Positions 1 through 64,000 of a DNA stretch of 64,000 nt are shown one piece after another (position 1 is the stretch's first letter; each line of letters begins with the position of its first letter). The stretch is from a virus. Its lineage: Duplodnaviria > Caudoviricetes. The notes under the pieces are model-generated. The model worked only from the letters and a program-made list of their open reading frames with translations, had not been told where the DNA came from and searched no databases. Location of the stretch: positions 66,978 through 130,977 of the IMG/VR virus record IMGVR_UViG_3300005546_000001. The stretch is one strand, 5' to 3'. The translations under genes were made by a program, and so were the position numbers.

Positions 1-153
1 TGCTTTTAAAATCAAAAGTGCCCACGGAATTGTTAACGGCGCTGTTATCCACCACCACGCCCAATCTATCTTCCCCGACAATTTCAGAACTCCCATTGCT
101 ACAACAAGAAGTTCCGGCAAATCAATTTTCCAAGTTAAAAGTTTAGTTATCAT
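1..153 (-). CDS. Small membrane protein, truncated by the window edge
   Basis: Own translation from ATG at 153: MITKLLTWKIDLPELLVVAMGVLKLSGKIDWAWWWITAPLTIPW. Hydrophobic, with an LKLxGxIDWxWWW pattern common in phage membrane proteins. Confidence 0.6.
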   Translation of the reverse strand, partial: MITKLLTWKIDLPELLVVAMGVLKLSGKIDWAWWWITAPLTIPWALLILKA

Positions 154-342
154 ACTATTTTAGTTCCCAAACATACCACCCTCTACCATTACAATACATA
201 CATTTCCTAGTTGGTGCAGCATCTATCTGAGTTTCTGTGCGAAGATGGTGATCAATTTTAACTTCTCCATTGCCATTGCAAACATGGCACTCTTTTGGTG
301 ATGGAATAAATCTTGGCGGTGGTGGCATATTATTATGCTACT

Positions 343-1344
343 TTATTTCTTTGATTCTGTCAATTCTAAAATCATCGGGAGAAGTTCTCGTTCCACTCTT
401 GATTGCCAAGTATGATTTTCGTGGACTTCCGCGCAGCCCATTGCTGCGATTACATCCCTATCTTCTTGATCCTCATAAAGATAAAAATCAATCTTCTCTA
501 TGAGTTGATCAATGGAATCCCAAACATCTAAATCATTTCCAACTTCCCAATCTTTTTCAATTCCATCATAATTGTGAGAAAGAACCATCGCCCGACATCC
601 AAGGGCGCGGAGTAGCCTGTCGCTCGAATAGCGTTCAAGATTATAGTGACTCAGATTCACGGCTATTTTAGTTGACCTGAGTGCTTCGGCCTCAACTGGT
701 TCTAAAAGTAACGGTGATGAACTCGGCCCAGACCAGCCATGCCCCGCTATCAAAAATCTAGAACCGTATCGCTCTGTCAGTCTAGCCACCATATCGCGCC
801 TGAATTGTGAGAGTGGAAAAGCATCCCCAAAGTTTGATCCCAAAAACAGGATTTCCGGCCAGTCTCCTCGCGGCCCATCTGGTCGATACAAAGTTTCATC
901 AAACCCAATGTCCATGTAAGAAGAATTAGCACCTTTTTCTTTCATGACAATTGGATCAGCTTCGTTGCTAAAAAGACTTAAATCCAGCACTCGGCCCAGT
1001 TGCCAATACCATTCAGGCAATGGCTGGCGTACATCCCCGCTCCACGCAATTGTTACCCCCGGCAGCGCGGCAGCGTCTTGCGGCGAGAGAACTGTTGGAT
1101 CTTGAAGCTGCATGAAAATTACATCCGGAGCGAACTCCGTTGCGGCTTTTAGAATCCCCGAAGAAGTGTTATCTCCGCGCTGTCTAGCCGCGCACCAATC
1201 GTATTCTAAATAATCTGTCGAAATAGAACGCAGAGCATTGCGCAGGGCGTGCTGGGGACTGTTTTCTACCACTAAACAGACATGAAGAATTTTCAATCTG
1301 GCATCTCCTCCATCCAAACTTTTCCACAATCTGTGCATTTGCAT
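343..1344 (-). CDS. Glycosyltransferase (CgeB / Glyco_trans_1_2-like, GT-B)
   Basis: PDVIFMQLQ, GFDETLYRP, ILFLGSN, KIAVNLSH..YSSDRLLRALGC, LIEKIDFYL, HTWQSR match the CgeB-type C-terminal domain. True start may be a few codons internal. Confidence 0.8.
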   Translation of the reverse strand: MQMHRLWKSLDGGDARLKILHVCLVVENSPQHALRNALRSISTDYLEYDWCAARQRGDNTSSGILKAATEFAPDVIFMQLQDPTVLSPQDAAALPGVTIAWSGDVRQPLPEWYWQLGRVLDLSLFSNEADPIVMKEKGANSSYMDIGFDETLYRPDGPRGDWPEILFLGSNFGDAFPLSQFRRDMVARLTERYGSRFLIAGHGWSGPSSSPLLLEPVEAEALRSTKIAVNLSHYNLERYSSDRLLRALGCRAMVLSHNYDGIEKDWEVGNDLDVWDSIDQLIEKIDFYLYEDQEDRDVIAAMGCAEVHENHTWQSRVERELLPMILELTESKK

Positions 1345-1895
1345 TTGTCACAGCATCCATCTGAACAAGTCCCGTAGACTTCGTAGTTATTATGTTCGCA
1401 CTTTATTTCTTTTAGTCTTTGGTTAATCAATGGAATCAAATCATCTGTTGTCATCTTATTCCCTTGTAACAGATAATTTCTGTAGAAAGAATTTTTTGTA
1501 ATTCGGCAATCCACATTAGCACAACTTCTCTACGATCTGGATTGCTCCATTCAAATTGTTCAAAATTTAAATATCTGGTTATTGCATTTGATAATTCGCG
1601 ACATCTTTGTCGTTTCCAAATTTGTTCTGGCATTATTCCTAGTGGTGGCTCATAATAATAGTTATTCATTTTAATTTTTAAAATTCATTCAAGAGTCCAG
1701 CATCTTCTAATGCTGACTCAAACGATTCGAGTACAGCCACTGCATTCCTCACCATGTCGAGCTGCGCTGAATTTGCTAAAAGGAATTCTGGCTTTATATA
1801 ACCGCCCTCTGTAATATCGTACCAAAAGCCATCTGAACCCCCTTGCGGTTCAGCATTCTCTTGAAACTTCCAATCAATTTTTTCAGGTCGTTTTT

Positions 1896-2588
1896 TCATT
1901 TTATCTCCAAATAAGTTGGTTCTAAAAGTAAGTATTCTCCAAGAACTTTATTGTTTTCGTCATAATTTCTAATATTGGAATTGTGTAGATGATAAGCTTT
2001 TATGCTTTTACTTGGATTTATGACATCATAGCCCGCTTCATTTAAAATAAAGCAAAGTCGATTATCGCATCCGGGAATTCCAGGACTAAAATAAGAATTG
2101 TCAACTGCTGCTTGCTTTATCGGCCCTTGAAAAATAAAAGCATCCTGTGAATCTATAGCCACCCAATGTGCTGAATTTCCATTTCCATCCACATCCCACC
2201 TACTCAGCGCCCAGCAAACGTTTGTCATGTCTTGCGTTTCCACAAGAAGGAGTGAGTCATCAAAATAAATATCTGAATTTTGAATACAATTTATATCGGT
2301 TGGGGATGTTCTTTCGTTGATAATTGTAAACAAATCTCTGAATGTTGGACGTTCAAATTGATATAGCACTACTAAATTTTTTGCAAATTTTGGAAGTTTT
2401 GTTTCTGCTCCTTCCACTAGAACTATAATTTCATCAAATAGTTTAGAATCAATATTTTTTTGAATACATATATCGTACTCATTCCTACGCTCTATATTTT
2501 TTTCATCGTAGTATGTGGTTATTGATCTGAACATGGATTTATAATCCTTCCTATCAAAGTTAGATGTGCCATTACTTTTTGTATCCAA
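1896..2588 (-). CDS. Glycosyltransferase-like (GT-A) protein
   Basis: NSDIYFD (DxD-like), ALSRWD, SQDAFIF, GIPGCDNR, HLH motifs; lies in the glycan cluster. Likely start is MFRSITTYY near 2534. Confidence 0.55.
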   Translation of the reverse strand: MDTKSNGTSNFDRKDYKSMFRSITTYYDEKNIERRNEYDICIQKNIDSKLFDEIIVLVEGAETKLPKFAKNLVVLYQFERPTFRDLFTIINERTSPTDINCIQNSDIYFDDSLLLVETQDMTNVCWALSRWDVDGNGNSAHWVAIDSQDAFIFQGPIKQAAVDNSYFSPGIPGCDNRLCFILNEAGYDVINPSKSIKAYHLHNSNIRNYDENNKVLGEYLLLEPTYLEIK

Positions 2589-3154
2589 CTAATAAACTCT
2601 TCTTCGGATTGAGTTCGTTTAGCATAGTTACAATTAGAACAACATGGGACACAATTATCTACTGAATACCCAAGAAACTTCATCAACTAGCGAATGAAGC
2701 CGCTCTTTGGTCACATCAAGTGCGTAACCATCGTTTACGAGCATTTTTAAAAGTCTATAAATTTCAAAATCCATATTTCCTCCTTACTTTATATGCTCCG
2801 CTATCATCTGAAGCGCGGATGATATTTTATTTAATCGCTCTCCTATAGCTATGAGCATAACTACTATGCAGAATAGCCAATAGCATATTGCTATATTATT
2901 TTTATTTTCTATATCTTTTTGAAGTTTATCCAATCTTTTACCGAATATTTCTTCGAAATGATATTTAAATTCATTAGCAGTCATTTTATCTCCACCAACT
3001 TCTCTATGAGCTCTTGTAGTTGAATTAAGATGATTAAAGCTATAAAGGACAGTAGCCAGTACACTAAATTCCGTTCTTTATCTGCCATAGAATGGCCCGT
3101 GGCGGCGTTTTAAAGCCCTTGGAGAGATTTTTATTTGAAAAAGGATGTAGGAGT

Positions 3155-3496
3155 TCACTTGCTTTCTGAAGACTCGGAAATAGGCTCTAAACGATAATCG
3201 TCTGATGCGTCGTATGGACAACTATTTAAGCCGATAAGCACAGAGCCTTTTGTGAGATGAAATTCGTGGTATATTCCAGGTGGAACCCTATGTAGCTCAC
3301 CAGGTTTCATTTCAGTTCCTACTCTAATAGGGTTTGCAGAGAAAAACACCGTACATTTTCCAGATGAGAGTATAAAAATTTCCTCTTTCAATTTGTGGTA
3401 GTGTTTTCCAATAACCGTATCTTCTTTAGCTACTATAAGTTTGGCTTCCGGATATGAAAATAAATCGCGCCTCGCGTCAGAATGAGTTGGCTCCAT
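3155..3496 (-). CDS. Cupin-fold protein (sugar isomerase/epimerase-like)
   Basis: GKHYHKLKEE and VPPGIYHEF cupin motifs; HSDARR N-terminus; adjacent to gmd. Confidence 0.7.
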   Translation of the reverse strand: MEPTHSDARRDLFSYPEAKLIVAKEDTVIGKHYHKLKEEIFILSSGKCTVFFSANPIRVGTEMKPGELHRVPPGIYHEFHLTKGSVLIGLNSCPYDASDDYRLEPISESSESK

Positions 3497-3665
3497 TATT
3501 TTAGTTCCTCTAATTTATTTATTAACTCAAGTTTTGCTTTTGGGAGTGTCACGTCTAATGGAAACTGATCCAATACAAGTTGAAACTCATCTTCAGTCAA
3601 ATCGACTTCTTGAAGAACGTATTTCATTCCGTATCTTTCTGGGACTTTTGTTATTCTATAGTAAC

Positions 3666-4625
3666 TCATTTAAGTTTTTCCATTTCTGCATCAACCATCA
3701 TTTTCACTAGTTCAGCAAACTTTACACGGGGTTCGAAGCCTAAAATTCTTTTGCTTTTGCTTGCATCTCCTAGCAACAAATCAACTTCCGCTGGCCGAGC
3801 CAATTCCTTGTCGTATTCCACATAATCTTCCCAATTTGGGAGTCCGGCATATTCAAATGCTAATTGCACAAATTCTTTTACCGAATGTGTTTCTCCAGTT
3901 GCTATTACAAAATCATCGGGAGTTGGGTGCTGTATTATCTTATAAATCCACTCAACATACTCAGGCGCATAACCCCAATCTCGTTTAGCATCTAGATTCC
4001 CTAGAACTAATTTAGTTCTGCGCCTAGCAGCGATTTCTGCCGCTGCGATGGCTACCTTTCTACTTAAGAAAGCTGGTCCTCGACGCGGCCCTTCGTGATT
4101 GAAGAGAATACCGCAGTATACTTTCATTCCATAAGCTTCCCGCCAAATTCTCGCAATATTATATGCAGTTACCTTCGATGCTCCATACGGAGAACGCGGA
4201 TAGAATGGTGTGTTTTCATTCTGCGGAGTTTCCTGAACCTTTCCAAACATTTCGCTCGAACACGCTTGATAGATTTTACAATCTATCTTCAGTATTCTCA
4301 CAATTTCCAAAATTCTTAGTAAACCATTTGCGTTGATATCCTGAGTGATCCCTGGATGATCATAAGAATCTCTAACCTGACTCATTGCCGCAAAATTATA
4401 AATTTCATCTGGTTGTGATTTTTCTATAGCTGCAAAAAGGCTGGTTGTGTCCTGCATGTCCGCAGTATGAAGCGTGATTTTATCAATTACGTTTGATAGA
4501 TTAGAAAGATTTGGTTGGGAGATTCTTCTGGCAATTCCGTGGACAGTGTAGTTTTTAGAAACTAAAAGATCGGCTGTGTGTGAGCCGTCCATTCCGGTTA
4601 TTCCAGTTATTAAAGCTTTTTTCAT
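3666..4625 (-). CDS. gmd: GDP-mannose 4,6-dehydratase
   Basis: KKALITGITGMDGS, PDEIYNFAAMS, SSEMFG, FYPRSPYGASK, GILFNHE, GNLDAKRDWGYA, DDFVIATGETHSV, RPAEVDLLLGD. Confidence 0.97.
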   Translation of the reverse strand: MKKALITGITGMDGSHTADLLVSKNYTVHGIARRISQPNLSNLSNVIDKITLHTADMQDTTSLFAAIEKSQPDEIYNFAAMSQVRDSYDHPGITQDINANGLLRILEIVRILKIDCKIYQACSSEMFGKVQETPQNENTPFYPRSPYGASKVTAYNIARIWREAYGMKVYCGILFNHEGPRRGPAFLSRKVAIAAAEIAARRRTKLVLGNLDAKRDWGYAPEYVEWIYKIIQHPTPDDFVIATGETHSVKEFVQLAFEYAGLPNWEDYVEYDKELARPAEVDLLLGDASKSKRILGFEPRVKFAELVKMMVDAEMEKLK

Positions 4626-4947
4626 AATTTATTCTCGGTTGCGGGAGTCCCGATTCTCCGACCCGCCCTTGTCCCATCTCCTGATTTGGAGCCCAGAGTT
4701 TCCTCCGGTTAGCCGAGGACCGTGCGATTTTATTTATCGTTCTTCTCTACACTAAACCGAGAAATTCAAAATCGGTGCGGATGTTTGCTAAAGAGGATCG
4801 CCCAGTACACCCGCACTAAAACTGGTTTTCATTGAAATTAGCGCAGCTCAGGTCGCTTGATGCTTCGTTTGTGTAGTCCAGGTCTGCATTTAGGCACTTG
4901 CTTTCTACAACCCCAACCGCATCACCCTCAATGACTGCGCTACTAAA

Positions 4948-5337
4948 TTAGTTGTCATCCGCATAAGGCTCTATGTTGAGAATGAGCCCCTCGCCCATAC
5001 TATTCTTTATGCTGTTACGTTTCTGAACAAAATTCCCATGCTCATAAAATATGCCGGCTTCGTACACGTTTTTGCTTGGTCGAATCTTTAGGCGAATTTG
5101 GCGATCTGCATCTGCGTGAAAAGAAAACGGCAGTGAATACTCCTGCTTGGCGATTTTGATTATGGCACCATTTGGCAACTTCATCCATCCGTCAACTACA
5201 ATTGGAAACTTTTCTACGCCTACTCCATGAATTTCAACCGTGTAGATTCGGCTCGGTTGTCGTTCCTGAGCCGTTCCGACAAAACATATCCCTAACATGA
5301 AAACCACTAAAACCAATACCTGAATAATACTTCTCAT
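4948..5337 (-). CDS. Exported hypothetical protein
   Basis: N-terminal hydrophobic signal peptide ending GTA|Q; RBS AGGAGGG upstream. Confidence 0.6.
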   Translation of the reverse strand: MRSIIQVLVLVVFMLGICFVGTAQERQPSRIYTVEIHGVGVEKFPIVVDGWMKLPNGAIIKIAKQEYSLPFSFHADADRQIRLKIRPSKNVYEAGIFYEHGNFVQKRNSIKNSMGEGLILNIEPYADDN

Positions 5338-5509
5338 TTGCCCTCCTATTAGTTTTCTTCTGCGTATTTTCTAAGCCAGCTTGCTGCCGCAGTAATTTCG
5401 TTATCCGTTATTGCGGTTCCAAATCCGTACAAGTAATTAGCTAGCCTTAAAACTTCGTCTTTGTCTTCTTTATTCATGTTTTGTTCCTAAAAAACTTGAT
5501 TTGGTGGCA

Positions 5510-6181
5510 TCAGAATCTGTAGAATACACCACCACCAACATTATAGCTTCTTACTGTGGTGGAAACCAGCCCGTTATCCAGAACAAGAAACCCTGCGCTG
5601 GCTACAGCCTTTGCTCCGAAGTGGGAATCGCCGAATCGATAAAAATACTCCCCAGTGAATCTTGCACCAGAAGCATCAGGATCGCTACCAAACGCCCTTG
5701 TCAGAGCTTCAGCCCGAAATATAAACTGATCTCGAACATTCAATCCCACACCAACAGTCGGTGTAAATACTCGGTCGTTTGCGCGAGGATTAAAATGAGT
5801 CTTCAGTTCTCCACCAACAAGAACTGTCGGTCGAAATGTTCCAGTCCCAAAGTTCTTTGTTAGAAAGAGAGAATCTGTTACTACATTCCCATCTCCATTT
5901 GCAGAAGGAAGTGCTTCAAGGACTGCAAATCTATTTGACAGAACGAATCCCTTGGAGAAATTGTAATCTCCGTCAATTCCAATCTGCCAGTTTGTCCGCG
6001 CAAAGTTCTGATCTACGTTTGCGGACGCTACGACAGCGACATTATTCTCCTGCGCTTGTGCGGCGCCGACAAACAACATGACTGTAAGTACAGCAAACAA
6101 AATCTTTGTAAACAATTTATTCAATAGTTTTTCTCCTGTGTTAAATTTCAAACCCTTAATTATGCTCCAAGTTTTTCCCAA
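5510..6181 (-). CDS. Outer-membrane beta-barrel-type protein
   Basis: Signal peptide (LFTKILFAVLTVMLFVGAAQA|Q), alternating amphipathic strands, C-terminal GGGVFYRF with terminal Phe. Likely start is TTG near 6124. Confidence 0.65.
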   Translation of the reverse strand: MGKTWSIIKGLKFNTGEKLLNKLFTKILFAVLTVMLFVGAAQAQENNVAVVASANVDQNFARTNWQIGIDGDYNFSKGFVLSNRFAVLEALPSANGDGNVVTDSLFLTKNFGTGTFRPTVLVGGELKTHFNPRANDRVFTPTVGVGLNVRDQFIFRAEALTRAFGSDPDASGARFTGEYFYRFGDSHFGAKAVASAGFLVLDNGLVSTTVRSYNVGGGVFYRF

Positions 6182-6418
6182 TCCTATTCAATGAGATTCT
6201 GGCAAACATGCTCAAAACAAATTTCAGTTATTTCATCATCGGTTACGTCGTCATGAAATTCAATTTCATCGGTTACTTTTGAGCCAACTATATTAGTTTT
6301 TGCTGTAATTTTTACTTTCATATTTTTAATAGGCTCAAGCCGGGGGCGAGGTGAACTCCCCCGGCGAGCCATTGGGCAAGCTTGAAAGGAGGTAAAAGCT
6401 TCTTGCCCAATCCTTTTT

Positions 6419-6447
6419 ATTCTAAACTATTTTATTGTCTGTGTCAA
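6419..6447 (-). promoter_or_regulatory. Sigma70-type promoter
   Basis: TTGACA (6447-6442), 17 nt, TAGAAT (6424-6419). The spacer contains a one-mismatch copy of the dispersed ACTAAAATAGT motif. Confidence 0.8.
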
Positions 6448-6449
6448 GT

Positions 6450-6989
6450 TTAATAAAATCCCTTTAAAGCTTCTTGAGCAGCAGCTTTTGCAACTCGATA
6501 CATTGTTCTTCTATCACCGTCGCGTACTTTAAATTCGAAATCAAAATTATCTTCATTATCAAGAGCTATTTCTGACGGATGATTTGGGTCGCGATCATCA
6601 GCTACCCACTGTGAACCATCCGCGTTTAAACGCGATATTTTTATTGCCATTCCATTTTCTTTACAAAACTGAAATTCGTTTGGGAATCTCATGTCAGCTA
6701 TCAGCGCAATATCTGGGGATTCTTCTTCTATTTGATATTTAAGACAATCTACCCAAACATTCTCATTAATACTTCGCATGATATCTGTACCAACTAATTG
6801 TAGAATTCTCGGATCTTTATCTTTCATCCACCCAATTGCACGGCAGAATGATTTTAAAGCTGTTGCAAACGAGTAAATTTCAACTACGACTCCTAGTTCT
6901 GCTTCTTGTATATTTTCCCGTATAGTCCGAGCGAGAAGATTCTTCCCCTGTCGCGCCTTATACCCAATTCCAACTATTTTAGTTTTCAT
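6450..6989 (-). CDS. Deoxynucleoside monophosphate kinase
   Basis: KIVGIGYKARQGK P-loop, SFATALK, RILQLVGTD, IADMRFPNE, HPSE. Confidence 0.85.
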   Translation of the reverse strand: MKTKIVGIGYKARQGKNLLARTIRENIQEAELGVVVEIYSFATALKSFCRAIGWMKDKDPRILQLVGTDIMRSINENVWVDCLKYQIEEESPDIALIADMRFPNEFQFCKENGMAIKISRLNADGSQWVADDRDPNHPSEIALDNEDNFDFEFKVRDGDRRTMYRVAKAAAQEALKGFY

Positions 6990-7579
6990 ATAATTTGTAA
7001 AATATCACTCCATCCAAAAACCCTTGTTATATTGTGATTCAATTCAACATCCTGATTCCAAGGCTGATTAAACAAAAGAAGTTCCTTGTTTGGATAATCC
7101 AGGATTTCTTTAGCTAACTGCGGACTGTCATCTACATACAAATCGTAATCCAGTTCTAATTTAGAGTGTCTTCCAAACGCATCTAGGGCGATGTAAGTAT
7201 CGTATGGAAACCTGTGGTATTGCAGCCAGTTTATTGAGTCCCCAACTGTGTTACGATTTCTTGTTGAAACTATGTCCACCCTATCAGTTGGCATGTTATA
7301 TTTTTCTTTTAGATATTTTACTCCATCTACGGAATCATGGATGACTGGCATCTTTCTCCAAATCAACCATGCTAAATCGAAGTAGCGCCACATAAGATGC
7401 TTGGCTGCTTCAATCCCAAACTTTTCTTCTACAACTTGAAAGATACTGAAGTACTTATAAGCATCCCAAGACTCCCAATCTTCTGTAGAATAATTAGTTC
7501 CAAAGTCTGTGTTAAGTTCTCGCAAAAAAGCATCTTGTAATCCCGCAAGAACTCCATCCAAATCAACTGCAATACGCAT
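6986..7579 (-). CDS. 5'(3')-deoxyribonucleotidase, HAD superfamily (NT5C-like)
   Basis: IAVDLDGVLA, YVDDSP, LFNQPWNQ, RVFGW. Confidence 0.85.
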   Translation of the reverse strand: MRIAVDLDGVLAGLQDAFLRELNTDFGTNYSTEDWESWDAYKYFSIFQVVEEKFGIEAAKHLMWRYFDLAWLIWRKMPVIHDSVDGVKYLKEKYNMPTDRVDIVSTRNRNTVGDSINWLQYHRFPYDTYIALDAFGRHSKLELDYDLYVDDSPQLAKEILDYPNKELLLFNQPWNQDVELNHNITRVFGWSDILQII

Positions 7580-7832
7580 TTAAATCCTTTCCAGTAAACG
7601 CCAACCACCACAAAAATCTGAACAGTCATCACACAACCATGTAGACCCACATTCACAGTAAAAAACATGAACACTTTCCGGTGGCAAAAAAATTCCACAG
7701 TGGCAGATTTTCATAGCTTTTTATCTGGAACACACTTTCCCGGTCCATGTCCACTTCCTTGAATATTACAAGGCTTGCCACAATAAGCACAAGTATATGA
7801 TTGGATTTGTTCGTTAGGTAAAATTTCACTCA

Positions 7833-8039
7833 TTATAGATTCTCATCCTCTTCTATTAATTTTCTAATATCTCTGAGTTGTGTATACACCCCTTGAGAGC
7901 GTCCATTTACTTTGTCCAGTGCGCGAAGGCAGCGTTCGGTGGCAGCTTTCCAAACTTTGTGATATTTTGGCGGCTGTTCTTTTGCTTCAAGAACAGTGCC
8001 ATACCATCGTTCAAACCCGGCAATTAATTTAATTGTCAT
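7833..8039 (-). CDS. Hypothetical protein (tandem paralog A)
   Basis: Shares W.AATER.LRA and the C-terminus IEEDENL with 8036-8254. Confidence 0.6.
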   Translation of the reverse strand: MTIKLIAGFERWYGTVLEAKEQPPKYHKVWKAATERCLRALDKVNGRSQGVYTQLRDIRKLIEEDENL

Positions 8040-8254
8040 AGATTCTCATCTTCCTCAATTAAACGGCGGACTTCCTTACATGCATCTTGCCATCTATGAT
8101 TATGAATATCAATTTTTGCAGTTTTCTCCACCGCCCTTAATGCTCGTTCAGTTGCCGCTCGCCATGCTTCTTCGGAGTTAGGCGACCAATCGTTCTCTTC
8201 GCAATAATCATTAAAAAATTTATCGTATCCTTTCAATATATACACTCCTTCCAA
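8036..8254 (-). CDS. Hypothetical protein (tandem paralog B)
   Basis: Paralog of 7833-8039; 4-bp start/stop overlap. Confidence 0.6.
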   Translation of the reverse strand: MEGVYILKGYDKFFNDYCEENDWSPNSEEAWRAATERALRAVEKTAKIDIHNHRWQDACKEVRRLIEEDENL

Positions 8255-8955
8255 ATAATCGGATCTTCGTTCATAGTTTCCAGCCAGTATTCCCTACCAA
8301 GCGCAAGGTGTTTTCCAGTCTCACTCCCCAATGCCCTCGGGATATTTTCGTAGTACTGTCTCGGTTTTATAAGTCCTGCCGCCGCCTTCACATCCAAACT
8401 ATCCATACAGAGTTTTGCTGCCGATGCCCTGCGCTGCATGTCCAAGTCTTCTCCGCCGAACAAACCAAAGTTTACATCAAATCCGCCCAAAACTTCAACT
8501 GCTTTTCTAGTCATGACTGTAAAACAACCATCCCCGGTCCTTCTTCGGACTAAAGAAACTCCGTTCCTTATGAACTCTGCTGATGGCTTGTAAGGACTAA
8601 GTTTATCTGTATATGAAAAGAAATCATAGCCTGTTTTCTCTATTGCGTCAAGATATATTTGAAAGACTTTTGGATCGACTAGCAAATCATCGTTAAGGAT
8701 AAAAAGAACGTCAAGATTTTTTCTTTCTTTGAAATATTTTATGGCGCGGTTGGAATTTCTAGCTACTCCACCATGTTCATTTGCAATAATCAAATTATTT
8801 CTAGACACAGAAAAATTTATATCTTTAAGAGAATAGTCATCAAACACTACTATTTTAATTGCCCCTCCTGCTAAAGAATCCAGCAATCCTTTTAGCAATT
8901 CTGGGCGTCTATAATGTAAAATCGCTATTAACGGGTTCAACCCCATATCAACCAT
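8233..8955 (-). CDS. Glycosyltransferase family 2
   Basis: AILHYRRP, VVFDDYS, GVARNSN, ILNDD, LGGFDVNFGLFGGEDLD. Confidence 0.85.
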   Translation of the reverse strand: MVDMGLNPLIAILHYRRPELLKGLLDSLAGGAIKIVVFDDYSLKDINFSVSRNNLIIANEHGGVARNSNRAIKYFKERKNLDVLFILNDDLLVDPKVFQIYLDAIEKTGYDFFSYTDKLSPYKPSAEFIRNGVSLVRRRTGDGCFTVMTRKAVEVLGGFDVNFGLFGGEDLDMQRRASAAKLCMDSLDVKAAAGLIKPRQYYENIPRALGSETGKHLALGREYWLETMNEDPIIWKECIY

Positions 8956-9028
8956 CCAATTACAAGGACTTTAAGAATACAAATTTCCACTAGATTTTCT
9001 TTGCACATCTGGGAAAATTTATTCCACA

Positions 9029-9682
9029 TTAGTCGATCCTCAACAATGCTTCCAGTTCTTGAATTCCTTCTTGAGTTATATTTGGATCGCTGGCAAGTTC
9101 TACAAGTCGTTCTCGGTATTCATTTGGGCGCCGTTCCCAGTCCCCAAAGAGTTTGAGCATCTCTACCAAAGGAAATTTATAACCCTTCGCTTGGTACTTC
9201 GCCGCTCTAAACATCGTACTCACAGGACAGTGAATATGTTGAATTCTCAGACGTTTTTCTTTTTCATCAGTCTCAAATTGAGGATCAACTAAAACTTCGT
9301 TTCCGACAATCCCAGCACGAGCGACTGAGAAATCGAATTCTTCTATTACAGCATCCAATGTACCACAGAACTGCCGTATTAAATTAAAACGGTTAGTTTG
9401 ATTTTCTGAATTCTTCGTAATAAACAAGTATGACATTGGAGTTTCGGATTTCAATTCCGCGATGCCCCTCAACTTCAAGTACATCGCAGTCACTGCATCT
9501 TGATCCGTTGCGAAAATATCCACATCTGAATAGTGTGCCGGAGATTCATTCGTTGATGCCGCAAATCGCGCCGCTCCACCGGCTATAAAACAGCCACCAA
9601 CAAGCAAACTCTGGAATTCTTGGAATCTCGCTAGTTCATTTACAATTGGAAGTTTTACAAAGTTCATTCCTTCACCCCACAC
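9029..9682 (-). CDS. Nucleotidyltransferase-fold protein (poly(A) polymerase/CCA head-like)
   Basis: FIAGGAAR, DVDIF, EEFDFSV, FRAAKYQAKGY. Confidence 0.65.
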   Translation of the reverse strand: MWGEGMNFVKLPIVNELARFQEFQSLLVGGCFIAGGAARFAASTNESPAHYSDVDIFATDQDAVTAMYLKLRGIAELKSETPMSYLFITKNSENQTNRFNLIRQFCGTLDAVIEEFDFSVARAGIVGNEVLVDPQFETDEKEKRLRIQHIHCPVSTMFRAAKYQAKGYKFPLVEMLKLFGDWERRPNEYRERLVELASDPNITQEGIQELEALLRID

Positions 9683-10914
9683 GCCTTCAAGAATTTACTT
9701 CTATCAAACAAAGAATTTGTTTCTTTTAGCTTGTCCGCAAATCGCTTTGCCATGCAACAAATATAGCAGCGCCCGTCGCCCGCTACTGACGGCAACTCAT
9801 GATGTGAGTTTAGTAAAACTTCTGCAATCAATTCAAAATCTTTCCTAGTCATATTCCTCCCACTGCCACCAAAATTCTACAAAATATTCTGGATTCTCTT
9901 CGTCTTCCACCGCCGGTTCATCGCGATCTTCCCAATCTTTTGGATCGCATGCGTAGTTCATTTTTCACCTACTAATTTAGTCGCCGAATCTTGAGTATTT
10001 CGTCGAGCCCTTTGTCAAAAGTCCCCCAAACTTTGATGGCAAACGCAGCCTCTCTTCTGCGCCGAAATGCAAGAATTGCATTGTGATCACCATCTATCCA
10101 TTTTTTAATTTCAGTGTCCCAAATCCCCCAGAGTTTCATGCTTCCTCCGTATCAAGTAAAATCTCAGATCGTAACCTAATAAATTCATCCGGTAAAGGAA
10201 TTGGCGCGCCTCCATTGCTCATCATCTGATAATTTATGTGCATTTTATCCATCACTGGCGTTCCCAAATTAAACAGAATTGCAAAACACATGTTCGGGCA
10301 GAGTTTTGTTGGAACATAAAAATATCCGTCAAAAATATCTGCGAGGATAAAATCGGCTTTGCAATACGGACAGCGCCCGTTACGAATTCTGTGCCGCTGT
10401 CTGAATTTCCTGAATAACATTTGCTAGCTTTCTCACTGATTCCAACTTCCTTGCTTCTCTTTCGTCCCAAGCATTCAAGCATGTTTCGGAACAAAAATCT
10501 TCCATCCATGCACATTTTTTGCAGAATGCATCGCCACAATAATTACACTCATTAAGTTTTTTTGAGAATCTGATAGTCATTCAGTCTCCCCGTCTGGCAT
10601 ATTAAAAGCACATTTATCAGAACAAAAATCTGGATAATTAGAACAGTTCGTGCAGAACGGTTCTTCGCAATTCCCACAAATTTCAATACATTTTGAATCT
10701 TTCATTAAAACTTCCTTGGATTATTTGAGGAAATCCATCTATAGCTTGTCCCTTCCGTTGGTTGCGGCCTTAAATGTTCATGAAGTTCTTTACTTTCATG
10801 TCCACACCATTTACAACGAATCCCTCTATACATATCATCCGAAAAGTTTTCATAGTTTTCAGAGCCACACTTAGAACACTCGACTTTCTGTTTCAAATTA
10901 ATATACATTTTTTC

Positions 10915-12039
10915 CTAAATCCTCGCGGGACTGACGACGAATCGGCAGTCAAATAAATCGTCCACATGTTCAAAAATCACCCTGCTCATTTCTTCAGCCC
11001 CATACCAAATTCTAACTTTTTTACTTTTGCCCACGCCAGCCGCGAAATAGTCACTCTTAAAGCCCTGAGTCAGTTCGTTACTCCCTGCCCCACCTTCAGA
11101 ATCTATCTTCGTAACTACCGAACCGTCTTCAGTGCCCGCGATTTTTATCCCGTCTCTTAAAAAGGACACCGCAATGTAGCCGTGAGAATCATCTGACTTC
11201 GTACCAGCGCTAGTTAGTTTCAAAGCACTCAACAATTCTCCAGAATCTACCTCTATAAACGACATTCCATTATTTTTAAACAGCGCTGAAACATTTGGCG
11301 GGCCTTCTATCGCCGCCGGACATGAATATCTGATTCCTTGCGTCGTTCCGATACTTAGTTTGTTTTCGGAAATCCCGAGATAAATTGTTTCTTCCACATT
11401 TGAGAGAACTTTTTCAAATGAATCAAGAAAAATTACCGGAATCAGCGCGTCTGCTTTGTTTATAATCGCTTCGTTTTTATGAGAAGCTCCGGCTATTTTA
11501 TGATTTGACGCGGCTACGGCCCACACCTGCCCCGGCCTGAAAATCAATCGGATACTTTGAAACATCCCCGCTCCACCATCTACCAGCGCCTTGCGAACTC
11601 GCTGCAAAAGTGCCCGGAGAGCTGCGACTTCCAACGGAATTTCAAGTGGCGGCGCTGACCACGCTGGCGGCAAAGTTTCGATGTGGCGCACGGGCCACCG
11701 CGCTACTAAATTAGTTCCTGAAATCCTGACGCCCGCACCCCCAGAGTCAGTCAGATAACTTGATATTGTAAGAATTTCTGATGAAGAATTTTGACACGTT
11801 GTAATAAATTTGGAAAGTGGTAGAAAAGTATCGCCATGCTCAAGAACTTCCGCTTCCAAATCTATTTCGAGTACTTCATGTCCGTTAAATATTCTGAAGG
11901 AAGCTGTATCATCCTGAGCGTGGAGAACGATGAATTCTGAAGCGGCCTTGTCCTGCGCGTTTTTACTAGTCGTTCGCGCAACTGAAGAAATTAATGACAG
12001 AACTTCCTGAAGAATGTCACGTTGGATTTTTATTTGCAT
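10915..12039 (-). CDS. dnaN: DNA polymerase III beta sliding-clamp-like protein
   Basis: 374 aa; MQIKIQRDIL start, VAASNHKIA (cf. VATDGHRLA), GFKSDYF (cf. FNxxYL), terminal VVSPAR (cf. LIMPxR). Divergent. Confidence 0.7.
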   Translation of the reverse strand: MQIKIQRDILQEVLSLISSVARTTSKNAQDKAASEFIVLHAQDDTASFRIFNGHEVLEIDLEAEVLEHGDTFLPLSKFITTCQNSSSEILTISSYLTDSGGAGVRISGTNLVARWPVRHIETLPPAWSAPPLEIPLEVAALRALLQRVRKALVDGGAGMFQSIRLIFRPGQVWAVAASNHKIAGASHKNEAIINKADALIPVIFLDSFEKVLSNVEETIYLGISENKLSIGTTQGIRYSCPAAIEGPPNVSALFKNNGMSFIEVDSGELLSALKLTSAGTKSDDSHGYIAVSFLRDGIKIAGTEDGSVVTKIDSEGGAGSNELTQGFKSDYFAAGVGKSKKVRIWYGAEEMSRVIFEHVDDLFDCRFVVSPARI

Positions 12040-12645
12040 TTATGACCACTGCTCCGCCATTGCATTTGCAATTCCTTGAAAGGTTTTGCTGCGCACCTTT
12101 TCTCTCTCTGCTGGCGGTAGAGATGCTGCTTCGACATACCAACGTGCCATGCGTTTTCCACTTTTAAACATTGTATATTCTGGCTCAACTAATTTAGTTG
12201 GTACTAGTGGTGTAAGATTTTTCAACCATAAGCAAGTTTTCTTGGCTTCTGTGTGCCCAAATTGAAATGGCTGAATAATTTGATTTGGTTTTCTCCATCT
12301 TGTACTCATTATTCCAACAGGATTTTCTATACAAATTTTATCTATATTTGCATTTACAAGACTCATAAAGAATTTAACCGCATCTTCTCTATCTTGCACC
12401 CTTGTTGGAAATCTATCTTTATATTCAGGCTTAAACCATTTATTTCCTGTAGTTGTAAGATATGTACAAGGTGGGTGTGCAACCATCAAATCCCACTTTT
12501 GTTTTAGCATTTCTGAAATATAACCCTCAAAATGCTGGCCGGGAATTTCCGTTGGCAGTAAATCACAACTCCAAGCATCATGCCCTCTTGCTTTAAAAGC
12601 TTCTCTAACTATTCCGCTGAATTCACACGCAATTAGTACACGCAT
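12040..12645 (-). CDS. Phage DNA cytosine methyltransferase-like protein
   Basis: RVLIACEFSG, WSCDL, AHPPCTYL (catalytic PC), IENP, QPFQFGH, KKTCLWL, RSKTFQGIA. Confidence 0.8.
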   Translation of the reverse strand: MRVLIACEFSGIVREAFKARGHDAWSCDLLPTEIPGQHFEGYISEMLKQKWDLMVAHPPCTYLTTTGNKWFKPEYKDRFPTRVQDREDAVKFFMSLVNANIDKICIENPVGIMSTRWRKPNQIIQPFQFGHTEAKKTCLWLKNLTPLVPTKLVEPEYTMFKSGKRMARWYVEAASLPPAEREKVRSKTFQGIANAMAEQWS

Positions 12646-12750
12646 TTTATTATATTCTTCGCTTTATAAATCCACCAACAAATCCAATTGTAACTCCAAA
12701 TAAAAATCCGCTAATCCAAACATAAACAACTCCGGCAATGAGATTAAAAT

Positions 12751-13755
12751 TCATTTCATTATTTCCTTCCACGGACTCACTACTATTTTAGTAGCCCCCG
12801 CCAGTAAAAAATCGTCAAGTCCTTTTCCAATCTCGGCATCCCACGTAGCCACGGAGACTGTACAGCCCGAGCGCGCCTGGATAGCATCGTACTGTCTTTG
12901 CATTGCATTTCTAACAAATTTATTTGTCTGCCAGTCCATATCATAAGCAAAAACTAGAGAATCAAAATTCAAACTAGCGTTGGCAATTTCCTGCATCGCT
13001 GCATCTGTCCCGGCTTTTCCTAGAATCGGCAGGCCAGTTAACATCCCCACCAAATCAGATTTTAACATCCCCTCAACTATATATGCAACTCTCCCCTTAC
13101 CCGGAACCCAGTGTACCGGACATCCACTGCTTGCACCGGAATCCATGAGTTCTTTTTTCCCGTCCGGAAGAATTTTAAGATACGAACTAAACCACTTGTA
13201 TTTAGTAGTTTCCGAATACGTGCGCATTTGGAGCGCTCGAATTCTTCCTTGTATATCTCTGACGGGGATGAGAAATCCCGGTCGAATATTTGCCTTCCAA
13301 TTCGATTGCTCCCTAAAAAATCCAGGAACGCGGTCGAGTATAAAACCTTCTCCAGAAAGTCTTTCGGCAACGTCGTCAGTTGTTCTGTAGTTAAGCTGGG
13401 CAATTTGTTTCTCCGAAAGTCCACGAGAAAAAAGTGATTCCTTTTCTCTGTCTTCTAGTGTGAGCATTTCTAACATCCGGTTATATACGGCGTGGCGCCT
13501 GTGAATGCTCGCAGGAAGCGGTCGCTGTGGGGTGGCGTTTGCTGGCGTTTCCAGACCGTTTGCGAGGCTTTTATGAATGAACCGACCATCAGATGCCACC
13601 CGGTTACTCTGGCTTCTTAAACAAATAGAGATTCGTCGCCCGTTCCTTATAATGTAAGTGCAGCCTCTATTTGAGTTACAAGCCCAGCATCTGTCTGCGT
13701 AGTTAACCCTTTGGAAGCCACGGCTAAAATAGTTGCTCATGGATAAACTTACCAA
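12751..13755 (-). CDS. DNA primase (Zn-binding domain plus DUF3854-type Toprim)
   Basis: CWAC..C N-terminus, LFSRGL, LIPVRD, LQMR, KYKW, IVEGMLK, AYDMD, KGLDD. Confidence 0.8.
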   Translation of the reverse strand: MVSLSMSNYFSRGFQRVNYADRCWACNSNRGCTYIIRNGRRISICLRSQSNRVASDGRFIHKSLANGLETPANATPQRPLPASIHRRHAVYNRMLEMLTLEDREKESLFSRGLSEKQIAQLNYRTTDDVAERLSGEGFILDRVPGFFREQSNWKANIRPGFLIPVRDIQGRIRALQMRTYSETTKYKWFSSYLKILPDGKKELMDSGASSGCPVHWVPGKGRVAYIVEGMLKSDLVGMLTGLPILGKAGTDAAMQEIANASLNFDSLVFAYDMDWQTNKFVRNAMQRQYDAIQARSGCTVSVATWDAEIGKGLDDFLLAGATKIVVSPWKEIMK

Positions 13756-15361
13756 GTTGTATCAACCCTGTCTACCTCCCTCAAAAGATATCTAATTGCT
13801 TTCGCCGCTTCTAGCGCCAATTCATTTCCCGGTGACATGTCTAAACTTGTTCCCCCAGCTTCATCAAGCCTGTTTAATAGTTTTTTTATTTCTGTATACA
13901 TTTTAACCTCCGTTTTTCACGTATTCCTCGTATTCAGCATCTCCCTGTCTTACATCATCCCACATTTCATTTTCGGATTTTTTATAAAACTCGCAAGTTG
14001 CTGCGATAATGGATTTTACCCACTCTGCTACATGCTCTGGTCCATCAAGTCCTGACAGCCCGCCAAGCAAAACCTCGTATGGCTGCCGTTCTAGAACTAA
14101 ACATTCTTCACAGAATGCACAACTAATTGCACCAAGCGATGAACAGCAAACCCCTAATGCTGGTTCTCCACAAACTTCACATTTTAAATCGTTCATTCTT
14201 CCTCCTCTAGATACGGAAGTACATGTTGTGGGAGAACATGACACTCACAACCACACCGGGCTGTCTTTCCGTCACCATCGACTGTTTCATAAGCGCATTC
14301 AGCGCAGCGCCAGTCTCCATGCATACACGGCTCGAACATTCGCCAGCGAAGTACCGGAGTTAGATTTTCTATTCTTTCGTCTAAGACTGTCATTTCTTCC
14401 CCCTTTTTGTCTTCGGTTTTTCTGGTGGTTCGGCGCGATATAGCGCCAGAATCCCAGCAATCTGCTCCAGCGCTTTACTACCCACCGCATCACTCTCAAT
14501 TCTAAACCCTGACTTATCTTTCCACAAGAACAAAAATATTTCAAGACTTTTATCTGGTTTGAGTAGTTTGCCTACTCCCACAGCTAGTGAGTTTAGAAGT
14601 TCTTCATCGCTTGAAAAACCCAAAGAAATCTTTTTCCCCTGAAACGCAACAAAGGGTTTTTCTTTTTCAAATATTATTTCGGAGTCTTCAAGAGCAAACA
14701 AAATCAATGATACCCCGGAAAATATACTCAGGGATTCATACGGTTTTTGAATTAGGATGTTGCCCACTTGCTATGTCCTTTAAAACTGACATTAACTCTT
14801 GGTGGCGGCGTTCCTCATCTCGGCATGTATTACAAATTTCGCCCATCATTGAGTCTATCATCTCTCTACATTTCCAACAGCGGAATCCAATTATTTCCCC
14901 GCGCCAGTTTTTAATTGAGTTGTTCATTTCTACTCCGATTTCGCAAGCTGTTTGATTACAAAGTAAGCTATTATGCTGGATATCAGAGCAAACGGTCCTG
15001 TTATACTAAACATTGTGGTGATTACTCGATCTTGGGTGCCCCATTCTGTAGGCACTTTGTAAGTAACCGCCTTCTTTATCATCCAATACGCCAACACCCA
15101 GCATAGTAACCAGCTTAGAACTAAAATAGTTATCAGCATTATTTGTACTCCGGTGGATACAAGATTTTTCCTCTGTATTTACTTGGAGATTCTGGCGCGT
15201 CAATGAACAGGCACCACTTTCCGGCAATACACGAATTTTTACTGTGCGGTTGTTCTGTCCACTGGTCACAATGAATGCAGCCAAAAGTATCACATGCTTC
15301 AAAAAGAGATGGCAGTTGCCCGCATCGATTACAGTTTGCTCTGTTCATTACTCTGCTCATT

Positions 15362-16849
15362 TCATCTCCTTTGTGCAACTGCCGCAGTGGTCCTTACTTC
15401 ACCCAGTTCTTCAGCAGCGCCGTTCTCCCGCTCTGTTAATCGGAGTTTGGAGCCTCTAAACACGAGATTGATTCTGTCCTCGATCTCGCCTGCCCGTGCC
15501 TTTAAAATTGACACCCATCCAAATCTTATCGGAGATTTGTAAATTTTTCCGTTACAATCTCGGCAACGAACATACTCATTTGTTGGATGTTTTGGTTTGT
15601 TTTTATTGTTTTGTTTATACAGCGCCATTTCTTCTGGCGGACAGTCGCATAAGAATTCTGCCTTGCGCATTCGCATCGCGAGGATGATTGAGCCGTCAGA
15701 TTCAAAAGCTGACGTGCCAGCCATCTCGCTCCCGCTGAGTTCTTCTTCTCTGAATGCAGCGCCCATTCCAGCCTTGTTCATTTTAGACAACAGAACAATC
15801 AAGATTTTGTACTTCAACGCCAGCAATCTAAACCCACGGCTAATTGCTTCCAGTTCGTTTACTCGGTTGTTTCCGTCCCCTCGGCTAACCAACTGCGCCT
15901 GATCTACAACTACAATTTTTACCCCATCATTTTCTACTCTGCGAATAATATCTTCCTGAATTTCAAAAAGAGAAAACTTTTTATCTGAGACGAAAATCGG
16001 CAGAGTTTTTATGTGGTCCTTGATTCTGTGGATTTCTTTTAGCTCGGGCTCCGTAAATGCTGGTTCACCGTATTCAAGGGAACCTCTAAATTTGTTTGCA
16101 TTTGAAATTATGTCGTCCTTATTAAACTGCATAACCGCACGTTCAAACCATTCTTCAGCGCTCATTTCGAGAACATAAGCCGCTCCCGGTATACCATCTT
16201 CTACCGCATTAGCAAGAAGAATATCTTCCGCTAATAATGATTTTAATGACCCAGGTGCCCCAGTTATCATCACAAACTCACCCGGATGCATTTTCATGAG
16301 CATTCGATCCACAGTCGGTAAAGAAGTCGTGTATCCAACAACTCTACCAGCCTGAAGTTCGGCGAGTTTTTCATCGTGTTTCAGAGCTATTTCGCTGAAC
16401 GGTTTTGAAGGCTCTGATCCTGGCGCTGCTATCGAAAAAATCTGTCCAGTTATCGTAGCCGCTGATTCAGAACTTCGGGTTTCTCCGGCGTCCAAGAGTT
16501 CGGCCTGTTCTTTATACAGCGCGGACAGCCTACGTCGTGCGGCTAGCTCGCCACAAAGTCGCGCAGCCGCCTCGCCGTCTACATGCTCTAGTTCAAAACA
16601 ATGCTCTAAAAATGACAGCGAGTCTGGTCCAAGTTTTTCATTTAGCCGTAGAACGTCAACAACATGAGCGATGGAAACTTCCGTATCACTTTGGATTAGT
16701 TGTTCGATTGCCCACAATGCATCGCGGTTCGTCTCGTCGCTGAGATCGTCTGGCCTACATAGCGACAGGACTTTTCTGGCTTGACCTTTAAGAGCCCCCG
16801 CGAGGCATTCAAATTCACTACGCAACGAAATTAATAAACTGTCTGACAA
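15362..16849 (-). CDS. dnaB: DnaB-like replicative helicase
   Basis: GYTTSLPTVD, GAPGSLKS Walker A, LEMS, VVVDQAQL, ISRGFRLLA, LLSKMN, ILKARAG arginine finger. Confidence 0.9.
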   Translation of the reverse strand: MSDSLLISLRSEFECLAGALKGQARKVLSLCRPDDLSDETNRDALWAIEQLIQSDTEVSIAHVVDVLRLNEKLGPDSLSFLEHCFELEHVDGEAAARLCGELAARRRLSALYKEQAELLDAGETRSSESAATITGQIFSIAAPGSEPSKPFSEIALKHDEKLAELQAGRVVGYTTSLPTVDRMLMKMHPGEFVMITGAPGSLKSLLAEDILLANAVEDGIPGAAYVLEMSAEEWFERAVMQFNKDDIISNANKFRGSLEYGEPAFTEPELKEIHRIKDHIKTLPIFVSDKKFSLFEIQEDIIRRVENDGVKIVVVDQAQLVSRGDGNNRVNELEAISRGFRLLALKYKILIVLLSKMNKAGMGAAFREEELSGSEMAGTSAFESDGSIILAMRMRKAEFLCDCPPEEMALYKQNNKNKPKHPTNEYVRCRDCNGKIYKSPIRFGWVSILKARAGEIEDRINLVFRGSKLRLTERENGAAEELGEVRTTAAVAQRR

Positions 16850-18287
16850 TAATCACCTATCCTATTTCAATATCTTCAAGTTCTAGTTCATGTTCAAATT
16901 TATCTTTTGCTTCTAGGAACTCCATAGCTGCAATACGCAGCGTTTCACAATTTTTTATGCCAGATGCGTAAATTGCAAACTCCTCAAAATCGTATGGAGC
17001 CCCACTGAAATTTTCTCTAAATTCTTCCACGGTATTGATTTTCATTTTATCTCTCCATCGCCATCAACTGGTATTCCCTGAGATTTTCCTGCGACGTGTA
17101 ATTTCGTCTCGGCTTGAACTCCGCCTTATATATTTCGTATCTGTGCCAGTAATCTATCAGAAAACTCAGCGCCAATTCCGGTCGCACATCAATTACCCAA
17201 TCATCACAATGCTTGCTGGTAAAAAACCAGTGCAGTCCGTCCAGTGTTTCTTCCGTACTCCCAGCGCGAGTTATAAGCTCCCTAACTCCTGTAGCAGTCT
17301 CTGGCGCAACGCTCGACCATCTCCTGTACTCACAGTACTTTTGGAGTACCGTCCGCAATCCTTCTGAAAACTCTACTAATTTAGTCATCTATCTCCAAAA
17401 TCTTCTAGTATTTCAAAATCATCGTCACAGTTGTCATTCTCACACCACTCATGAACAAATTTATTATCTTGTAGTTTAATGATATCTCCGGGAATTATCC
17501 AAACCGAGCAATTTATACAGCGACTTCTAAAGTGAGCGACCCTAGCATTTTTTGATATTGGTGGGCGCACTATTTTAGTCATCTTTCTGTTTACTCTTCC
17601 AATTAAGAACTATCAAAACATTTTGGTACATTGCATCATAAAACTTTTCTCCGTGGAGCAATGCATGAAGCTGCTTCCCAGAACAATATTCAACGAGTTC
17701 TTGGATAGACCAGTTCTCAAATGGTTCTACTTTAGGTTTTTTAGTCCTTGCCATTCAATGTCTCCTGTATTTGCAGTCTAGTTTTACCGTATCCTATTTT
17801 AGCAACTGTTTTGATTACAATTAAACACCATTTAGGAAAAATTCTGTACTGGTTGCCTCCATATGCTAAATCTGAACCAAAGCACCAATCTGTATCCCCA
17901 CCAAAATAATCGACTTCCGGATTTAGTTCTTTAACAGCTTCGTCGAGCGGATCGCCAACAACTCGCTTCTTCGGCGCTGTTGCAAGCCACGATTTGAATT
18001 GCTTTTCAGAAATTGGAAATGGTGTCATAAAGAACTCACTTGTTTATAAACTGTAACAAGTTCTTGAACTGGTACAACTTCCGGGCATTCTATTTCTTCT
18101 CGCCATCCCCAAGGGTCACAATCTTGATTTTCTGTTGCCGGTGCGTCGTAGTTTGTGTGGTACAGTTTTCCGTCATGCTCAAAAACAAGTGAGTGTGTGA
18201 CACTCCAGCGCCTATGGCCGATTATTTTGTCTTCGACCATTCCACCACTTTTGTACATCTTGTCTTCGAGTTGCTCTGGTGTGAACT

Positions 18288-18734
18288 TCATTTCTGCTCC
18301 TTTGAATTTCTATCATACAAAACAACGGCCACACAAGTAGCAAGATTCATACACTCCCCGCTTGGAATTTGGGCGCGATGTTTTGCCTTTTCTTGTATCC
18401 ATTTAGGAACTGAACCATCTTCGGGGCCGAAAATATACACTGGATTTTTTGGGTGTTGGAGACTGTAGAGAGCTGGCGCCCAGTCCAGCTTTTCAACAAT
18501 TACCGCGCTTTCCCAATCAATAGAAGGAAGACTCTCCACGTCTAACATTGTAACGTGGTCGTAAACTTTCATTCTAAATGGGCGCGGCCTGCGGTTCCCT
18601 TTCTCTCCAGTAGCCGGAGTAAATCGTTTTCCAACAGTAACTACAGACTCAGCACCAAGACAAGCTGCTGCTCTTTTTGTATTAGCAACGTTTACTTCAT
18701 GCTTCGGACTAATCAGAACGATTGTTGCTGACAT
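18288..18734 (-). CDS. SpoU/TrmH-family RNA methyltransferase
   Basis: PKHEVNVANTKRAA, YIFGPEDGS, CMNLATCVAVVLYDR SPOUT motifs. Confidence 0.85.
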   Translation of the reverse strand: MSATIVLISPKHEVNVANTKRAAACLGAESVVTVGKRFTPATGEKGNRRPRPFRMKVYDHVTMLDVESLPSIDWESAVIVEKLDWAPALYSLQHPKNPVYIFGPEDGSVPKWIQEKAKHRAQIPSGECMNLATCVAVVLYDRNSKEQK

Positions 18735-19368
18735 TTTTCACCTCAGAGAGTTTTCTTCACTCCGCATACCGTACAACGAGCGGAGGTTATTTTTGCGGCA
18801 AGTTCTTTCTTAAGAGTCCCTTCTCTCATTGTTGAGTTATGAACTCGAATTCCCTTGCCATACTTCGCGTCTTGATATGCGCTCTCGCACGTACATGGAA
18901 TTTTTACTGTGTTCTCCATTTTATTCTCCTTTACTAATTTGATACAAAGCAACTTTTGTGTATTAATACACAACGTGGAACGATTATTTTAGTTTTATCG
19001 TAAGTATTGAAATGCCTTTGTCCGTCCTTACTTAGCTTGACGACCATCGCAAAGATTTTTCCTACCGAAGAATTAAACCGAATATAGTCCGGTCCAGCAT
19101 ACTGCTCTGTAACAGTCAGCTTATCAAGTGGACCGCCTATTGCAATAAATGTTTGAACTTTCATTGTAGTTTATTTGGTTGGTTTTTACAAGAACATTCG
19201 TGTAAGTATGCGCCTTTGGCGGGCTACTATTTGAGCGGTTCTGAGTCATCTCTTTGATATGAAATGAGTTCGGCGTTATCTTCTTCATATCCATTCTCCA
19301 CCACGCCGAGTTTGGTAAGTTTTTCCACCGCTTGCTTTTTTGTATTTGCAGAAATATCAACCCAAAAT

Positions 19369-20349
19369 TTAATCGGAAATCTGTAAATCGCCATCTTCTT
19401 CTCCTTCTTCGTAAATGACTTCAAATCCTTCTCGCTTCAACTGAAAACAGAAGGGGCGTGCAGCACAGTACGCGAGACATCTGTAAGCAACCCCCGGCCT
19501 GCTTGACAATTCAAACTCTGGCCCCATTTCTTCCAAGTACGCACGAGCTTCTGCTTCTGTTTTGAAATTCGAGCGATTCCCCTTGGCGCGGACTGCTCCC
19601 GTCTTCCGTACCCGCCACGTATCTCGGCGCCAGCGCTCTTCTGGAGTACACTCGAAAAGTTCTTCATCTGAAAGATTTTCTGCTGCTTTGTGAAGTGCGA
19701 CTCTTTCTTTTAGATACTTTTCTACTTCTTCATCTGGCCACAAAGGAATCTCAATGATAGCACAGCCCCAGTCCGGATAATCTTTCGTTCGTTTACAAAC
19801 TATTTTAGTTCCGTCTTCAGTGCTGACTTTGTACTTTCCGTTTATCCCAGCAAACGACCAGTCTCTAAAAATCGCGCAGATTCTCGCGCTGGAGACTTCA
19901 TAGCCGTGTTGCCTGAGCAAGTGCGCGTAACAATTAAGTTGCTGATGCCATTCAAGTTTTTCAAACTTTATTGCTGAAGTCTTCGTGTGCTTCCAGTCTG
20001 TCAAAATATGATTTTTGCTGTCGTATGTAGTATGAAGATCGATCTGTCCGCTGATTTTTACACCTTCAATCGTAGTGAACAGTCGTTCTTCGATCATCTC
20101 AGATTCATCGGGATTTAAATTTCCGACTCTTTCTAAGAGATCGTGAACAGCAGAACCGAGCACACTGTAAATATTTTCACGAGGATCTTTTGTAATTTCT
20201 GAATCATGACGCCGAGTTAGCTGCGTGACCTGAACTGGCTTGATGAGATCAGTTATGCTAAAAGCAGATTCGCCGCGCGAATACGCTGAGAATTTAAGAA
20301 TCTTTGCTAGCGGTCTGGGAAATTCTGAAGGTAGCTCCGTGTAGTTCAT
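19369..20349 (-). CDS. PD-(D/E)XK exonuclease (Cas4/RecB-like)
   Basis: LGSAVHDLLE, ISGQIDL, DWKHT, QLNCY, and a C-terminal Cys cluster (RCLAYCAARPFC). Confidence 0.8.
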   Translation of the reverse strand: MNYTELPSEFPRPLAKILKFSAYSRGESAFSITDLIKPVQVTQLTRRHDSEITKDPRENIYSVLGSAVHDLLERVGNLNPDESEMIEERLFTTIEGVKISGQIDLHTTYDSKNHILTDWKHTKTSAIKFEKLEWHQQLNCYAHLLRQHGYEVSSARICAIFRDWSFAGINGKYKVSTEDGTKIVCKRTKDYPDWGCAIIEIPLWPDEEVEKYLKERVALHKAAENLSDEELFECTPEERWRRDTWRVRKTGAVRAKGNRSNFKTEAEARAYLEEMGPEFELSSRPGVAYRCLAYCAARPFCFQLKREGFEVIYEEGEEDGDLQISD

Positions 20350-21361
20350 AGTTTAAAAACCGCCAAAAATATTATCCAAACAATAATTGCAACAGTAATT
20401 ATGAAAATTGTTGCCATTGCTAGATTACTATTTAATATTCTTTTTATCATTTTACCACATCTGATTTACTTTATCTACCATTCGTTTTGCTAAAGTGTAA
20501 ACGTACTCTGTTGCATCGCTGTCTCCCGCGAATAATTCACAAGCGTCACAGCGCTGGATTTCCAATCCTGTTCCATCGGAATTCATCAGCAAAAATCCAT
20601 ATCCTTCACATGCTTCACAGTTCATTTCTCCCCCAGTGCCTTGCCAATTGCTTCCAATGCCATAATTTTTCCAATTGTTTCATCGTACCCATCCATTCCA
20701 AGCATTGCTTTGCACGCTTCCAGCAACTCAGGCGCGGCTGCGACAACTGCTGCGTTAGCTCTCTGCTCTCCTAAAATATCCTGTTTTCTGTTCTTGTCGA
20801 TGACAAGTCTCGCTATCTCTCGTCCCTGCTGCTGTTGAACGTAGTACCTAGACTCACCGATTCGTTCTCCACCCATAATTTGATACGAGTTGAAAATCCA
20901 CGGCCCCGATGTGTGTCCCATCATTCTTCCTCCATTTCTTTCTTACACAACCCACATGTTACATCTTCTTCTACATCAGTACTTTTATCCTTGCTTAAAA
21001 TCAGCCCACATTTTGTAAGTTCTTCTGAAATCATGTGGATGTTGTGTAGTTCCGGTTCAAATCTCGCTGTTGATTTTTTAAATCTGTTGTATCTTGTTCC
21101 TCTTTTCATTTTCTCTCCTCTGGATCTCCGCAGTATCTGCATTCCGTATTCCGTAATGCACCGTGCCATAGCTCTCGATTGAAAACACACATTCCTATTG
21201 GGCTTTTTTCACAACCCCAAAAAGTAGAAACAGAATGATCAAGAAAACAGAAATCTAAAATAAATTTCTTTGCGATCTCATCGATTTCATATTTTAAATA
21301 ATCGATGTACCGCTGTTTCTGTCTGATTCTTTCAGCACACATTTTTTGTGTTGGTGTTAAT

Positions 21362-21691
21362 TCAGACATCTCTCTCCTTTATAATAACTCGTTCAGATAC
21401 AAGGTATGCAAAGATAGCTTCTTGGTTGTAGTGCTCAAGTGTGATGTCCAAAATTTTGTTGAGTTCTGATTCGGTACAACAGACACGCACCGGAATTACT
21501 CTGTCTTCATGCAGAGTACCTTCCGAGTTCACCCACTGTCCGCGCCCCGGTTTATAAACTGTCAATCCACCCGAAATCCTGCGAATTTTTTCATCCCATC
21601 CTTTGTGGTGTCGTGTCCGCGCGGGGCGTCCGTTCATTTCACACGGAACTAAAATTTCCCAGAGCATTTTACCAAGTAATAGGTGGCCCAT
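21362..21691 (-). CDS. Conserved phage hypothetical protein
   Basis: WEILVP, SGGLT, GQW, IPVRVCC, HYNQEA pattern. Confidence 0.55.
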   Translation of the reverse strand: MGHLLLGKMLWEILVPCEMNGRPARTRHHKGWDEKIRRISGGLTVYKPGRGQWVNSEGTLHEDRVIPVRVCCTESELNKILDITLEHYNQEAIFAYLVSERVIIKERDV

Positions 21692-22236
21692 AAACTACTC
21701 TTTCTGGATGAACTGTGCAAGGATGAATGTGTTCGCCGGGGCGAATTACAATCATAAGTGGTTTTCCACATCTACAGCGCGGATCAGGTCGCTTTGGTCG
21801 CCACGGCTCCCCAACTGGACACTCTGGAACTGGACATCCTTTTTCATGCTCTTCCCAAACATCTTGAACTGTGCGTTTCTTCATTCTTTCTTTCTCCTGT
21901 AAACTCCAAATCTCTCGCTCAATCCAACACACCGCGTTACTTAAATCCCTTGCTAATTTTTTCTCTGTTTTTGTGGCAGAGATTTTTAAGTAATGTTCCG
22001 CTCTGGCTTTCATGCTTTCTAGTCGAGTTGGATACAAATCAGCATACTCAAACTCTGGACGGTAATCAACTACCAAGTCCAGCTTTCCATTCTCAGCTTG
22101 TTTTAGCTTCATTTTCTCTCCAAGGGGTACTCTGCTATGTTTTTTCTTTAAAAGTCTCTCTAACGGGCTGAGAACGTCGTTACGGGGCATTCTACGGGCA
22201 AGTTTGCCGGTGAAAATCAGTCCCCTGAGAACTATT

Positions 22237-22587
22237 TTAGTTGTCTGGTAGAATCTCCATCCGTTCGGCTGTCACGACATCCCTAAAAAGGTTTCCGTAA
22301 TAAAATCCTTTCCATTTGACATCGTAAAGACGAACTCTCTTCACAACCACAGGGCTGCACTCATTCCTTGCAAATCTTTTGGCTTTGTGTTTTCTAAAAA
22401 AGGCGTGAAACCCTTTATCTGGATTTTCATCTAGTTCGCCAAGAGTGCCATCAGAATTATAAATCTTTCCTACTTCATAAGATAAATTTTTATAAATCGG
22501 AGAAAATAATCTATCATTTTTTACCAAGAATACCTTCCACGCTAGCATTTCTGGCATAATAAACTCTTTTGCATTTGAAATACACAT
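22237..22587 (-). CDS. Hypothetical protein, paralog of 42878-43279
   Basis: MC..WKVF..LFSP..GFHAF pattern shared with 42878-43279. Confidence 0.55.
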   Translation of the reverse strand: MCISNAKEFIMPEMLAWKVFLVKNDRLFSPIYKNLSYEVGKIYNSDGTLGELDENPDKGFHAFFRKHKAKRFARNECSPVVVKRVRLYDVKWKGFYYGNLFRDVVTAERMEILPDN

Positions 22588-22595
22588 TTTTCCTC

Positions 22596-23024
22596 CTAGC
22601 TCACCATCTTTGAATGATTTGAAAAATCAAGAACTTCTCCAGTAATCCCACCTAGTACAAAAATACTTCCCGGCTGAAGTACTAGAGTGTGTCCCGCTGG
22701 AACAGTTTTTATTTCAGAAGTTTGTAGTGGAGTAGTTACAGAATCAAATAACATGACCGCATCTGAAACTGGCGCACAATTTATCAGAACCTCGTAATGT
22801 TTCGCCAAAACCGCAACGTGCGTAATTTCCCACGGCTCCTCTGCGCGAGGAAAAACAACCGGAAATCTGTTTGTCACCCCCCAACATGCTCCGTAAAGAC
22901 TTGCCATCGGCTCTCCAAACCACGCCCTGAAATATGCTTCGTAATCTATTTCAGAACCATCTTCAATCGGTGAGCCTTTCCATAACCCAATTTCAAGTTC
23001 TATCGGCGCGAATTGCGGTATCAT
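22596..23024 (-). CDS. Hypothetical protein resembling small beta-rich phage tail-associated proteins
   Basis: TNRFPVVFPRAEEPWEITHVAV..KTVPAGHTLVLQPGSI resembles the NxxxIxFPxAxxxWGxITH..KTIxxGD pattern. Confidence 0.4.
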   Translation of the reverse strand: MIPQFAPIELEIGLWKGSPIEDGSEIDYEAYFRAWFGEPMASLYGACWGVTNRFPVVFPRAEEPWEITHVAVLAKHYEVLINCAPVSDAVMLFDSVTTPLQTSEIKTVPAGHTLVLQPGSIFVLGGITGEVLDFSNHSKMVS

Positions 23025-23618
23025 TTTAGTCGCCCTTTCTTGCTACTTTTTTCTGAGCTACATCGTACACCAAATACTGCTCGGCTTCTTCTTTAGGGAT
23101 TTCTTTCCAACCTTGTATTTCAATTCCTTCGATTTCTTCCCATTCATAACTATCTATAGTTTCCTTGACGGCACTTTGAATTTGTTCTGGATCAAGGACC
23201 TGAAAGAAGCTGTAAAAAGATTTGCCACCCAGCGCCGCGTTGTCCGGCACAATGAGATACAAATCAGAACTCAGAGTCTTTGAGACTTCTACCTTAAGAT
23301 ACTTACTCATTCAGCCTCCAATCCATCATAGAAATACAAGTCGTCATCATCGTGCCCAACAGATGTTGGCTCCCAAGTATCGCTGCAATCAGGAGCAAAG
23401 CATTTGGCTTCATACCACTCATCCCAATAGTGATCGAATGTTTCTTGTGTTGGAAACGGTTGGACATGACCGGCCCCACATTCTGGAGCATCCCATCCAG
23501 TTAATTCTTGCAGATAGCGAGCAATCGCTTTCTTTCTATCCGTAAAAATCATCGGATCGAAAGCAGGAATTCCGCCGACTATTTCTTCAATTACATAGAA
23601 TTTCATTTCCCCCCCCCC

Positions 23619-25541
23619 CTAAGATTTATCTGACCAGTTATGCCCGACCTTTCCTTCTGCCATTGCTGGTACTGCTGTTAAACATTGATTCATACAGTCA
23701 GTCATGATTTTTTTCTGTAACTCGTGGACTTCCTCCATCTCTCGCTCCGGGCCTTCAACTACAATTTCATCGTGAATAAAAGCTGCTGGACGACTCGAAT
23801 ACCCGCCAACCCGAAGCGCCCTCGACACCGCACCAAGCGCCATCTTCGCCCCGTCAACCTCGGTCATACAAATTTCATAGTTCACGGCGCGATTGGGTGT
23901 AAAGAAATTATCCGGAATCCACACCCGGCGCCCTAGCGGAGAAAGGCAGTATCCCCGATCTCTAACAATTGGCGGTCGTTCCTCGTGCCACCGCGCAACC
24001 CCCGGCAATGCTCTGAAAAAACTATCAATCTCCCGCTGGGCTTGCCCGTAACTCATTTCCAGCCGAGTTTCATCCAAGCGTGTTTGCATAAACTTTTTTG
24101 TACCCGACATAAACAACAAGCTAAGAGTCAGAGTTTTATAAGCAAACCGCTGAACGTTTGTAATCTTATCTTTTGGGATTCCTAGACCATTGCTTGCAAT
24201 TCTTCTGTAAGGATCGGCGTTTGGGAGATTAAACTCCTCGATCAATGAGTTTTCGTTTGCAAAAGGGGTGTCTGCAACAATTCTCAATTGATTATTTGCA
24301 AAGTCAACAATGGAAAAAAGATTTCCATCTCCGGCTTTGATTGTTTGCCTAAAAGAATAATCGAACTTGAAGTTCTTTATGAGACAAGGAGTAGACACCG
24401 CCGGTCCCCAACTGTTTGGTCTAGGAAAATTAAGATTTGGTTTAGAAACCTGACATCTGTGCTGCCATTGTGCGATCTGGCGCACGTCTGGGTGGATACG
24501 ATTCGTTATTGGATGAATATAATTCAATAACGGTGCGCAGTATGTTGAGAGATTTTGAGAAAGAGACGCGTAGTCCACCAGCGCGTCCACCAAATCGGGG
24601 AACTGTTTTCTATGTGGTAGCAGAGCTTCTTTAGCCGACGATTCTACTTCTTGTTTTTTCTTGCTGTCCCACTTCTTAGGAGTCAACCCTGTTTTTTCTT
24701 TAAACGCAACAATTAATTGCTGCGGGGAATCTATGTTGATACTTTCCTGCCCAAATAGCCCAATTTGTTTTGAAGGAAACTCAGCAGCGAAGTACTTCTT
24801 GAGTTCGGCTAGACGGGATGTAATTGCTTCCGTTATCAAGCCGTGGACTTCCCGGTCGATTACCAGCCCATTCAATTCCATGTCCGCCAGCCCAAGTACG
24901 GCATCAAATTCAATCTTAGCTGAACGAACCATTCCAAACTCAATTAGTTTTTGTCTAAGGATTTTATATATCGGAATCAGAACTTCCGAGTCACGCCAAG
25001 CATAGATTTTCTGTTCTTCACTAAGCCCTTCGCCCCAATCTGATTGTTGTTGATCCTTTGGCAGAATCTCATTTAGGTATCTCGCAGCCAAAGTATCCAA
25101 CCGGCTCTTCCAAGTAAAATCGTAAGCCGGCTTCAATAAAATATCCGCTAGCATCGTGTCAAAAATAGGATCGGGATAAACTCCGAACTGATTGAGAAAG
25201 AAACTCGTTTCAAACTTGGCGTTGTGAATAATCTTCAGGATTTTTGGTTCGGAAAGAACATCAAGAATCGGCTGAATATCCGTGACATAATTCAGGTCGA
25301 TAATCCACGAGAGTTCTTCCGTAGCAATCTGAATCAGCCTGATGCGGGATTTAAAAGGATCGAGTCCTGCGTCTGGGTCGTGCTTCCAGCCGTCTACAGG
25401 AGTTGTTTCAACGTCCAACCCGATAACGCCAGCAGTGCGGCAGAGTTCGGTTATCTTCGGGAGCCATGAATTTTTCTGTACATAAAAACGTTTCATTATT
25501 TGTCGCAAAAACAAGGACGAAGATAATTGCATTTCTTGCAA
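23619..25541 (-). CDS. polA: Family A DNA polymerase with 3'-5' exonuclease domain
   Basis: ExoI GLDVETT, ExoII HNAKFE, ExoIII YAWRD; motif A DFANNQLR, motif B RFAYKTL, motif C IHDEIV. Likely start is MKRFYV near 25496. Confidence 0.92.
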   Translation of the reverse strand: MQEMQLSSSLFLRQIMKRFYVQKNSWLPKITELCRTAGVIGLDVETTPVDGWKHDPDAGLDPFKSRIRLIQIATEELSWIIDLNYVTDIQPILDVLSEPKILKIIHNAKFETSFFLNQFGVYPDPIFDTMLADILLKPAYDFTWKSRLDTLAARYLNEILPKDQQQSDWGEGLSEEQKIYAWRDSEVLIPIYKILRQKLIEFGMVRSAKIEFDAVLGLADMELNGLVIDREVHGLITEAITSRLAELKKYFAAEFPSKQIGLFGQESINIDSPQQLIVAFKEKTGLTPKKWDSKKKQEVESSAKEALLPHRKQFPDLVDALVDYASLSQNLSTYCAPLLNYIHPITNRIHPDVRQIAQWQHRCQVSKPNLNFPRPNSWGPAVSTPCLIKNFKFDYSFRQTIKAGDGNLFSIVDFANNQLRIVADTPFANENSLIEEFNLPNADPYRRIASNGLGIPKDKITNVQRFAYKTLTLSLLFMSGTKKFMQTRLDETRLEMSYGQAQREIDSFFRALPGVARWHEERPPIVRDRGYCLSPLGRRVWIPDNFFTPNRAVNYEICMTEVDGAKMALGAVSRALRVGGYSSRPAAFIHDEIVVEGPEREMEEVHELQKKIMTDCMNQCLTAVPAMAEGKVGHNWSDKS

Positions 25542-27060
25542 TATGTATTTTCACCCTGATATTCATGATGGGGATAGTAAATAATGCGATCAGATGGTTT
25601 TTTATTCAGTTCAATGGATTTTTCTTTCTTTCTAATCATTTCACCTCCAACTATTTTAGTCAATCAAATCCAAGTATTTCTTCGTCTTCTCCAACCAATC
25701 CTTCAACCGTTTCCGATTCAGTTAATAGATAAACTGCATCACCTGAAATAAAACTATCGTTATCGAAGTCATCTATAACCCAACACCACACATCATTTAT
25801 TTTGATTGGAGAAATAAACGCACCAGTTGTAAATGCCGTGGTCGCATTAGTTATTTTCATTCTTCCTCCCCGTCAAACCATTTGCAATTTTCAGCAGCCG
25901 AAATCGGCAACCCCGAAGTTTCAAAAACTTTCATGCTCGTAAATGTTTTCCCACCCCACTTATCAAGTCCGCAACTTATTTTCATCACGCGGCTGTTGTC
26001 GAACAGCGTGGTAGTACTCTCCGCGAGTTGTCGGCCCGTCACGTTTTCCGGCTTCATTAATTTCAAAGTACACCAGCTACAATCGGCACAGTTCTTTTGC
26101 ATTTATAATCCTTGCTCACACTCATCATAAGAATGTAAATCAAACTCATCAGCACAATACTGTTTAACTGCCAACGCATGGAGACAAAGATTTTTGTTTT
26201 TATCAATTTCCTGTTTGAGTTTGATATTTTCTGATTCTAGTTTAAAAACTCTTCGGCGCAACGACTTTAATTCTTTCTCTTTCTCTGCACCCAAGACTGA
26301 ATCCGGAACATCAATTTTTATTTTACTCATTTTTCTCCTAAAATCTGCTCCATTGCAGCGCCGGAGTCTCCAGCATTCTCCGAGATTATTTGTACAGCCC
26401 GTCTGCGTTCTGAAAATGTCCTTGCGCGGACGAGTGCGGCGCATGTTTCTTTTTGTTCAACTAGAATTCTGGCGTATTTTGTATGAAGATCGGTTATTTC
26501 TTTTTTATGTTCGTCAATTGTGATGACTTCGCCACCTACAAATTCTACACCATCTTTAATAGCATAGTGAAGTTTACCAAATGCATACCAATCTGGCTGA
26601 AGATAAAATTTCATCTTTCTTTCCTTACACCAATTAAAATAGGAATCCCAAAAGCTGTTACAATAAACAGCCCAATAGCTGCGCCAGCTAAGAATGCGTT
26701 GAGTTTCATGTTTGCTCCTAATTTATGAACTCAAACTGAATTCCGACTTCATTACCGAGTTCGATAATTTTAGCTTCGCGTTCTGAATCATTTGTAATTG
26801 ATTCTGTATCGTTTACGAGCATTAACTGATCAGCGATTTTATTATCAAAATAATCAGAATCATCATAATCTTTGGTAACTAAATCCGGTAAAATTGTTGG
26901 TATATTTGCTGGCGATGTTAGTCCGTTAATTTCATCTTTTGTAGCCCCCGCTGCTAAAGCAGCAAACCCCAAACAACACATTTTCTTATCGGATTCCCTA
27001 AGTAAGAAAGAATTTAAATCGCCCCGCAACCACCGTTGTCTATCTACCCTGACTTTCATT

Positions 27061-27699
27061 TTATTCTCCTTTAATTATTTCTTGAATTTCCGGACTCTCA
27101 ATCAACGCGACTAGCGCCATTTCGAGTGTTAAAATCTCGTGGCGTTTCTCGCGTGGCTCCTGTGCTAACTTGGCAACTAAATTAGTTGTGGTCGAAAACA
27201 AGTCGTACAAACTCTCATTCACTATCAATTTGATTTCTCGAACATCTTCGATGCCAAGGCGCTCTTTCTCTCTGTGTACAGTTTCTTTAAAAGCCTGAGT
27301 TTCTTGGCGCGAGCGGGCAGTCTTCGCTTGTTCTAAAATCTCAGGATCGATTCGGCCTTCACTTGCTTGAGCGAGCATTGCTAAATCCCCAACCCTACTC
27401 AGTGGAACTTCTTTTGCAATCTCCGGGTCAACCCCCGCCAGTAAAAGTTTCCTCATAGGGAGCAACCAGTTTCCTACCGTAGTTACGGGGAGATTTAAAG
27501 TTGTATGTATGTAGTCACTCCAGTTGTTGTACCCAAGATCGCGCCAGAGTTCATCTTTCCATATCGGATGCAAAACCGAAGCGAACGACCACCACTTTTC
27601 GTGCAGCACGTCCCGAAGCCGCTGAGCTTCTTTATCCAACGCTTTCGCTCTCGCCAGCCTCTCCGCGCTAGACTCTGCTACTGTAGCTATTTCAGTCAT
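27061..27699 (-). CDS. Hypothetical helical/HTH-like protein
   Basis: LWRDLGYNNWSDYIHTTL pattern seen in phage HTH-like proteins; 212 aa with overlapping neighbours. Confidence 0.45.
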   Translation of the reverse strand: MTEIATVAESSAERLARAKALDKEAQRLRDVLHEKWWSFASVLHPIWKDELWRDLGYNNWSDYIHTTLNLPVTTVGNWLLPMRKLLLAGVDPEIAKEVPLSRVGDLAMLAQASEGRIDPEILEQAKTARSRQETQAFKETVHREKERLGIEDVREIKLIVNESLYDLFSTTTNLVAKLAQEPREKRHEILTLEMALVALIESPEIQEIIKGE

Positions 27700-28577
27700 T
27701 AAATTCCAAGTCTTCCGGCGCTAACTCAATTTTGCTCCAAATAAATGTAGCAATATCTTCCCCACAATTATTGCAGTTTATGACACCATCCGCATAATCA
27801 TCTGCTATATTATACAAATGATATCCGTCAGTAGACTCACAATTTGGGCAGTTCGGTGAAACTTCTTCTAGTTCATGTTCACGATGATATGGACAGTTCA
27901 TTTCGTTTCTCCTTGTGCATACAGTTCAATCTTTCCTACTCTCATGCCCAGCGCGCGGTTACAGACTGAGCAAAATGTTAGCACCCCGGTCGAACCTTCC
28001 AGCGCTCCCAATCCCAAAATTCTGTATGTCCCAGATTCTTTGTGTGTGTCGCTGAACTCCACCAATCTGAAAACCCTGTCGATTTCCAGATGTTCAGTTC
28101 GTACCACAGCATCACGGTCTTCTTCCAAATCTACGAAGTAAATCTGAGCGTTCTTTACTTCAAGAATCCGCGCTGCGAAGTGTCTCAAGTCTTTTGTGCG
28201 GTGAGCATGTTCTTTGATTTGTGCTCCGGCTTCTACGTGCCAAATCATTCCACCCATCCCAAGCACAAAAACCACCAGAACTAAAATAGTCGTCCTTAGA
28301 TTAGTTTTCATTGTTCCCTCCTATTCTTGATTTTCTAGAAATTCTAGAAGATCTTCTTCATTCTTAACATCCACCAGAACCCACCCACAGTTTTGACATT
28401 GGTATCTTTCAACAAATCCATAAGTAGTTTCTTGATCTCCGTATTCAACATAAGCGCCAGTAGTTTCTCCACTCTTATCCGTAATCGGGTAAATTGAAGC
28501 AATCTCACTTGTGACTGTGCAGTCGTCCATTACTTCTTCAAGCACAGTCCATCCACAATCTGGACATTTAAAATCTT

Positions 28578-28919
28578 TCATTTCTTTTCCTTCTTTAAAA
28601 CTAATTGAGCGGGCGGCGACTCCAAATAATCCGCTGCGCGTCGTAGCCGAACTGGGTCGTCTCTGAACTTAGCGATTGCTTTGTTGCAACTCCAACAAAG
28701 CAAACCTCTTACACGATCTCGGCACTGCGCTCCCTGAAATTTTTTATCCTTCAGGACGTGTTTGTGGTCAACTGACAGATTGTTTTTTGCGGGGAGCCGC
28801 ATGCAAATCGCGCAGCGTCCATTTTGAAACTTTAGTATTCTACAGTATTCCTGCCAAGAAATCCCGTAGGTTCTTTTTAGCCTCGCATTCTTTGCGCGCT
28901 GTTGGAGAGTTAGTTTCAC
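28578..28919 (-). CDS. Recombination endonuclease VII family
   Basis: YGIS, QNGRCAIC, VDHKH, VRGLLCWSCN, KFRDD, AADYL. Confidence 0.9.
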   Translation of the reverse strand: MKLTLQQRAKNARLKRTYGISWQEYCRILKFQNGRCAICMRLPAKNNLSVDHKHVLKDKKFQGAQCRDRVRGLLCWSCNKAIAKFRDDPVRLRRAADYLESPPAQLVLKKEKK

Positions 28920-29969
28920 TTGAGAATTTTTATCACCCGCTCTGTTGCATAGCTTTCGGGGCTATAAATATAAATAAGATCCCCTATATTAAATAGGGAT
29001 GCCATGCCAATAAGAATACACAACAGAAGACAAACCATTGTCCGCGCCCATGTTTTAGGATATTTGAAATCGTATTCATTAAAATTTACACCTTTAAACC
29101 CCCTAAGCATTATTGAAAGGGAGATTAAAAACGTTACGATTCCAGCAACTTCTAAGAGCCCCATTGCAAATCCTTGTTTAACAAGCGTACCGTAAAGATA
29201 CTGACTAGTTGTTCCCAATGTTTGCGCCAAAGAATCAAGGCGCTTGAAAATTTCATCTGCTATTTGCATTTGCATTTTGTTTCTCCTTAATATATTTCTG
29301 GCCCATCATACCCAGTTTCTCGTTCCGAGTTCATTTCATCCCAGAATTTTTTCATTTCTTCCTTGAAATTAAATGTCGAGTAAACTCCGGGCGCTCCCTG
29401 TCTGAGCGCTGCCAAGATACATGCCGGACATCCACCCGGCCAAAGTCCCGATGCATCTCTCAGCGTGGGAATCCGCGAATCGATGTCTTCTTGTGTTGCC
29501 CCAGCGACTATTTTAGTTAGTTCAGACAGCGGCTTTTGCGGTTCGCGCCACCTTGAATGCGGTTTTAAATGTAGCCCGCAGATTCTGTTTGGATTGGCAG
29601 TACAACCGCGCTCATGTTTTTCCATTGAAGGTTCGGTGCCTTTAACAGTCTTACAGAAATCGCAGTAGTATCGCCATCGTTTTTGCTTGTGCATTAGAAT
29701 TAACTTTCTATTGAAACAGAAATTAAATCTGAAGATTCAAAAACAAAAGTAACTGAGAATTTACCATCGATATCTTCGCAGACATCAATATTTGCATTCA
29801 AAATGTCTGCAAATTCTTTTAGTTTATCTTTTAAAACTTCACCTTCTTGTTCTGACGCGGTGCTAATTTCAATCCAAGTAGTCATTTGTTCTCCTTATTT
29901 GGTGGGCCAGTATTCGGCTTCACGTTTTACAACTGACACCGACATTGCGACCAGCCCGAAAGTTGTTGA

Positions 29970-30836
29970 TTAGAAAGGAATATCATCTTCCGGAGTTACA
30001 GAACTCGGTGCTGTGTCTGACGGTGCTGTTGTTGTAGCAGGCCCATCAAATGGATAAAACCCACTGATATTTTCGAATTTTCCTTCCTTCTTCAATGTTA
30101 CCAAGCATTTAAAAGGAAATTTTACATTAGCTGGAGCCTTTACAAGCGTCATCAAATCCCCAAAATCAAAGTCCCTATTGAAAAACACAGGGTGCTCCCG
30201 GCCCTTTGCTTCGACAAAAAACGCCGTGTACTCCCCGCCAGCTTTCTTTTCTTTTGTTTTCTCCCCGAGAAGTAGCGCTTCTATTTTCCCATCGGTTCGG
30301 GCCACAGCCTTCGCTGGAGTAGCGTTTGCTGGCGCTGCGGAGCGATTTGCGGGGCGTTCTGATGTTGACTGAACTTCGGGGCCGTCTTTCTTATAAAGAT
30401 GCCTTGCAACGCCAAATAACGCAGCAGCCCTCTTCAGATACATTGAAAAGGCATTTGTGAACACGTCGCCGAACGCTATTTCTTTTACTTCCCCATTTCT
30501 ATCCGTTCTTGTCAAGAATTCCCAACCAACGTTTGTTCTAGTCCGCCCGTCGATTGTTATTGAGCCGGTGATAAACAACTTATTATCAACAACCTTGACT
30601 TCTTTGATGTCGTTCTCCCAATCTCCGGCAACTTTATCCAAGACATCGCAAGCGGTGTGCCACTCAATATAACTCAGAGTAGCTCCGCCTTCTTCGCGGG
30701 TCTTTATTTGATCGTCGGAAATTTTTTCCGATAGCTTTGCTAAAACTTCTTTGAATCTTCGTTTCGGATCTGGATCAGTTAAAACTATTTCTACCGGCGC
30801 TTCTGCGCCTTCTTCTGACTTCTTCGTTCTTGCCAT
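29970..30836 (-). CDS. Rad52/Sak-like ssDNA annealing protein with SSB-like acidic tail
   Basis: IKTREEGGATLSYIEW, LDKV, AFSMYLKRAAALFGVARHLY; ends DDIPF. Confidence 0.85.
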   Translation of the reverse strand: MARTKKSEEGAEAPVEIVLTDPDPKRRFKEVLAKLSEKISDDQIKTREEGGATLSYIEWHTACDVLDKVAGDWENDIKEVKVVDNKLFITGSITIDGRTRTNVGWEFLTRTDRNGEVKEIAFGDVFTNAFSMYLKRAAALFGVARHLYKKDGPEVQSTSERPANRSAAPANATPAKAVARTDGKIEALLLGEKTKEKKAGGEYTAFFVEAKGREHPVFFNRDFDFGDLMTLVKAPANVKFPFKCLVTLKKEGKFENISGFYPFDGPATTTAPSDTAPSSVTPEDDIPF

Positions 30837-31189
30837 TATTTTAATGTTCTCCTGTTAATTGTTTCTTTCTTCATTTATATCGTCAATCATACTACGCTGA
30901 TTATCTGTCAAAGAATTGTACCATAAATCTATTTCGCGCTGACGTTCTACTCGAACTGAACTATTCCAGTTCCAAAAAATTCTATGCTGGCATGCTTTTT
31001 CATGCTCAAACTGAGACTGCGTTCTTAAACATTCCTTTGTTGCTGTTCCTTGTCCCATATGAAACAAAATTGGAGTCCACTTGTTTTCTCCATCAACTAC
31101 TTCATTTACTTCAACTTGCCAGCAATCTTCATGATCCTGATGGCACTTATTGATTCTATATCCGAGTTTTTCGTAGCTCATTTTAACTC

Positions 31190-31708
31190 CTACACAGCGG
31201 ACATGATCCTAAAGAACCCACGGTTCTCAAGTCGAGCTTTCGTTGCCAGCCTATCAGCGCGAGTATGCGGTGTTCCTGTTCTATGTTTTCTTCCTAAAAA
31301 TTCTATCGTTACATTGTGCGTTTTGATTTTATCTCTTACTCTTTCAAGTGATTTTAAAAATCGTTTTGATTTTGGTTGGTGTCCGTCTATCAGCATGTGG
31401 ATGACGGCCAGACAATCACACTTTATAAACAAATTTCTTTCTGGCGGAAATAAATCCAATACGGCTTCAATACTTAAAAGTTCGGCCATATCCGAGCTAA
31501 CTGCGCCAGTAATTGGGCGCCCTATTTCAACTGTATAGTAACCGAACTTCGAAACAACCCCAATGCCCCCGTTTCCAGCGGGGACAGATGCAGACCCATC
31601 AGTAAAGCACACAACACTCGGAGCGTTACGGCTCAGAATACCCAAGGCTGCGGGCGTTATTTTCCTTGGGACTAGTAGCAATCCCATTATTTTCTCAACC
31701 TTTCTCAC
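31190..31708 (-). CDS. rnhA: Ribonuclease HI-like protein
   Basis: FTDGSA, GGIG, MAELLSI, CDC (cf. TDS), ADRLA. Confidence 0.8.
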   Translation of the reverse strand: MRKVEKIMGLLLVPRKITPAALGILSRNAPSVVCFTDGSASVPAGNGGIGVVSKFGYYTVEIGRPITGAVSSDMAELLSIEAVLDLFPPERNLFIKCDCLAVIHMLIDGHQPKSKRFLKSLERVRDKIKTHNVTIEFLGRKHRTGTPHTRADRLATKARLENRGFFRIMSAV

Positions 31709-31890
31709 CTCGTTTTATACAAACTAAATTAGTTTTCCTTTTGCTTCGAGCCTTCAATATATTCTTCAAGGTTGTTGAAGATTACATTGTATCCAGCATT
31801 AGCAGCAGCTTCATCGATTTGGGCCTCAAAAATCTCTATGAAACTCGCTGCATCATTTGCATCAAGTTCCAAGTTTTCATTTGTTCTCCT

Positions 31891-31919
31891 ATATTAATTG
31901 ACTTTTACATCTACGTCAA
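31891..31919 (-). promoter_or_regulatory. Sigma70-type promoter overlapped by an inverted repeat
   Basis: TTGACG (31919-31914), 17 nt, TAATAT (31896-31891); TTGAC...GTCAA dyad at 31898-31919. Confidence 0.6.
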
Positions 31920-31929
31920 GTTAAATTTC

Positions 31930-32817
31930 TCACGATTCGTCTGCGATGCGCCAATCTGTTCTGATAAAATCGTTCGGCTCAAACACAAACGCTTTACTAC
32001 CCCGCATCCACCTGTCTGCATATTGATGATACTCAACAAAGCCTGAATCGAAGATACCCAGAGCCAACGTGATCTCAACGTAGCGCAGGCGGTGATCTTC
32101 GCAAGTGACCTTCTTCCCCGCCTTCATCTGCTCTAACGCCCAACCCCATGTTCCTTCTACAGGAGCGAGCTGCGCATCTTCTACAACGCCAAGATATCGA
32201 ACCGCCGTATTACCCGATTCGTAATTGTGACAGACCTCGTGCCAGCCTTGTAAAGTGAACTTGTCGTACTCGTCGCGTGTCATAATCGAATGAGGCCTGC
32301 GCTCTACCGGAGCGAGCGGAGCGGCGAGTTGGGTGAGGGCGTTGTCGATCTTATGCGATAGACAGTCCGGCCTGCTGCATGGCTGGGGTTTTCCTTTTAG
32401 GCCATAAGAGCGAAATCCGATTCGACAAATACCGCAGCGCCCGTTATCTATCGGTTCGATGCAGTCGTTGATTCGTTCAAGCGCCTCTCTCGCCATCTCC
32501 AATCGCTGCTCAAGGTCGGCAATTGCTAGGGCTGATTGCTGCCTTACTAAAGCCACGCCTGCCACCTCTGCTTCTAGGCGGCGCTCAGCATTCTTGCGTG
32601 CCTCCCGTTCCTTGGTTGCAATCTGCCATTCATAAGGCCAGTTGTTGTCTTTTATGTCTTCCAGTTCAGCTTCTAGTGCGCTGTAGCTAGGCTCAACCAC
32701 TCCCCTGATAACCGCTAAGGATTGCTCAAGGGATTCTGCCGGAGTTGCGGTCTCATCGGTTTCCCACGATTCAACCAGGGCGTCGAGAATTTGCTGGGTT
32801 AGGTCGTCAGTGTTCAT
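31930..32817 (-). CDS. Mosaic hypothetical protein (coiled coil, Cys cluster, C-terminal DUF2829-like segment)
   Basis: Coiled-coil N-half, CGIC..C..C, and WALEQMKAGKKV..TDWRI at the C-terminus. Confidence 0.55.
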   Translation of the reverse strand: MNTDDLTQQILDALVESWETDETATPAESLEQSLAVIRGVVEPSYSALEAELEDIKDNNWPYEWQIATKEREARKNAERRLEAEVAGVALVRQQSALAIADLEQRLEMAREALERINDCIEPIDNGRCGICRIGFRSYGLKGKPQPCSRPDCLSHKIDNALTQLAAPLAPVERRPHSIMTRDEYDKFTLQGWHEVCHNYESGNTAVRYLGVVEDAQLAPVEGTWGWALEQMKAGKKVTCEDHRLRYVEITLALGIFDSGFVEYHQYADRWMRGSKAFVFEPNDFIRTDWRIADES

Positions 32818-34038
32818 TTGGTTCCTTCTCTGCGGGTGTGGGGATTAGGGCGCGAATCGCGGTTGCTGTATGCAGTGGGTCTATAGCGCCGCCGATTTGT
32901 CTTCCGCGTTCTGTTATCGCCTGTGCTGCCTTCTCCACACCTTCCGCAAAGCCCTGCGCTTTGGCTTCTCGCCCGAATTGGGCAACGGCATCTCGGCAAA
33001 TACAAGGACATACCGTGTGCCTCGGCATCATTCCTCGATGCGCCACGCGATGTGGCAGCAACTCAGCCACCTTCTCGTCAAATTCATCAGCCATTGTTCA
33101 CTTCCTTCGGTTTCCAGTTAAGTAGAGTCAGTACACCACAGGACTGACACGTTGCAACGCGATCCTTCGCGCCGCACTTATCGTCACAGTGCCAAAAGAA
33201 TCGCTTGCGCTCGCCGCGTGCCTCACAGGCTTTCACTGTTCACTTCCTTATCTACCGCTGCGAGTAGGGCACGCCAAGTATCAGGCTCGGGCATAGCTGC
33301 TGCGATCAAGTCGTCAAGGTCGTAGTCTGCTCCATGTTCTGACCGGGGAGATGCGGCGGCTTGCTTGGCCATCTCCGGAATCTGTCGAGCTACTTTCACA
33401 AACGGCTCAACCGCGAGGCGAAGGGCGGCAAGATTCGTCTCCAACTCCACAATCCGCTTCCGGTCTAAAATGCCCTGCGCGATTGCGATTGCGTCGTCAT
33501 TCTGGATTACGTCAGGTCCCAAGTTGGCTCGTCGGCCTAACGACTCAACCAAATGGACGCCCTTAAACCAATCACCCCGCCCTCGCCACCGATTTTGATT
33601 TAGAATGGACACCGCTTCTTTTATGGTCATCTCAGGCATTGTCTCGCTCCTTGATTCGCCTACGCACTTCCTCGATTACATCGCCGTAGACACCCAACCG
33701 CTTTTGCAGGTCATCTAATATGGCCAGCACTTCCTCTCGCTCTGCTTTGGCTCCGGCTAAAAACCCCGCCTCTGCTGCTTCGTACTGCGTTGGATAATAG
33801 CCTAGCTGATGATGTGTAGCTTGCCACTTTTGGAACGCTTCACTTAGTGTTGGCATCTTGTTTGTCCCGTGGACGATGCATTCCTCTGATTGCGCTTCGC
33901 GCTTCGGCCAGCACGTTTTCGTAGGCCATCTCTAAAGCCTCATAGGGCTCTAGCCCATAATCCCTCTCGGCTCGCTTGCTCAGCCGCTCGGGTGAGTCGT
34001 ATCGCGTTATCCGTTTCAGCGCGTCGAATAATCGTTGT

Positions 34039-34494
34039 TCACGCAGAATGCTTGATCTCATCTTGTTTCTCCCCAAGCAGCCTCACCGCTGCCAATGCAA
34101 GGGCGAGCGGAAAGTCGGCGAGCGCATCGAATGCTGCCTCTGCTGGTTGCCGTAGACCGACACAAAGCACAACAACGTGACGGTTATCAACGTGTCCGTA
34201 GAACGCGACTTCCAACCACACCTGATGCGTTTCCCATAGCCACTCAATCAGTTCATCCCTTACCTCGCGTAGAGGCTTGGGGACGCGGGGATGGGGGATA
34301 ATTGATTCAATGCGATTATCTGCTCCAAAGCGCCGTATTTGATCGCCCCGCGCCTCACAACCTAGACAGTATCCAGATGAATAAGTAAGCGGCCCATCGC
34401 ACGTCTCGCTCAGTCCCATCAGCTTCATCACGTCAGCCGCCAGCTTTGCTTCGTCTAATCCAGCAGCTTTCTCGGTTTCAAGATTGAGGATCAT
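34039..34494 (-). CDS. Hypothetical protein, paralog of 40921-41337
   Basis: MILNL..MGL..C..CLxC..PH..LxxWL..PLALA shared with 40921-41337. Confidence 0.6.
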   Translation of the reverse strand: MILNLETEKAAGLDEAKLAADVMKLMGLSETCDGPLTYSSGYCLGCEARGDQIRRFGADNRIESIIPHPRVPKPLREVRDELIEWLWETHQVWLEVAFYGHVDNRHVVVLCVGLRQPAEAAFDALADFPLALALAAVRLLGEKQDEIKHSA

Positions 34495-35491
34495 TGTTCC
34501 ACCTTTACGGCAGTACCGGTTGCTTCATATCGGAATCCATAATCATGCTTAGCATAGTAGACGCGAATCTCTTTCGCTTCCCCGCGCCTGACGTGGGCTC
34601 TCAAATGTGAGACGTAGCCACGGCCCGAGTTTGTGACCTTGCGGCCGCAGATTTCACATGGCGAACGAACATAAGAATGGCCTCGGCTCACGATTACCCT
34701 CCCATCTTCTCGACTTCGGCGAGAGCGCCCCGCAAATCAGCTAGTAGGACTACCAACTCCGCCAACACCAGCCCCGGCGGTAACGGATGCGCCGAATCAT
34801 AAGTTTTGTCGGTGATAGCCTTCGCCGCTTCAATCAACTCTGCGAACGGGGCGAACTCGCGCTGTACAGCAGCAATAATGAATTGCTCCGTGCGGTGGCT
34901 CGACGCCACCCGTTTCGCCGCTTCTGCAACTATTTGTTGTCCGGTCATAGCTTCCTCTTCATGTTCGTGCTTTGACATGACTTCCTCTATTCCAATCCGG
35001 TGCCGCGCCGCCGTCTAGCCGATACGTTTCGCGTGTCTCGGCTTTCGCCTAAAGTTCGGGAGCTACCCCGACAGCACACGTGATAACACGGCTCGGTCCG
35101 ATTCCTTGCGGGAACCAACCGTCACGAACGGCGCAGCAAATTCAATTCGTTCAGGCAGCGGGCCGGATTCTATTCACCTGCCATCTGGACGGAGTTACTT
35201 AACCTTTGGTGTGGCTACCGTCCACAAGAACCCGGTAAGGCATTTCCCCGCTGCCTACTCTCCGCCAGTGGCGGGAGAGATCAATTCCGATTGTCGTTGA
35301 GCGATTCGCTCTCTGCCTTCGGGGTTCATCGTCTCAAAACCTGTCTCGCAGGCCCATTTCTCGAAACAAGTATGGTATTCACAGTGCTGGCCGTGTACGT
35401 TGTTGCCGACCGGGGCTATTCGTTGCTTCATTGCCGCGTAGCAGTGCTTCTCTTCTTGCGCCATCACTTTGTTTCCCCCAACTAAAAATCT

Positions 35492-35965
35492 TTATTCTAT
35501 AAAATTCCCACAAAAAAATTCTAGCAATTTTTCAGCTTTTTTGACTTTTACAGGCTGAATTTTTCGTGCCATAATTATCCCCATTACAGCTTTTTTCATT
35601 TCTTCATGAGACATTTTCTCTAGAATATCATGACATGGTGTACAAGCTAAAATAACTGTATATATACTAGTTGGTAATCCTTCCGGCGCATACGTCTGAA
35701 GGAATCTCCGTTTAACCGCATGAGCAAACGATAGTGCATTGTTACGCCAGCAACCAGAATAGTTAAGTTCACACCGCGTTATCCCCGCCTTTTCAAATCG
35801 GGGTTTTATCCGCTGTTCTCGTATAATATCCCACTCGGTTTTCTTCGGCTTGAATCTCGTCCGTTTCATTTGGGATGTCCCACGTTTTAATGGGGTTCTT
35901 TTCAAAACGATGGAAAATACAGCTTGATCCCGCACCTTGCACAGATTGCATCGTAACCAAACCAA
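35492..35965 (-). CDS. HNH-like nuclease-fold protein
   Basis: KRTPLKR, RCE..C, FAHAVKRR, LACTPCH. Confidence 0.55.
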   Translation of the reverse strand: MVWLRCNLCKVRDQAVFSIVLKRTPLKRGTSQMKRTRFKPKKTEWDIIREQRIKPRFEKAGITRCELNYSGCWRNNALSFAHAVKRRFLQTYAPEGLPTSIYTVILACTPCHDILEKMSHEEMKKAVMGIIMARKIQPVKVKKAEKLLEFFCGNFIE

Positions 35966-36385
35966 TAACCACCCCCACTTGAATTTGGCAGAGCATTGTG
36001 TGTGTCGTGTTCACAAGGTTTATCTGAACAAATCAATCGCATTTCCTTTTCACCATTCGTTTCTTTAAACATCCCAGTCCACTCTTCAACTTTTTCTTTA
36101 CCACAGAATTTACAAAACATTTTTCCTCCTACTAATTTAGTTGCGCTTGGGACTCTGGCTTCCGTATCCTACGCCAGCGGACGAATGATTCAACGTGATA
36201 TCCCGTTCATTCGATTGGGGCGCGGTATTCTCTGCGCTATTTCCACACCATCCCAAACTTTGTGGGCTCGGTCTATTTCGCACTTAGCAACCGATGGTTT
36301 ATGGTGACACCCACGATTTTCTTGCTGGCCGCACCTTGCGCTGAAAATCGCGCTGGTTATACCCTGCGGCTAGGATCGGTTAATC

Positions 36386-36450
36386 TGGCGAGCAGGAATC
36401 AAACCTGCCATCTCAGTTGGAGTACGGAAGCCGCCTCCAGTCTACCGCCA
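36386..36450 (-). ncRNA. Degenerate tRNA-like element
   Basis: TGGCGG/TCGCCA closing stem, TGGAG/CTCCA inner stem, ACTGAGATG-GCAGG-TTTGATT-CCTGC T-arm similar to the 61394 element. Confidence 0.5.
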
Positions 36451-36785
36451 TATAAGATTTGAAAATTTGCTATCAGCACCCAATGATCGGGGAGTGGATT
36501 CAAACCAATCTCTAATTTTCAAAACGTTCCGTCTTTGCCAGCAGCAAGAAATTGCTTCTATTTGTGTTCCTTAGTTTACCGTCTCTGAAATTGGAATTGG
36601 CGGTTCTTCGGCTACAAACTCTGGTAAAAACTCGTGGATTGCCGCAAAACCACCATCGAATGCAGCGCTGTCGATTTCTTCCTCGAAATTCAGTAAAAAT
36701 ACTTGCGCATCATGTTCACAAATTTCTAGCCCAATATTTTCGGCTACCATTAAAACGTCTGAAACATTAAAATTACTTTCTGTTC

Positions 36786-37112
36786 TCAAAGATTCTCCTC
36801 TATCCAGCGATTTTTGTTGTCTTTTATTTCGATTCTTAAATTCTTTTCTTCCATCATCTTATCCACGATTTCCTCTGGAGATTTTTCGCCCATCATTCTA
36901 CTTGCTTGAATTTTTATCCAGGCGCGGAACGTTTTAGTAGCCGCCATCCTCTCAAAAGCCAGTCTTCGATTCTTTTGTGCGGAGCGGGTGTCCGTTGCCT
37001 TCCCGACAGCGCCAGAGGCTATGTGAGTTATCCGGCAGCCCGAGTTGCTGGTGTCCTTTCCGCCACCCCCAGCACCGCCAACTGTAAAATACTCAGTTCG
37101 GCAGTTCTTCAA
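36786..37112 (-). CDS. Peptide chain release factor domain (RF-1/ArfB-like) with GGQ changed to GGG
   Basis: GAGGGGKDTSNSGCRITHIASG..TRSAQKNRRLAF aligns to GxGGQxVNKTxSAVRITH.PTG..RSQxKN. Confidence 0.8.
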   Translation of the reverse strand: MKNCRTEYFTVGGAGGGGKDTSNSGCRITHIASGAVGKATDTRSAQKNRRLAFERMAATKTFRAWIKIQASRMMGEKSPEEIVDKMMEEKNLRIEIKDNKNRWIEENL

Positions 37113-37147
37113 AGTTACAGAGAAAAGAAGTTTTTCATTATTCTACT

Positions 37148-37176
37148 ATTTTAGTTGTTTCCCAACGCGGTGTCAA
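37148..37176 (-). promoter_or_regulatory. Sigma70-type promoter whose -10 box lies inside the ACTAAAATAGT motif
   Basis: TTGACA (37176-37171), 17 nt, TAAAAT (37153-37148). Confidence 0.7.
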
Positions 37177-37418
37177 CGAGAAAACTCACAATCTTCCGAT
37201 AAAAGTCGCTCATATTTTTTCTCCGTTTGTCCCGATTCAAATGCAATTTTTGCAGCTTCTTTTCGGTCTACAAATCTTCCAAGACTTGTTAAAAATCCTT
37301 GTTCCGCATCCTTTAAATATCCGAAACTTGGCGCGAGACGAAAACATTCGTAGTGATTTTTAGCTGAAAAAATTTCAGTTCCTTTTCTGATTGCTGCCGC
37401 AGTTATTTCTTCAGCCAT
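37173..37418 (-). CDS. Conserved phage hypothetical protein
   Basis: ITAAAI..H..EQGFLTSLGRFVDRKEAAKIA..LLSED pattern. Confidence 0.6.
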   Translation of the reverse strand: MAEEITAAAIRKGTEIFSAKNHYECFRLAPSFGYLKDAEQGFLTSLGRFVDRKEAAKIAFESGQTEKKYERLLSEDCEFSR

Positions 37419-37862
37419 CTATACTCCTGCTAGTTCATAAACAAATTCTTCCGCCGCTTGCCCGTGTCCGCGCACACACTGGTCTACTACGTTTTGAGCG
37501 CGGAGTCGAATTCGCGCTAGTTCCTCTTCTAGTTCATAGCTACGAGCTATACGAATAGCGCTTTCGCCGCAGAGTGCGGGACCGGCTTCACCAGCCTGAA
37601 TCCCCCACCATCCCTTGTCGCGCCAATCAGCACGATCAAGAAACTTAACTTTATTCAGTTTTTCTACTGCTTGTTTTACTGCTTTAATCATGAGTTTACT
37701 CCGAATCGTCGAACTCAAAAAAGTTGTTGACTCGCCGCCAAGTTCGTTCCGAAATTCTGCCACTTTGATAGGGGCCAACTTCGAGCCAAATCTGCTCCAA
37801 CAAATCCTCGGCGGTTTTTGATTGTGCGATTCCTTCAAGAAGCTGTTCGAAGATTTTCTTGC

Positions 37863-38261
37863 TCACTTGTTTACCCCGTCGCAGAATTTCTCTAACTCTT
37901 CTAAAACAATGTATTTAATTCCATAATCAGTCTGATTACCGTAGTATTCCCACTGACTTTCGCTGGTTGAATGAATTAGTTTGCTAATTTTTCTGAATTG
38001 TAAGAATGTAAGACTTGGCGCCAGTATCTCCAGCACTTCATCCAGAGCTGTCCATTCCGGAACCGGCTCAGAATTTGAATAATGTTGCGGATTGCTGTTC
38101 TCCCAGCAGCTTCCACCACTTATTCCGCCGGTTTCCCACATCTGATAAACTACCATTCTTTTTTCAAAATCTGGGATTCCAAAAGGTTCTTTGAAAATTC
38201 CTTGGTTGTAGGGTGCATCGTGGTTGATTTTTTCGATTTCTGCTTTAGAAAGTTCTCTCAT
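37863..38261 (-). CDS. Conserved phage hypothetical protein
   Basis: WETGGISGGSCW, P.LTFLQF, EYYGN pattern. Confidence 0.6.
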   Translation of the reverse strand: MRELSKAEIEKINHDAPYNQGIFKEPFGIPDFEKRMVVYQMWETGGISGGSCWENSNPQHYSNSEPVPEWTALDEVLEILAPSLTFLQFRKISKLIHSTSESQWEYYGNQTDYGIKYIVLEELEKFCDGVNK

Positions 38262-38891
38262 GTTTCCTCCAGTTCCTAATCAATTCATATAATACTAAAG
38301 CTATTTAAGAAGTTTAAAAAAATACTTGTTTGTGGAAAGTTTACTTCGTAAACCGCTACGCGATGAGTGGATGATTCATGTTGGCAAATTTGGAGCAGCA
38401 TGTCAAGCGGATTAGACGATTATAATTTTGGACGGCGCTAAATTGTTGCAGCTACTAGAGACATTAAAAACTTTTAACTTGACACATTTTGTAGTTCTTG
38501 GGCGCTTTTCTCTCCATCTTCAACCGACTTAACAAGATGTTCAAAGCAAACTTGGTAAACCATGCACTTTGCACTTTGTTCGGGGCACTTGTCAATCCAG
38601 TTCATACAAGGTTCCCACGGTAGCGCCAAGTTTGTTATAAGTTGCCCCAATTCTTGTTCAAGCGAATAGTGAAATCCGCATCCTGCGTAGAGTTTGTTAC
38701 CAAGAGCGTAAACCCTCGGTGTCAATTCAGCTACAACTTTTCTGGCATTCTTTCTCCAAATATTGTATTCTTCCGCTTCTTGGAGATAGAACTTCAATCT
38801 AGCAATTCTTTCATCTATTGGTAATTCGCTCGGTTTAGGAAGACTTCGCGCTGTGGCTACAACAAAGTTTTCGAGAATTTCCATTTTTCTC

Positions 38892-39302
38892 CTATTCTCC
38901 CCACCAATATTCAATTTTCGGTTCTTCCTCCCATCCAAACTGTGAGTACCATTCAGGCGCCTTGTAAAGTAGTGCGGCCCGATGCGAAGCATACAGCCGC
39001 TCATCCCAAACTGGATAAACAATCGGGTATTTTTCTGAATCCATGTAATCCATGATTCGTTCGTGAGTAGAATCCTTGTACCCGCGCCTTTTCCATTCTA
39101 CGCAGATCGAGCAACCGTAAACAGCCAGCGCCTGTTCATGCCCGCGCCACATACTGATTATCGGGTGGTTTATCCAGCGGGTGTCTTCTCCTGCCAAAGT
39201 TTTCAAAAGTAGCAAACACTCACCCCTTTGGCATCCGAGACGGCGCCGGTCCAAGACTTTTGCTGATTCTTCAAATGAAGGTAACGGTAAAAAAGTTATC
39301 AT
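38892..39302 (-). CDS. Pyrimidine-dimer DNA glycosylase-like protein (MSMEG_6728/DenV-like)
   Basis: TFLP..FEESAKVLD.RRLGCQRGEC, WINHP..MWRGHE, EWKRRGYKDS, SHRAAL. Confidence 0.8.
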   Translation of the reverse strand: MITFLPLPSFEESAKVLDRRRLGCQRGECLLLLKTLAGEDTRWINHPIISMWRGHEQALAVYGCSICVEWKRRGYKDSTHERIMDYMDSEKYPIVYPVWDERLYASHRAALLYKAPEWYSQFGWEEEPKIEYWWGE

Positions 39303-40920
39303 GAAATCCTTTATTGTCTACAACTCATTGTGTGTTTCGTTCCAATTGGACGGCTACAGTAGCCACACTCTTGATCGTCTTCAAAATACGGCGGGCCGTC
39401 AATAATGATTTTTGGTGCTTCAAGTAATTCTTTTAAGAAATCCCCGCTGAAATATGAGAAATCTTCAAGTTCAAATTCCCAATAATCAAAAGAACTCTTT
39501 TCTTTATCGCTAAAATGACCCTTGGAAACAAATTTATCCGCTATTTCTTTGTTTGTAGTAGCCGCAACCGGATGCGGGCTAAGTACCGGAAGCCGTAATA
39601 AGTAAACTTTCATTACTCTTCCTCCCCCGCTTTTGAAAACATTGCAAATCCAATTACTACACTGTTTATGTAGCCTTGAAAATTCAGGAGAACATCGTTG
39701 AGATTTGGAATTACATCGTATTGCCCAACAAACCAGCCGAGATAAATATGCTCGTCATCTCTTGTGATTTCGTATTCCCACTGAAAATCCATTTCATCTG
39801 AAACTTCTCCACATGCGCCTAAAAAATCAACGCTTTGCTGTTCTCCGCTTTTCCACAATTTGATTTCCCACCAATAGCAAGAACCGTCTTTGTACTTCCA
39901 AGTTCTAGTTATTTCCATGATTTTCCTCACGGCAGTAAATTATATCCAAATCCAGCAAGTTCCTTCAAACACCTCATAACATAATCTGCGTTTGGTTTGT
40001 ACTCATAAGTATCTGTTTTGTAGCCTGCTCCGGCAAGACTTTCCGCTGTACTCAGTAGTGTGAAAGCTATTTGGCCAACGCGGTGAGAAATACATCCAGA
40101 AAATCCAGACTGATTTTTATATTGCCCAATCCGCGCCCAATCCATGAAATGATTGTAATCAACTAAAATACCATCAATCCAAAAGCGTCTTGGGTCGTTG
40201 TTATCAGTTCTAAACTCCATTTTTCACCTCTTTGGTTTGATTGGCTACTCTCCAATTTCAATTACTATGAAAAAATATTGTGTATTTTGAAAAATCCCCA
40301 GCGAAAGTTCCATCGATGTGCTTTCAACTTTAAAAGTTCCAGGAACTACGCGCCAGCCCCCTTTTAGTCTATCGGATAAAAACCTATCAAAATCATACTT
40401 GTTTGTTTCATGGATTATTTTTTGCTCAATCATCTTGTTCTCCTTTTTATGCTGTTTTCCCCTTTCACCCTTGCTCAGCTACCTTTTTCTTTTAAAAATG
40501 TCCCTACAGGGCTGAGAATCGCAGCACGGGGGTTTCTACATCCCGTTCTTGAGACGTTTTTCGGTTTCTGAAAAACTATTTTAGTTGTCAATTAGGTATT
40601 TTCGTTTTCTAATTCACCTTGAGCGTTACAAGTAAGCGCGTGGATTCGCGCCTTTCCGTTGTATGGATTAGTTTTTGTCGGCCCGTCATCTCCAACAGTT
40701 AACTTGTACAGCCGCTGCATTTCTTCGTAAGAATCACAAACAATAATTCCAACTTCGTCTGCAATCATTTGGCTGTGTTCTTCCCAATTTAGATATGGAG
40801 CTGCTTCAAGAATTTCTGAAAGATCAAAACTTTCCCAATCCGACGGAAAGTGGAGCAAAATACACGGCTTTTCCAGTGACCGCGCCACTACCTGCATAGC
40901 TTCTGAAATTTCTAATTTTT

Positions 40921-41337
40921 TCATTTCTCGCTCCCAAAAAGCCGATATACGCCTATCGCCAAGGCTAAAGGCTTGTCGCGCAGTTCGGTGAAGTTAATTG
41001 CGGTAAATTCTTTTGCAAAATGTATCAACGTGATGGAGTGCCCGTCCATCCAGCCAAACGCCCAAGAAATATCGTGCTTTTCTAGCCATCCCAATAGTTC
41101 CTCATTTGCTATGAGATCAGAAGAGTAGGGGCGCGGAGCCGATTTGTGTGGGACTGGCGCTACAGCATAAAAGTGATGTCCGCACTGTAGACAGTAAATA
41201 ACTGTCTCTTCTTTGTATTCAATATTTTCAATGCTACCAAAGCATAATTTTTCCAACCCCATTATCCTGCTAATCTGCGCGTCTAAATCCTTGGGGATTT
41301 CTCCGTTTGTTTTGAGTTCATCTAGATTGAGAATCAC
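40921..41337 (-). CDS. Hypothetical protein, paralog of 34039-34494
   Basis: LDAQI..MG, PYSSDL, PLALA pattern. Confidence 0.55.
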   Translation of the reverse strand: MILNLDELKTNGEIPKDLDAQISRIMGLEKLCFGSIENIEYKEETVIYCLQCGHHFYAVAPVPHKSAPRPYSSDLIANEELLGWLEKHDISWAFGWMDGHSITLIHFAKEFTAINFTELRDKPLALAIGVYRLFGSEK

Positions 41338-42877
41338 AAAAATACTCCTTTTCTATTCCTACCGAACTTAACCGAACCATAAATTCTTTTGAACTCCCGA
41401 GTTCTTCTCCCACATCAAATACAGAGGTGGAGTCGTCACATGTTGCGGAAATAGTAAGATGCTTATCATCATCATCCGATAAAACTACATTCCAAATCCC
41501 TATTTTTATTTTCATGTTTCCTCCAGCATCTCAGCCACTAACGACTCCATATAATTCAGATATTGGTGAACAATCCATAATTCATGGTCGGTACACTGCC
41601 GCTCCCAGAATTGGAGTGCGTTGATTGCATCAAAAATTTCATCGGGAGTTACGCGGACTACTCCAGGGGCTTCCCGTTCCGCTTCGTCCAATCTGTTTTG
41701 AAGATCGACATTAAATTTTTGGATTAGATTCAATCTGCGCGGATCATCAATTGTGGTAATTTTCATTTTTCATCCATCTCAGCTATTTTAGCCAGCCATG
41801 TGCATCTGAACTCAGTATTTCATCCAGATAGTTTACTACATCGATTATTTCATTCAGTTTGTCTACTAGCACTCCAACATTTAACTGGAGTAGTTCACCT
41901 TCACTAGTCACGGAAATAACACTGGGTGTTCCCGGTTTGGCTAATTTTTGAATCATAATCCCTCTAAATTCTGATCCCAATCTCGGTCGTACTCAGATAA
42001 ACTCTTTTTGCGTCCAAATCTTGGTTCCGCAAAAGTCATACTTAAATCGGGGTCCATTTCTACACTGTAAGAGCGTTGTGCTCTAAGTTCGTTTACTTTA
42101 CACTTCGGACAATCAACAGAGTAAAAAATATATCTAGTAGCTGGATCACAATTATGTTCAATTTTTTCACTCATTCAAATAAATTCTCCATTTTCTTAAT
42201 TTCTTTTTTAGATTTCTGAAGTTCTGCTTTAATTTCATTCAACACAACGGCGTCTCTTTCTTCAGCCGTATAAAAATGACCGATAAATTGCATACCATTT
42301 CCATGTAGATGGAACTTCACAAATTTATGATTTTTATCTAATTCCATAAATGACGAAAACCATAAGTTTCCATAGCGAGCTTCATGTGATTTACAACCAC
42401 ATTCGCAATATTCCCAGTTAATTTTCTTCATCAAGAGCCTCTCTTATTGTACAAAAACTATCTTCACACTCATAAATATGCGGCTCGCCACCATACTCGC
42501 CAGGAATTAATCGTGACTCCCATGCGTTGTAATCGTAGACGGCCAGAGTATTTCGTTCCATTCCGAGATACTTCCGGGCTAGCCGAACAGCCATCGCTTC
42601 CGACCGTGCGAACACGCGCTGTGTTTTTCCGGTTTCCTCAGAACGGACTTTGTACTCAGAAAGTCGCAATTCTTCCGCGAGCCCTAACAAGAGTTCTCGT
42701 GCTTTTAATATTGTTGTGCTCATTCATCCTCGATTTCTTCGCCTTCTGAATCATCGAGCGAGATTTCTAAGTTAGGCTCCGATTCTTGAGCATCAACTAT
42801 TAATTGTTCAAGATTTTTTCTTGCTTGATTTTCATTCTCACCCCAACTCGTTACAAACGCTCTAAATTCAAATTGTT

Positions 42878-43279
42878 TCATTTCTTTTTCCTCAAATCCT
42901 TCGCATTTTTTGGTATATAGATTTTTGAAGCAACTATACAGTTTCCAGACTGTCTTCCCGCCGTATGTCCACCAGAGTAGCGGACGCGGAGAATTACGAG
43001 ATTCTCTGTATTTCCTTTGGCCCAGTATTCTTTTATAAATTTCTTGGCACCACGCAAAGTTGTCATTCCGTGAAAGCCTCTTGGATACGGAATCCACCAA
43101 CCGTATTTATCATTCCAATGGTCGGAATAAATGTTCCCACCGCCAGATTCCAACCATTCCCCACGTCTGGCGTTCTGACATTCAAACGGGAATTTTAAAT
43201 TTGTACCCAAACTTTCGAATACTTTGTAAAAGTACCCTGTTTTTGGCGGCGTCTTCTTGTAAACCATTTCTAAACACAT
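42878..43279 (-). CDS. Hypothetical protein
   Basis: YKVF..YPRGFH..IVASKIYIP; paralogous to 22237-22587 and to a remnant at 49099-49209. Confidence 0.6.
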   Translation of the reverse strand: MCLEMVYKKTPPKTGYFYKVFESLGTNLKFPFECQNARRGEWLESGGGNIYSDHWNDKYGWWIPYPRGFHGMTTLRGAKKFIKEYWAKGNTENLVILRVRYSGGHTAGRQSGNCIVASKIYIPKNAKDLRKKK

Positions 43280-44497
43280 GTTTCCTCCAATGGGAGTCGT
43301 AATTGAACCCCCAAGTTAAAAATTTCTTGGCATTCTTTTGGGATTTCTTTGAAAGAAACTTCGGTCGAAAAATTCCCACCGAAGACTGCTTTTTTACCGT
43401 CTTCGGTTTCTCCAACCAAAATTCCAGCTAAGTCAGAAATTACTGGAGTATAATTTGAATACACGGCGATTGTCGTTTTGAAAAATATGCCGCTCATTCT
43501 TGACTTCCTTTTAGCCGTTCATTTAACTGAGCAATACAATATCCTACCCCATCGTGTACTGGACCGCAAGTAGCAGCCGCATGCTGATAACTCATTTTTT
43601 TAAATGCCCACTTAAGGGTTGGATTCTTTTCAAAATCATCAATCTTCAAATTTGTTCTTACCCTTCCGTCATGGTCTAGTAAAACTGAAGATAGTACAAC
43701 AAGCACCATTTCTAAATCCCACTTTTCTTGATCCATGATCGCAAATTCGTGCGCGAGTTGCTGTGCCTCTCCTAGCGGGGCGTTTGGAGCCATTTTACAA
43801 ATCCGCGCCAGTATTCTTCCCTCAACCACTGCCGTTGCTTCTTTTGGATTTGCTGTTTTCGTGATCATTCTACCTCCAATCCTGCTTGCCGCATCCCCCA
43901 ACAGATATTCATCGCATATTCCAGCCCATCAACGCAGAAAGCGTCTCCCATCCACTGCCAACCTTCTAGACTGACATTTTCTTCAACCCACTGTTCTGCT
44001 TCTGGTGTCAGAAGATGAAACAAGAATATGCCGTCTTTTTCAATTCTTACATCCATTTATTTAGTTCCTTTATTTCAACTTCAATCACTTCGTATGTTCT
44101 CCACGAAGCCCACCCCATGTTAAAATCCATAAAACTTGGAAATCTTGGCGACCGCATTACAGCCTCAATTTCCCCGTCTATTTTTAAAGCATACCACATT
44201 TTCAAACCCTCCTAACTAAATTAGTTGTCAACCTTCCCCACCTAACTCAGTCTAGAGATTGTTCGTACTCTTCAAGCGCATCAAAAATGTCATCTTCAAG
44301 ACCGGGAAAAAATTCCATCCAAGCATCGGCTTCCGGCGGCACGGCATCTTCCCCGTGTCCCACTATTTCGTCGAGATCGACTTCAAGGACATTCACACGC
44401 CCGATAGCTCCGTAGTGTGAGTATCCACCGCTAACCGTAATTAGAACGAGCGGCACTGTCTCATCAATTTCTTCAACGAACTCGCTTTCAAATTCTT

Positions 44498-44881
44498 CTA
44501 TTTCTTCGCCCATTTTTCCTCCAGTCGCTGGCATCTTGCAAACCATCTTCCTTCGTATTCTTGCGGCATTCTGTGACGGACTTCCGAGTTATAAATTAAA
44601 ACAACATCTCCGTCTGAATTTCCTACTGGGGGATCAATTTCTGTTGGGAATTTGTTTGACCAGATTGCAAAAACTCCTCCGCTTGCTTCGCCATCGTGGT
44701 GCCATTCTACTACATCATCGTTTCTTCTCAACAGTCCTTTTATATCCCTTGGAGAGCGTACATCGATGTTTTTGGATTGAACTACAAGCCCATGAGACTC
44801 AACAAATGCGATGATTTCCCGTGTAATCACCGCTTTGTTGAATTGTGAAGGCGTGAAGTTTCCAAGAATTCTTGTTTGCAT
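44498..44881 (-). CDS. Possible 2OG-Fe(II)/cupin-fold protein
   Basis: EWHHDG (HxD) ... VRHRMP ... RWF; starts 2 nt after the E1 stop. Confidence 0.45.
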   Translation of the reverse strand: MQTRILGNFTPSQFNKAVITREIIAFVESHGLVVQSKNIDVRSPRDIKGLLRRNDDVVEWHHDGEASGGVFAIWSNKFPTEIDPPVGNSDGDVVLIYNSEVRHRMPQEYEGRWFARCQRLEEKWAKK

Positions 44882-44882
44882 G

Positions 44883-45533
44883 TTATTTCATCAGCAGAAG
44901 ATTTGTCAGATCAACAATTATCTGCCGCTCCAATGGTTCCTTTTTGGCAAATTTCTTTATCTGAAGCGCTATCAAAGAACCGATCGCAAACGAATTGTAG
45001 GCGACGGCGCGTTCTGTACACGGTCCATCCACAGCTTCCGAATCCGGACACATTGTTGATTCATACCAAGAAACGTCTTCGTCAGACATGATACTCGGCT
45101 GAACCGTGTTGATTATAAATGTCTCTCTCAACATCCGCCCCTCGATGTAAATGGGAATATTTTCTTTCTGGCGTTTTACTGCATCCCAAATTGCTATCCG
45201 TGCTGCCATGCTATCAACACCAGATAGTACAACCCCACTCAAATAACTCTCGGCGGTGACTCTCATAATCTCCGGATAGCATTTCGTTAGAGAAAACTTG
45301 GAAATTATGTCCGCCAACGCCCTGACTTTCGGCTCGGTTAAATCCTCGTGCCGATAAAACTGATTTGGGAGATTGTGTTCATCAACGTGATCGTCGTCAA
45401 TCAACGTGATTTCTGGAACTCCCATCTTTGCTGCAATTACAGCCGTAGGACTTCCGATGCCCCCGCAGCCAATTAATATGACGGCGGGTAATTCGGCGGG
45501 CGTCACAATACCCAACTGCCTGTTAAAATTCAC
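44883..45533 (-). CDS. ThiF/E1-like ubiquitin-like protein activating enzyme
   Basis: FNRQ, LIGCGGIGS, IDDDHVDEHNLPNQ, KVRAL, GVDSMAAR, EGRM, candidate catalytic PCT. Confidence 0.93.
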   Translation of the reverse strand: MNFNRQLGIVTPAELPAVILIGCGGIGSPTAVIAAKMGVPEITLIDDDHVDEHNLPNQFYRHEDLTEPKVRALADIISKFSLTKCYPEIMRVTAESYLSGVVLSGVDSMAARIAIWDAVKRQKENIPIYIEGRMLRETFIINTVQPSIMSDEDVSWYESTMCPDSEAVDGPCTERAVAYNSFAIGSLIALQIKKFAKKEPLERQIIVDLTNLLLMK

Positions 45534-45544
45534 TGTTTCTCCTT

Positions 45545-46684
45545 TTACGCTTGCGGTTGATTACCGCCGTTGATTACTTGAAACTTCTTACCCTTCTTCT
45601 CCTTGACTTTTCTTGATTCCTTGCTTTTCTCAGCTTCAACCTGTAAATCAGTTCTGAGGCGGGACTGCCAAGGATACGTTAGTTCGTGACATTTTGGACA
45701 CGGATCTGTTTCTTTTTGATCCGTCGCTAAATCGGACCAGAATTCCATGTCTTTCTTACACTCATAAAAATTCATGTAAGGGAGTTCTTGTTCCTTGAAT
45801 TCTTTGACTCTATAGAGTTCAGAATGGTGTGGTTTGGTTGACATCATACACTTCGGGCACATCTCTTCTTCATTCAAATCCCCAAAGCTGTTCCAAGTAT
45901 CATCACACTGAATACTCGGACACCTGTATTTATTTCTGTAGATGTCACCCTTCCCGTATTGTTGCCAGCCTGTTAACTCAATCGAGTGATCATGAACCTT
46001 AGTGGGGTCAGCGCATCCTGCACAGTTCGGATGTTTTGCGATGTTTTTTGGATTTCCCTTTCCAGTGTAAACTGTGACTGGTTTTGGTTTGACCTTCAGT
46101 GCAATTTCTTCCTTGATCGGCGCCTTCAATGCTTTCTCTAATTCAGATATCTGATTATATAGAGCGTCAATTGCACTGTTTTGCTCACTAAACTGCTGGA
46201 CAAAAACATCGTCGTATATACCGCTGACGATTTCTATTCTATCGCCCGTGTACTGCGCAATCTCAAGTTTCTCAACAGTTAGACGCCACGGTAGCCATGT
46301 GTCGAGTCGAGCAAAGTACTCGCCCTTGTGATTACCACATACGCTGAAAAGCCAACCATCCTGAAGAGTGCTTCCTAGCGTGTTAATTGTGTTTACATCT
46401 GTTCCAGACATAAATGCATTAAATGTTGGATGCGAATGCCCCCAAAACCTAATACGTTCCAGCGGTTTTCCAGAAATAAGCATGGCTTCAAGCATTGCTT
46501 GTTGCCCATCTGCTGTGATGTCAGTTTCAGCAGATCCCCCAACTTGCTCCAGTAAGAAAATATCTGTTACAAGCGGTGAATCGTCGTGTTTTACTACTTC
46601 ACCCAACATGCTTATTTCGTAAGGATTTTCTTTTACATATGTCCAAAACTTAAACCAAGCATGGGGCAAAAACAATCCTTTCAT
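45545..46684 (-). CDS. JAB/MPN+ metallo-isopeptidase with coiled coil and C-terminal Zn ribbons
   Basis: YEISMLG ... WGHSHPTFNAFMSGTD (E..HxH..S..D); two Y.C..W..CPKC repeats. Confidence 0.9.
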   Translation of the reverse strand: MKGLFLPHAWFKFWTYVKENPYEISMLGEVVKHDDSPLVTDIFLLEQVGGSAETDITADGQQAMLEAMLISGKPLERIRFWGHSHPTFNAFMSGTDVNTINTLGSTLQDGWLFSVCGNHKGEYFARLDTWLPWRLTVEKLEIAQYTGDRIEIVSGIYDDVFVQQFSEQNSAIDALYNQISELEKALKAPIKEEIALKVKPKPVTVYTGKGNPKNIAKHPNCAGCADPTKVHDHSIELTGWQQYGKGDIYRNKYRCPSIQCDDTWNSFGDLNEEEMCPKCMMSTKPHHSELYRVKEFKEQELPYMNFYECKKDMEFWSDLATDQKETDPCPKCHELTYPWQSRLRTDLQVEAEKSKESRKVKEKKGKKFQVINGGNQPQA

Positions 46685-46714
46685 TTTTAGTTCTCCTTTT
46701 CTTTTCCTATTTTT

Positions 46715-48652
46715 CTAGAATGGCGTGTCTGCTTCCGTGATCGTCGCCGTTCTCGGCGGTATACCAAAATTATCTGGTTCTGGATTTTCTGTATTTGGCC
46801 ATCTACCGATAGCGTGGCGACCAGAAGCTGCACATCCAACATGCTCCCCCACGTGACCAACGGCACGAGAGCATACCAGTCTTCCAGATGGCTGAAAATT
46901 ATGACACCACTGATCATGGGGCACACATTGACATTCTAACGGCTTTGGCGGTTCCCAACTAAAATAGTTGTGGTCATTATATTCCTTGTTTACCCGGCAG
47001 TAAATATGATTGCCTTCATGTCCCTTTACTCTTGTACACGAGTATCCCTTTAAAGTATTATATTCCTTGCACATTTTCATTCGGTCAAAAGCGCAACATT
47101 CTCTTGGTTCGAGATTTATCGGATACTCTCCGTCTTTAATCTCCGGCCATCTTTGGGCCTGCATTCCCATTGATTCCAGAGTATTTGGCTGCTGAAGGAA
47201 AGTCTTAATAAACGCGATAAGCTCCGCCCACTGCATGTTCTGTCTCATTTTGAGAACTGCTTCTGCGTGACTTCCCCAGCACATTCCATCCGATAGCATA
47301 TGAGGGTGGCCAGGAGCCTTAACTCCACCAGAGATAGTAATTTGTGGGTTAGTAGATGAATTCAACGGGATTTTGACAATTAGCGGATGTGCCGCGTCTG
47401 CTAACAGGTACTTATGAATGACTCCAACAAATTCTCCAGTCATTGTCAAATCATAAAAGTAAACGATTAGCAAATGATAGTCGGAATTATATTCAACTGC
47501 ATCAGCCATCTTTGTTATTGGCTTTGCTTCTCTCAACAGTCTGTCTTCAGAAAATCTTGTTTTAAAATCATCCGCCAGTGCTTCCTGTTCTACCAAGCCC
47601 TTTTTGTTTGTTTCTAAATCTCGTGTGAGCTTTTCAATACTGGACTGGACTCTTTTTACCGCCGCTCTGACATCAGCGCTCCTTCTGCTAAATTCCGTTT
47701 CGATAGCGTGGTTCAAGTCCGCCGCAGTTCTAGCTTTTCTCGCGACTAGGATTTTTGCTTCAATTGCAGCTTTGTATGCTTCTGGATCATCCTTCCATTT
47801 CTGGAGTTCTGGCAAAATACCAAGGATTTCTTTTCTGAGTCCGGAGACAGTTCGGGGATAGAATGCCAAAATCAAATTCCAGTTCTGCCCCCAATCTGTA
47901 GCACCGTTATCCTTGGCTTTAAACAGCGCCCCGACAAATCCTTTTTCGTCAGTGATTTTCAGAAATTCAAAATTTGAATTTATGCGAAATTCAGCATTTG
48001 ACTCACTTCTTCTCTCATCATAAGCGTAACTACGAGGAAAATACACCCACACGTTCAACCAGTCTGAATTTTTCTCAGAAACTCCGTTCGTAAAATAATT
48101 TGGAGTTGCATAGTCGATATTCTGAAACTGAACATTTTGTACTCCAAATAATTTTCCAAGCTTTTTTCCAGCGGGAACTAATGAAACTGGGATTTTCTTA
48201 TGAGAGGCTTCCGAGTAAATCACCGTGATTTTATCGAGTTCTTCTCTCTCTTCTTCTCTTAGCTGTTTTTTGGTTTTCTTTCCCGGTGTTTCTTCTTCAT
48301 CTTCTTCAACTATTGTAGTTTCCACATCTTGTCTCCATTCGTTGATTGCATGGTCGTCTATGTTGCACTCAACATGATTCCCATTGTGCCCAGATTGTCG
48401 AGTGCATATGCTTTCTCCGTGTTCATGCCCACAACTTTCCGCGCCATCAAACTCACAGTACTCACACGGATCACCGCCCCAATCTTCACAAAGCATGTGA
48501 TCGCCATCCGAATTACTCCCCGCTCCGCATGCACGGTGCGGTCCCGAGTGGCCGGGTTCTCTTGTACAATAAAATCCTCGGTCTCTCGGCCTTTGATATG
48601 TGTAGCAAAAAGTAGATTCCGTCGTGCAATTACACTCATTATGAGGAAACAT
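46715..48652 (-). CDS. E2/UBC-fold protein with coiled coil and four Cys/His-rich repeats
   Basis: GHPHMLSDGMCWG (HPH..C catalytic signature of prokaryotic E2s); four CxRxxGHxGxH repeats; sits between Ubl and JAB. Confidence 0.8.
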   Translation of the reverse strand: MFPHNECNCTTESTFCYTYQRPRDRGFYCTREPGHSGPHRACGAGSNSDGDHMLCEDWGGDPCEYCEFDGAESCGHEHGESICTRQSGHNGNHVECNIDDHAINEWRQDVETTIVEEDEEETPGKKTKKQLREEEREELDKITVIYSEASHKKIPVSLVPAGKKLGKLFGVQNVQFQNIDYATPNYFTNGVSEKNSDWLNVWVYFPRSYAYDERRSESNAEFRINSNFEFLKITDEKGFVGALFKAKDNGATDWGQNWNLILAFYPRTVSGLRKEILGILPELQKWKDDPEAYKAAIEAKILVARKARTAADLNHAIETEFSRRSADVRAAVKRVQSSIEKLTRDLETNKKGLVEQEALADDFKTRFSEDRLLREAKPITKMADAVEYNSDYHLLIVYFYDLTMTGEFVGVIHKYLLADAAHPLIVKIPLNSSTNPQITISGGVKAPGHPHMLSDGMCWGSHAEAVLKMRQNMQWAELIAFIKTFLQQPNTLESMGMQAQRWPEIKDGEYPINLEPRECCAFDRMKMCKEYNTLKGYSCTRVKGHEGNHIYCRVNKEYNDHNYFSWEPPKPLECQCVPHDQWCHNFQPSGRLVCSRAVGHVGEHVGCAASGRHAIGRWPNTENPEPDNFGIPPRTATITEADTPF

Positions 48653-48662
48653 TTACACCTCC

Positions 48663-48691
48663 AAAAAAAGGAGGCCGCCGAAGCAGCCCCC
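48663..48691 (-). terminator. Intrinsic terminator between Ubl and E2
   Basis: GGGGGCTGC-TTCG-GCGGCCTCC followed by T7. Confidence 0.85.
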
Positions 48692-48703
48692 TAATTGTTG
48701 CAA

Positions 48704-48955
48704 TTAAAGGGTTCCACCCTTTATCGATTCTTGAACTACAGTAATCAGATCGCCGTCTTCAACTTCTGTACCGGCGGATGTCTTCGTACCGTTCAGCCGA
48801 GTCTGCTCCTTCGCACCGACCGTAAAACGAGCAGCGTTCAGAGCATCATAAACAGTTGCGCCTTCCGGAAGCGCAACCTCGACAGCCGCCGAACCAAGTC
48901 GGGCGACCTTGACCAGGATAGGATCAGAAGTCTGATCCCCACGTGAATTTTGCAT
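48704..48955 (-). CDS. Ubiquitin-like (ThiS/MoaD beta-grasp) protein precursor ending GG-TL
   Basis: ILVKVARLG..EVALPEGATVYDAL..RLNG..VEDGDLITVV..IKGGTL; AGGAGA RBS. Confidence 0.88.
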   Translation of the reverse strand: MQNSRGDQTSDPILVKVARLGSAAVEVALPEGATVYDALNAARFTVGAKEQTRLNGTKTSAGTEVEDGDLITVVQESIKGGTL

Positions 48956-49098
48956 TTTGTTCTCCTACGAATCATTCGAACGATTCGCTGGGGTTGCCAG
49001 CGGCGGCGCCCATTCCGCATTTCGGGCCACTAATACGGGAGCAACTGTCTCCCTGTACTTCTGGCGCAGGGCTGGGCCGGACATTCTCCGGCGGGAAT

Positions 49099-49209
49099 TT
49101 AAGTATTCAGATTTTTTGGTTTTTTGGGAATGTAGATACGTCGAGCAACAATTACTGGCTGGCCATACTGCTTTCCTTGTGTGTGACCCCCGGATCCAGA
49201 GTCAGTGCT
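49099..49209 (-). pseudogene. Remnant of a 42878-43279 paralog
   Basis: Own translation SGGHTQGKQYGQPVIVARRIYIPKKPKNL* versus SGGHTAGRQSGNCIVASKIYIPKNAKDL. In-frame TGA just upstream and no start codon in this frame. Confidence 0.55.
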
Positions 49210-50210
49210 TCAATTGCAAAGTGAAGTGCTGCTGAACTAGAATCTACTTTAATTATTTCACTCATTTTTCCTCCAATGCATCCATCAGAGTTTTTATGGC
49301 GCGAAGCATTTCTGGATTTCTTGTTGAAATTGCGATTTCAATTAGAAATTTGCTAGCGATGTTGTAGTCGTCAAGTTCTTGAAGAGTTGGTTGGTTCATT
49401 TCTCCTCCCTTTTCGGCGAATAAAATGTTGGCAAGTCTTCTCTTCTCTCTGGCCAAACACCGTCGTATCTAAGAATCATTAATCGAACAGCGCCAAGCGG
49501 CCCGTACTGATTAATTTCGTACGCGATCTGCCGCATTTTTAGATCGATTTGATCTCGAATTAATTTTAGAACTTCACCATCATCTGGTTTCATTTCTTCA
49601 CCTTCTTTTTCTTGATGTAGTAAAAATGCAAAGATTTCCTTCCCTTGTTCGGATTGCGGGTGTCAGCTTCGGGAGCGATTCGCGCCATCCTATCGCAAAT
49701 TTCAATAGCGAGAAGGAAACTATTTCCCAAGGGCTTCTGATGTGAGTTCATGAAGTTTTTCCAGTCGATCTCGCAAAAGAAAATTCCATGACATTAACCC
49801 AGTTTGTTTGTCTTTCAGAAGAGATACGAGTTTTTCTGCTTCGTTCTGAAGTTCATCCAAATCCATTTCTTCCTCCTATTCCCGAACTCCGTCACATCCT
49901 ACTGGGGAATCAATCACAAGTCTCTCAAGCCAGTCTTTTCGCACATTTTTAGCCGGAATTTCTTGTTTCAGAATAATCAGTGGGCACGTGTCAGTCCGGA
50001 TTCTGATTTCTTCTACATCTTCAGCGTTGAAGTAAGTATTATAAACTGACCATTCTGATTGTCGAGTTAGCCACGGACAGAATAAGTAGTCCACCCATTC
50101 GCTCCCGTCCTTGTCGCGTATTGTGACCAAACCTTCCCACTCCTTTATTTCTTCTAAAACATAGCTAATTTCGTGTTCCATGTTTCACCTCAGCGTATTT
50201 CCTTTTCCTC

Positions 50211-50795
50211 CTAATACAGTTTAAAAACTGGGAGATTGATTTTTGGGCGATACCCTGTTGCGGGGAGCGCGACAGAGTTTCTTTCGAGACCACTGCCTTG
50301 GTATAGTGCGATTCCAATGCAAACGGGAGGAGCCTCATAATTATCAGTAGACTTTCTTCGAGTGGTCTCGTCAGCACTAGCCCAATAATTAACACAATCA
50401 GCCCATTTTTTATTAATTGTGGAAATAATGTAATCTACCGTGTTTCCAGAACCAATAAAATCGTCGATAATTATGTATTTCTTGGCATCAAAATCACCTT
50501 CCAGCAGTCGATAGGCATGCGAGTTTCTCAAGTCGCTTTCTTTTCTCACGTGAATCATCGTTTTATTCAGATTCATGGCTAGAACCGGAGCCACCAACGC
50601 CCCACTAAAGCCAGAAAAAGCAAAGGAATCAAATTCCATGTGGCATAATTCCCTTTTTGCACTCTTTATAATACTCACAACTGTTTCCGGTGTGTAAGCA
50701 GCATGAGAATGGCACGCCCTGATTTTCATGTTTACCTCAATGTGTTTCCTTTTCCTCTTTGCCGGTGGGCTTCCTTGAGCATCCGGCGTTTCCAT
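50211..50795 (-). CDS. Type I phosphoribosyltransferase-like protein (paralog 1)
   Basis: GFSGALVAP, HVRKE, IIIDDFIGSGNT PRPP-binding loop. Likely start is MKIRACH near 50729. Confidence 0.8.
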   Translation of the reverse strand: METPDAQGSPPAKRKRKHIEVNMKIRACHSHAAYTPETVVSIIKSAKRELCHMEFDSFAFSGFSGALVAPVLAMNLNKTMIHVRKESDLRNSHAYRLLEGDFDAKKYIIIDDFIGSGNTVDYIISTINKKWADCVNYWASADETTRRKSTDNYEAPPVCIGIALYQGSGLERNSVALPATGYRPKINLPVFKLY

Positions 50796-50892
50796 TGCGC
50801 CGACATAATGGGGGATTGTCGTTTATTTGACCGAACTTGCCGCACTAATACCCATAGCGCGAGAATAATTAGAACCAGAACAATTGTGTCTG

Positions 50893-51237
50893 TCATGAGA
50901 ATTCTCCTACCATCAAATCCCAAGTACCTGCACCATGTCCAATACAGTGTTCCCCGTCAACTTTATGGCGGGTAGCATTTTCAGCGCGTACTACTATCTT
51001 TCGTAACATTTCTAGCGGTGTGATTATAGCACCATATTCATTTTTGATTTCATACAATCCAGCATCATCCTCGTCTTTTGTCCACCCCCAATCTTTCAAA
51101 TCATTTATCCCCAATTCTGGGTAGACATGCAGAGCAAAGCACCAGCCTGCGCTGCTTTTTCCGATGTGAAGTGGCTCTTGTTGGTGTCCACAAGTCGGGC
51201 ATTTTGATTTTGTGTACAGATAATAATTTGTTCCCAT
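50893..51237 (-). CDS. Conserved phage hypothetical protein
   Basis: MGTNYY..CPTC..LHIGKSSAGWCF..NEYG..GEFS pattern. Confidence 0.6.
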   Translation of the reverse strand: MGTNYYLYTKSKCPTCGHQQEPLHIGKSSAGWCFALHVYPELGINDLKDWGWTKDEDDAGLYEIKNEYGAIITPLEMLRKIVVRAENATRHKVDGEHCIGHGAGTWDLMVGEFS

Positions 51238-51827
51238 CTCAGCCTCCTACTCGTCAAACTGACCTTCGACAAAAGTTACATGGAGACGAGCGATCCTTGT
51301 CGGCGCCGCCCCAGCGTCCGCTTCTTTCCTAGTACTCCATCCAATGTCTGATTGCTTCCCATCGCCGCTTCTTGGATAGCAGTTCATCCATACTTCATGA
51401 GTAACTGGGGTGTTGACAATATCGTAACCGCTATCGTTGGCCTGGTATTTTCGGCCATCTTCATAGAATATCTCGATATACTCTGTTCCATCAGATTGAA
51501 GAACAGCGGCAACAATGGGAAACTTATGGGAGTGGCTTTTTAAATCAACCGCCAGCAACCGCGCCTTCCGCCCATCCCTTGTCTGGACTTTCGTAGCCAG
51601 CGGGTTTTCCTTGTCAAGAACTAGAGTTTTCATGTTTTTCTCCTTTTGCACAAAAGTCACATAAATAGCCTTTTCTTCAAGCTTTAGACAACTACATAAA
51701 AAACACCCGCCATTTGCGCACGTGTGTTCGTCTGCTCTATGTCCGCAAACACACCTTGTACAAAAGTCACATAGATAGCCTTCTGGAAAATTTCTGTGGT
51801 CACACCCGTTTTTAGCCATGTTTCCTC

Positions 51828-52241
51828 CTAGAGTTTAATAACTGGAACGTTGAACTGTTTTGACCAGTTTCTTACAGCAACCTTGTGCTGATAGAGCGCG
51901 ATTGCGGCACATTCTATACCGCCATTAATTTTGCTTGTTATTTCCCGGACTATTTCTACACAAGTATCTCCGCTTTCTATAAAGTCGTCAATAATGACGT
52001 ACCTTTTTGCACCAAAGTCTCCCTCAACAGAACGCATTGAATGTGAGGATTCTTTTCGAACCATAATCAGAGTTTTCTTCATCTCGCGTGCTAAGACTGA
52101 TGCAATCAGCGCTCCGCTCATTCCACGAAATGCAAAACTGTCAAACTCTATGCCAGCGAGCTTCATTCTGGCGCTTTCGATGATTTTTTCGATTCTTTTT
52201 GGTGTGAATGCATATTTGGAGTGTGCCACTACGAGTTTCAT
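51828..52241 (-). CDS. Type I phosphoribosyltransferase-like protein (paralog 2)
   Basis: RGMSGALIA, MVRKE, VIIDDFIESGDT. Confidence 0.8.
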   Translation of the reverse strand: MKLVVAHSKYAFTPKRIEKIIESARMKLAGIEFDSFAFRGMSGALIASVLAREMKKTLIMVRKESSHSMRSVEGDFGAKRYVIIDDFIESGDTCVEIVREITSKINGGIECAAIALYQHKVAVRNWSKQFNVPVIKL

Positions 52242-52938
52242 TTCTGATCCTCAATCTCTTTTAGAAGATATCTCCCATATTCCAGTATGGTATAAGCAAC
52301 TACTTCTCGGATATCAACCCCACCTATAAATCTGAAATCTGATCCTTTATTTTTTCTGTTGTTTTAGGCATTTTTTATCTCCCAAATTATCTCCCCAGAA
52401 GGAGAGCGAACAGGTCGTCTGAGTTCCAGAAACAATTTTTTCTTTATGGAGTGAACCTGCCCGACACACCCTGTGTGAAATTGCTTTGATCCATTTTCAT
52501 CTGAGATAGTGTTGCAATCGTAGCAGCGCCAAATTCTGCGCGGCGGCGGAATTATGATTTCAGGCATTCTCCCTCCTAGTTGATGGTCAGGACAAGGAAT
52601 GAGGTTGAAAAACGTCTCCAAGAGGCTGAAAACGTCACGGCGAGGCACTTTACGGAGTGGTTTTAGGACTGTTTTCCGTTTCTTGGGCGACTATTTTAGT
52701 TGATTGTACTTGGAAATTGCTTTCCAGTCTCTATTCTATCCAAAGCACAGCGTGAAAATACAGAAACATGCTCGCACAAACTATTTTCTTCGACCGCGAG
52801 CATCGCCCCGATTAGCGCGTTCAGGACGGAGGCCGCCGCCAGTTGCCCGGATATTTCTGCAATTTCGGCAGTGTCTTTTAGAGTGTTTATAAAGTTCTGT
52901 CTTATTCTGAGTTGTTCTTCGATGTTCATTTTCCCTCC

Positions 52939-52970
52939 AAAAAGAAAAGGCGAGCCAATGAAGACTCGCC
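52939..52970 (-). terminator. Intrinsic terminator after the 582-aa gene
   Basis: GGCGAGTC-TTCATT-GGCTCGCC followed by TTTTCTTTTT. Confidence 0.85.
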
Positions 52971-52996
52971 GTTGAAACTGAAATGAAAAACCCTGC

Positions 52997-54745
52997 TTAA
53001 GCTAGCAAACTCAGTAAGGAATCTTTTACTGGATTGCTCAAATCCACGTCCGGATTTTCTGTTACTATCTCAAATCCAGACGCTATGAGTAGTTCTTTTA
53101 GCGGAAGGAATGTATTGAGATTTTCTATCACGTAGTCTCTGTATTTCTCTGTCGTACTTGTGCCAGATACTCTGCCACGTCCACTTCTGAATTTAGCAAG
53201 AAAGAAAGATTCTTTAGTCAAAACTCCGAGAATATTTTCTCTTGATTCGCTAGTGAAATCTACAGAGAAAATAATGTTGTTTGGATCAACCATGTAGTTC
53301 CGACCCATTCTCTTGATGTCCTCTTGAGCAAAGAACATCTTGAATTTGGCTCCTACCTCTTGACCAGAGTAGATGTTTGCTTTTACAATACCGGGCGTAA
53401 ATCCGCTCTTTGCATATAAAAGTTCCACCGCCTCCGGGTCAGCAGATGTCATGTCACCGCTGTACACAATTGAATTAGCGGAATTTGTATAAGCCGCATT
53501 CCAACCAAATTTGCGCCCATCTAGTGAGAAGAAACTCAAATCGATGTCTCGGGCACCTTCATTCCCTCTCCAGTGAATTCCTATGATACTGTTAGACCTT
53601 CTTAGTGGGATAGAGGAGCCTAGCGGGAAATTTCCTATGAAGGATTTTTCAGAAGTTGGAACTGTCAGATTGATATTCTCTGGCAATTTAATTCTACAAG
53701 CTTTTGCTGAAATGCTCTGAACCAGTGATTCATAAATTAGAGCGCCCTGTTGATGTAAATTCTTTTGATTAACGCTTGCATTCCCTTCTTGTATAAATAA
53801 TTTTCCGTTTCTGATTCCAAACGCTCTATACCCGCATTGATTCAGCCTTACTAAAATAGTCTGAAGCAAAGAGACTTTCCTGAAATTGTTTAACTCTGGA
53901 AGCCTACGGACAAATTCCTTATCAATATCTCTGTTTAGAACATTCGTCCAGTAGCTTTCTGGCATTGGCCTGTGATTTGTAACTGCCAATCTTCGCAGTC
54001 TGTTAATTACTGGCCTGTCGGCGCCAGCGCATCGCATTGCTAAAAACAACGGTTTAAATCTTAAAAAAACTTCCGCCAACCGCTCCATTCCAAATGCAAA
54101 TATCAGCTTTCTCACAGGCTCTTTACTTGCCCTGATCGCGGCGATAGTTTCTCTGTCCTTGATTAGAAGAGTCTTGCCAGTCTTCAAGAACACAAGAAAC
54201 CTGACAAATTCAGTTGTGTTACGTGGAAATGTTCCGGCAGCCTTACAAAAATGCATTAAGGCTTCGCGATTCTTTATAGAATCAACGTCCACGTCAGCGC
54301 CGCCAAGAACTACAATGATGTCCTTGATTGTGGCTTCAGCCAAAGCCGCTCCGCTCTGCAACATTCCCAGTGCTCTACTCTGAGCCTCTTCTAACGTAAT
54401 TTCTTCCAGAATCTTGATTGAAGATGATTTCAATTCTTTGACTTTTGGGTTTTCGTTTGGAAGGTAAACTTCTCCCTCAAAATTCGTTCCGTATGTTGAA
54501 GCATAATGGAAGATTTGATCAATAAACAATTCAAACCTGTTTTTTGACGTGACATCCTTCCAAGTTTTGTAGAAGGTAGCGTTGTGGTTTACCTTCTTCT
54601 CTTTCAGCCATTCTACAACAGCCAACGAGCAAAGCTGTGGCGGTACTACATACCCTACCTTCAACGCTAGTTTGTTGGTATTGTAAAAATCACGCGGTGA
54701 TTCAGTAGCCAGTGCTTTGCCAAACAATCTCAGAACTTCAATCAT
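52997..54745 (-). CDS. 582-aa protein: large helical N-terminal region plus TerD-like C-terminal domain
   Basis: NATFYKTW, DQIFHYASTYG, FLRFKPLFLA, INRLRRLA; C-terminal GIHW..DIDLS..GWN..YSGDMTSA..AVE is TerD-like. AAGGAGA RBS. Confidence 0.65.
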   Translation of the reverse strand: MIEVLRLFGKALATESPRDFYNTNKLALKVGYVVPPQLCSLAVVEWLKEKKVNHNATFYKTWKDVTSKNRFELFIDQIFHYASTYGTNFEGEVYLPNENPKVKELKSSSIKILEEITLEEAQSRALGMLQSGAALAEATIKDIIVVLGGADVDVDSIKNREALMHFCKAAGTFPRNTTEFVRFLVFLKTGKTLLIKDRETIAAIRASKEPVRKLIFAFGMERLAEVFLRFKPLFLAMRCAGADRPVINRLRRLAVTNHRPMPESYWTNVLNRDIDKEFVRRLPELNNFRKVSLLQTILVRLNQCGYRAFGIRNGKLFIQEGNASVNQKNLHQQGALIYESLVQSISAKACRIKLPENINLTVPTSEKSFIGNFPLGSSIPLRRSNSIIGIHWRGNEGARDIDLSFFSLDGRKFGWNAAYTNSANSIVYSGDMTSADPEAVELLYAKSGFTPGIVKANIYSGQEVGAKFKMFFAQEDIKRMGRNYMVDPNNIIFSVDFTSESRENILGVLTKESFFLAKFRSGRGRVSGTSTTEKYRDYVIENLNTFLPLKELLIASGFEIVTENPDVDLSNPVKDSLLSLLA

Positions 54746-54765
54746 TTCAATCTCCTTTTGAGATA

Positions 54766-54952
54766 GCCGCGAGATGTAATTTTAGGCAAAGCCTTTCGGC
54801 TTTTAATTTAGGAACATCTTTTGCGGCGAAAACTTGCTTGCGGGAAGTATTTTCATTAAAAGTGATTTTTTGTTAGGAACTTCCTATGCAAGCAATCTTT
54901 AAGCGGCGGAAGGTAAATTTTTCCAATAAAAGTTAGGAACCTTCTATGCCGC
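54766..54952 (-). repeat. Three tandem structured RNA repeat units in the 5' leader of the 582-aa gene
   Basis: Units at 54903-54952, 54834-54895 and 54766-54827: stem-AWA-5 bp stem-UUCCUA-variable loop-UA-stem'-C-stem', with compensatory changes in both stems. Confidence 0.88.
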
Positions 54953-54960
54953 AATAAACC

Positions 54961-54989
54961 AGAATACCACACTTGGCATTGTTTGTCAA
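54961..54989 (-). promoter_or_regulatory. Sigma70-type promoter for the repeat leader and 582-aa gene
   Basis: TTGACA (54989-54984), 17 nt, TGG-TATTCT (extended -10). Predicted +1 falls at the base of the first repeat. Confidence 0.75.
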
Positions 54990-57900
54990 GCCCGCCCAAT
55001 CCAAACCGGCGAGCATTTTTTGCAGCCAACATTCCCACAGTCACGCCCACCATGAACCTTTCGAGCTACCAAAACAAACTCCCCCTTGATTTTCACGGGG
55101 ATTAGCATAACAATCCGTGCTTCAGTTGTTTTATTAGCACCCTTGTTTTTCTTCAGGAAACGCTTCGATTTTTTGTTCTTCCCTGCATCGCGCCAAGATG
55201 CATATAGAGCTTTTTGAGCTTCCTTCTTCGCTCTCTTTGCCTTCAACCGCTTTTCTTTTTGTGCTGCTCTTGCCCGCTTTCCCATGATTAGTTCCTTATT
55301 CTGTATCCAATTCCGCCAAAGCTGAGCGGATTTGTAGAATTGCTTCTTTCTTTTCTTTTTGATGGTCGGTCATACAACGATCATCAAGACAGTTTACTCC
55401 GTCACTGTATGCGGAGAACAGTGCGTCAAAAGCTTTTACTAAATTATCCATATTTTCTCCCTTAGTAAATATTGATTTCTACTGTTTCATCTGTTTTGAT
55501 GAAGCGACAGCCCTCCCAGCCTGCTGCTACTTCGAGCCGATAACGGGACATAATAATAACTGGGGCACCGAACATAATCAAAAATCGTGCATCCAGATTA
55601 TTATCTGCTACCTTATAAACACCCTCTTCCTTTTTAATTTCTTCAAAAGAAAGAGTTTTTTGTTCAACTTTCTTTGCGTTAATTTTTCCCTTGATGTTCA
55701 TGTTTTCTCCTAATCGGGAACTATTTGTCCGTCAACTAAACTTGCTGTTACTCCCTGAATGTGCCAACAATGACTCTGCTGAACCCAAATCTTGCCGTCG
55801 GCAGTTCTGACGATTCCTTTACCGAGTGCTTGGACTATTGGAGACGGTTTCGGTTGTAAAAACTTTTCGAGAATCATATTTCCTCCTTATTCCAAATGCC
55901 AATCACCGTTACTGATAACCAACTTCTGCGGCACAACTCGGCACCAATCTTGTAGGACGTTGCGGTGGCGCTTATCATCCAGACTTAGTACGCATGCTCT
56001 CCCGACAAAGTTTTCAACACCCATGCTAGTCACTATTGCGTAAAAACCGGCGTCATTTGGATGCTCAACGTGAACAACATCAAAAACTCGCATGACCCCC
56101 CCTATTTCAGCCCAGCGCGAATATCAAGAAGTTCTTTAAACGCTCTTTTAATTTCCGCTGTCATAATTTTATTGAACTCGTCGTGCCCCCAGCACTGATC
56201 AACAACAATCGCTGATAGATTTTCAATTGCGTCGTCAACGTTTATCCGAGCAGCATCTAAGCAAGCATTTGCCTTAGTTGTAACTGACATATTGTCCCCC
56301 TAAAGTTCCGTCTCAGTTTCGAGATCGTACTTGAAAACCTCTTGGATGGCGCGGACTGCAGATTGGTAGTGACTCTGAAAATGGGCTGGTGCCGTTAAAA
56401 GTAACAATCTTCTTTTATATTGCTCACCGTTACTTAAACGACGAGTCCGCACAACTTGAAACGGATTTACGTCCGCGTTATCGTAAACTATTGCTCGAAT
56501 CCGACACGTGGTGTACTCTTTGAGACACATATCTCCATTATCGGGGCCACGCAGCGCCACCAAAATGTCAATTAGCTGGCGAGTAGTTTCACACTTGTCC
56601 ACCAGCTCTTTAATTGCTTCTTGTAGTGTTTTCATTTTTTGTTCTCCTCCCAATTTTGTACAACGTAGTAACCCACCCCAACCAGCCACGCCAGAGTTAG
56701 TATGACGGTTGGAATCCAGAGCGGTGTTGTAGGGTTGTACCCGTTTACCACGATCAGCCTCGCCCAAAGCGAGGTCAAAAGTATCGTGGCAATTGTCCAG
56801 AGTACAGATTTCATTTTATCTCCTTCTAAGCTGTTTTTAGCTTTGGTGGATATCTGAGTGTGCCCATGAGTTCAAAAACGCTTATTTCAAGTGCGATTCT
56901 TTTTGCTATGTTGGGATCAAATAGTTCGCTCAGCGGGAATTCTTTTTCAATGCCACCTTCCAAACCAACTACCCCACTTTCTGAAGAATTTCCAATTCCC
57001 ATGAATTCATAAATTAGTTTATCAGTTGGGTGAGCAACAGTTTGTCCGAAGCTGAAAACACCGCCCGCCTCAATCTGTGCTCTTCGTACTGCTTCGTCGA
57101 TGATTTCTTTGTTTGTCATTGTTAACCTCAAATTTATTGGGTGGTTAGGAAACAATACAAAACACATTTTCATTCCTAAATGGAAGGATTTCTGTATAAA
57201 ATTCAGATGCAGGAGACTTGCTGTAGTTCATGAGTTCAGTCAGCGAGCCAAGTTTGTCATTCAGGGCACGACCGAACCCACCACGGCAGTTTTTAGTCGT
57301 TCTGAAAAACTCGATTTGTTGCATCAACGGAGCGTCAATTTGAAGTTTTCTCATATGCCCATCTCCTTCTTCCATCTAGCCATCACCCCCCGCGCTGTAG
57401 CTTCATTCAAAATGTCCTCACTTGAAGCGGCGCGAATGGCTTCGGTTATCACAGCGAGTTCGTCACCATCAGCCCGAAAAACAACTACCTTTCCAAAAAC
57501 TCTCGGAAACTTCTCTCCGATGTGCCATGCTTCTGGCTCAGCATTCGCTGGACTTGTTGTGATGTAGAGCATGATTTTTCCTCACTTACATGGAACCATA
57601 GCGCCCGCACAGACAAGTTTTATGTAGCGAAGCACATTATACAATTCCCCGCCGTGTCCGCATTTGCAGCGCGGGCGTACTATCCAAACACTTGCTTGGA
57701 ATTACAAACTGTTCGTGTTTCATTCAGTCTCTCCATTTATTGCTGAGCCGTTCACCGAGTTTGTAAAACTTATCATCGGGAAAGTTTGTAGGATTGTTGT
57801 AGAATCCTCTAGCAATGTTTCTCGCTTCTTCTGGACTAGTAACTAAATTAATGTCCAACGCTTGCCCCGCAAAAAACTCCCCACTAAAATAATTTTTTCC

Positions 57901-58081
57901 ATCTTTGTGGGCCAAGAATGCAATTCTGTCAAGAATCTCAAACATTTTGTCCGTACCCATCACGCCCCCAATTTCCGATTCAAACGGAACCTAATTTGCA
58001 GTCCCACCGCGCCAGCAGCAATCAATCCCGTAAACTACGGCAAATGCCAAAGAATTGTCAAGCATCCAGATTATCAAATAA

Positions 58082-58549
58082 TCAACCATGATGAGCCTCC
58101 GCAATCCCCCGTTCTTCCCCCAAGAATAATTCTTCCAAGTCCATGATTTTTGCATGACTGTTGAAGTAAACTTCTCCTGGAGCATTAAACGTCCAGCCGG
58201 TAATAATTGAAACCCCATTTACAACAGTAATGCAAGGAAAAAGATTGTTGCTTCTTTTCGCGGGAGGAATCTGTTCTGCTTCAAGTGGTGGTTCGGGGCG
58301 TGTCGGGGCTCTTTTTGATGCTTGATTTGCTTTCCAGACTTTCTGCATTCCCCGTAACCCAACAACTTCAAACTCGGAGACTTTACCCATCTCAACTAAT
58401 TCTGGGAGAATCTGTCTTAACGTGGCTTGTGAGAGAGATGATTTTTCAGCGAGTTCGTTGAGTGTCCAAGTTTTTGAATCGCTGTTCAGCGCGGCCAGAA
58501 TCATTTTCTGGCTTTGCTGGCGCCGCCGTGTTTGCCAGTTCGTATTCAT
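58082..58549 (-). CDS. Winged HTH DNA-binding protein
   Basis: ILAAL..WTLNELAEKSSLSQATLRQILPELVEMGKV. Confidence 0.7.
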   Translation of the reverse strand: MNTNWQTRRRQQSQKMILAALNSDSKTWTLNELAEKSSLSQATLRQILPELVEMGKVSEFEVVGLRGMQKVWKANQASKRAPTRPEPPLEAEQIPPAKRSNNLFPCITVVNGVSIITGWTFNAPGEVYFNSHAKIMDLEELFLGEERGIAEAHHG

Positions 58550-59891
58550 GGGAGCCTCCGGTTTCTACGCGGGTTCAGAGTCTGAGATTATTGCAAAAAC
58601 CAAACCCATCCCAGCAGAAAATGTAGCCCAACCATACATTTCACAACCAACACTCACTCCAGCAAAGGCCATGAGTGCCATCGCACACGCAACAAGCTTT
58701 TCTTGCCTTGTTTGTATTTAGTCTCCTAGAATTCATCCCCAACAATCAGAGATTCTTTTGGATTGGGTTGGCTGTGTTTTTTCAAGAACTCACCGAGTTT
58801 CTTGTGAAGGAAAGTGATTTGTTCAAGATTGAGAACTGGTCTGTAAGCATACTGGCCTTTGATGTCAAATGCGAGTTTGTGCATTTCCGGTGACATAACT
58901 TCTAGTCGAGAAGCGTCTGGGCCGCATACACCGCTGCTTTTGAACGTAATCATGTTTGTTCTCCTTATGAATCAGAATGCCCAACGAAAAAACATTCCCC
59001 AAGATACACCGCATCATCCCAGTTGGATTTTTTGTCCAAGACTTCTCCTGCCATCATTTCGGTGTATTCTAAAACAACACCCTTGATTCTAGCATAATAT
59101 GGGCGCCAGCCAGAGCCATCAATTCGTTGGCAGAGTTCTTTTTGCTTTTGCGAGTACCAGAACTTTCCTGTCATTTTGTCCTCCAAGTGAACGGTTCTCT
59201 TCAAACTGAAAAATCCCGTAAATCGCACCGTAGCGCGTTCTAGCGGTATTGTAGGTAAGAATTTAGACGTGGTTTTTGGGTTTTCCAGCAACTATTTTAG
59301 TTGTAGAACTCTATTTTGACGCCGATGCGTTGTTGCTGTGAAATTAGCAACTTTCCCAAAGCCTCTTCGAATGTTTTACCAACTTCCCAAAATCCCGGAT
59401 CATGGGCAAACTGAGCAATATAATCCGTAGCTCGCCGTATTACTTCAATTTTCATCTTTTCCTCCCGATTTTCTGAATCACCCGCGCGTGCGGTGCTTCG
59501 CACGCCAGTACATTTTCAGCGGCCTTTATAGCCTCGCTGACAGTGGATTCAGGCGGTAAAGCTACATCAATTAGTTTCCATCCGCACCAGACTTGTACTT
59601 TAATCACTGTTGATCCTCCATGCTTGCGAAGTTCCATTGAAGTTTTGCCGATAGCCAGACAGCGCCCAACTAAAATAGTTTTCACTTGGATTCCCGTCTA
59701 CGTCTGACAGTTTCGGAACGGACTGGCATTCAGCGTGCTCACAGCCATCGAACCCGTATCTGCAATTCATTATAGTCTCCTCGACTTTCTGACCATGCTA
59801 ATCAGACTGTTGATGATCCACTTTTTTGAGTGTTCGTACTGCAATAGGGAGTGCAGCACAGAGAAGGGCTAGGACAATTGTTGGGAACATA

Positions 59892-60782
59892 CTATTTTTT
59901 CACCATTACAAACCCAAGTTCTTTCGGGCCTGTTGGAATTGCTAACCAAAGCCCGTTTTTGTGAGCGTCCCGAATTCCTTTTGTAAGTAAATCTGGTGGA
60001 TAATTTATCCATTTTGAGATGCTGGCAAAATAAACATCCAATCCTTTTTGTGCATCCCTCGCAACCCACGCATCCCACGCATCCCACGCATCCCACGCAA
60101 CCCACGCATCCCTCGCATCCCTCGCATCCCACGCATCCCACGCATCCCACGCATCCCACGCAACCCACGCATCCCACGCATCCCACGCAACCCTCGCATC
60201 CCTCGCATCCCACGCATCCCACGCAACCCACGCATCCCTCGCATCCCTCGCAACCCTCGCAACCCACGCATCCGAAAACTCTTTTAGCTTCCAATCTTGT
60301 AAGCCGCGATAATCAAGAGAAATTCTGAGATTTTCTTTTACTAGCTTGATATCAAGGTTTGGCCTTTTTAATGCTTGAAACCACAAAAATTGTTCAGCGG
60401 CCATTGCACTTTGATGCTTCCCAAAGGATTTGGAAAACTCAAACATTGCTGTTCTTACTTCTTCGTCGGTAGCTTCGCGGAGTAGCTGAACAGAAGACGT
60501 TCGCCGTTTATCTCTTCGCTCTATTGAATCTTCAGAGCCCAAAACTTTCGAGATGTTGGCTGCCCACCCATCTCGCCACATTCCGGCGATTTTGAAGCAA
60601 GTTTGTATGTCTTTGCAGAAGTGCCATCCCCCACCTGTTCCACATTCTTGTTCCGAAGTATCCAAAGTAACCTTTGGGGTTGTGAACGGGTAATTTCCAC
60701 CAAACAGCGGCTCGCCACCTTGAATTGGTGGGCGGAAGTCGTGTGTTAGGATTTTCCAACCTTCTCTGATGTTTTCAGTCAT
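59892..60782 (-). CDS. Phage protein with (W/R)(D/V)A tripeptide repeats
   Basis: 296 aa with GAGGAG RBS; N-domain WKIL..CG..GWHFC; 24 tripeptide units. Confidence 0.75.
60052..60267. repeat. 24 x 9-bp tandem repeat GCAWCCCWC
   Basis: Read directly; units vary only at two A/T positions. Confidence 0.95.
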
Positions 60783-61393
60783 TTTTTCTCCTCGATTTTT
60801 TTTGCTAACTCGTGTAGCCCACTAGCAATCAAATAAATGCCAAAAACTATTAGCGCCCAACCTACTACGCTTTGTACGGTTATTATTCCAACCTCCTTGC
60901 CTTCAATTCGCGGCTAAAACGTAGTAGCCAGCATTTTTCAAGAAAATACTAGCCGCGCGGAATCCTCCGAATCTTTCATCGAAGAACCATTCAGAGTTCA
61001 CATGTGCGAATGCTTCAGCGAAAATCTCGATTGCTTGCATTTCAGGGCTCATATTTCACCTATTTTTCAGCCAAAAGTATTAAATTTGGTCCAAGTTTCC
61101 AAAGTAACTTCAATTGCCCGCGTGATTTCTTTCCGCGATGCTTTTTTGATGATTTCATGGCAGAAATCAAGCAAAGTATCGTAGTCCGGCGGTTCACCGC
61201 CTTTACACGGACTGATTTTTTCCTCAAAACGATCAAACTCTTCCCACCTCGAACCATTTGGATTTTCTGATTTGAAAGCCACGATGTTTTCTCCTTTACA
61301 TACCAACTTCAAATTCAAAAACTACGGCGGGTAAAAATACAGACTTTCAACCAACGTCTGCGATTTTTTTGTACTGGCAAAAACCCCGCCAAG

Positions 61394-61442
61394 TGGACCG
61401 AGCCGGAATCGAACCGGCCATCCCAGTCGCATTTATCGGCCC
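61394..61442 (-). ncRNA. 49-nt tRNA-like element (acceptor stem plus T-arm, no D or anticodon arm)
   Basis: GGGCCGA / TCGGTCC-A stem with G3-U70 and A73; GCCGG-TTCGATT-CCGGC T-arm; intergenic. Confidence 0.65.
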
Positions 61443-62489
61443 CAAAGAGCGATACCACGAATGGAACATGGTCAAAGTACCATAATCGCTCGGCTTCAAT
61501 TATGAACTGGTGGATAATGATATCGGCTGCACATTTCACAATAAGTTGGCAAATCATCCAAAGTTATTGGAGACATTCCGGCGTGCTTTCGGACCAAATT
61601 CCAAATTAACAAAGCATTTGGGTTGGCACCAGTGTCTTGATCAGTTCTGAAGTGTTCTCTTTGAACCTTGTTTACAAAATCCCGGTCGATCATGTTTTTA
61701 CCTCCAAAGTTTTCAAAATTGCTAGACTTCAAATGTAAATAATATTCGGCGCAGCCCAGAACGCTATTCCGCGCTCATGCCGAATTTCACCTTGAGTTAG
61801 GAATACCATTGCATTCCAGAGTGTTTTGACTTCTAAAGAACCCATCCCGAATTCTTTTTGGCACTCAAACCGAACGTTGTTTAAGATTTTCACAGCTTCG
61901 TCCATAAAACACCTCCAAAGTTTGGAATAACTCGACTTCAATTACGAAAGCATCATGGATTTAGCCCTATGTGTTGAAAAACGGATTCGGGGCGAGACCA
62001 TGTTTTCTCGGCTTGCTCCACAGCCGCAACAAACCATTCTCGAAACGGAGTTGGGTCTTCCAGTTGTTCAGCAAGCTCAATGTAATTCAGCAGATGGCCT
62101 AATTCTCCATGTGAATTACTGTTGAAGATACGCTCACTGTAATCTTCAATGTTCAACTTTTTCAACGCATCTTGAATATTCATATTCTACCCCCTTCAGT
62201 TTTGAATTGTTGCAAGCAGGACTTCTTATGAAAGGTTTTGTGTTTTGGAAGTATCCCATTTGTAGGTTTCTACTGGACAACAAACAGGGCATTTGCTCAT
62301 GAAAGTGGTAATAATCCAAGGTGGAAAAAGCCATGAAATTTCATGTCTTACGCTAAATATGTATGCGACTAAACATTCAAAATGAAAAGCGGCATCACAT
62401 TCGGTTTCAGAAAAATACCCACAACAGAAAGCAGGATTAGACACTGTTTTTGAACAGATTGCACAATTCCATTGCCCTTTTGATATCAT

Positions 62490-64000
62490 TTTTATCCTCC
62501 GATATTAGCATAATGACTTCTCGGAAACAATCAGAAGAACTCAGAATCCCGGCAGGCCAGTGGTAACGAGCCACATGCCACTTGTTCACTTAAATGCTCA
62601 GTATGAGCGGGTTGCTAGCACTGCTCGGTACATTCAAGTACCCGGAGACGGAGTGCTGATTTGTTCGCGAACGGATTCATACCTGTTTCTTCTGATTGTT
62701 CCAAAAAGGTTTTGCGGTTTTTCAATAAGGTAGGGAACCGCGACCCAAAAGGCTATTTTCTGGTTTAGATGTAACAGGTGGGATTTCTCCGACAACTAGA
62801 TTAGCGAGGCAGTTGCTATAAAGAGCGAACATCAGTTCGTCGCCTTTCGGCTGCAACTTCGCGTGGTTGATCTAGATTGCCTGTCACCGCTATATAGCTA
62901 TAGCGTTGATTCGTGCTGAAGTACCAATTCAGCACATGCCCCTTACCCCCGCATCGTTTTGTAGTTTCATCATGGAATTGCTCCCATGTTCGATCCCGAC
63001 TGCTAGCGCAGTCGCCCGGTCAGGGAACAAAAGATTGCTAAATCCTTTGTCGGTTTAACTTCGGAGGGTTACGACTCGCCAAGCTCTCACCAAACTGGTA
63101 GTTTTAACAGCGAGTACCTCCGATACCGTCTTAACAGGGTAATCTCTTTTCGAGTACGCCGCGCACGTAAGGCAGCGCAACTAAAATAGTTGTCCTAAGA
63201 CTTGTCGTGCCAACGAAGTAAAGCAAACCAAAGTTTGCTAACCTCTTTCGATTCAACGAATAATTGGATTGAGGTCACAGGAGGAGTATTTTAGCCACGC
63301 TTCAGAATCTTGCGAACCCGGAAACGTCACAATTTGTGACACATCGGTCGGCGGATTCAACGCGGAAATAATGAACGCGCCACATGACGCAGTTCACCCA
63401 AAGCAGTATTCGCGCTAAATGCTGTCAATAATAGCAATGCGCTCTGTCAAAGCGGCTTACATGCTACACTCACTAGCCTTTTAGCCTTATCTATCTGCTA
63501 TCTGCGATGTTCTGTGAAGCCGCTAGGCTTCTGTGCGCAAGCTCACTGGCATTGATAAGCCGAATGAGCTTGACTGTTTAACCGGAGTAGCATGCGCCGA
63601 CCATTCCTGAACCGACGACTAGACTTCGCAAAGAGTCGTTGCTACCCGTAGCACAGAATATTCACAGCTAGGCTGTGTGCTATGCCAGCAATCCGCAACT
63701 AACTAGCCAGGGTATCAGTCACCCGATACCTGCGCCCGTATCACTACGACGCGCCCTTTGTAGTGCGGTTTGTTGCTTTGCCTATGTCACCATAGGCTAG
63801 GCACTCGAAAAGGCCAGCAATGAGCTTGTGAGGCTCACGGCTGGCCGGTTATTCGGTCGGTTGACCTACGTTAGACGGTCGGAGTTGTCGGACTCGCAAG
63901 CTCGCTGGCAGGGATCAGCGCAGGCTTCACAGCGTCTTTCTGTGCCTTTGTTGCGCCTTCCGGGAGTCCCGCGATAGCTGCTTGCCATTCCGCGCGGAAT
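62490..64000. other. ORF-free, helix-rich region; candidate large structured ncRNA(s)
   Basis: No ORF of 60 aa or more in any frame; many perfect stems, including long-range ones (62526-62539/62687-62700 and 63512-63521/63923-63932). Confidence 0.6.

Follow-up and report, generated by a model that had tools for sequence, protein, structure and literature searches.

An array of ACTA-WWW-TAGT palindromes spread through a phage genome, predicted to be docking sites for a dimeric phage protein

In this study, we analysed a short palindrome that is scattered through the genome of an uncultured phage, and our findings suggest that its copies form docking sites for a dimeric DNA-binding protein of the phage whose action is not centred on promoters, a reading to which, judging from sequence comparisons, we give a probability of about 0.6. 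The window, that is the whole stretch of DNA analysed, comprises 64,000 nt (bases 66978-130977 of a virus record of 130,977 bp with a 120-bp terminal overlap). It contains 28 exact copies of ACTAWWWTAGT (Table 1), and every one of the 28 copies listed in the initial annotation was found at its position; the whole 130,977-bp genome holds 50, or one per ~2.6 kb. The chance expectation had been put at well under one copy per window, and dinucleotide shuffles of the window indeed give 0.09 copies, with a maximum of 2. The enrichment persists against Markov and codon-shuffled nulls: order-3 and order-5 simulations of the whole genome yield 0.5-0.7 copies versus the 50 observed, and synonymous-codon shuffles within genes yield 3.4 ± 1.6 copies versus 30 observed inside coding sequences. 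The motif is also sharp, with 22 one-mismatch copies where 10-14 are expected (a surplus of ~10) and no surplus of two-mismatch copies over expectation in the whole genome. Among the near-matches reported earlier, those at 662, 6426 and 13723 carry one mismatch, whereas 41782 has two, placed symmetrically (GCTA-TTT-TAGC). The motif is confirmed, and its first description understated it.

Table 1. Copies of the ACTA-WWW-TAGT motif in the window and two genes considered for its reader (window coordinates)
Feature	Position	Strand	Context
Motif	154..164		overlaps TAG stop of short minus-strand ORF; next ATG directly after
Motif	4006..4016		in frame, TKLV, GDP-mannose 4,6-dehydratase gene 3666-4625
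Motif	4942..4952		provides TAA stop, ORF 4948-5337
Motif	6973..6983		codons 3-6 (MKTKIV), ORF 6450-6989
Motif	9971..9981		overlaps TAG stop, 55-aa ORF; then ribosome-binding site of next gene
Motif	11705..11715		in frame, TNLV, sliding-clamp gene 10915-12039
Motif	12188..12198		in frame, TKLV, DNA methyltransferase gene 12040-12645
Motif	12782..12792		in frame, TKIV, near 3' end of primase-like DUF3854 gene 12751-13755; copy at equivalent position in L125, none in L122
Motif	15120..15130		gene start, MLITILV from ATG, ORF 14930-15139
Motif	17375..17385		codons 2-5 (MTKLV), ORF 17047-17388; overlaps stop of upstream ORF; copy two codons off in L122 orthologue
Motif	17569..17579		codons 2-5 (MTKIV), ORF 17385-17582; overlaps stop of upstream ORF
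Motif	19799..19809		in frame, TKIV, PD-(D/E)XK nuclease gene 19369-20349; VKIT, NKIT or VHIT in orthologues
Motif	22231..22241		provides TAA stop, ORF 22237-22587
Motif	25650..25660		abuts TGA stop of ORF 25660-25860; ~150 nt upstream of DNA polymerase start
Motif	27176..27186		in frame, TNLV, 212-aa gene; position shared with L122, L125, L127
Motif	28280..28290		in frame, TILV, codon 8 of ORF 27898-28311
Motif	29507..29517		in frame, TKIV, ORF 29287-29694
Motif	31723..31733		overlaps TAA stop; 15 nt upstream of ORF 31190-31708; in L122, copy 30 nt upstream of the orthologous RNase H gene
Motif	36131..36141		overlaps TAA stop; AGGAGG and ATG directly after
Motif	37145..37155		intergenic; TAAAAT is -10 of TTGACA-N17 promoter, minus strand
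Motif	40575..40585		intergenic; sense-strand TTGACA before; no properly spaced -10
Motif	44215..44225		intergenic; sense-strand TTGACA before; ribosome-binding site and ATG after
Motif	46958..46968		645-aa gene, only other open frame (NYFS)
Motif	52690..52700		provides TAA stop, ORF 52696-52929
Motif	53850..53860		in frame, TILV, 582-aa gene 52997-54745
Motif	59291..59301		boundary: stop of ORF 59297-59503, start of ORF 58965-59291
Motif	59669..59679		codons 3-6, ORF 59452-59685
Motif	63180..63190		ORF-poor stretch 62490-64000
212-aa protein, candidate reader	27061..27699	-	all-helical; HTH-like stretch LPVTTVGNWL
Winged-helix protein, 155 aa	58082..58549	-	only clear Pfam HTH in genome

Selection targets the DNA here and overrides protein sequence. 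Every one of the 28 T[KNI][IL]V tetrapeptides of the proteome is encoded by the motif, an 8-fold enrichment over the 3.6 ± 2.0 given by residue shuffles; in the relatives the motif spells 19 of 21 such tetrapeptides, and none occurs in 42 kb of sequence from the distant phage Pam2. It had been claimed that copies are written into genes as TKIV, TKLV, TNLV or TILV, which holds for the gmd, clamp, methyltransferase, primase-like, nuclease and 582-aa genes, and the gene-start contexts MTKLV, MTKIV and MKTKIV hold as well, as do the stop codons ascribed to copies 4942, 22231, 25650 (which abuts its TGA), 52690 and 59291. Gene boundaries hold about half of the sites, stop codons are touched by 13, one copy lies within a tRNA-Gln gene and another forms the spacer between two tRNA genes.

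The motif is kept clade-wide in related phages, although most of its positions turn over. Its 11-bp core is present in six related metagenomic contigs with GC contents of 35-55%. Five of these relatives (DNA polymerase 42-75% identical; GC 37-55%) carry 27 copies in 102 kb versus 0.40 expected, and the more distant L132 (GC 35%) carries 2 in 19 kb. The enrichment has withstood both refuting checks proposed in the initial annotation, the null models and the comparison with relatives. Turnover proceeds via substitution without indels, and orthologous positions read VKIT, NKIT, VHIT or LQII. The outer bases differ by lineage yet are symmetric (AACTA..TAGTT, TACTA..TAGTA or CCACTA..TAGTGG), which is the expected product of a co-evolving dimeric reader.

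In this genome the motif extends to a 15-bp palindrome, CAACTA-WWW-TAGTTG (flank consensus over the 50 sites: left C32 A28, right T33 G28). Its centre consists of A/T only, namely AAA/TTT in 26 sites, AAT/ATT in 20 and the remaining W triplets in 4, and no orientation bias relative to transcription was found (sense-strand AAA 16, TTT 10). The sites are somewhat more evenly spaced than under random placement (coefficient of variation 0.74 versus 0.97, p = 0.016). It is the symmetric core, the A/T-only centre, the lineage-specific symmetric outer bases and the lack of orientation bias, together with DNA selection overriding protein sequence and conservation across a deep phage clade, that argue for a dimeric reader. 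A dimeric phage protein acting genome-wide had been suggested before; such predicted binding fits all tests run, and its role might be repression, genome organisation or self-marking.

ACTA-WWW-TAGT would then be the recognition site of a two-fold symmetric, sequence-specific protein encoded by the phage clade, and selection would maintain the number and spread of sites, not individual positions. New sites may emerge by point substitution where the cost is lowest, in intergenic spacers, stop codons, first codons and coding stretches where T-[K/N/I]-[I/L]-V is acceptable, and they would be lost as easily as gained. The phage looks lytic and hardly any sites lie at promoters, and it therefore seems likely that the array takes part in a DNA process spanning the whole genome, as opposed to operator control of the classical type. 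The sites might load or nucleate a protein whose role is to organise or mark phage DNA, or to block or attenuate transcription along long operons.

Two binders had been proposed initially, and they fared differently. The 212-aa protein is plausible: it is present in six of six relatives sampled, with 34-67% identity to the five compared, its gene usually lies 1-2 kb upstream of that for DNA polymerase, and the motif stands at an identical codon of this gene in four genomes. Weak leads connect the protein to the DUF3102, ParB-HTH, plasmid-partition and sigma region 4 families, a fusion to an N6_N4 methylase is seen in one distant homologue, and among Atlas features the highest-ranking hit is a cluster with the automatic name 'DNA modification methylase'. 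Searches against Pfam, PHROG and PDB sequences gave no match, and the fold search gave none that convinces (Foldseek E-value 0.3 and VIA-align Z 5.3 at best). Since every relative was found via syntenic genes, co-occurrence of this protein and the motif is confounded with phylogeny. We consider it the best candidate reader, albeit an unproven one, and somewhat under a third of our confidence in the docking-site reading hangs on this step; if it is the reader, it would bind the CAACTAAAATAGTTG duplex. The winged-helix protein, in contrast, is an unlikely reader, because the motif is clade-wide and a search of 5.8 billion proteins returned no homologue of this protein elsewhere, the relatives included.

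One observation counts against binding. Within genomes, the bases at ±1 covary: 52 of 77 pairs are Watson-Crick versus 42.7 expected (p = 0.002, pooled), which is predicted by a stem and not by independent half-site reading. Single-stranded DNA or mRNA might fold at the motif into a small hairpin or cruciform, with the arms as stem and WWW as loop, and this could provide a priming signal, an RNase signal or translational control at gene boundaries. Consistent with this, the flank pairs are A-T, T-A and C-G in separate lineages, about half of the sites lie at gene boundaries or translation-initiation regions, and the full 6-bp stem reaches -4.3 kcal/mol and its GC-flanked form -9.9. However, 22 of the 50 sites are unpaired at ±1, covariation was not found at ±2 or farther out, and G-U pairs show no strand-specific support (4 versus 4). 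On its own, an A/U-rich stem of 4 bp closed by a 3-nt loop is marginal, and the 5-bp stem of the TACTA form gives just -1.5 kcal/mol. A hairpin also leaves unexplained the clade-wide invariance of the four arm bases and the A/T-only loop, the sense strand carries both centre orientations, and copies occur in a tRNA gene and in spacers that look untranscribed. We regard this explanation as unlikely.

It is quite unlikely that the motif serves as target for a phage enzyme with sequence specificity, for instance a nickase, methyltransferase or other modifier marking DNA as self. Exact matching as sharp as this is what enzymes typically show in recognition, a DNA methyltransferase, sugar-pathway genes and glycosyltransferases are among the genes of the phage, and the methylase fusion and methylase-named cluster linked to the 212-aa protein point the same way. 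However, recognition sites need no 70-fold enrichment, a symmetric nick site would lead to double-strand breaks, and the clamp-adjacent methyltransferase is absent from the syntenic place next to the clamp in L124, L125 and L127, where the motif is kept.

A promoter element, in which TAWWWT serves as a -10-like box for host RNA polymerase redirected by a phage factor, as in the T4 late promoter TATAAATA, is very unlikely. The copy number is within the range of phage promoter sets, TAWWWT is present on both strands of the core, and sites are enriched at gene boundaries; of 31 sigma-70-like promoters in the genome, one is overlapped by an exact copy and two coincide with one-mismatch copies. The -10 assigned earlier to 37148 is indeed provided by the copy at 37145. 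No properly spaced -10 accompanies the TTGACA beside 40575 and 44215, which had been counted among the promoter overlaps and for this reason is better read as a flank extension (GACA-ACTA) and not as a -35. Against a promoter role, the sites are symmetric and unoriented despite the single gene direction in each genome arm, 28 of 50 lie inside genes (two within a 625-aa gene, and one each well inside genes of 1833 and 1854 aa), site positions turn over among relatives, and a search for a sigma factor or sigma-like gene came up empty. That a host factor reads the motif, or that it mirrors a host-wide signature, is most improbable: positional turnover with selection on density resembles the exact short words Chi, DUS and cyanobacterial HIP1, but the core does not vary among phages whose GC span of 35-55% suggests that they probably infect different hosts, the outer bases vary by phage lineage, the distantly related Pseudanabaena phage Pam2 has only 1 copy in 143 kb, and the known Chi and uptake words are asymmetric.

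Docking arrays of the kind proposed here have parallels in known systems. The stoperators of Cluster A mycobacteriophages (L5 gp71, Bxb1 gp69) and the conserved inverted repeats of the phiC31 repressor comprise dozens of near-identical sites per protein, and they resemble the present array in being genome-spread sites for one phage protein, some of them in transcribed regions. Stoperators are asymmetric, oriented with transcription and serve lysogenic silencing (PMC4351075), whereas the sites described here are symmetric and unoriented, and neither an integrase nor a repressor-type HTH was found in the genome. As no integrase was found and the sites are unoriented, stoperator-like repression in a lysogen, one of the roles suggested at the outset, is unlikely. 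KorB/OB of RK2 and ParB-family HTH proteins (parS, Noc-NBS) likewise use dispersed palindromes, many off promoters, as loading points for a dimeric protein whose effect is exerted remotely. For KorB, sliding over as much as 1.5 kb is reported (PMC11790492), and the ~2.6-kb spacing would suit a similar load-and-slide mechanism. Unlike in the ParB family, no ParB N-terminal (CTPase) domain was detected in six frames of the genome, copy number is several-fold above that of the KorB, ParB and Noc systems, and the ParB-HTH and DUF3102 ties of the 212-aa candidate are weak Atlas leads.

The nearest known case appears to be the 17-bp dyad repeat of Cluster O mycobacteriophages, TGTTCGG-NNN-CCGAACA, whose invariant inverted arms flank a 3-bp spacer, for the most part TTT or AAA (Cresawn et al., 2015; PMC4351075). 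There are 34 copies in Corndog and >30 in each Cluster O genome, few of them at promoters, in phages without an integrase or partition system; their function was unknown and binding of a dimeric protein was predicted (PMC4351075). The related Ryadel genome is 72.7 kb. Both repeats share inverted arms around a mostly A/T-homopolymer 3-bp spacer, very few one-mismatch copies, a higher density in the non-structural arm, no orientation bias, placement in intergenic gaps, gene 5' ends and gene interiors but mostly off promoters, and the lack of a detected integrase or partition system. However, the phage clades are unrelated, as are the sequences, with arms of 7 bp in Cluster O and, in the present phage, an invariant 4-bp core plus 2 flank bases that are less strict. 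Most positions are common to the five Cluster O genomes, which are close to one another, whereas the present motif spans deeper divergence (polymerase 42% identical) with turnover and, unlike in Cluster O, 56% of its sites lie in frame within genes and visibly rewrite proteins.

The 11-bp palindrome ACTA-WWW-TAGT, which is dispersed over the chromosome of this phage, is a real feature that is strongly selected and conserved across a clade of phages. The phage record comprises 130,977 bp, with a terminal overlap of 120 bp and a completeness rating of 100%, and the window represents its second half. The initial annotation had reported 28 exact copies of ACTAWTTTAGT in the window; all 28 were matched when both strands were searched, against 0.09 in dinucleotide shuffles, and the enrichment held under Markov simulations as well as synonymous-codon shuffles. 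In its symmetric form the site is present 50 times in the whole genome, compared with 0.5-0.7 copies expected from order-3 and order-5 Markov simulations, and its arms are invariant in these 50 copies. One-mismatch copies number 22 genome-wide against 10-14 expected, and two-mismatch copies are not in excess. Neither G nor C ever appears in the centre triplet, which reads AAA/TTT in 26 sites and AAT/ATT in 20, the other four having different W triplets. The flanks widen the site to a 15-bp palindrome, C-A-ACTA-WWW-TAGT-T-G, in which the outer bases C, A, T and G are found in 32, 28, 33 and 28 of the 50 copies, respectively. The sites are spaced somewhat more regularly than expected for random placement, with a coefficient of variation of 0.74 versus 0.97 (p = 0.016). 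One near-match in the window is a symmetric double variant, in which both outermost core bases are altered together.

The placement of the sites indicates what is under selection. The structural arm, from about 5.2 to 54.6 kb, is encoded on the plus strand and all other genes on the minus strand, and the 50 copies fall in frame within genes (28), at gene boundaries (15) or between genes (seven). On both strands the motif contains TAG or TAA in two of the three reading frames, and therefore a copy inside a gene can be read almost only as ACT-AWW-WTA-GTN, that is, as T-[K/N/I]-[I/L]-V. All 28 tetrapeptides of this form in the predicted proteome are spelled by the motif, whereas shuffling residues within proteins yields only 3.6 ± 2.0 of them; likewise, 30 motif copies are found inside coding sequences as opposed to 3.4 ± 1.6 after synonymous-codon shuffling. 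In the relatives described below the motif spells 19 of the 21 such tetrapeptides, and a 42-kb segment from Pam2, a distant Pseudanabaena phage, has none. Sites other than the in-frame tetrapeptides occupy positions of lowest coding cost: 13 overlap stop codons, seven are intergenic and eight occur among codons 1-15 of a gene. Outside the window, ARAGORN predicted a cluster of 27 tRNA genes, where one motif copy is made up of bases from the variable loop and anticodon stem of tRNA-Gln(ttg) and another fills 11 of the 14 bases separating tRNA-Gln(ctg) from tRNA-Ile(gat). What is selected is thus the DNA word, which takes precedence over protein sequence. For annotation, the motif accounts for recurrent T-K/N/I-I/L-V tetrapeptides and for many stop and start contexts in the clade.

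A search with the DNA polymerase protein identified five relatives, all uncultured and each sampled only around the polymerase, over about 15-22 kb per locus (Table). Together they contain 27 copies in 102 kb compared with 0.40 expected. A still more distant locus, L132, has two copies in 19 kb, and Pam2, whose polymerase is 26% identical, has one in 143 kb. The replication module of L132, a 119-kb JGI contig, includes a TnpB/OrfB_IS605-type gene, and the contig also has a perfect palindrome of 19 bp, GCTGACTAA-T-TTAGTCAGC. Among the relatives the 11-bp core is unchanged, and the outer bases vary by lineage yet remain symmetric. Most site positions turn over between genomes. Positions orthologous to TKIV or TNLV read VKIT, NKIT, VHIT or LQII in gap-free alignments that differ by substitutions only, and hence copies arise and decay by substitution. 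Some positions persist: a site within the gene for the 212-aa protein discussed below is found in four genomes and one at the end of a primase-like gene in two, and L122, with 75% polymerase identity, has boundary sites at approximately equivalent locations upstream of the RNase H, polymerase and helicase genes. Overall, what deep divergence preserves is the number of sites and not their positions. No close relative was found in a collection of cultured phages, by DNA or with the 645-aa and 212-aa proteins, nor in IMG/VR with polymerase peptides; when IMG/VR was scanned for an exact 15-mer, the only matches were isolated ones attributable to chance, in unrelated contigs, and a polymerase profile scan of bacterial genomes gave only matches of 26-32% identity, in MAGs.

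Positions of the features discussed (window numbering unless a record or locus is named) and properties of the five relatives
Feature	Position or length	Strand	Details
Site as duplex sequence			CAACTAAAATAGTTG
Symmetric double variant	41782-41792		GCTA-TTT-TAGC
Gene for 212-aa protein	27061-27699	-	
Gene for winged-helix protein	58082-58549	-	155 aa
GC-rich island	32001-36000		GC 52.5% versus about 42% elsewhere
Motif-free stretch	31733-36131		4.4 kb
ThiF/E1-like protein	44883-45533	-	ThiF match
Minus-strand block	44883-48652	-	
9-bp tandem repeat	60052-60273		24.7 copies, 91% matches
ORF containing the repeat	59892-60782	-	
tRNA-gene cluster	G000:C1:46496-51838		whole-record numbering
tRNA-Gln(ttg)	G000:C1 50838-50909		whole-record numbering
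Relative L122	21.9 kb		polymerase 75%; GC 47%; 9 copies; flanks AACTA..TAGTT
Relative L127	14.6 kb		polymerase 57%; GC 55%; 5 copies; flanks CCACTA..TAGTGG
Relative L124	21.8 kb		polymerase 54%; GC 37%; 6 copies; flanks TACTA..TAGTA
Relative L125	21.9 kb		polymerase 53%; GC 40%; 3 copies; flanks AACTA..TAGTT
Relative L126	21.8 kb		polymerase 42%; GC 37%; 4 copies; flanks TACTA..TAGTA
TnpB/OrfB_IS605-type gene	L132:6705-7385		
19-bp palindrome	L132 ~2864-2882		

We propose, with a probability of roughly 0.6, that a dimeric phage DNA-binding protein docks at the sites of this array and acts in a genome-wide process and not in promoter control. A palindrome might instead act as a hairpin signal in structured RNA or single-stranded DNA, and covariation at the flank positions +/-1 (p = 0.002, pooled) is in line with this idea; however, these positions are unpaired in 44% of sites, there is no covariation beyond them and no strand bias in wobble pairs, and the folds are weak; the site is probably not a hairpin. 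The sites could also have been promoter operators or sigma-70-type or T4-late-type elements. We consider this unlikely since the site is symmetric, 28 of the 50 copies are inside genes and just one of the 50 is located at a -35/-10 pair; conversely, the sense strands have 31 sigma-70-like promoters, only one of which overlaps an exact site. The promoter overlaps that had been suggested directly after TTGACA at 40575 and 44215 did not hold up, because neither hexamer is followed by a -10 element at 16-18 nt and they cannot be regarded as -35 boxes. Sigma70_r4 and Sigma70_r2 domain searches of the genome in six frames were also empty. Orientation bias relative to transcription is absent, with sense-strand centres of AAA in 16 and TTT in 10 sites, and ATT in 11 and AAT in nine.

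A third possibility was that the sites resemble the stoperators of Cluster A mycobacteriophages, which are asymmetric, oriented with transcription and tied to lysogeny (PMC4351075), whereas the site described here is palindromic and unoriented. A stoperator system would also call for a temperate phage with integrase or partition genes and an immunity repressor; here, the two profiles searched for, Phage_integrase and ParB_N, had no match in six frames of the complete record. We consider the stoperator reading unlikely, and the sites as a sign of lysogeny are not supported. Finally, an inserted mobile palindromic mini-element of the REP, MITE or RPE-like kind is dismissed because orthologues show no indels, and an 11-bp unit is unable to insert in frame.

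The reported precedent for dispersed invariant palindromes in lytic phages dates from 2015 and concerns the Cluster O mycobacteriophages. Their 17-bp repeat consists of two invariant inverted arms of 7 bp around a 3-bp spacer, and 29 of the 34 copies in phage Corndog have TTT or AAA as the spacer; of the Corndog copies 14 are intergenic, 10 near gene 5' ends and 10 internal. The density of Cluster O repeats is higher in the non-structural arm, and most repeats lie off promoters (PMC4351075). These phages lack an integrase, and the repeats lack an assigned function (PMC4351075). Every pattern-level feature is matched here, namely invariant inverted arms around a 3-bp A/T-rich spacer, more than 30 copies (here 50) genome-wide, both within and outside coding sequence and for the most part off promoters, and a motif common to related phages and scarce in Pam2, although the sequence and the phage clade are unrelated. 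No later paper explaining the Cluster O repeats was found in the literature searched, and the feature is a further case of dispersed dyad repeats, a kind that is mechanistically unexplained. The five Cluster O genomes are too alike to have yielded the three comparative lines seen here: quantitative selection on a DNA word over protein sequence, retention of site number and not position over deep divergence, and lineage-specific symmetric outer-base changes, which provide a handle to pair site variants with protein variants. A mechanistic parallel may be found in plasmid RK2, where dispersed off-promoter KorB-OB palindromes load a clamp that slides to its targets (PMC11790492); however, the N-terminal CTPase domain defines ParB/KorB proteins, and a PF02195 search of our genome gave no candidate.

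Of the two binders put forward initially, one remains a plausible candidate and the other does not. The winged-helix protein (IclR/HTH_24-like) has the only Pfam-recognisable HTH of the genome, and a search of 5.8 billion proteins returned no homologue besides itself, though close phage relatives exist; hence it could be the reader of a site found throughout the clade only if a strongly diverged orthologue had been missed. The 212-aa protein is present in six of six relatives, with 34-67% identity to the five compared, and its gene usually lies 1-2 kb upstream of that for the polymerase. It is predicted to be all-helical (mean pLDDT 80) and contains an HTH-like stretch, and we tentatively put it forward as the best candidate reader. 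Its recognition-helix-like residues are TTVGN in lineages with AACTA flanks and Q-S/T-x-N-N in the others, but these residues also track phylogeny and are not independent evidence. The protein has no Pfam, PHROG or PDB-sequence match, and neither Foldseek nor VIA-align gave a convincing fold match. Its distant profile matches and ESM Atlas neighbours are scattered over DUF3102, ParB-HTH/DUF1016, plasmid-partition PF49, sigma region 4 and a methylase fusion, among which the ParB-HTH and DUF3102 ties are weak leads; DUF3102 and HTH_17 domain searches of the genome were empty.

Candidate readers are thereby narrowed to clade-conserved proteins, with the only annotated HTH removed, and the value of the case is the depth of the comparative signal together with a short list of testable readers. 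A more far-reaching proposal, which we consider rather unlikely as a whole, is that a clade of large lytic phages marks its chromosome with about 50 exact palindromes read by a putative, previously undescribed non-ParB protein, the DUF3102-like 212-aa protein, as an analogue of Noc-NBS or KorB-OB serving self-recognition or the organisation of replicating DNA. The need for such an array would then be strong enough to dictate amino acids in core replication genes, and the proposal would also explain the Cluster O repeats. Should the reader protein be identified, a more general phage strategy for organising or marking DNA may come to light.

Several other features were seen on this genome. A ThiF/E1-like protein is encoded in a minus-strand block beside 379-aa and 645-aa proteins without a Pfam match. 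The GC-rich island, which lies within the motif-free stretch, may have been acquired recently. A 9-bp tandem repeat (GCATCCCAC) inside an ORF would encode a tripeptide repeat and is the only other family of words that is strongly over-represented in the genome.

What the first reader, a model, noticed from the sequence alone, without database searches (positions are those of the whole stretch)
52939..54989. Self-contained module: promoter, three covarying RNA repeats, 582-aa TerD-like-domain protein, terminator
Seen in sequence: a TTGACA-17-TATTCT promoter fires directly into three 50-62 nt units. R1 is GCGGC AUA GAAGG UUCCUA..UA CCUUC C GCCGC, R2 is UUGCUUGC AUA GGAAG UUCCUA..UA CUUCC C GCAAGCAA, and R3 is GCCGC AAA AGAUG UUCCUA..UA CAUCU C GCGGC. 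Stem sequences differ between units but pairing is always kept. The AWA/C internal loop and G-UUCCUA...UA-C are invariant, and the apical loops are unrelated. An RBS, the single large gene and a terminator follow. This covariation is the signature of an RNA fold under selection, not a DNA repeat. Inference: the repeats are ligands of the encoded protein, either as autoregulatory sites or as processed small RNAs with a constant handle and variable loop forming a ribonucleoprotein, loosely reminiscent of Ro60/Y RNA. I cannot match this motif to a named RNA family.
Basis: partly seen in the sequence, partly recalled or inferred. Interest (0 to 1): 0.92.

Follow-up and report, generated by a model that had tools for sequence, protein, structure and literature searches.

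The report
Small folded RNAs with partner protein
A 131-kb phage carries three small folded RNAs with one conserved "handle" directly in front of an unstudied 582-residue protein, and the same RNA-plus-protein pair recurs in dozens of phages and bacteria, so it looks like an undescribed RNA-protein particle built on the plan of Ro60 and its Y RNAs.

Summary

**The RNA.** The units belong to a real RNA family: stem P1, a 3-nt/1-nt internal loop (AWA opposite C), stem P2, an invariant UUCCU...UA, then a variable module. Ten of 11 pairs show compensatory changes.
- A covariance model found 87 units next to homologous genes. All lie on the gene's strand, and none lies elsewhere in the loci or in the phage's own genome.
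- Rfam 15 has no match for the window's units.

**The protein.** Pfam, PHROGs and PADLOC give no hit.
- The C-terminal domain has the TerD fold (Z 10.5 and 9.6).
- The N-terminal helical domain matches nothing, and Ro60/TROVE was not detected (hhalign below 1%, Z 3.9).
- No other gene is a conserved neighbour.

**Relatives.** In relatives the variable module is sometimes a permuted tRNA look-alike. One unit of the cultured cyanophage S-CRM01 matches Rfam YrlA below threshold (E 2.7e-6).

**Reading.** The most likely reading (0.6) is handle-plus-cargo small RNAs bound by the encoded protein. This would be a Y-RNA-like particle with a non-TROVE partner, possibly also repressing its own mRNA. Binding, expression and processing are untested.

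This scan noted the same pair at least 8 times before on other DNA. I found no paper describing it.

The parts
54961..54989 (-). sigma-70-type promoter: -35 TTGACA (54989-54984), 17-nt spacer with TG, -10 TATTCT (54966-54961). The predicted start falls at or within a few nt of the base of R1's outer stem.
   Evidence: 10 of 12 matches; sequence. Promoters placed 8-12 nt before the first unit are also seen in L018 and L025.
54903..54952 (-). RNA unit R1: P1 5 bp, AUA/C internal loop, P2 5 bp plus U-A, UUCCUA, 26-nt loop in which GGAA can pair with UUCC.
   Evidence: R1 model 52.8 bits, E 7e-13; constrained fold.
54834..54895 (-). RNA unit R2: P1 8 bp, AUA/C internal loop, P2 5 bp, UUCCUA, 32-nt A/U-rich loop.
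   Evidence: 52.5 bits, E 8.6e-13.
54766..54827 (-). RNA unit R3: P1 5 bp, AAA/C internal loop, P2 5 bp, UUCCUA, and a loop holding a 6-bp hairpin capped by GAAA. It ends 20 nt before the start codon.
   Evidence: 46.4 bits, E 7.5e-11.
54752..54757 (-). ribosome-binding site AAGGAG, 6 nt before the ATG.
   Evidence: read.
52997..54745 (-). gene for the 582-aa partner protein (P0001), a member of a large family with no Pfam model.
   Evidence: More than 1200 relatives; 1329 clusters at 50% identity.
53696..54745 (-). N-terminal helical domain, about residues 1-350. It has many conserved basic residues (R182, K196, R229, K231, R251, R312, K315) and no detectable known fold.
   Evidence: models (pLDDT 79 and 82); fold searches; conserved columns.
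53129..53602 (-). C-terminal TerD-fold beta-sandwich, residues 382-539, with invariant D402, W415, S429-G430-D431 and E441.
   Evidence: 2qz7_B Z 10.5 (rmsd 2.8 A, 125 aligned) and 2kxt Z 9.6 (3.4 A, 139 aligned), well above all other rows. Invariant columns.
52939..52970 (-). intrinsic terminator: 8-bp stem (6 G-C pairs), 6-nt loop and a T-rich tail, 27 nt after the stop codon.

Best explanation
The three units are small structured RNAs that partner the protein encoded just downstream.

**Proposed mechanism**
- Transcription starts at the base of R1 and runs through R1-R3 into the gene. This step is inferred.
- Each unit has a constant handle: the closing stem P1, the AWA/C internal loop, the 5-6-bp stem P2, and the invariant UUCCU and UA that flank the loop.
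- The handle is the proposed docking site for the protein, probably on its basic helical N-domain.
- The variable loop is a 'cargo' left exposed. In this phage the cargoes are short A/U-rich loops and one GAAA hairpin. In relatives they include permuted tRNA look-alikes of the YrlA type.
- The particle would therefore work like Ro60 with Y RNAs: an RNA that gates or tethers a protein acting on other RNAs, most likely in tRNA or RNA turnover during infection.
- The TerD domain stands where Ro60 has its vWA domain. It may add control by Ca2+ or by a nucleotide-derived ligand.
- The last unit ends 20 nt before the start codon, so the same binding could also repress the protein's own translation.

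**Shown:** the RNA fold, its conservation, and its exclusive genomic linkage to this protein family.

**Inferred:** binding, processing, and the cellular target.
For: **The RNA fold is selected.**
- 93% of cells are paired, 10 of 11 pairs show compensatory change, and slid controls give 35-51%.
- RNAalifold finds the same structure.
- The leader folds with z = -5.

**Linkage to the protein is exclusive.**
- Model R1 found 54 units in 305 kb of 33 viral sources. All lie on the gene's strand and within about 900 nt of the gene.
- In the complete 131-kb genome only the three units match.
- Units lie beside the gene in 12-14 of 15 loci from prokaryote assemblies and in 3 of 3 cultured phages.
- Motif-first sampling of IMG/VR gave 14 loci. 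Seven have the protein adjacent, 3 have it elsewhere on the record, and 4 are small fragments.
- Two of the 5 protein loci without an adjacent unit have units elsewhere on the record. The other three records are only 15-22% complete.
- No other protein-coding neighbour is conserved. The bacterial copies sit among housekeeping genes.

**The units behave as separate RNAs rather than as a leader only.**
- Copy number runs from 1 to 7.
- Units lie downstream of the gene in L002, L003, L023, L031, L047, L049 and S-CRM01, and 1.3 kb away in Phass-1.
- In S-CRM01 the array abuts tRNA genes.
- A U-tract follows P1 in 15 of 46 units.

**The design resembles Y RNA.**
- Long units carry T-arm, closed acceptor-like stem and D-arm in the permuted order of YrlA.
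- L062:2454-2568 aligns to all 114 positions of Rfam YrlA at 35.9 bits, E 2.7e-6.
- 12 of 42 loci lie in tRNA gene clusters.

**The protein fits the role.** It has a helical domain with conserved basic residues followed by a metal- or ligand-binding type of domain.
Against: - There are no data on expression, processing or binding.
- The N-domain shows no detectable relation to TROVE. Pfam finds nothing in 79 members, hhalign gives 0.15-0.42%, and VIA gives Z 3.9 over 65 residues to Ro60.
- The window's three units have no tRNA-like module and no Rfam match even at E 10.
- In this window the units lie in the 5' UTR with no terminator or U-tract between them and the gene. In 17 of 23 loci with upstream units, the last unit ends 11-39 nt before the start codon. 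A purely cis-acting role would fit these facts equally well.
- This phage has no RtcB and no Rnl2-type ligase (PF09414), and its 27 tRNA genes lie 70 kb away. A link to RNA repair is therefore not visible here.
Confidence: 0.6

Rival explanations
1. The units are only a cis-acting leader. They would be operator sites in the 5' UTR through which the protein, or another factor, represses translation or stabilises its own mRNA. No free small RNA would exist.
For: - In the window, the promoter, the three units, the ribosome-binding site and the gene form one transcription unit. No terminator lies in between.
- The last unit ends 11-39 nt before the start codon in 17 of 23 loci with upstream units.
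- UUCCU could pair with AGGAG-type ribosome-binding sites (read from the sequence).
Against: - Units lie downstream of the gene, on both sides of it, more than 600 nt upstream (L005), 1.3 kb downstream (Phass-1), or elsewhere on the contig.
- There are up to 7 copies with different cargo modules, some of them tRNA-like.
- In some loci P1 plus a U-tract would end the transcript before the gene.
- A leader role and a free small-RNA role are not mutually exclusive.
Confidence: 0.2
2. A type III toxin-antitoxin-like module. The protein would be a toxin and would be held in check by the tandem RNA repeats transcribed ahead of it, as in ToxIN.
For: The layout of promoter, tandem structured RNA repeats, then one gene resembles ToxI-ToxN.
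Against: - The units are not near-identical direct repeats. Their stems differ and covary.
- Many loci have a single unit, or have the units after the gene.
- No terminator separates the repeats from the gene here.
- PADLOC gives no match and no nuclease-like domain is found.
- The module sits in lytic-type phage genomes inside tRNA clusters, and in bacterial chromosomes among housekeeping genes.
Confidence: 0.05
3. The units are substrates or processing signals rather than partners. Examples would be RNAs that the protein modifies or cleaves, or punctuation for maturing polycistronic tRNA-like transcripts. There would be no stable complex.
For: - Units are packed 6-7 nt apart, like tRNA arrays.
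- They abut tRNA genes in S-CRM01 and L018.
- Some carry tRNA-like modules.
Against: - No catalytic domain is recognisable in the protein.
- The own genome keeps the units 70 kb from its tRNA cluster.
- The handle is conserved far more tightly than simple punctuation would need.
Confidence: 0.12
4. The repeats act as DNA: iterons, recombination sites or binding sites for a DNA-binding protein.
For: They are repeated and lie in an intergenic region.
Against: - What is conserved is pairing, not sequence. There are 149 cells with a change on both sides, against 42 in shuffles.
- All 87 units have the orientation of the gene. Double-stranded DNA sites would not require either feature.
Confidence: 0.02

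Closest known systems
Bacterial and phage Ro60 (Rsr; TROVE + vWA) with Y RNAs, especially YrlA (Rfam RF02553; Chen et al. 2014, PMC4201824)
   Same: - One or more small RNAs are encoded within a few kb of the protein gene and on its strand.
- The 5' and 3' ends close a stem that carries a conserved asymmetric internal loop.
- A variable module lies beyond that stem. In some relatives it is a permuted tRNA mimic (T arm, closed acceptor-like stem, D arm), and one matches the YrlA model over its full length.
- The protein is a helical domain followed by a domain of a metal-binding type.
- The pair occurs in phages and in bacteria, often beside tRNA genes.
   Different: - The handle sequence differs: AWA/C loop plus UUCCU...UA, not GNCGAAN0-1G.
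- The window's units are 50-62 nt, against 80-130 nt, and have no tRNA-like part and no Rfam hit.
- The protein shows no detectable TROVE or vWA_Ro60 domain and ends in a TerD fold.
- One bacterium (G001) has both a canonical Ro60 and this protein at separate loci.
- No binding data exist.
TerD-family proteins of tellurite-resistance (ter) operons (Pfam PF02342; PDB 2qz7, 2kxt)
   Same: - The C-terminal 160 residues adopt the TerD beta-sandwich (Z 10.5 and 9.6).
- Conserved D-x-D-x-S and S-G-D-M-T motifs sit where I recall TerD having its Ca2+-binding motifs. This rests on my own knowledge and was not tested.
   Different: - The Pfam TerD model matches none of 79 family members.
- The domain is fused to a 350-residue helical domain.
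- No terB, terC or telA genes are nearby.
- The conserved partner is an RNA.
Type III toxin-antitoxin systems (ToxIN)
   Same: A promoter, then tandem structured RNA units, then a single protein gene.
   Different: - The units diverge in sequence and the copy number can be one.
- The units can follow the gene.
- No terminator lies between the units and the gene in this window.
- The protein is unrelated, and PADLOC gives no hit.

Membership tests
Y RNA / YrlA (Rfam RF00019, RF02553) | Matches the Rfam covariance model at its gathering score | tested here: not met
   The window's units give no Y_RNA or YrlA match even at E 10. One unit of a relative (S-CRM01, L062:2454-2568) reaches 35.9 bits against a gathering score of 69, E 2.7e-6.
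Y RNA / YrlA (Rfam RF00019, RF02553) | Stem closed by the 5' and 3' ends that carries the Ro60 site (GNCGAAN0-1G in bacteria; PMC4201824) | tested here: not met
   A closing stem with an asymmetric internal loop is present. The conserved sequence, however, is C-AWA-NNNNG-UUCCU...UA-CNNNN-C-G, with no GNCGAA.
Y RNA / YrlA (Rfam RF00019, RF02553) | tRNA-like module with T and D arms | tested here: not met
   Absent from R1-R3. Present in long units of relatives: L003:5406-5493, L018:4971-5101 and L062:2448-2569.
Y RNA / YrlA (Rfam RF00019, RF02553) | Encoded within about 4 kb of a Ro60 (TROVE) gene, on the same strand | tested here: not met
   The complete own genome has no TROVE match. The adjacent same-strand gene belongs to a different family.
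Y RNA / YrlA (Rfam RF00019, RF02553) | Bound by Ro60 in cells | not testable with these tools
   Needs immunoprecipitation or gel-shift assays.
Ro60 / TROVE proteins (PF05731 + PF25045) | TROVE domain detectable by sequence or profile | tested here: not met
   Pfam finds nothing in P0001 or in 79 diverse members at E up to 1. hhalign against a 16-sequence Ro60 alignment gives probability 0.15-0.42%.
Ro60 / TROVE proteins (PF05731 + PF25045) | Ring of HEAT-like repeats (TROVE fold) | tested here: inconclusive
   The N-domain model (pLDDT 82) gives Ro60 9nf8_A at Z 3.9 with 65 residues aligned, and 1yvp_A at Foldseek E 0.8. Both are at noise level. Ro60 is not among the top 50 of the wide search. 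A weak match does not prove a different fold.
Ro60 / TROVE proteins (PF05731 + PF25045) | C-terminal vWA domain with a MIDAS site | tested here: not met
   The C-terminal domain is a TerD-type beta-sandwich.
TerD family (PF02342) | Match to the Pfam TerD model | tested here: not met
   No match in P0001 or in 79 members. The model also finds nothing in five bacterial genomes that carry homologues.
TerD family (PF02342) | TerD beta-sandwich fold | tested here: met
   2qz7_B Z 10.5 (rmsd 2.8 A, 125 aligned) and 2kxt Z 9.6 (139 aligned, 19% identity). The next row is at Z 7.2 and covers a different region.
TerD family (PF02342) | Stand-alone protein of about 190 aa inside a ter operon | tested here: not met
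   The domain is fused to a 350-aa helical domain. No ter genes are among the neighbours, and no protein neighbour is conserved.
TerD family (PF02342) | Ca2+-binding residues | not tested
   Motif-level resemblance only (D400-x-D402, S429-G430-D431, E441 invariant). No residue-level structural alignment was available.
Type III toxin-antitoxin (ToxIN-like) | Near-identical tandem direct repeats, then a terminator, then a small endoribonuclease toxin | tested here: not met
   The stems differ between units. No terminator lies between R3 and the gene. PADLOC gives no hit. Many relatives have a single unit.

The most novel reading that the evidence does not exclude
This is a second, TROVE-independent class of Ro/Y-type ribonucleoprotein, widespread in large phages and in several bacterial phyla.
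- A constant RNA handle would dock on a protein of a new helical fold.
- Interchangeable cargo loops would act as mimics or tethers. They range from bare A/U-rich loops to full tRNA look-alikes.
- The cargoes could decoy host enzymes that cut or modify tRNA, or recruit RNA-turnover enzymes during infection.
- The TerD domain would make the particle responsive to Ca2+ or to a nucleotide-derived signal.
Probability: 0.3. Interest if true: 0.9.

Novelty: new variant of a known kind. Interest (0 to 1): 0.8.

Why it matters
- If the protein binds these RNAs, this is a large family of RNA-protein particles with no entry in Rfam or Pfam. I found no paper on it in the open literature searched. The family has more than 1300 protein clusters at 50% identity.
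- The family would show that the Y-RNA design, a protein-binding handle plus a tRNA-like or other cargo, is not tied to Ro60.
- It would assign a first function to one of the more common 'hypothetical' genes of large phages. These include the cultured cyanophages S-CRM01 and S-CBWM1, where the gene sits in the middle of the tRNA cluster.
- It would give a nucleic-acid context to the poorly understood TerD fold.
- It also corrects annotation. Short ORFs called over the units are probably not genes, for example g173c of S-CRM01 and one CDS of Phass-1.

Tried and rejected
**Family libraries.** Pfam, PHROGs and PADLOC on P0001 gave nothing. Pfam on 79 members and on longer family members with extra N-terminal parts also gave nothing.

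**Solved structures, by sequence profile.** Nothing was found.

**Fold searches.**
- Foldseek against the PDB with the whole model and with the N-domain gave no match at E 0.001 or better.
- The wide VIA search of the N-domain gave only short helical-hairpin matches (best Z 6.5, ribosomal protein L29-like, residues 272-347), which I treat as a common arrangement.
- The Atlas structure library was not available. The Atlas feature search returned only the protein's own family.

**Ro60 homology.** It was tested with a purpose-built Ro60 alignment. The best local alignment is a shared N-x-TFY motif near the N-terminus, and it is not significant.

**RNA-repair link in the own genome.** There is no RtcB and no PF09414 ligase. 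The PF09511 search is uninformative because its controls did not ring.

**Guide-RNA idea.** The three loops show no complementarity to the phage's own genome beyond shuffled loops (11-12 nt against a mean of 11).

**A third helix.** Pairing between UUCCU and a downstream AGGAA-like run is enriched: 15 of 44 units against 4.7 +/- 1.8 in shuffles. It is absent from two thirds of units, so it is not part of the core.

**Conserved neighbours.** None was found. The two PRTase-CE genes downstream in the window do not recur in other loci.

**Remote phage relatives.** tblastn with three family members against GenBank phages found only S-CRM01, S-CBWM1 and Phass-1. The fold-level relatives in Campylobacter and Lactobacillus phages could not be checked for the RNA.

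**Other.**
- Public sequencing runs could not be searched for this window.
It was repeated with the 25-sequence alignment.
Full report
**What is there.** All elements lie on the minus strand.
- A promoter (TTGACA, 17 nt, TATTCT; 54989-54961) is followed after about 8 nt by three hairpin units: R1 54952-54903, R2 54895-54834 and R3 54827-54766. The units are spaced 6-7 nt apart.
- Next come the ribosome-binding site AAGGAG (54757-54752) and a 582-aa ORF (54745-52997).
- An intrinsic terminator (52970-52949 plus a T run) closes the module.
- The 217-nt leader folds into the three hairpins at -64.1 kcal/mol, against -42.7 +/- 4.3 for shuffles (z -5.0).
- The window is the right-hand half of a complete 130,977-bp phage genome with direct terminal repeats.

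**The RNA is a family under selection.** I collected 40 viral loci that encode relatives of the protein. The motif C-AWA-NNNNG-UUCCU...UA-CNNNN-C-G was visible beside most of them.
- A MAFFT alignment of 44 distinct units shows two helices. They are separated by a 3-nt/1-nt internal loop, and the residues G-UUCCU, UA-C and the bulged C are invariant.
- 93% of cells are paired, against 35-51% when the 3' partners are slid by 1-3 columns.
- Ten of 11 pairs carry changes on both sides. There are 149 such cells against 42 +/- 7 in shuffles.
- RNAalifold predicts the same structure without being told it, and adds the invariant U-A pair.
- One caveat applies. My regular expression required 4 of 5 P2 pairs, so the paired percentage is somewhat inflated. 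The variety of pair types at each position is not affected.
- The apical part runs from 26 to 49 nt in these units and to about 100 nt in others. It is A-rich (45% A) and cannot be aligned.

**The RNA goes with the protein and with nothing else.**
- A covariance model of the handle (R1) found 54 units in 305 kb of 33 non-redundant viral sources. Every one is on the gene's strand and within about 900 nt of the gene. 28 of the 33 sources have at least one.
- In the phage's own complete genome the three units are the only matches.
- Fifteen loci from prokaryote genome assemblies were examined. They include Verrucomicrobiota, Planctomycetota, Gammaproteobacteria, Bacteroidales, Saccharibacteria and others, and one is a closed 10.5-Mb chromosome. 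Twelve have clear units and two have weak ones.
- Three GenBank phages were also examined: the cultured cyanophages S-CRM01 and S-CBWM1, and the human-gut phage Phass-1, which has no recorded host. They have 7, 2 and 6 units.
- In the reverse direction, a protein-blind pattern scan of IMG/VR filtered with R1 gave 14 loci. Seven have the protein adjacent. Three have it elsewhere on the same record. The other four lie on short fragments or a short held stretch where absence says nothing.
- Of the five protein loci without an adjacent unit, the two most complete records have units elsewhere.
- All-against-all comparison of flanking ORFs found no other conserved neighbour. The bacterial copies sit among housekeeping genes such as rhomboid, phosphoglycerate mutase, an epimerase and FabD.

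The module is therefore two components: one protein and one or more RNAs.

**The protein.** P0001 has more than 1200 relatives in the word-indexed search and 1329 clusters at 50% identity. All are unnamed. Pfam, PHROGs and PADLOC find nothing, in P0001 or in 79 diverse members.
- The AlphaFold model (pLDDT 79) has a helical N-terminal part of about 350 residues and a beta-rich C-terminal part.
- The C-terminal part (382-539) matches TerD structures at Z 10.5 (2qz7_B; 2.8 A, 125 residues) and 9.6 (2kxt; 139 residues, 19% identity). These stand clear of all other rows.
- The N-domain, folded alone (pLDDT 82), matches nothing convincingly in the PDB by Foldseek or by the wide VIA search. In the ESM Atlas it matches only its own family.
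- Full-length fold relatives exist in Campylobacter phages IBB35 and CP21 and in Lactobacillus phage LpeD.

**Is it a Ro60?** I tested this directly.
- TROVE is absent from the own genome.
- Ro60 chains score Z 3.9 over 65 residues, and Foldseek gives E 0.8.
- A profile of 16 bacterial Ro60 proteins, built from a genuine TROVE + vWA_Ro60 gene found in one of the bacteria that also carries this family, aligns with probability below 0.5%.
- On this evidence the protein is not a detectable Ro60, and some earlier notes of this scan that call it 'Ro60-like' or 'ring-shaped' are not borne out here. A very remote relationship cannot be excluded.

**Why the Y-RNA comparison still holds.** The resemblance is on the RNA side.
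- Units with long inserts carry tRNA parts in a permuted order: a T-arm, then a closed acceptor-like hairpin, then a D-arm. The handle takes the place of the anticodon stem (L003:5406-5493, L018:4971-5101, L062:2448-2569).
- The S-CRM01 unit aligns to all 114 positions of Rfam's YrlA model at 35.9 bits (E 2.7e-6; gathering score 69).
- YrlA is the tRNA-mimicking Y RNA that accompanies bacterial and phage Ro60 on the same strand within 4 kb (PMC4201824).
- About 29% of loci (12 of 42) lie inside tRNA gene clusters on the same strand. In S-CRM01 the first unit starts one base after a tRNA-Glu gene.
- The window's own units are minimal versions. They have the handle plus a short loop and, in R3, a GAAA-capped hairpin, with no tRNA-like part. 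This phage's 27 tRNA genes lie 70 kb away.

**Free RNAs, a leader, or both?** Several points favour separate RNAs:
- The copy number is variable (1-7).
- Units lie after the gene or on both sides of it (L002, L003, L023, L031, L047, L049, S-CRM01), far from it (L005, Phass-1), or elsewhere on the contig.
- Promoters are placed so that transcription begins at the foot of the first P1 (window, L018, L025).
- A U-tract follows P1 in 15 of 46 units, about three times my estimate of chance, so those units would terminate as small transcripts.

Other points favour a cis role:
- In the window no unit has a U-tract and no terminator precedes the gene.
- In 17 of 23 loci the last upstream unit ends 11-39 nt before the start codon.

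I therefore rank 'RNP-forming small RNAs, possibly doubling as an autoregulatory operator' first (0.6) and 'leader only' second (0.2). A type III toxin-antitoxin reading, a substrate or processing-signal reading, and a DNA-repeat reading fit the data poorly. The reasons are given under the rival explanations.

**What remains inferred.** Nothing here shows binding, expression or processing. The role of the invariant UUCCU is open. It pairs with a downstream AGGAA-like run in only a third of units, so it is more likely a single-stranded recognition element. The loops show no above-chance complementarity to the phage genome. The role of the TerD domain is a guess, based on published proposals that TerD binds Ca2+ or nucleotide derivatives (PMC7159879).

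**Novelty.** Rfam 15 holds no family for the handle and Pfam none for the protein. Seven full-text searches found no paper that describes the pair. A 2021 survey of jumbo phages mentions TROVE proteins and TerD separately, not this fusion. A 2026 preprint on bacterial tRNA mimics treats other RNA families. This scan has noted the same RNA-protein pair at least eight times on other DNA, and my independent tests agree with those notes on the RNA and on the linkage. I file it as a new variant of a known kind: a Y-RNA-like system with a different handle and a non-TROVE partner.

Noticed in passing
window 51828-52241 (-) and 50211-50795 (-): Two paralogous genes (41% identical) with the Pfam PRTase-CE / phosphoribosyltransferase domain lie 0.75-2.8 kb downstream of the TerD-domain gene on the same strand. 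Ter systems pair TerD with PRTases, but these genes do not recur beside homologues in other loci.
   Followed up: partly
window 54856-55053 (-); L062:2623-2769 (S-CRM01 g173c); L064:6049-6348 (Phass-1 WIC39680.1): Short ORFs or annotated 'hypothetical protein' genes overlap the conserved RNA units. They are probably not genes.
   Followed up: partly
own genome G000:C1:46496-51838 (outside the window): The phage carries a cluster of 27 tRNA genes, about 70 kb from the module. ARAGORN finds none inside the window.
   Followed up: no
L062:2348-2800 and 4660-4713 (Synechococcus phage S-CRM01, NC_015569.1): In this cultured cyanophage the homologue g174 sits in the middle of the tRNA cluster. It is flanked by 6 units upstream and 1 downstream. 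One unit is a YrlA-like permuted tRNA mimic. This makes it a ready experimental system.
   Followed up: yes
L030:4732-4986: A tmRNA gene lies directly downstream of the homologue in this viral contig, and six tRNA genes lie upstream.
   Followed up: no
L059:811-2448 (-) and L054:3815-5680 (+), the same closed 10.5-Mb Limisphaerales chromosome: One bacterium has both a canonical Ro60 (TROVE + vWA_Ro60) and a member of this family, 2.5 Mb apart. The two systems therefore coexist rather than replace each other in this case.
   Followed up: partly
P0001 residues 53-60; Ro60 alignment A5 around residue 45-52: The single best local profile alignment between the two families is a shared Asn-x-Thr-Phe-Tyr motif near the N-terminus. 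It is not statistically significant.
   Followed up: no
L037:85-297, L038:2880-2990, L039:2897-3000: In three related phages a further conserved stretch with a CCAAC/GUUGG hairpin lies between the last unit and the gene. In L026, L028 and L040 a long G+C-rich insert lies between two units.
   Followed up: no
L014:2891-2965, L017, L022:2806-2880, L026:2882-2960: In these loci the unit's long G+C-rich outer stem is followed by six U's. The unit itself therefore looks like an intrinsic terminator just ahead of the gene. This could mean attenuation control.
   Followed up: partly

Follow-up and report, generated by a model that had tools for sequence, protein, structure and literature searches.

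A 1.4-kb non-coding, densely folded gap in a phage genome as a candidate modular RNA of the early operon

We analyzed a window of 64,000 nt corresponding to C1:66978-130977 of a 130,977-bp virus record, here C1 (coordinates without this prefix are window positions). Near the end of the window lies a stretch of 1381 nt that is non-coding, is structured beyond chance and carries a non-random set of hairpin loops. The best single reading of this gap is that of a modular RNA element, co-transcribed from the minus strand as part of a leftward early operon and built as a string of folded domains. We give this reading a probability of about 0.42 on evidence intrinsic to the sequence, and infer that such an element would be transcribed, processed and functional as RNA.

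The gap and its neighboring genes

The first and last 120 bases of the record are identical. The unit is therefore a circle, or a circular assembly, of 130,857 bp, and the 120-bp end repeat is probably an assembly overlap. When the ends are joined, a 247-aa minus-strand gene wraps round the contig end. It starts at C1:734 with GAGGA ahead of the start codon, runs through C1:121-734 and continues in the window at 63871-64000, where it ends with a TAA stop codon (63871-63873). Since positions 63871-64000 are the coding 3' end of this orphan gene and lie outside the non-coding element, the true gap is 62490-63870. The initial annotation of this DNA had described all of 62490-64000 as free of open reading frames, which holds up to 63870 but not for the 3' end of the 247-aa gene.

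The gap thus extends from the stop codon of the 247-aa gene to the start codon of an 87-aa gene, both on the minus strand. It is the largest of the genome, the runner-up in a crude whole-genome gene map measuring 479 nt; gaps of at least 50 nt total about 10% of the genome in a second gene map. The 87-aa gene, the first after the gap (62226-62500, minus strand, with its ribosome-binding site), has an ATG start at 62489 and the ribosome-binding site GGAGGA at 62495-62500. Its protein (62226-62489, minus strand) contains the Cys/His pattern CAIC ... CC ... C-x4-H-x2-C ... CPVCC, which resembles a RING or PHD-type zinc finger, and a role as a small E3-like partner is conceivable; the search of Pfam returned no match at E≤0.01. 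The 247-aa protein remained an orphan in the homologue search, and a look-up in the ESM Atlas gave no usable lead. Strain variants of this protein exist, each differing by 1 residue in 247.

The gap is part of a GC-richer stretch of about 3.4 kb (62600-64000 plus C1:1-2000), with 47-56% GC against about 42% for the genome. This stretch, made up of the gap and the upstream orphan genes, may be a separately acquired island. GC varies between 44 and 56% across the gap, where GC skew is near zero, compared with about -0.15 in the flanking minus-strand genes. The break point of the circular assembly (63881, equivalent to C1:1) is only 10 nt from the gap edge, and the chance of a random break falling at most 50 nt from this edge is about 0.1%. 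A physical end, strain variation or assembly behavior at hairpins may account for this position.

The gap is non-coding by several measures. Searched against Pfam and PHROGs, its six-frame read-through translations gave no match at E≤1, no credible small open reading frame with a ribosome-binding site was found within it, and neither code 4 nor the reading of TAG as Gln produced a filling frame of at least 70 aa. Its 3-nt periodicity of 1.95 compares with 1.77 ± 0.69 for shuffled sequences and with a genome median of 5.7, placing the gap within the lowest 5% of genome windows.

Searches for known families and relatives gave no match. The initial annotation had suggested running cmscan against Rfam, where a direct hit to a known intron or non-coding RNA family would have spoken against a new RNA. 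Among 4227 Rfam families, none matched the window at the gathering score or positions 62000-64000 at E≤10; the unmatched set includes GOLLD, ROOL, HEARO, OLE, raiA, introns, riboswitches and Y-RNA-like families. ARAGORN reported neither a tRNA nor a tmRNA in the 64-kb window. A blastn search of the gap against 50,697 phage records returned nothing at 1e-5, and at E≤10 only chance matches inside unrelated coding genes. Two exact gap patterns of 20-25 nt had no match in IMG/VR, and four distant IMG/VR records found through the polymerase gave only 15-nt chance matches to the gap. The DNA polymerase itself has relatives at 75% (P0004; JGI, 121,839 bp), 53-57% (P0005-P0007) and 42-47% (P0008-P0011) identity, those at 42-57% coming from Logan contigs; judged by this protein, a small clade of related phages exists.

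Other types of element were considered and rejected. A group I or group II intron is contradicted by the lack of an Rfam match at E≤10, by the upstream gene having its own stop codon and by the downstream 87-aa gene having its own GGAGGA ribosome-binding site and ATG. A mobile element bounded by 14-bp terminal inverted repeats would have neither a second copy in the genome nor, by eye, a target duplication. In a diversity-generating retroelement, a 25-nt repeat found here would serve as template and variable copy, but the differences between the copies are not A-specific and no reverse transcriptase was seen nearby by eye. An enrichment of CTAG in the gap (10 sites against 3.3 expected from the genome rate) mostly reflects the avoidance of TAG in coding sequence, about 5.4 sites being expected from composition by our estimate.

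Secondary structure and hairpin loops

The structure of the gap exceeds both dinucleotide-shuffled and genome backgrounds, as is expected of structured non-coding RNAs in general. On the minus strand, the fold z-scores of its four 345-nt quarters are -4.16, -3.48, -2.06 and -6.23, while 50 random genome windows have a mean of -0.59, a standard deviation of 1.03 and a minimum of -3.32. The initial annotation had proposed shuffle z-scores as a check, and those of the quarters, taken together, exceed chance. Four gap segments of 187-511 nt have z-scores of -3.1 to -4.5 on either strand; the value is -3.7 for segment 62740-63130 and -4.2 for the segment that holds the domain 62518-62707. Window 62790-62939 (z -5.5) is the lowest among 872 non-overlapping 150-nt windows genome-wide. 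Perfect Watson-Crick hairpins of at least 6 bp occur at 7.2 per kb in the gap and at 2.26 per kb genome-wide, and those of at least 7 bp number five against 0.83 expected. Only one other 1381-nt window of the genome has 10 perfect hairpins of at least 6 bp; it lies at C1:114,600-116,000 (about 47,600-49,000 of the window) and covers the end of a 645-aa gene and the stretch following it.

The region had been called helix-rich on first reading, and by quarter z-scores, hairpin density and the lowest 150-nt window this description exceeds chance. All seven local stems listed at that time are present, and a 14-bp helix, 62526-62539 with 62687-62700, is exact. No perfect inverted repeat of the genome with a spacing of at most 400 nt is longer, and the only one of equal length is formed by two copies of a genome-wide palindrome. 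The 10-bp pair CTGTGAAGCC (63512-63521 with 63923-63932), which had been proposed as a second long-range helix, is also exact, but it is at chance level (about 1.5 such inverted pairs expected in 1.8 kb by our own estimate, three found) and its second arm lies in coding sequence. Similarly, the reported repetition of CGCAAGCTCRCTGGCA is real, extending over 25 nt at 84% identity (63536-63560 and 63895-63919), but the second copy is inside the 247-aa gene.

Folding of the minus-strand RNA with pairing limited to 250 nt gives 42 helices with a probability of at least 0.7. Read from 5' to 3', the first feature is a terminator-like two-tier hairpin (63808-63846), in which GGCCAGC pairs with GCUGGCC and GUGAGC with GCUCAU (pair probabilities 0.99-1.00) ahead of UUUU, 25 nt past the stop codon of the 247-aa gene. 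Since it has only four U, below the rule of the terminator scan, we infer a leaky terminator. A 10-nt piece of this hairpin is repeated exactly (63563-63572 and 63819-63828). Judged by eye, pairing is conceivable between the copy of the 25-nt repeat inside the 247-aa gene and the 3' half of the upper stem, which would make a translation-coupled switch possible.

Downstream of this hairpin, the limited-span fold and a loop scan show a cluster of three GUGA-capped hairpins (63711-63797) with stems of 7 bp (63780-63797), 5 bp (63736-63749) and 8 bp including one G-U pair (63711-63730), the 5-bp hairpin competing with a stem at 63742-63765. They are followed by a 6-bp hairpin with a CUA triloop (63663-63677, p 0.94) and, at 63516-63572, by a 10-bp hairpin (63538-63572) and a UAGC-capped 6-bp hairpin (63516-63531). 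The 10-bp hairpin has its 3' arm within the gap copy of the 25-nt repeat, the other copy of which lies at the 3' end of the 247-aa gene.

A domain of 128 nt (63174-63301) is closed by a 15-bp helix (p 0.98), in which three neighboring G-U pairs on the minus strand correspond to C-A mismatches on the plus strand. Half of this closing helix is made up by an exact copy of the genome-wide palindrome ACTAAAATAGT (63180-63190), which has the TTGTC extension; a near-copy of the palindrome lies at 62795-62805. The limited-span fold then places a multi-branch domain of 232 nt (62941-63172) with hairpins at 63061-63123, 63027-63050 (UAGC loop), 62997-63014 (GCUA) and 62971-62988 (GCAA, one G-U pair), and two stand-alone hairpins within 62888-62935, one of 8 bp with a 7-nt loop (62913-62935) and one of 7 bp with a GCUA loop (62888-62905). 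An 8-bp helix closes a domain of 117 nt (62771-62887) that holds the hairpin GCC-GAAA-GGC (62842-62851) and a hairpin at 62826-62839. The final domain, of 190 nt (62518-62707), is closed by the perfect 14-bp helix, which G-U pairs on the minus strand extend to about 21 bp. It ends 28 nt before the start codon of the 87-aa gene (62489) and 17 nt before its ribosome-binding site, and is a candidate double-strand RNA processing site or leader. As predicted by this fold, the gap RNA looks more like beads on a string of closed domains than like one global fold.

The loops of these hairpins, which give the clearest evidence within the gap itself, are not a random sample. Among the 14 minus-strand hairpins with stems of at least 5 bp and 4-nt loops, four have GNRA loops (background 4.1%, p 2e-3), namely GUGA at 63780-63797, 63736-63749 and 63711-63730 and GCAA at 62971-62988, whereas none of the 10 tetraloop hairpins of the plus strand does; the GUGA loops read UCAC on that strand. 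The stem of a fifth GNRA loop, GCC-GAAA-GGC, is too short for the count. A further four of the 14 are divided between GCUA and its reverse complement UAGC, two each, against a background of 0.87% (p 5e-6, or about 5e-4 by our estimate after correction for all loop classes), and this signal is equal on both strands. The stems of the GNRA and GCUA/UAGC hairpins are all different. Outside the gap, the same loop types are found only on a few weak stems of 5-7 bp with G-U pairs.

For a protein that binds duplex DNA, it is the hairpin arms that would be conserved; loops shared by unrelated stems point instead to selection on folded single strands. The loop pattern points to a single-stranded and, most simply, an RNA function. 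The same loop on unrelated stems is in this way a means of arguing for single-strand selection without relatives. The hexaloop UUGAAU is likewise common to two unrelated minus-strand hairpins (63247-63260 and 62627-62642).

Strand, transcription and alternative explanations

Neither the fold z-scores nor the total G-U counts separate the two strands, so the assignment to the minus strand rests mainly on the four GNRA loops. A is slightly more frequent at unpaired positions of the minus strand (41%) than of the plus strand (37%), and the G-U pairs in two closing helices, the 15-bp helix and the extended 14-bp helix, form on the minus strand only. The two flanking genes, too, have the minus strand as their sense strand.

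The phage appears to be transcribed from sigma-70-type promoters, as exemplified by TTGACA-17-TATTCT ahead of small RNA genes at 54989. Outside the window, two sigma-70-type promoters with perfect TTGACA boxes stand back to back at C1:5110 (minus strand) and C1:5119 (plus strand). This pair marks the divergence point of the gene strands and the minimum of the cumulative GC skew; it likely starts leftward early and rightward transcription, and the junction is a better candidate for an origin than the gap. Within the gap, a promoter scan found none with a -35 box of perfect quality, the best scoring 9/12 at 63316-63288, and the nearest upstream promoter with a perfect -35 box is that at C1:5110. 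De novo analysis of intergenic k-mers yielded no clear promoter motif. The leftward early transcript would accordingly cover the gap at 5.1-6.6 kb from its start, provided that the polymerase passes the hairpins after the 77-aa and 247-aa genes. The first of these, seen by eye between the two genes (C1:790-835, minus strand), is GC-rich and followed by UUUUCU; it is likewise terminator-like and lies ahead of the gap.

We propose the following course of events. Host RNA polymerase would start at the strong promoter C1:5110 and continue past the leaky terminator-like hairpin that follows the 247-aa gene; the next ~1.3 kb would fold co-transcriptionally into separately closed domains of 117-232 nt and stand-alone capped hairpins. 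The ~21-bp helix before the 87-aa gene, as a substrate for a double-strand-specific RNase, could then split the structured RNA from the downstream mRNA. The stable pieces that remain might serve, as RNA, as decoys or scaffolds, or they might protect the transcript or insulate it. The hairpin at 63808-63846 could, however, be an efficient terminator; with no good promoter in the gap, little RNA would then be made, which would count against the RNA reading.

Although we consider it unlikely, a cis-acting DNA element is the alternative that survives best. The gap would then be an injection-stop, packaging or genome-end region, a replication origin, or a source of hairpins in single-stranded DNA. 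A comparable region without ORFs but with many inverted repeats and palindromes lies beside the first-injected genes of phage T5 (bioRxiv 10.1101/866236). The gap itself is located 5-6.5 kb from the divergent promoter pair, behind the first block of orphan genes. The contig break 10 nt from the gap edge would suit a genome end, and the equal fold z-scores of the two strands and the strand-symmetric GCUA/UAGC signal would suit an element acting as DNA; the confinement of GNRA loops to one strand would not. Direct-repeat families are absent, the longest two-copy repeat being the 25-nt one at 84%, and one duplex-binding protein is unlikely since the hairpin arms share no sequence. An origin or terminal-repeat region, which the initial annotation had named as the alternative to an RNA, is weakened on the side of the origin. 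The gap contains no iterons and no AT-rich unwinding stretch (GC 44-56% against ~42% for the genome), and the cumulative GC skew reaches its minimum near the divergent junction at C1:5 kb, outside the gap. Nor are DnaA boxes (TTWTNCACA) enriched: two one-mismatch sites lie in the gap, at 63423 and 63658, and the window holds 151 in total against a shuffle mean of 168.

It is rather doubtful that the gap encodes a single giant ornate RNA of about 1.2-1.3 kb, possibly a multimer in the manner of GOLLD and ROOL. Structure does span the whole gap rather than one part of it, GNRA loops are typical partners in tertiary contacts, and the two GCUA and two UAGC loops could pair within or between molecules. 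Four-base loops are, however, poor kissing partners, and the limited-span fold consists of independent closed domains, while a global fold requires a closing helix that extends into coding sequence. Such an RNA would also be without its own promoter and a defined 3' end, and the gap has neither an Rfam match at E≤10 nor a tRNA neighbor. The large non-coding RNA that the initial annotation had put forward is supported as far as the non-coding nature, the structure and the non-random loops are concerned, but much less so as a single large RNA of the GOLLD or ROOL kind.

We regard as equally doubtful a non-functional remnant or spacer, carried in with a GC-richer island of orphan genes, whose hairpins would be leftovers, for example of old terminators and local duplications. 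The flanking genes are indeed orphans, GC content is raised over the gap and the next 2 kb compared with the genome, the 25-nt and 10-nt repeats are internal duplications, and blastn found nothing similar in the 50,697 phage records. Decay, however, would explain neither fold z-scores between -4 and -6, nor the record length of the perfect 14-bp inverted repeat, nor a loop bias of p 5e-6, and a phage of ~90% coding density would be expected to shed 1.4 kb of useless DNA. Least likely of all is a new class of ornate phage RNA, over 1 kb and larger than GOLLD, that would be made early and use its GNRA and GCUA/UAGC loops in a tertiary or multimeric architecture.

Comparison with known systems

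As a modular RNA, the gap invites comparison with GOLLD (RF01998) and ROOL (RF03087), whose cages are held by kissing loops and A-minor contacts (bioRxiv 10.1101/2024.12.08.627333). It resembles them in being a large, ORF-free and densely folded phage stretch with GNRA-type loops. In contrast to them, it was recognized by no covariance model, whether at the gathering score or with the limit relaxed to E≤10, and the usual tRNA-island neighbor is absent (no tRNA in the 64-kb window). Furthermore, the gap is longer (1.38 kb), is modular-looking instead of forming one conserved fold, and is not known to belong to a family of related sequences. Should the gap indeed give rise to such an RNA, few structured non-coding RNAs of phages would match it in length.

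The untranslated region of T5 known as iss or Repeat Region 3 comprises 1662 bp of non-coding DNA, whose direct repeats fall into many families and whose 8 DnaA boxes follow a fixed order (bioRxiv 10.1101/866236). Both regions are gaps that exceed 1 kb, contain numerous stop codons, inverted repeats and palindromes, and follow the first early-gene block of a phage genome of ~120-130 kb. The present gap differs in having neither direct-repeat families nor ordered DnaA boxes. If its signal acts at the DNA level, it would represent an untranslated control region of the T5 type, but one organized in a very different way.

Early phage transcripts are cut by RNase III at processing hairpins such as the T7 R sites and the hairpin of the lambda N leader, which are single hairpins of about 50-60 nt. 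The domain at 62518-62707 is similar in placing a ~21-bp helix directly before an early gene of what would be a polycistronic early operon. It differs from these sites in that the predicted helix closes a branched insert of 147 nt and is the last of many elements. If real, the RNA would come from the early operon, which in phages is the site of functions for host takeover and anti-defense.
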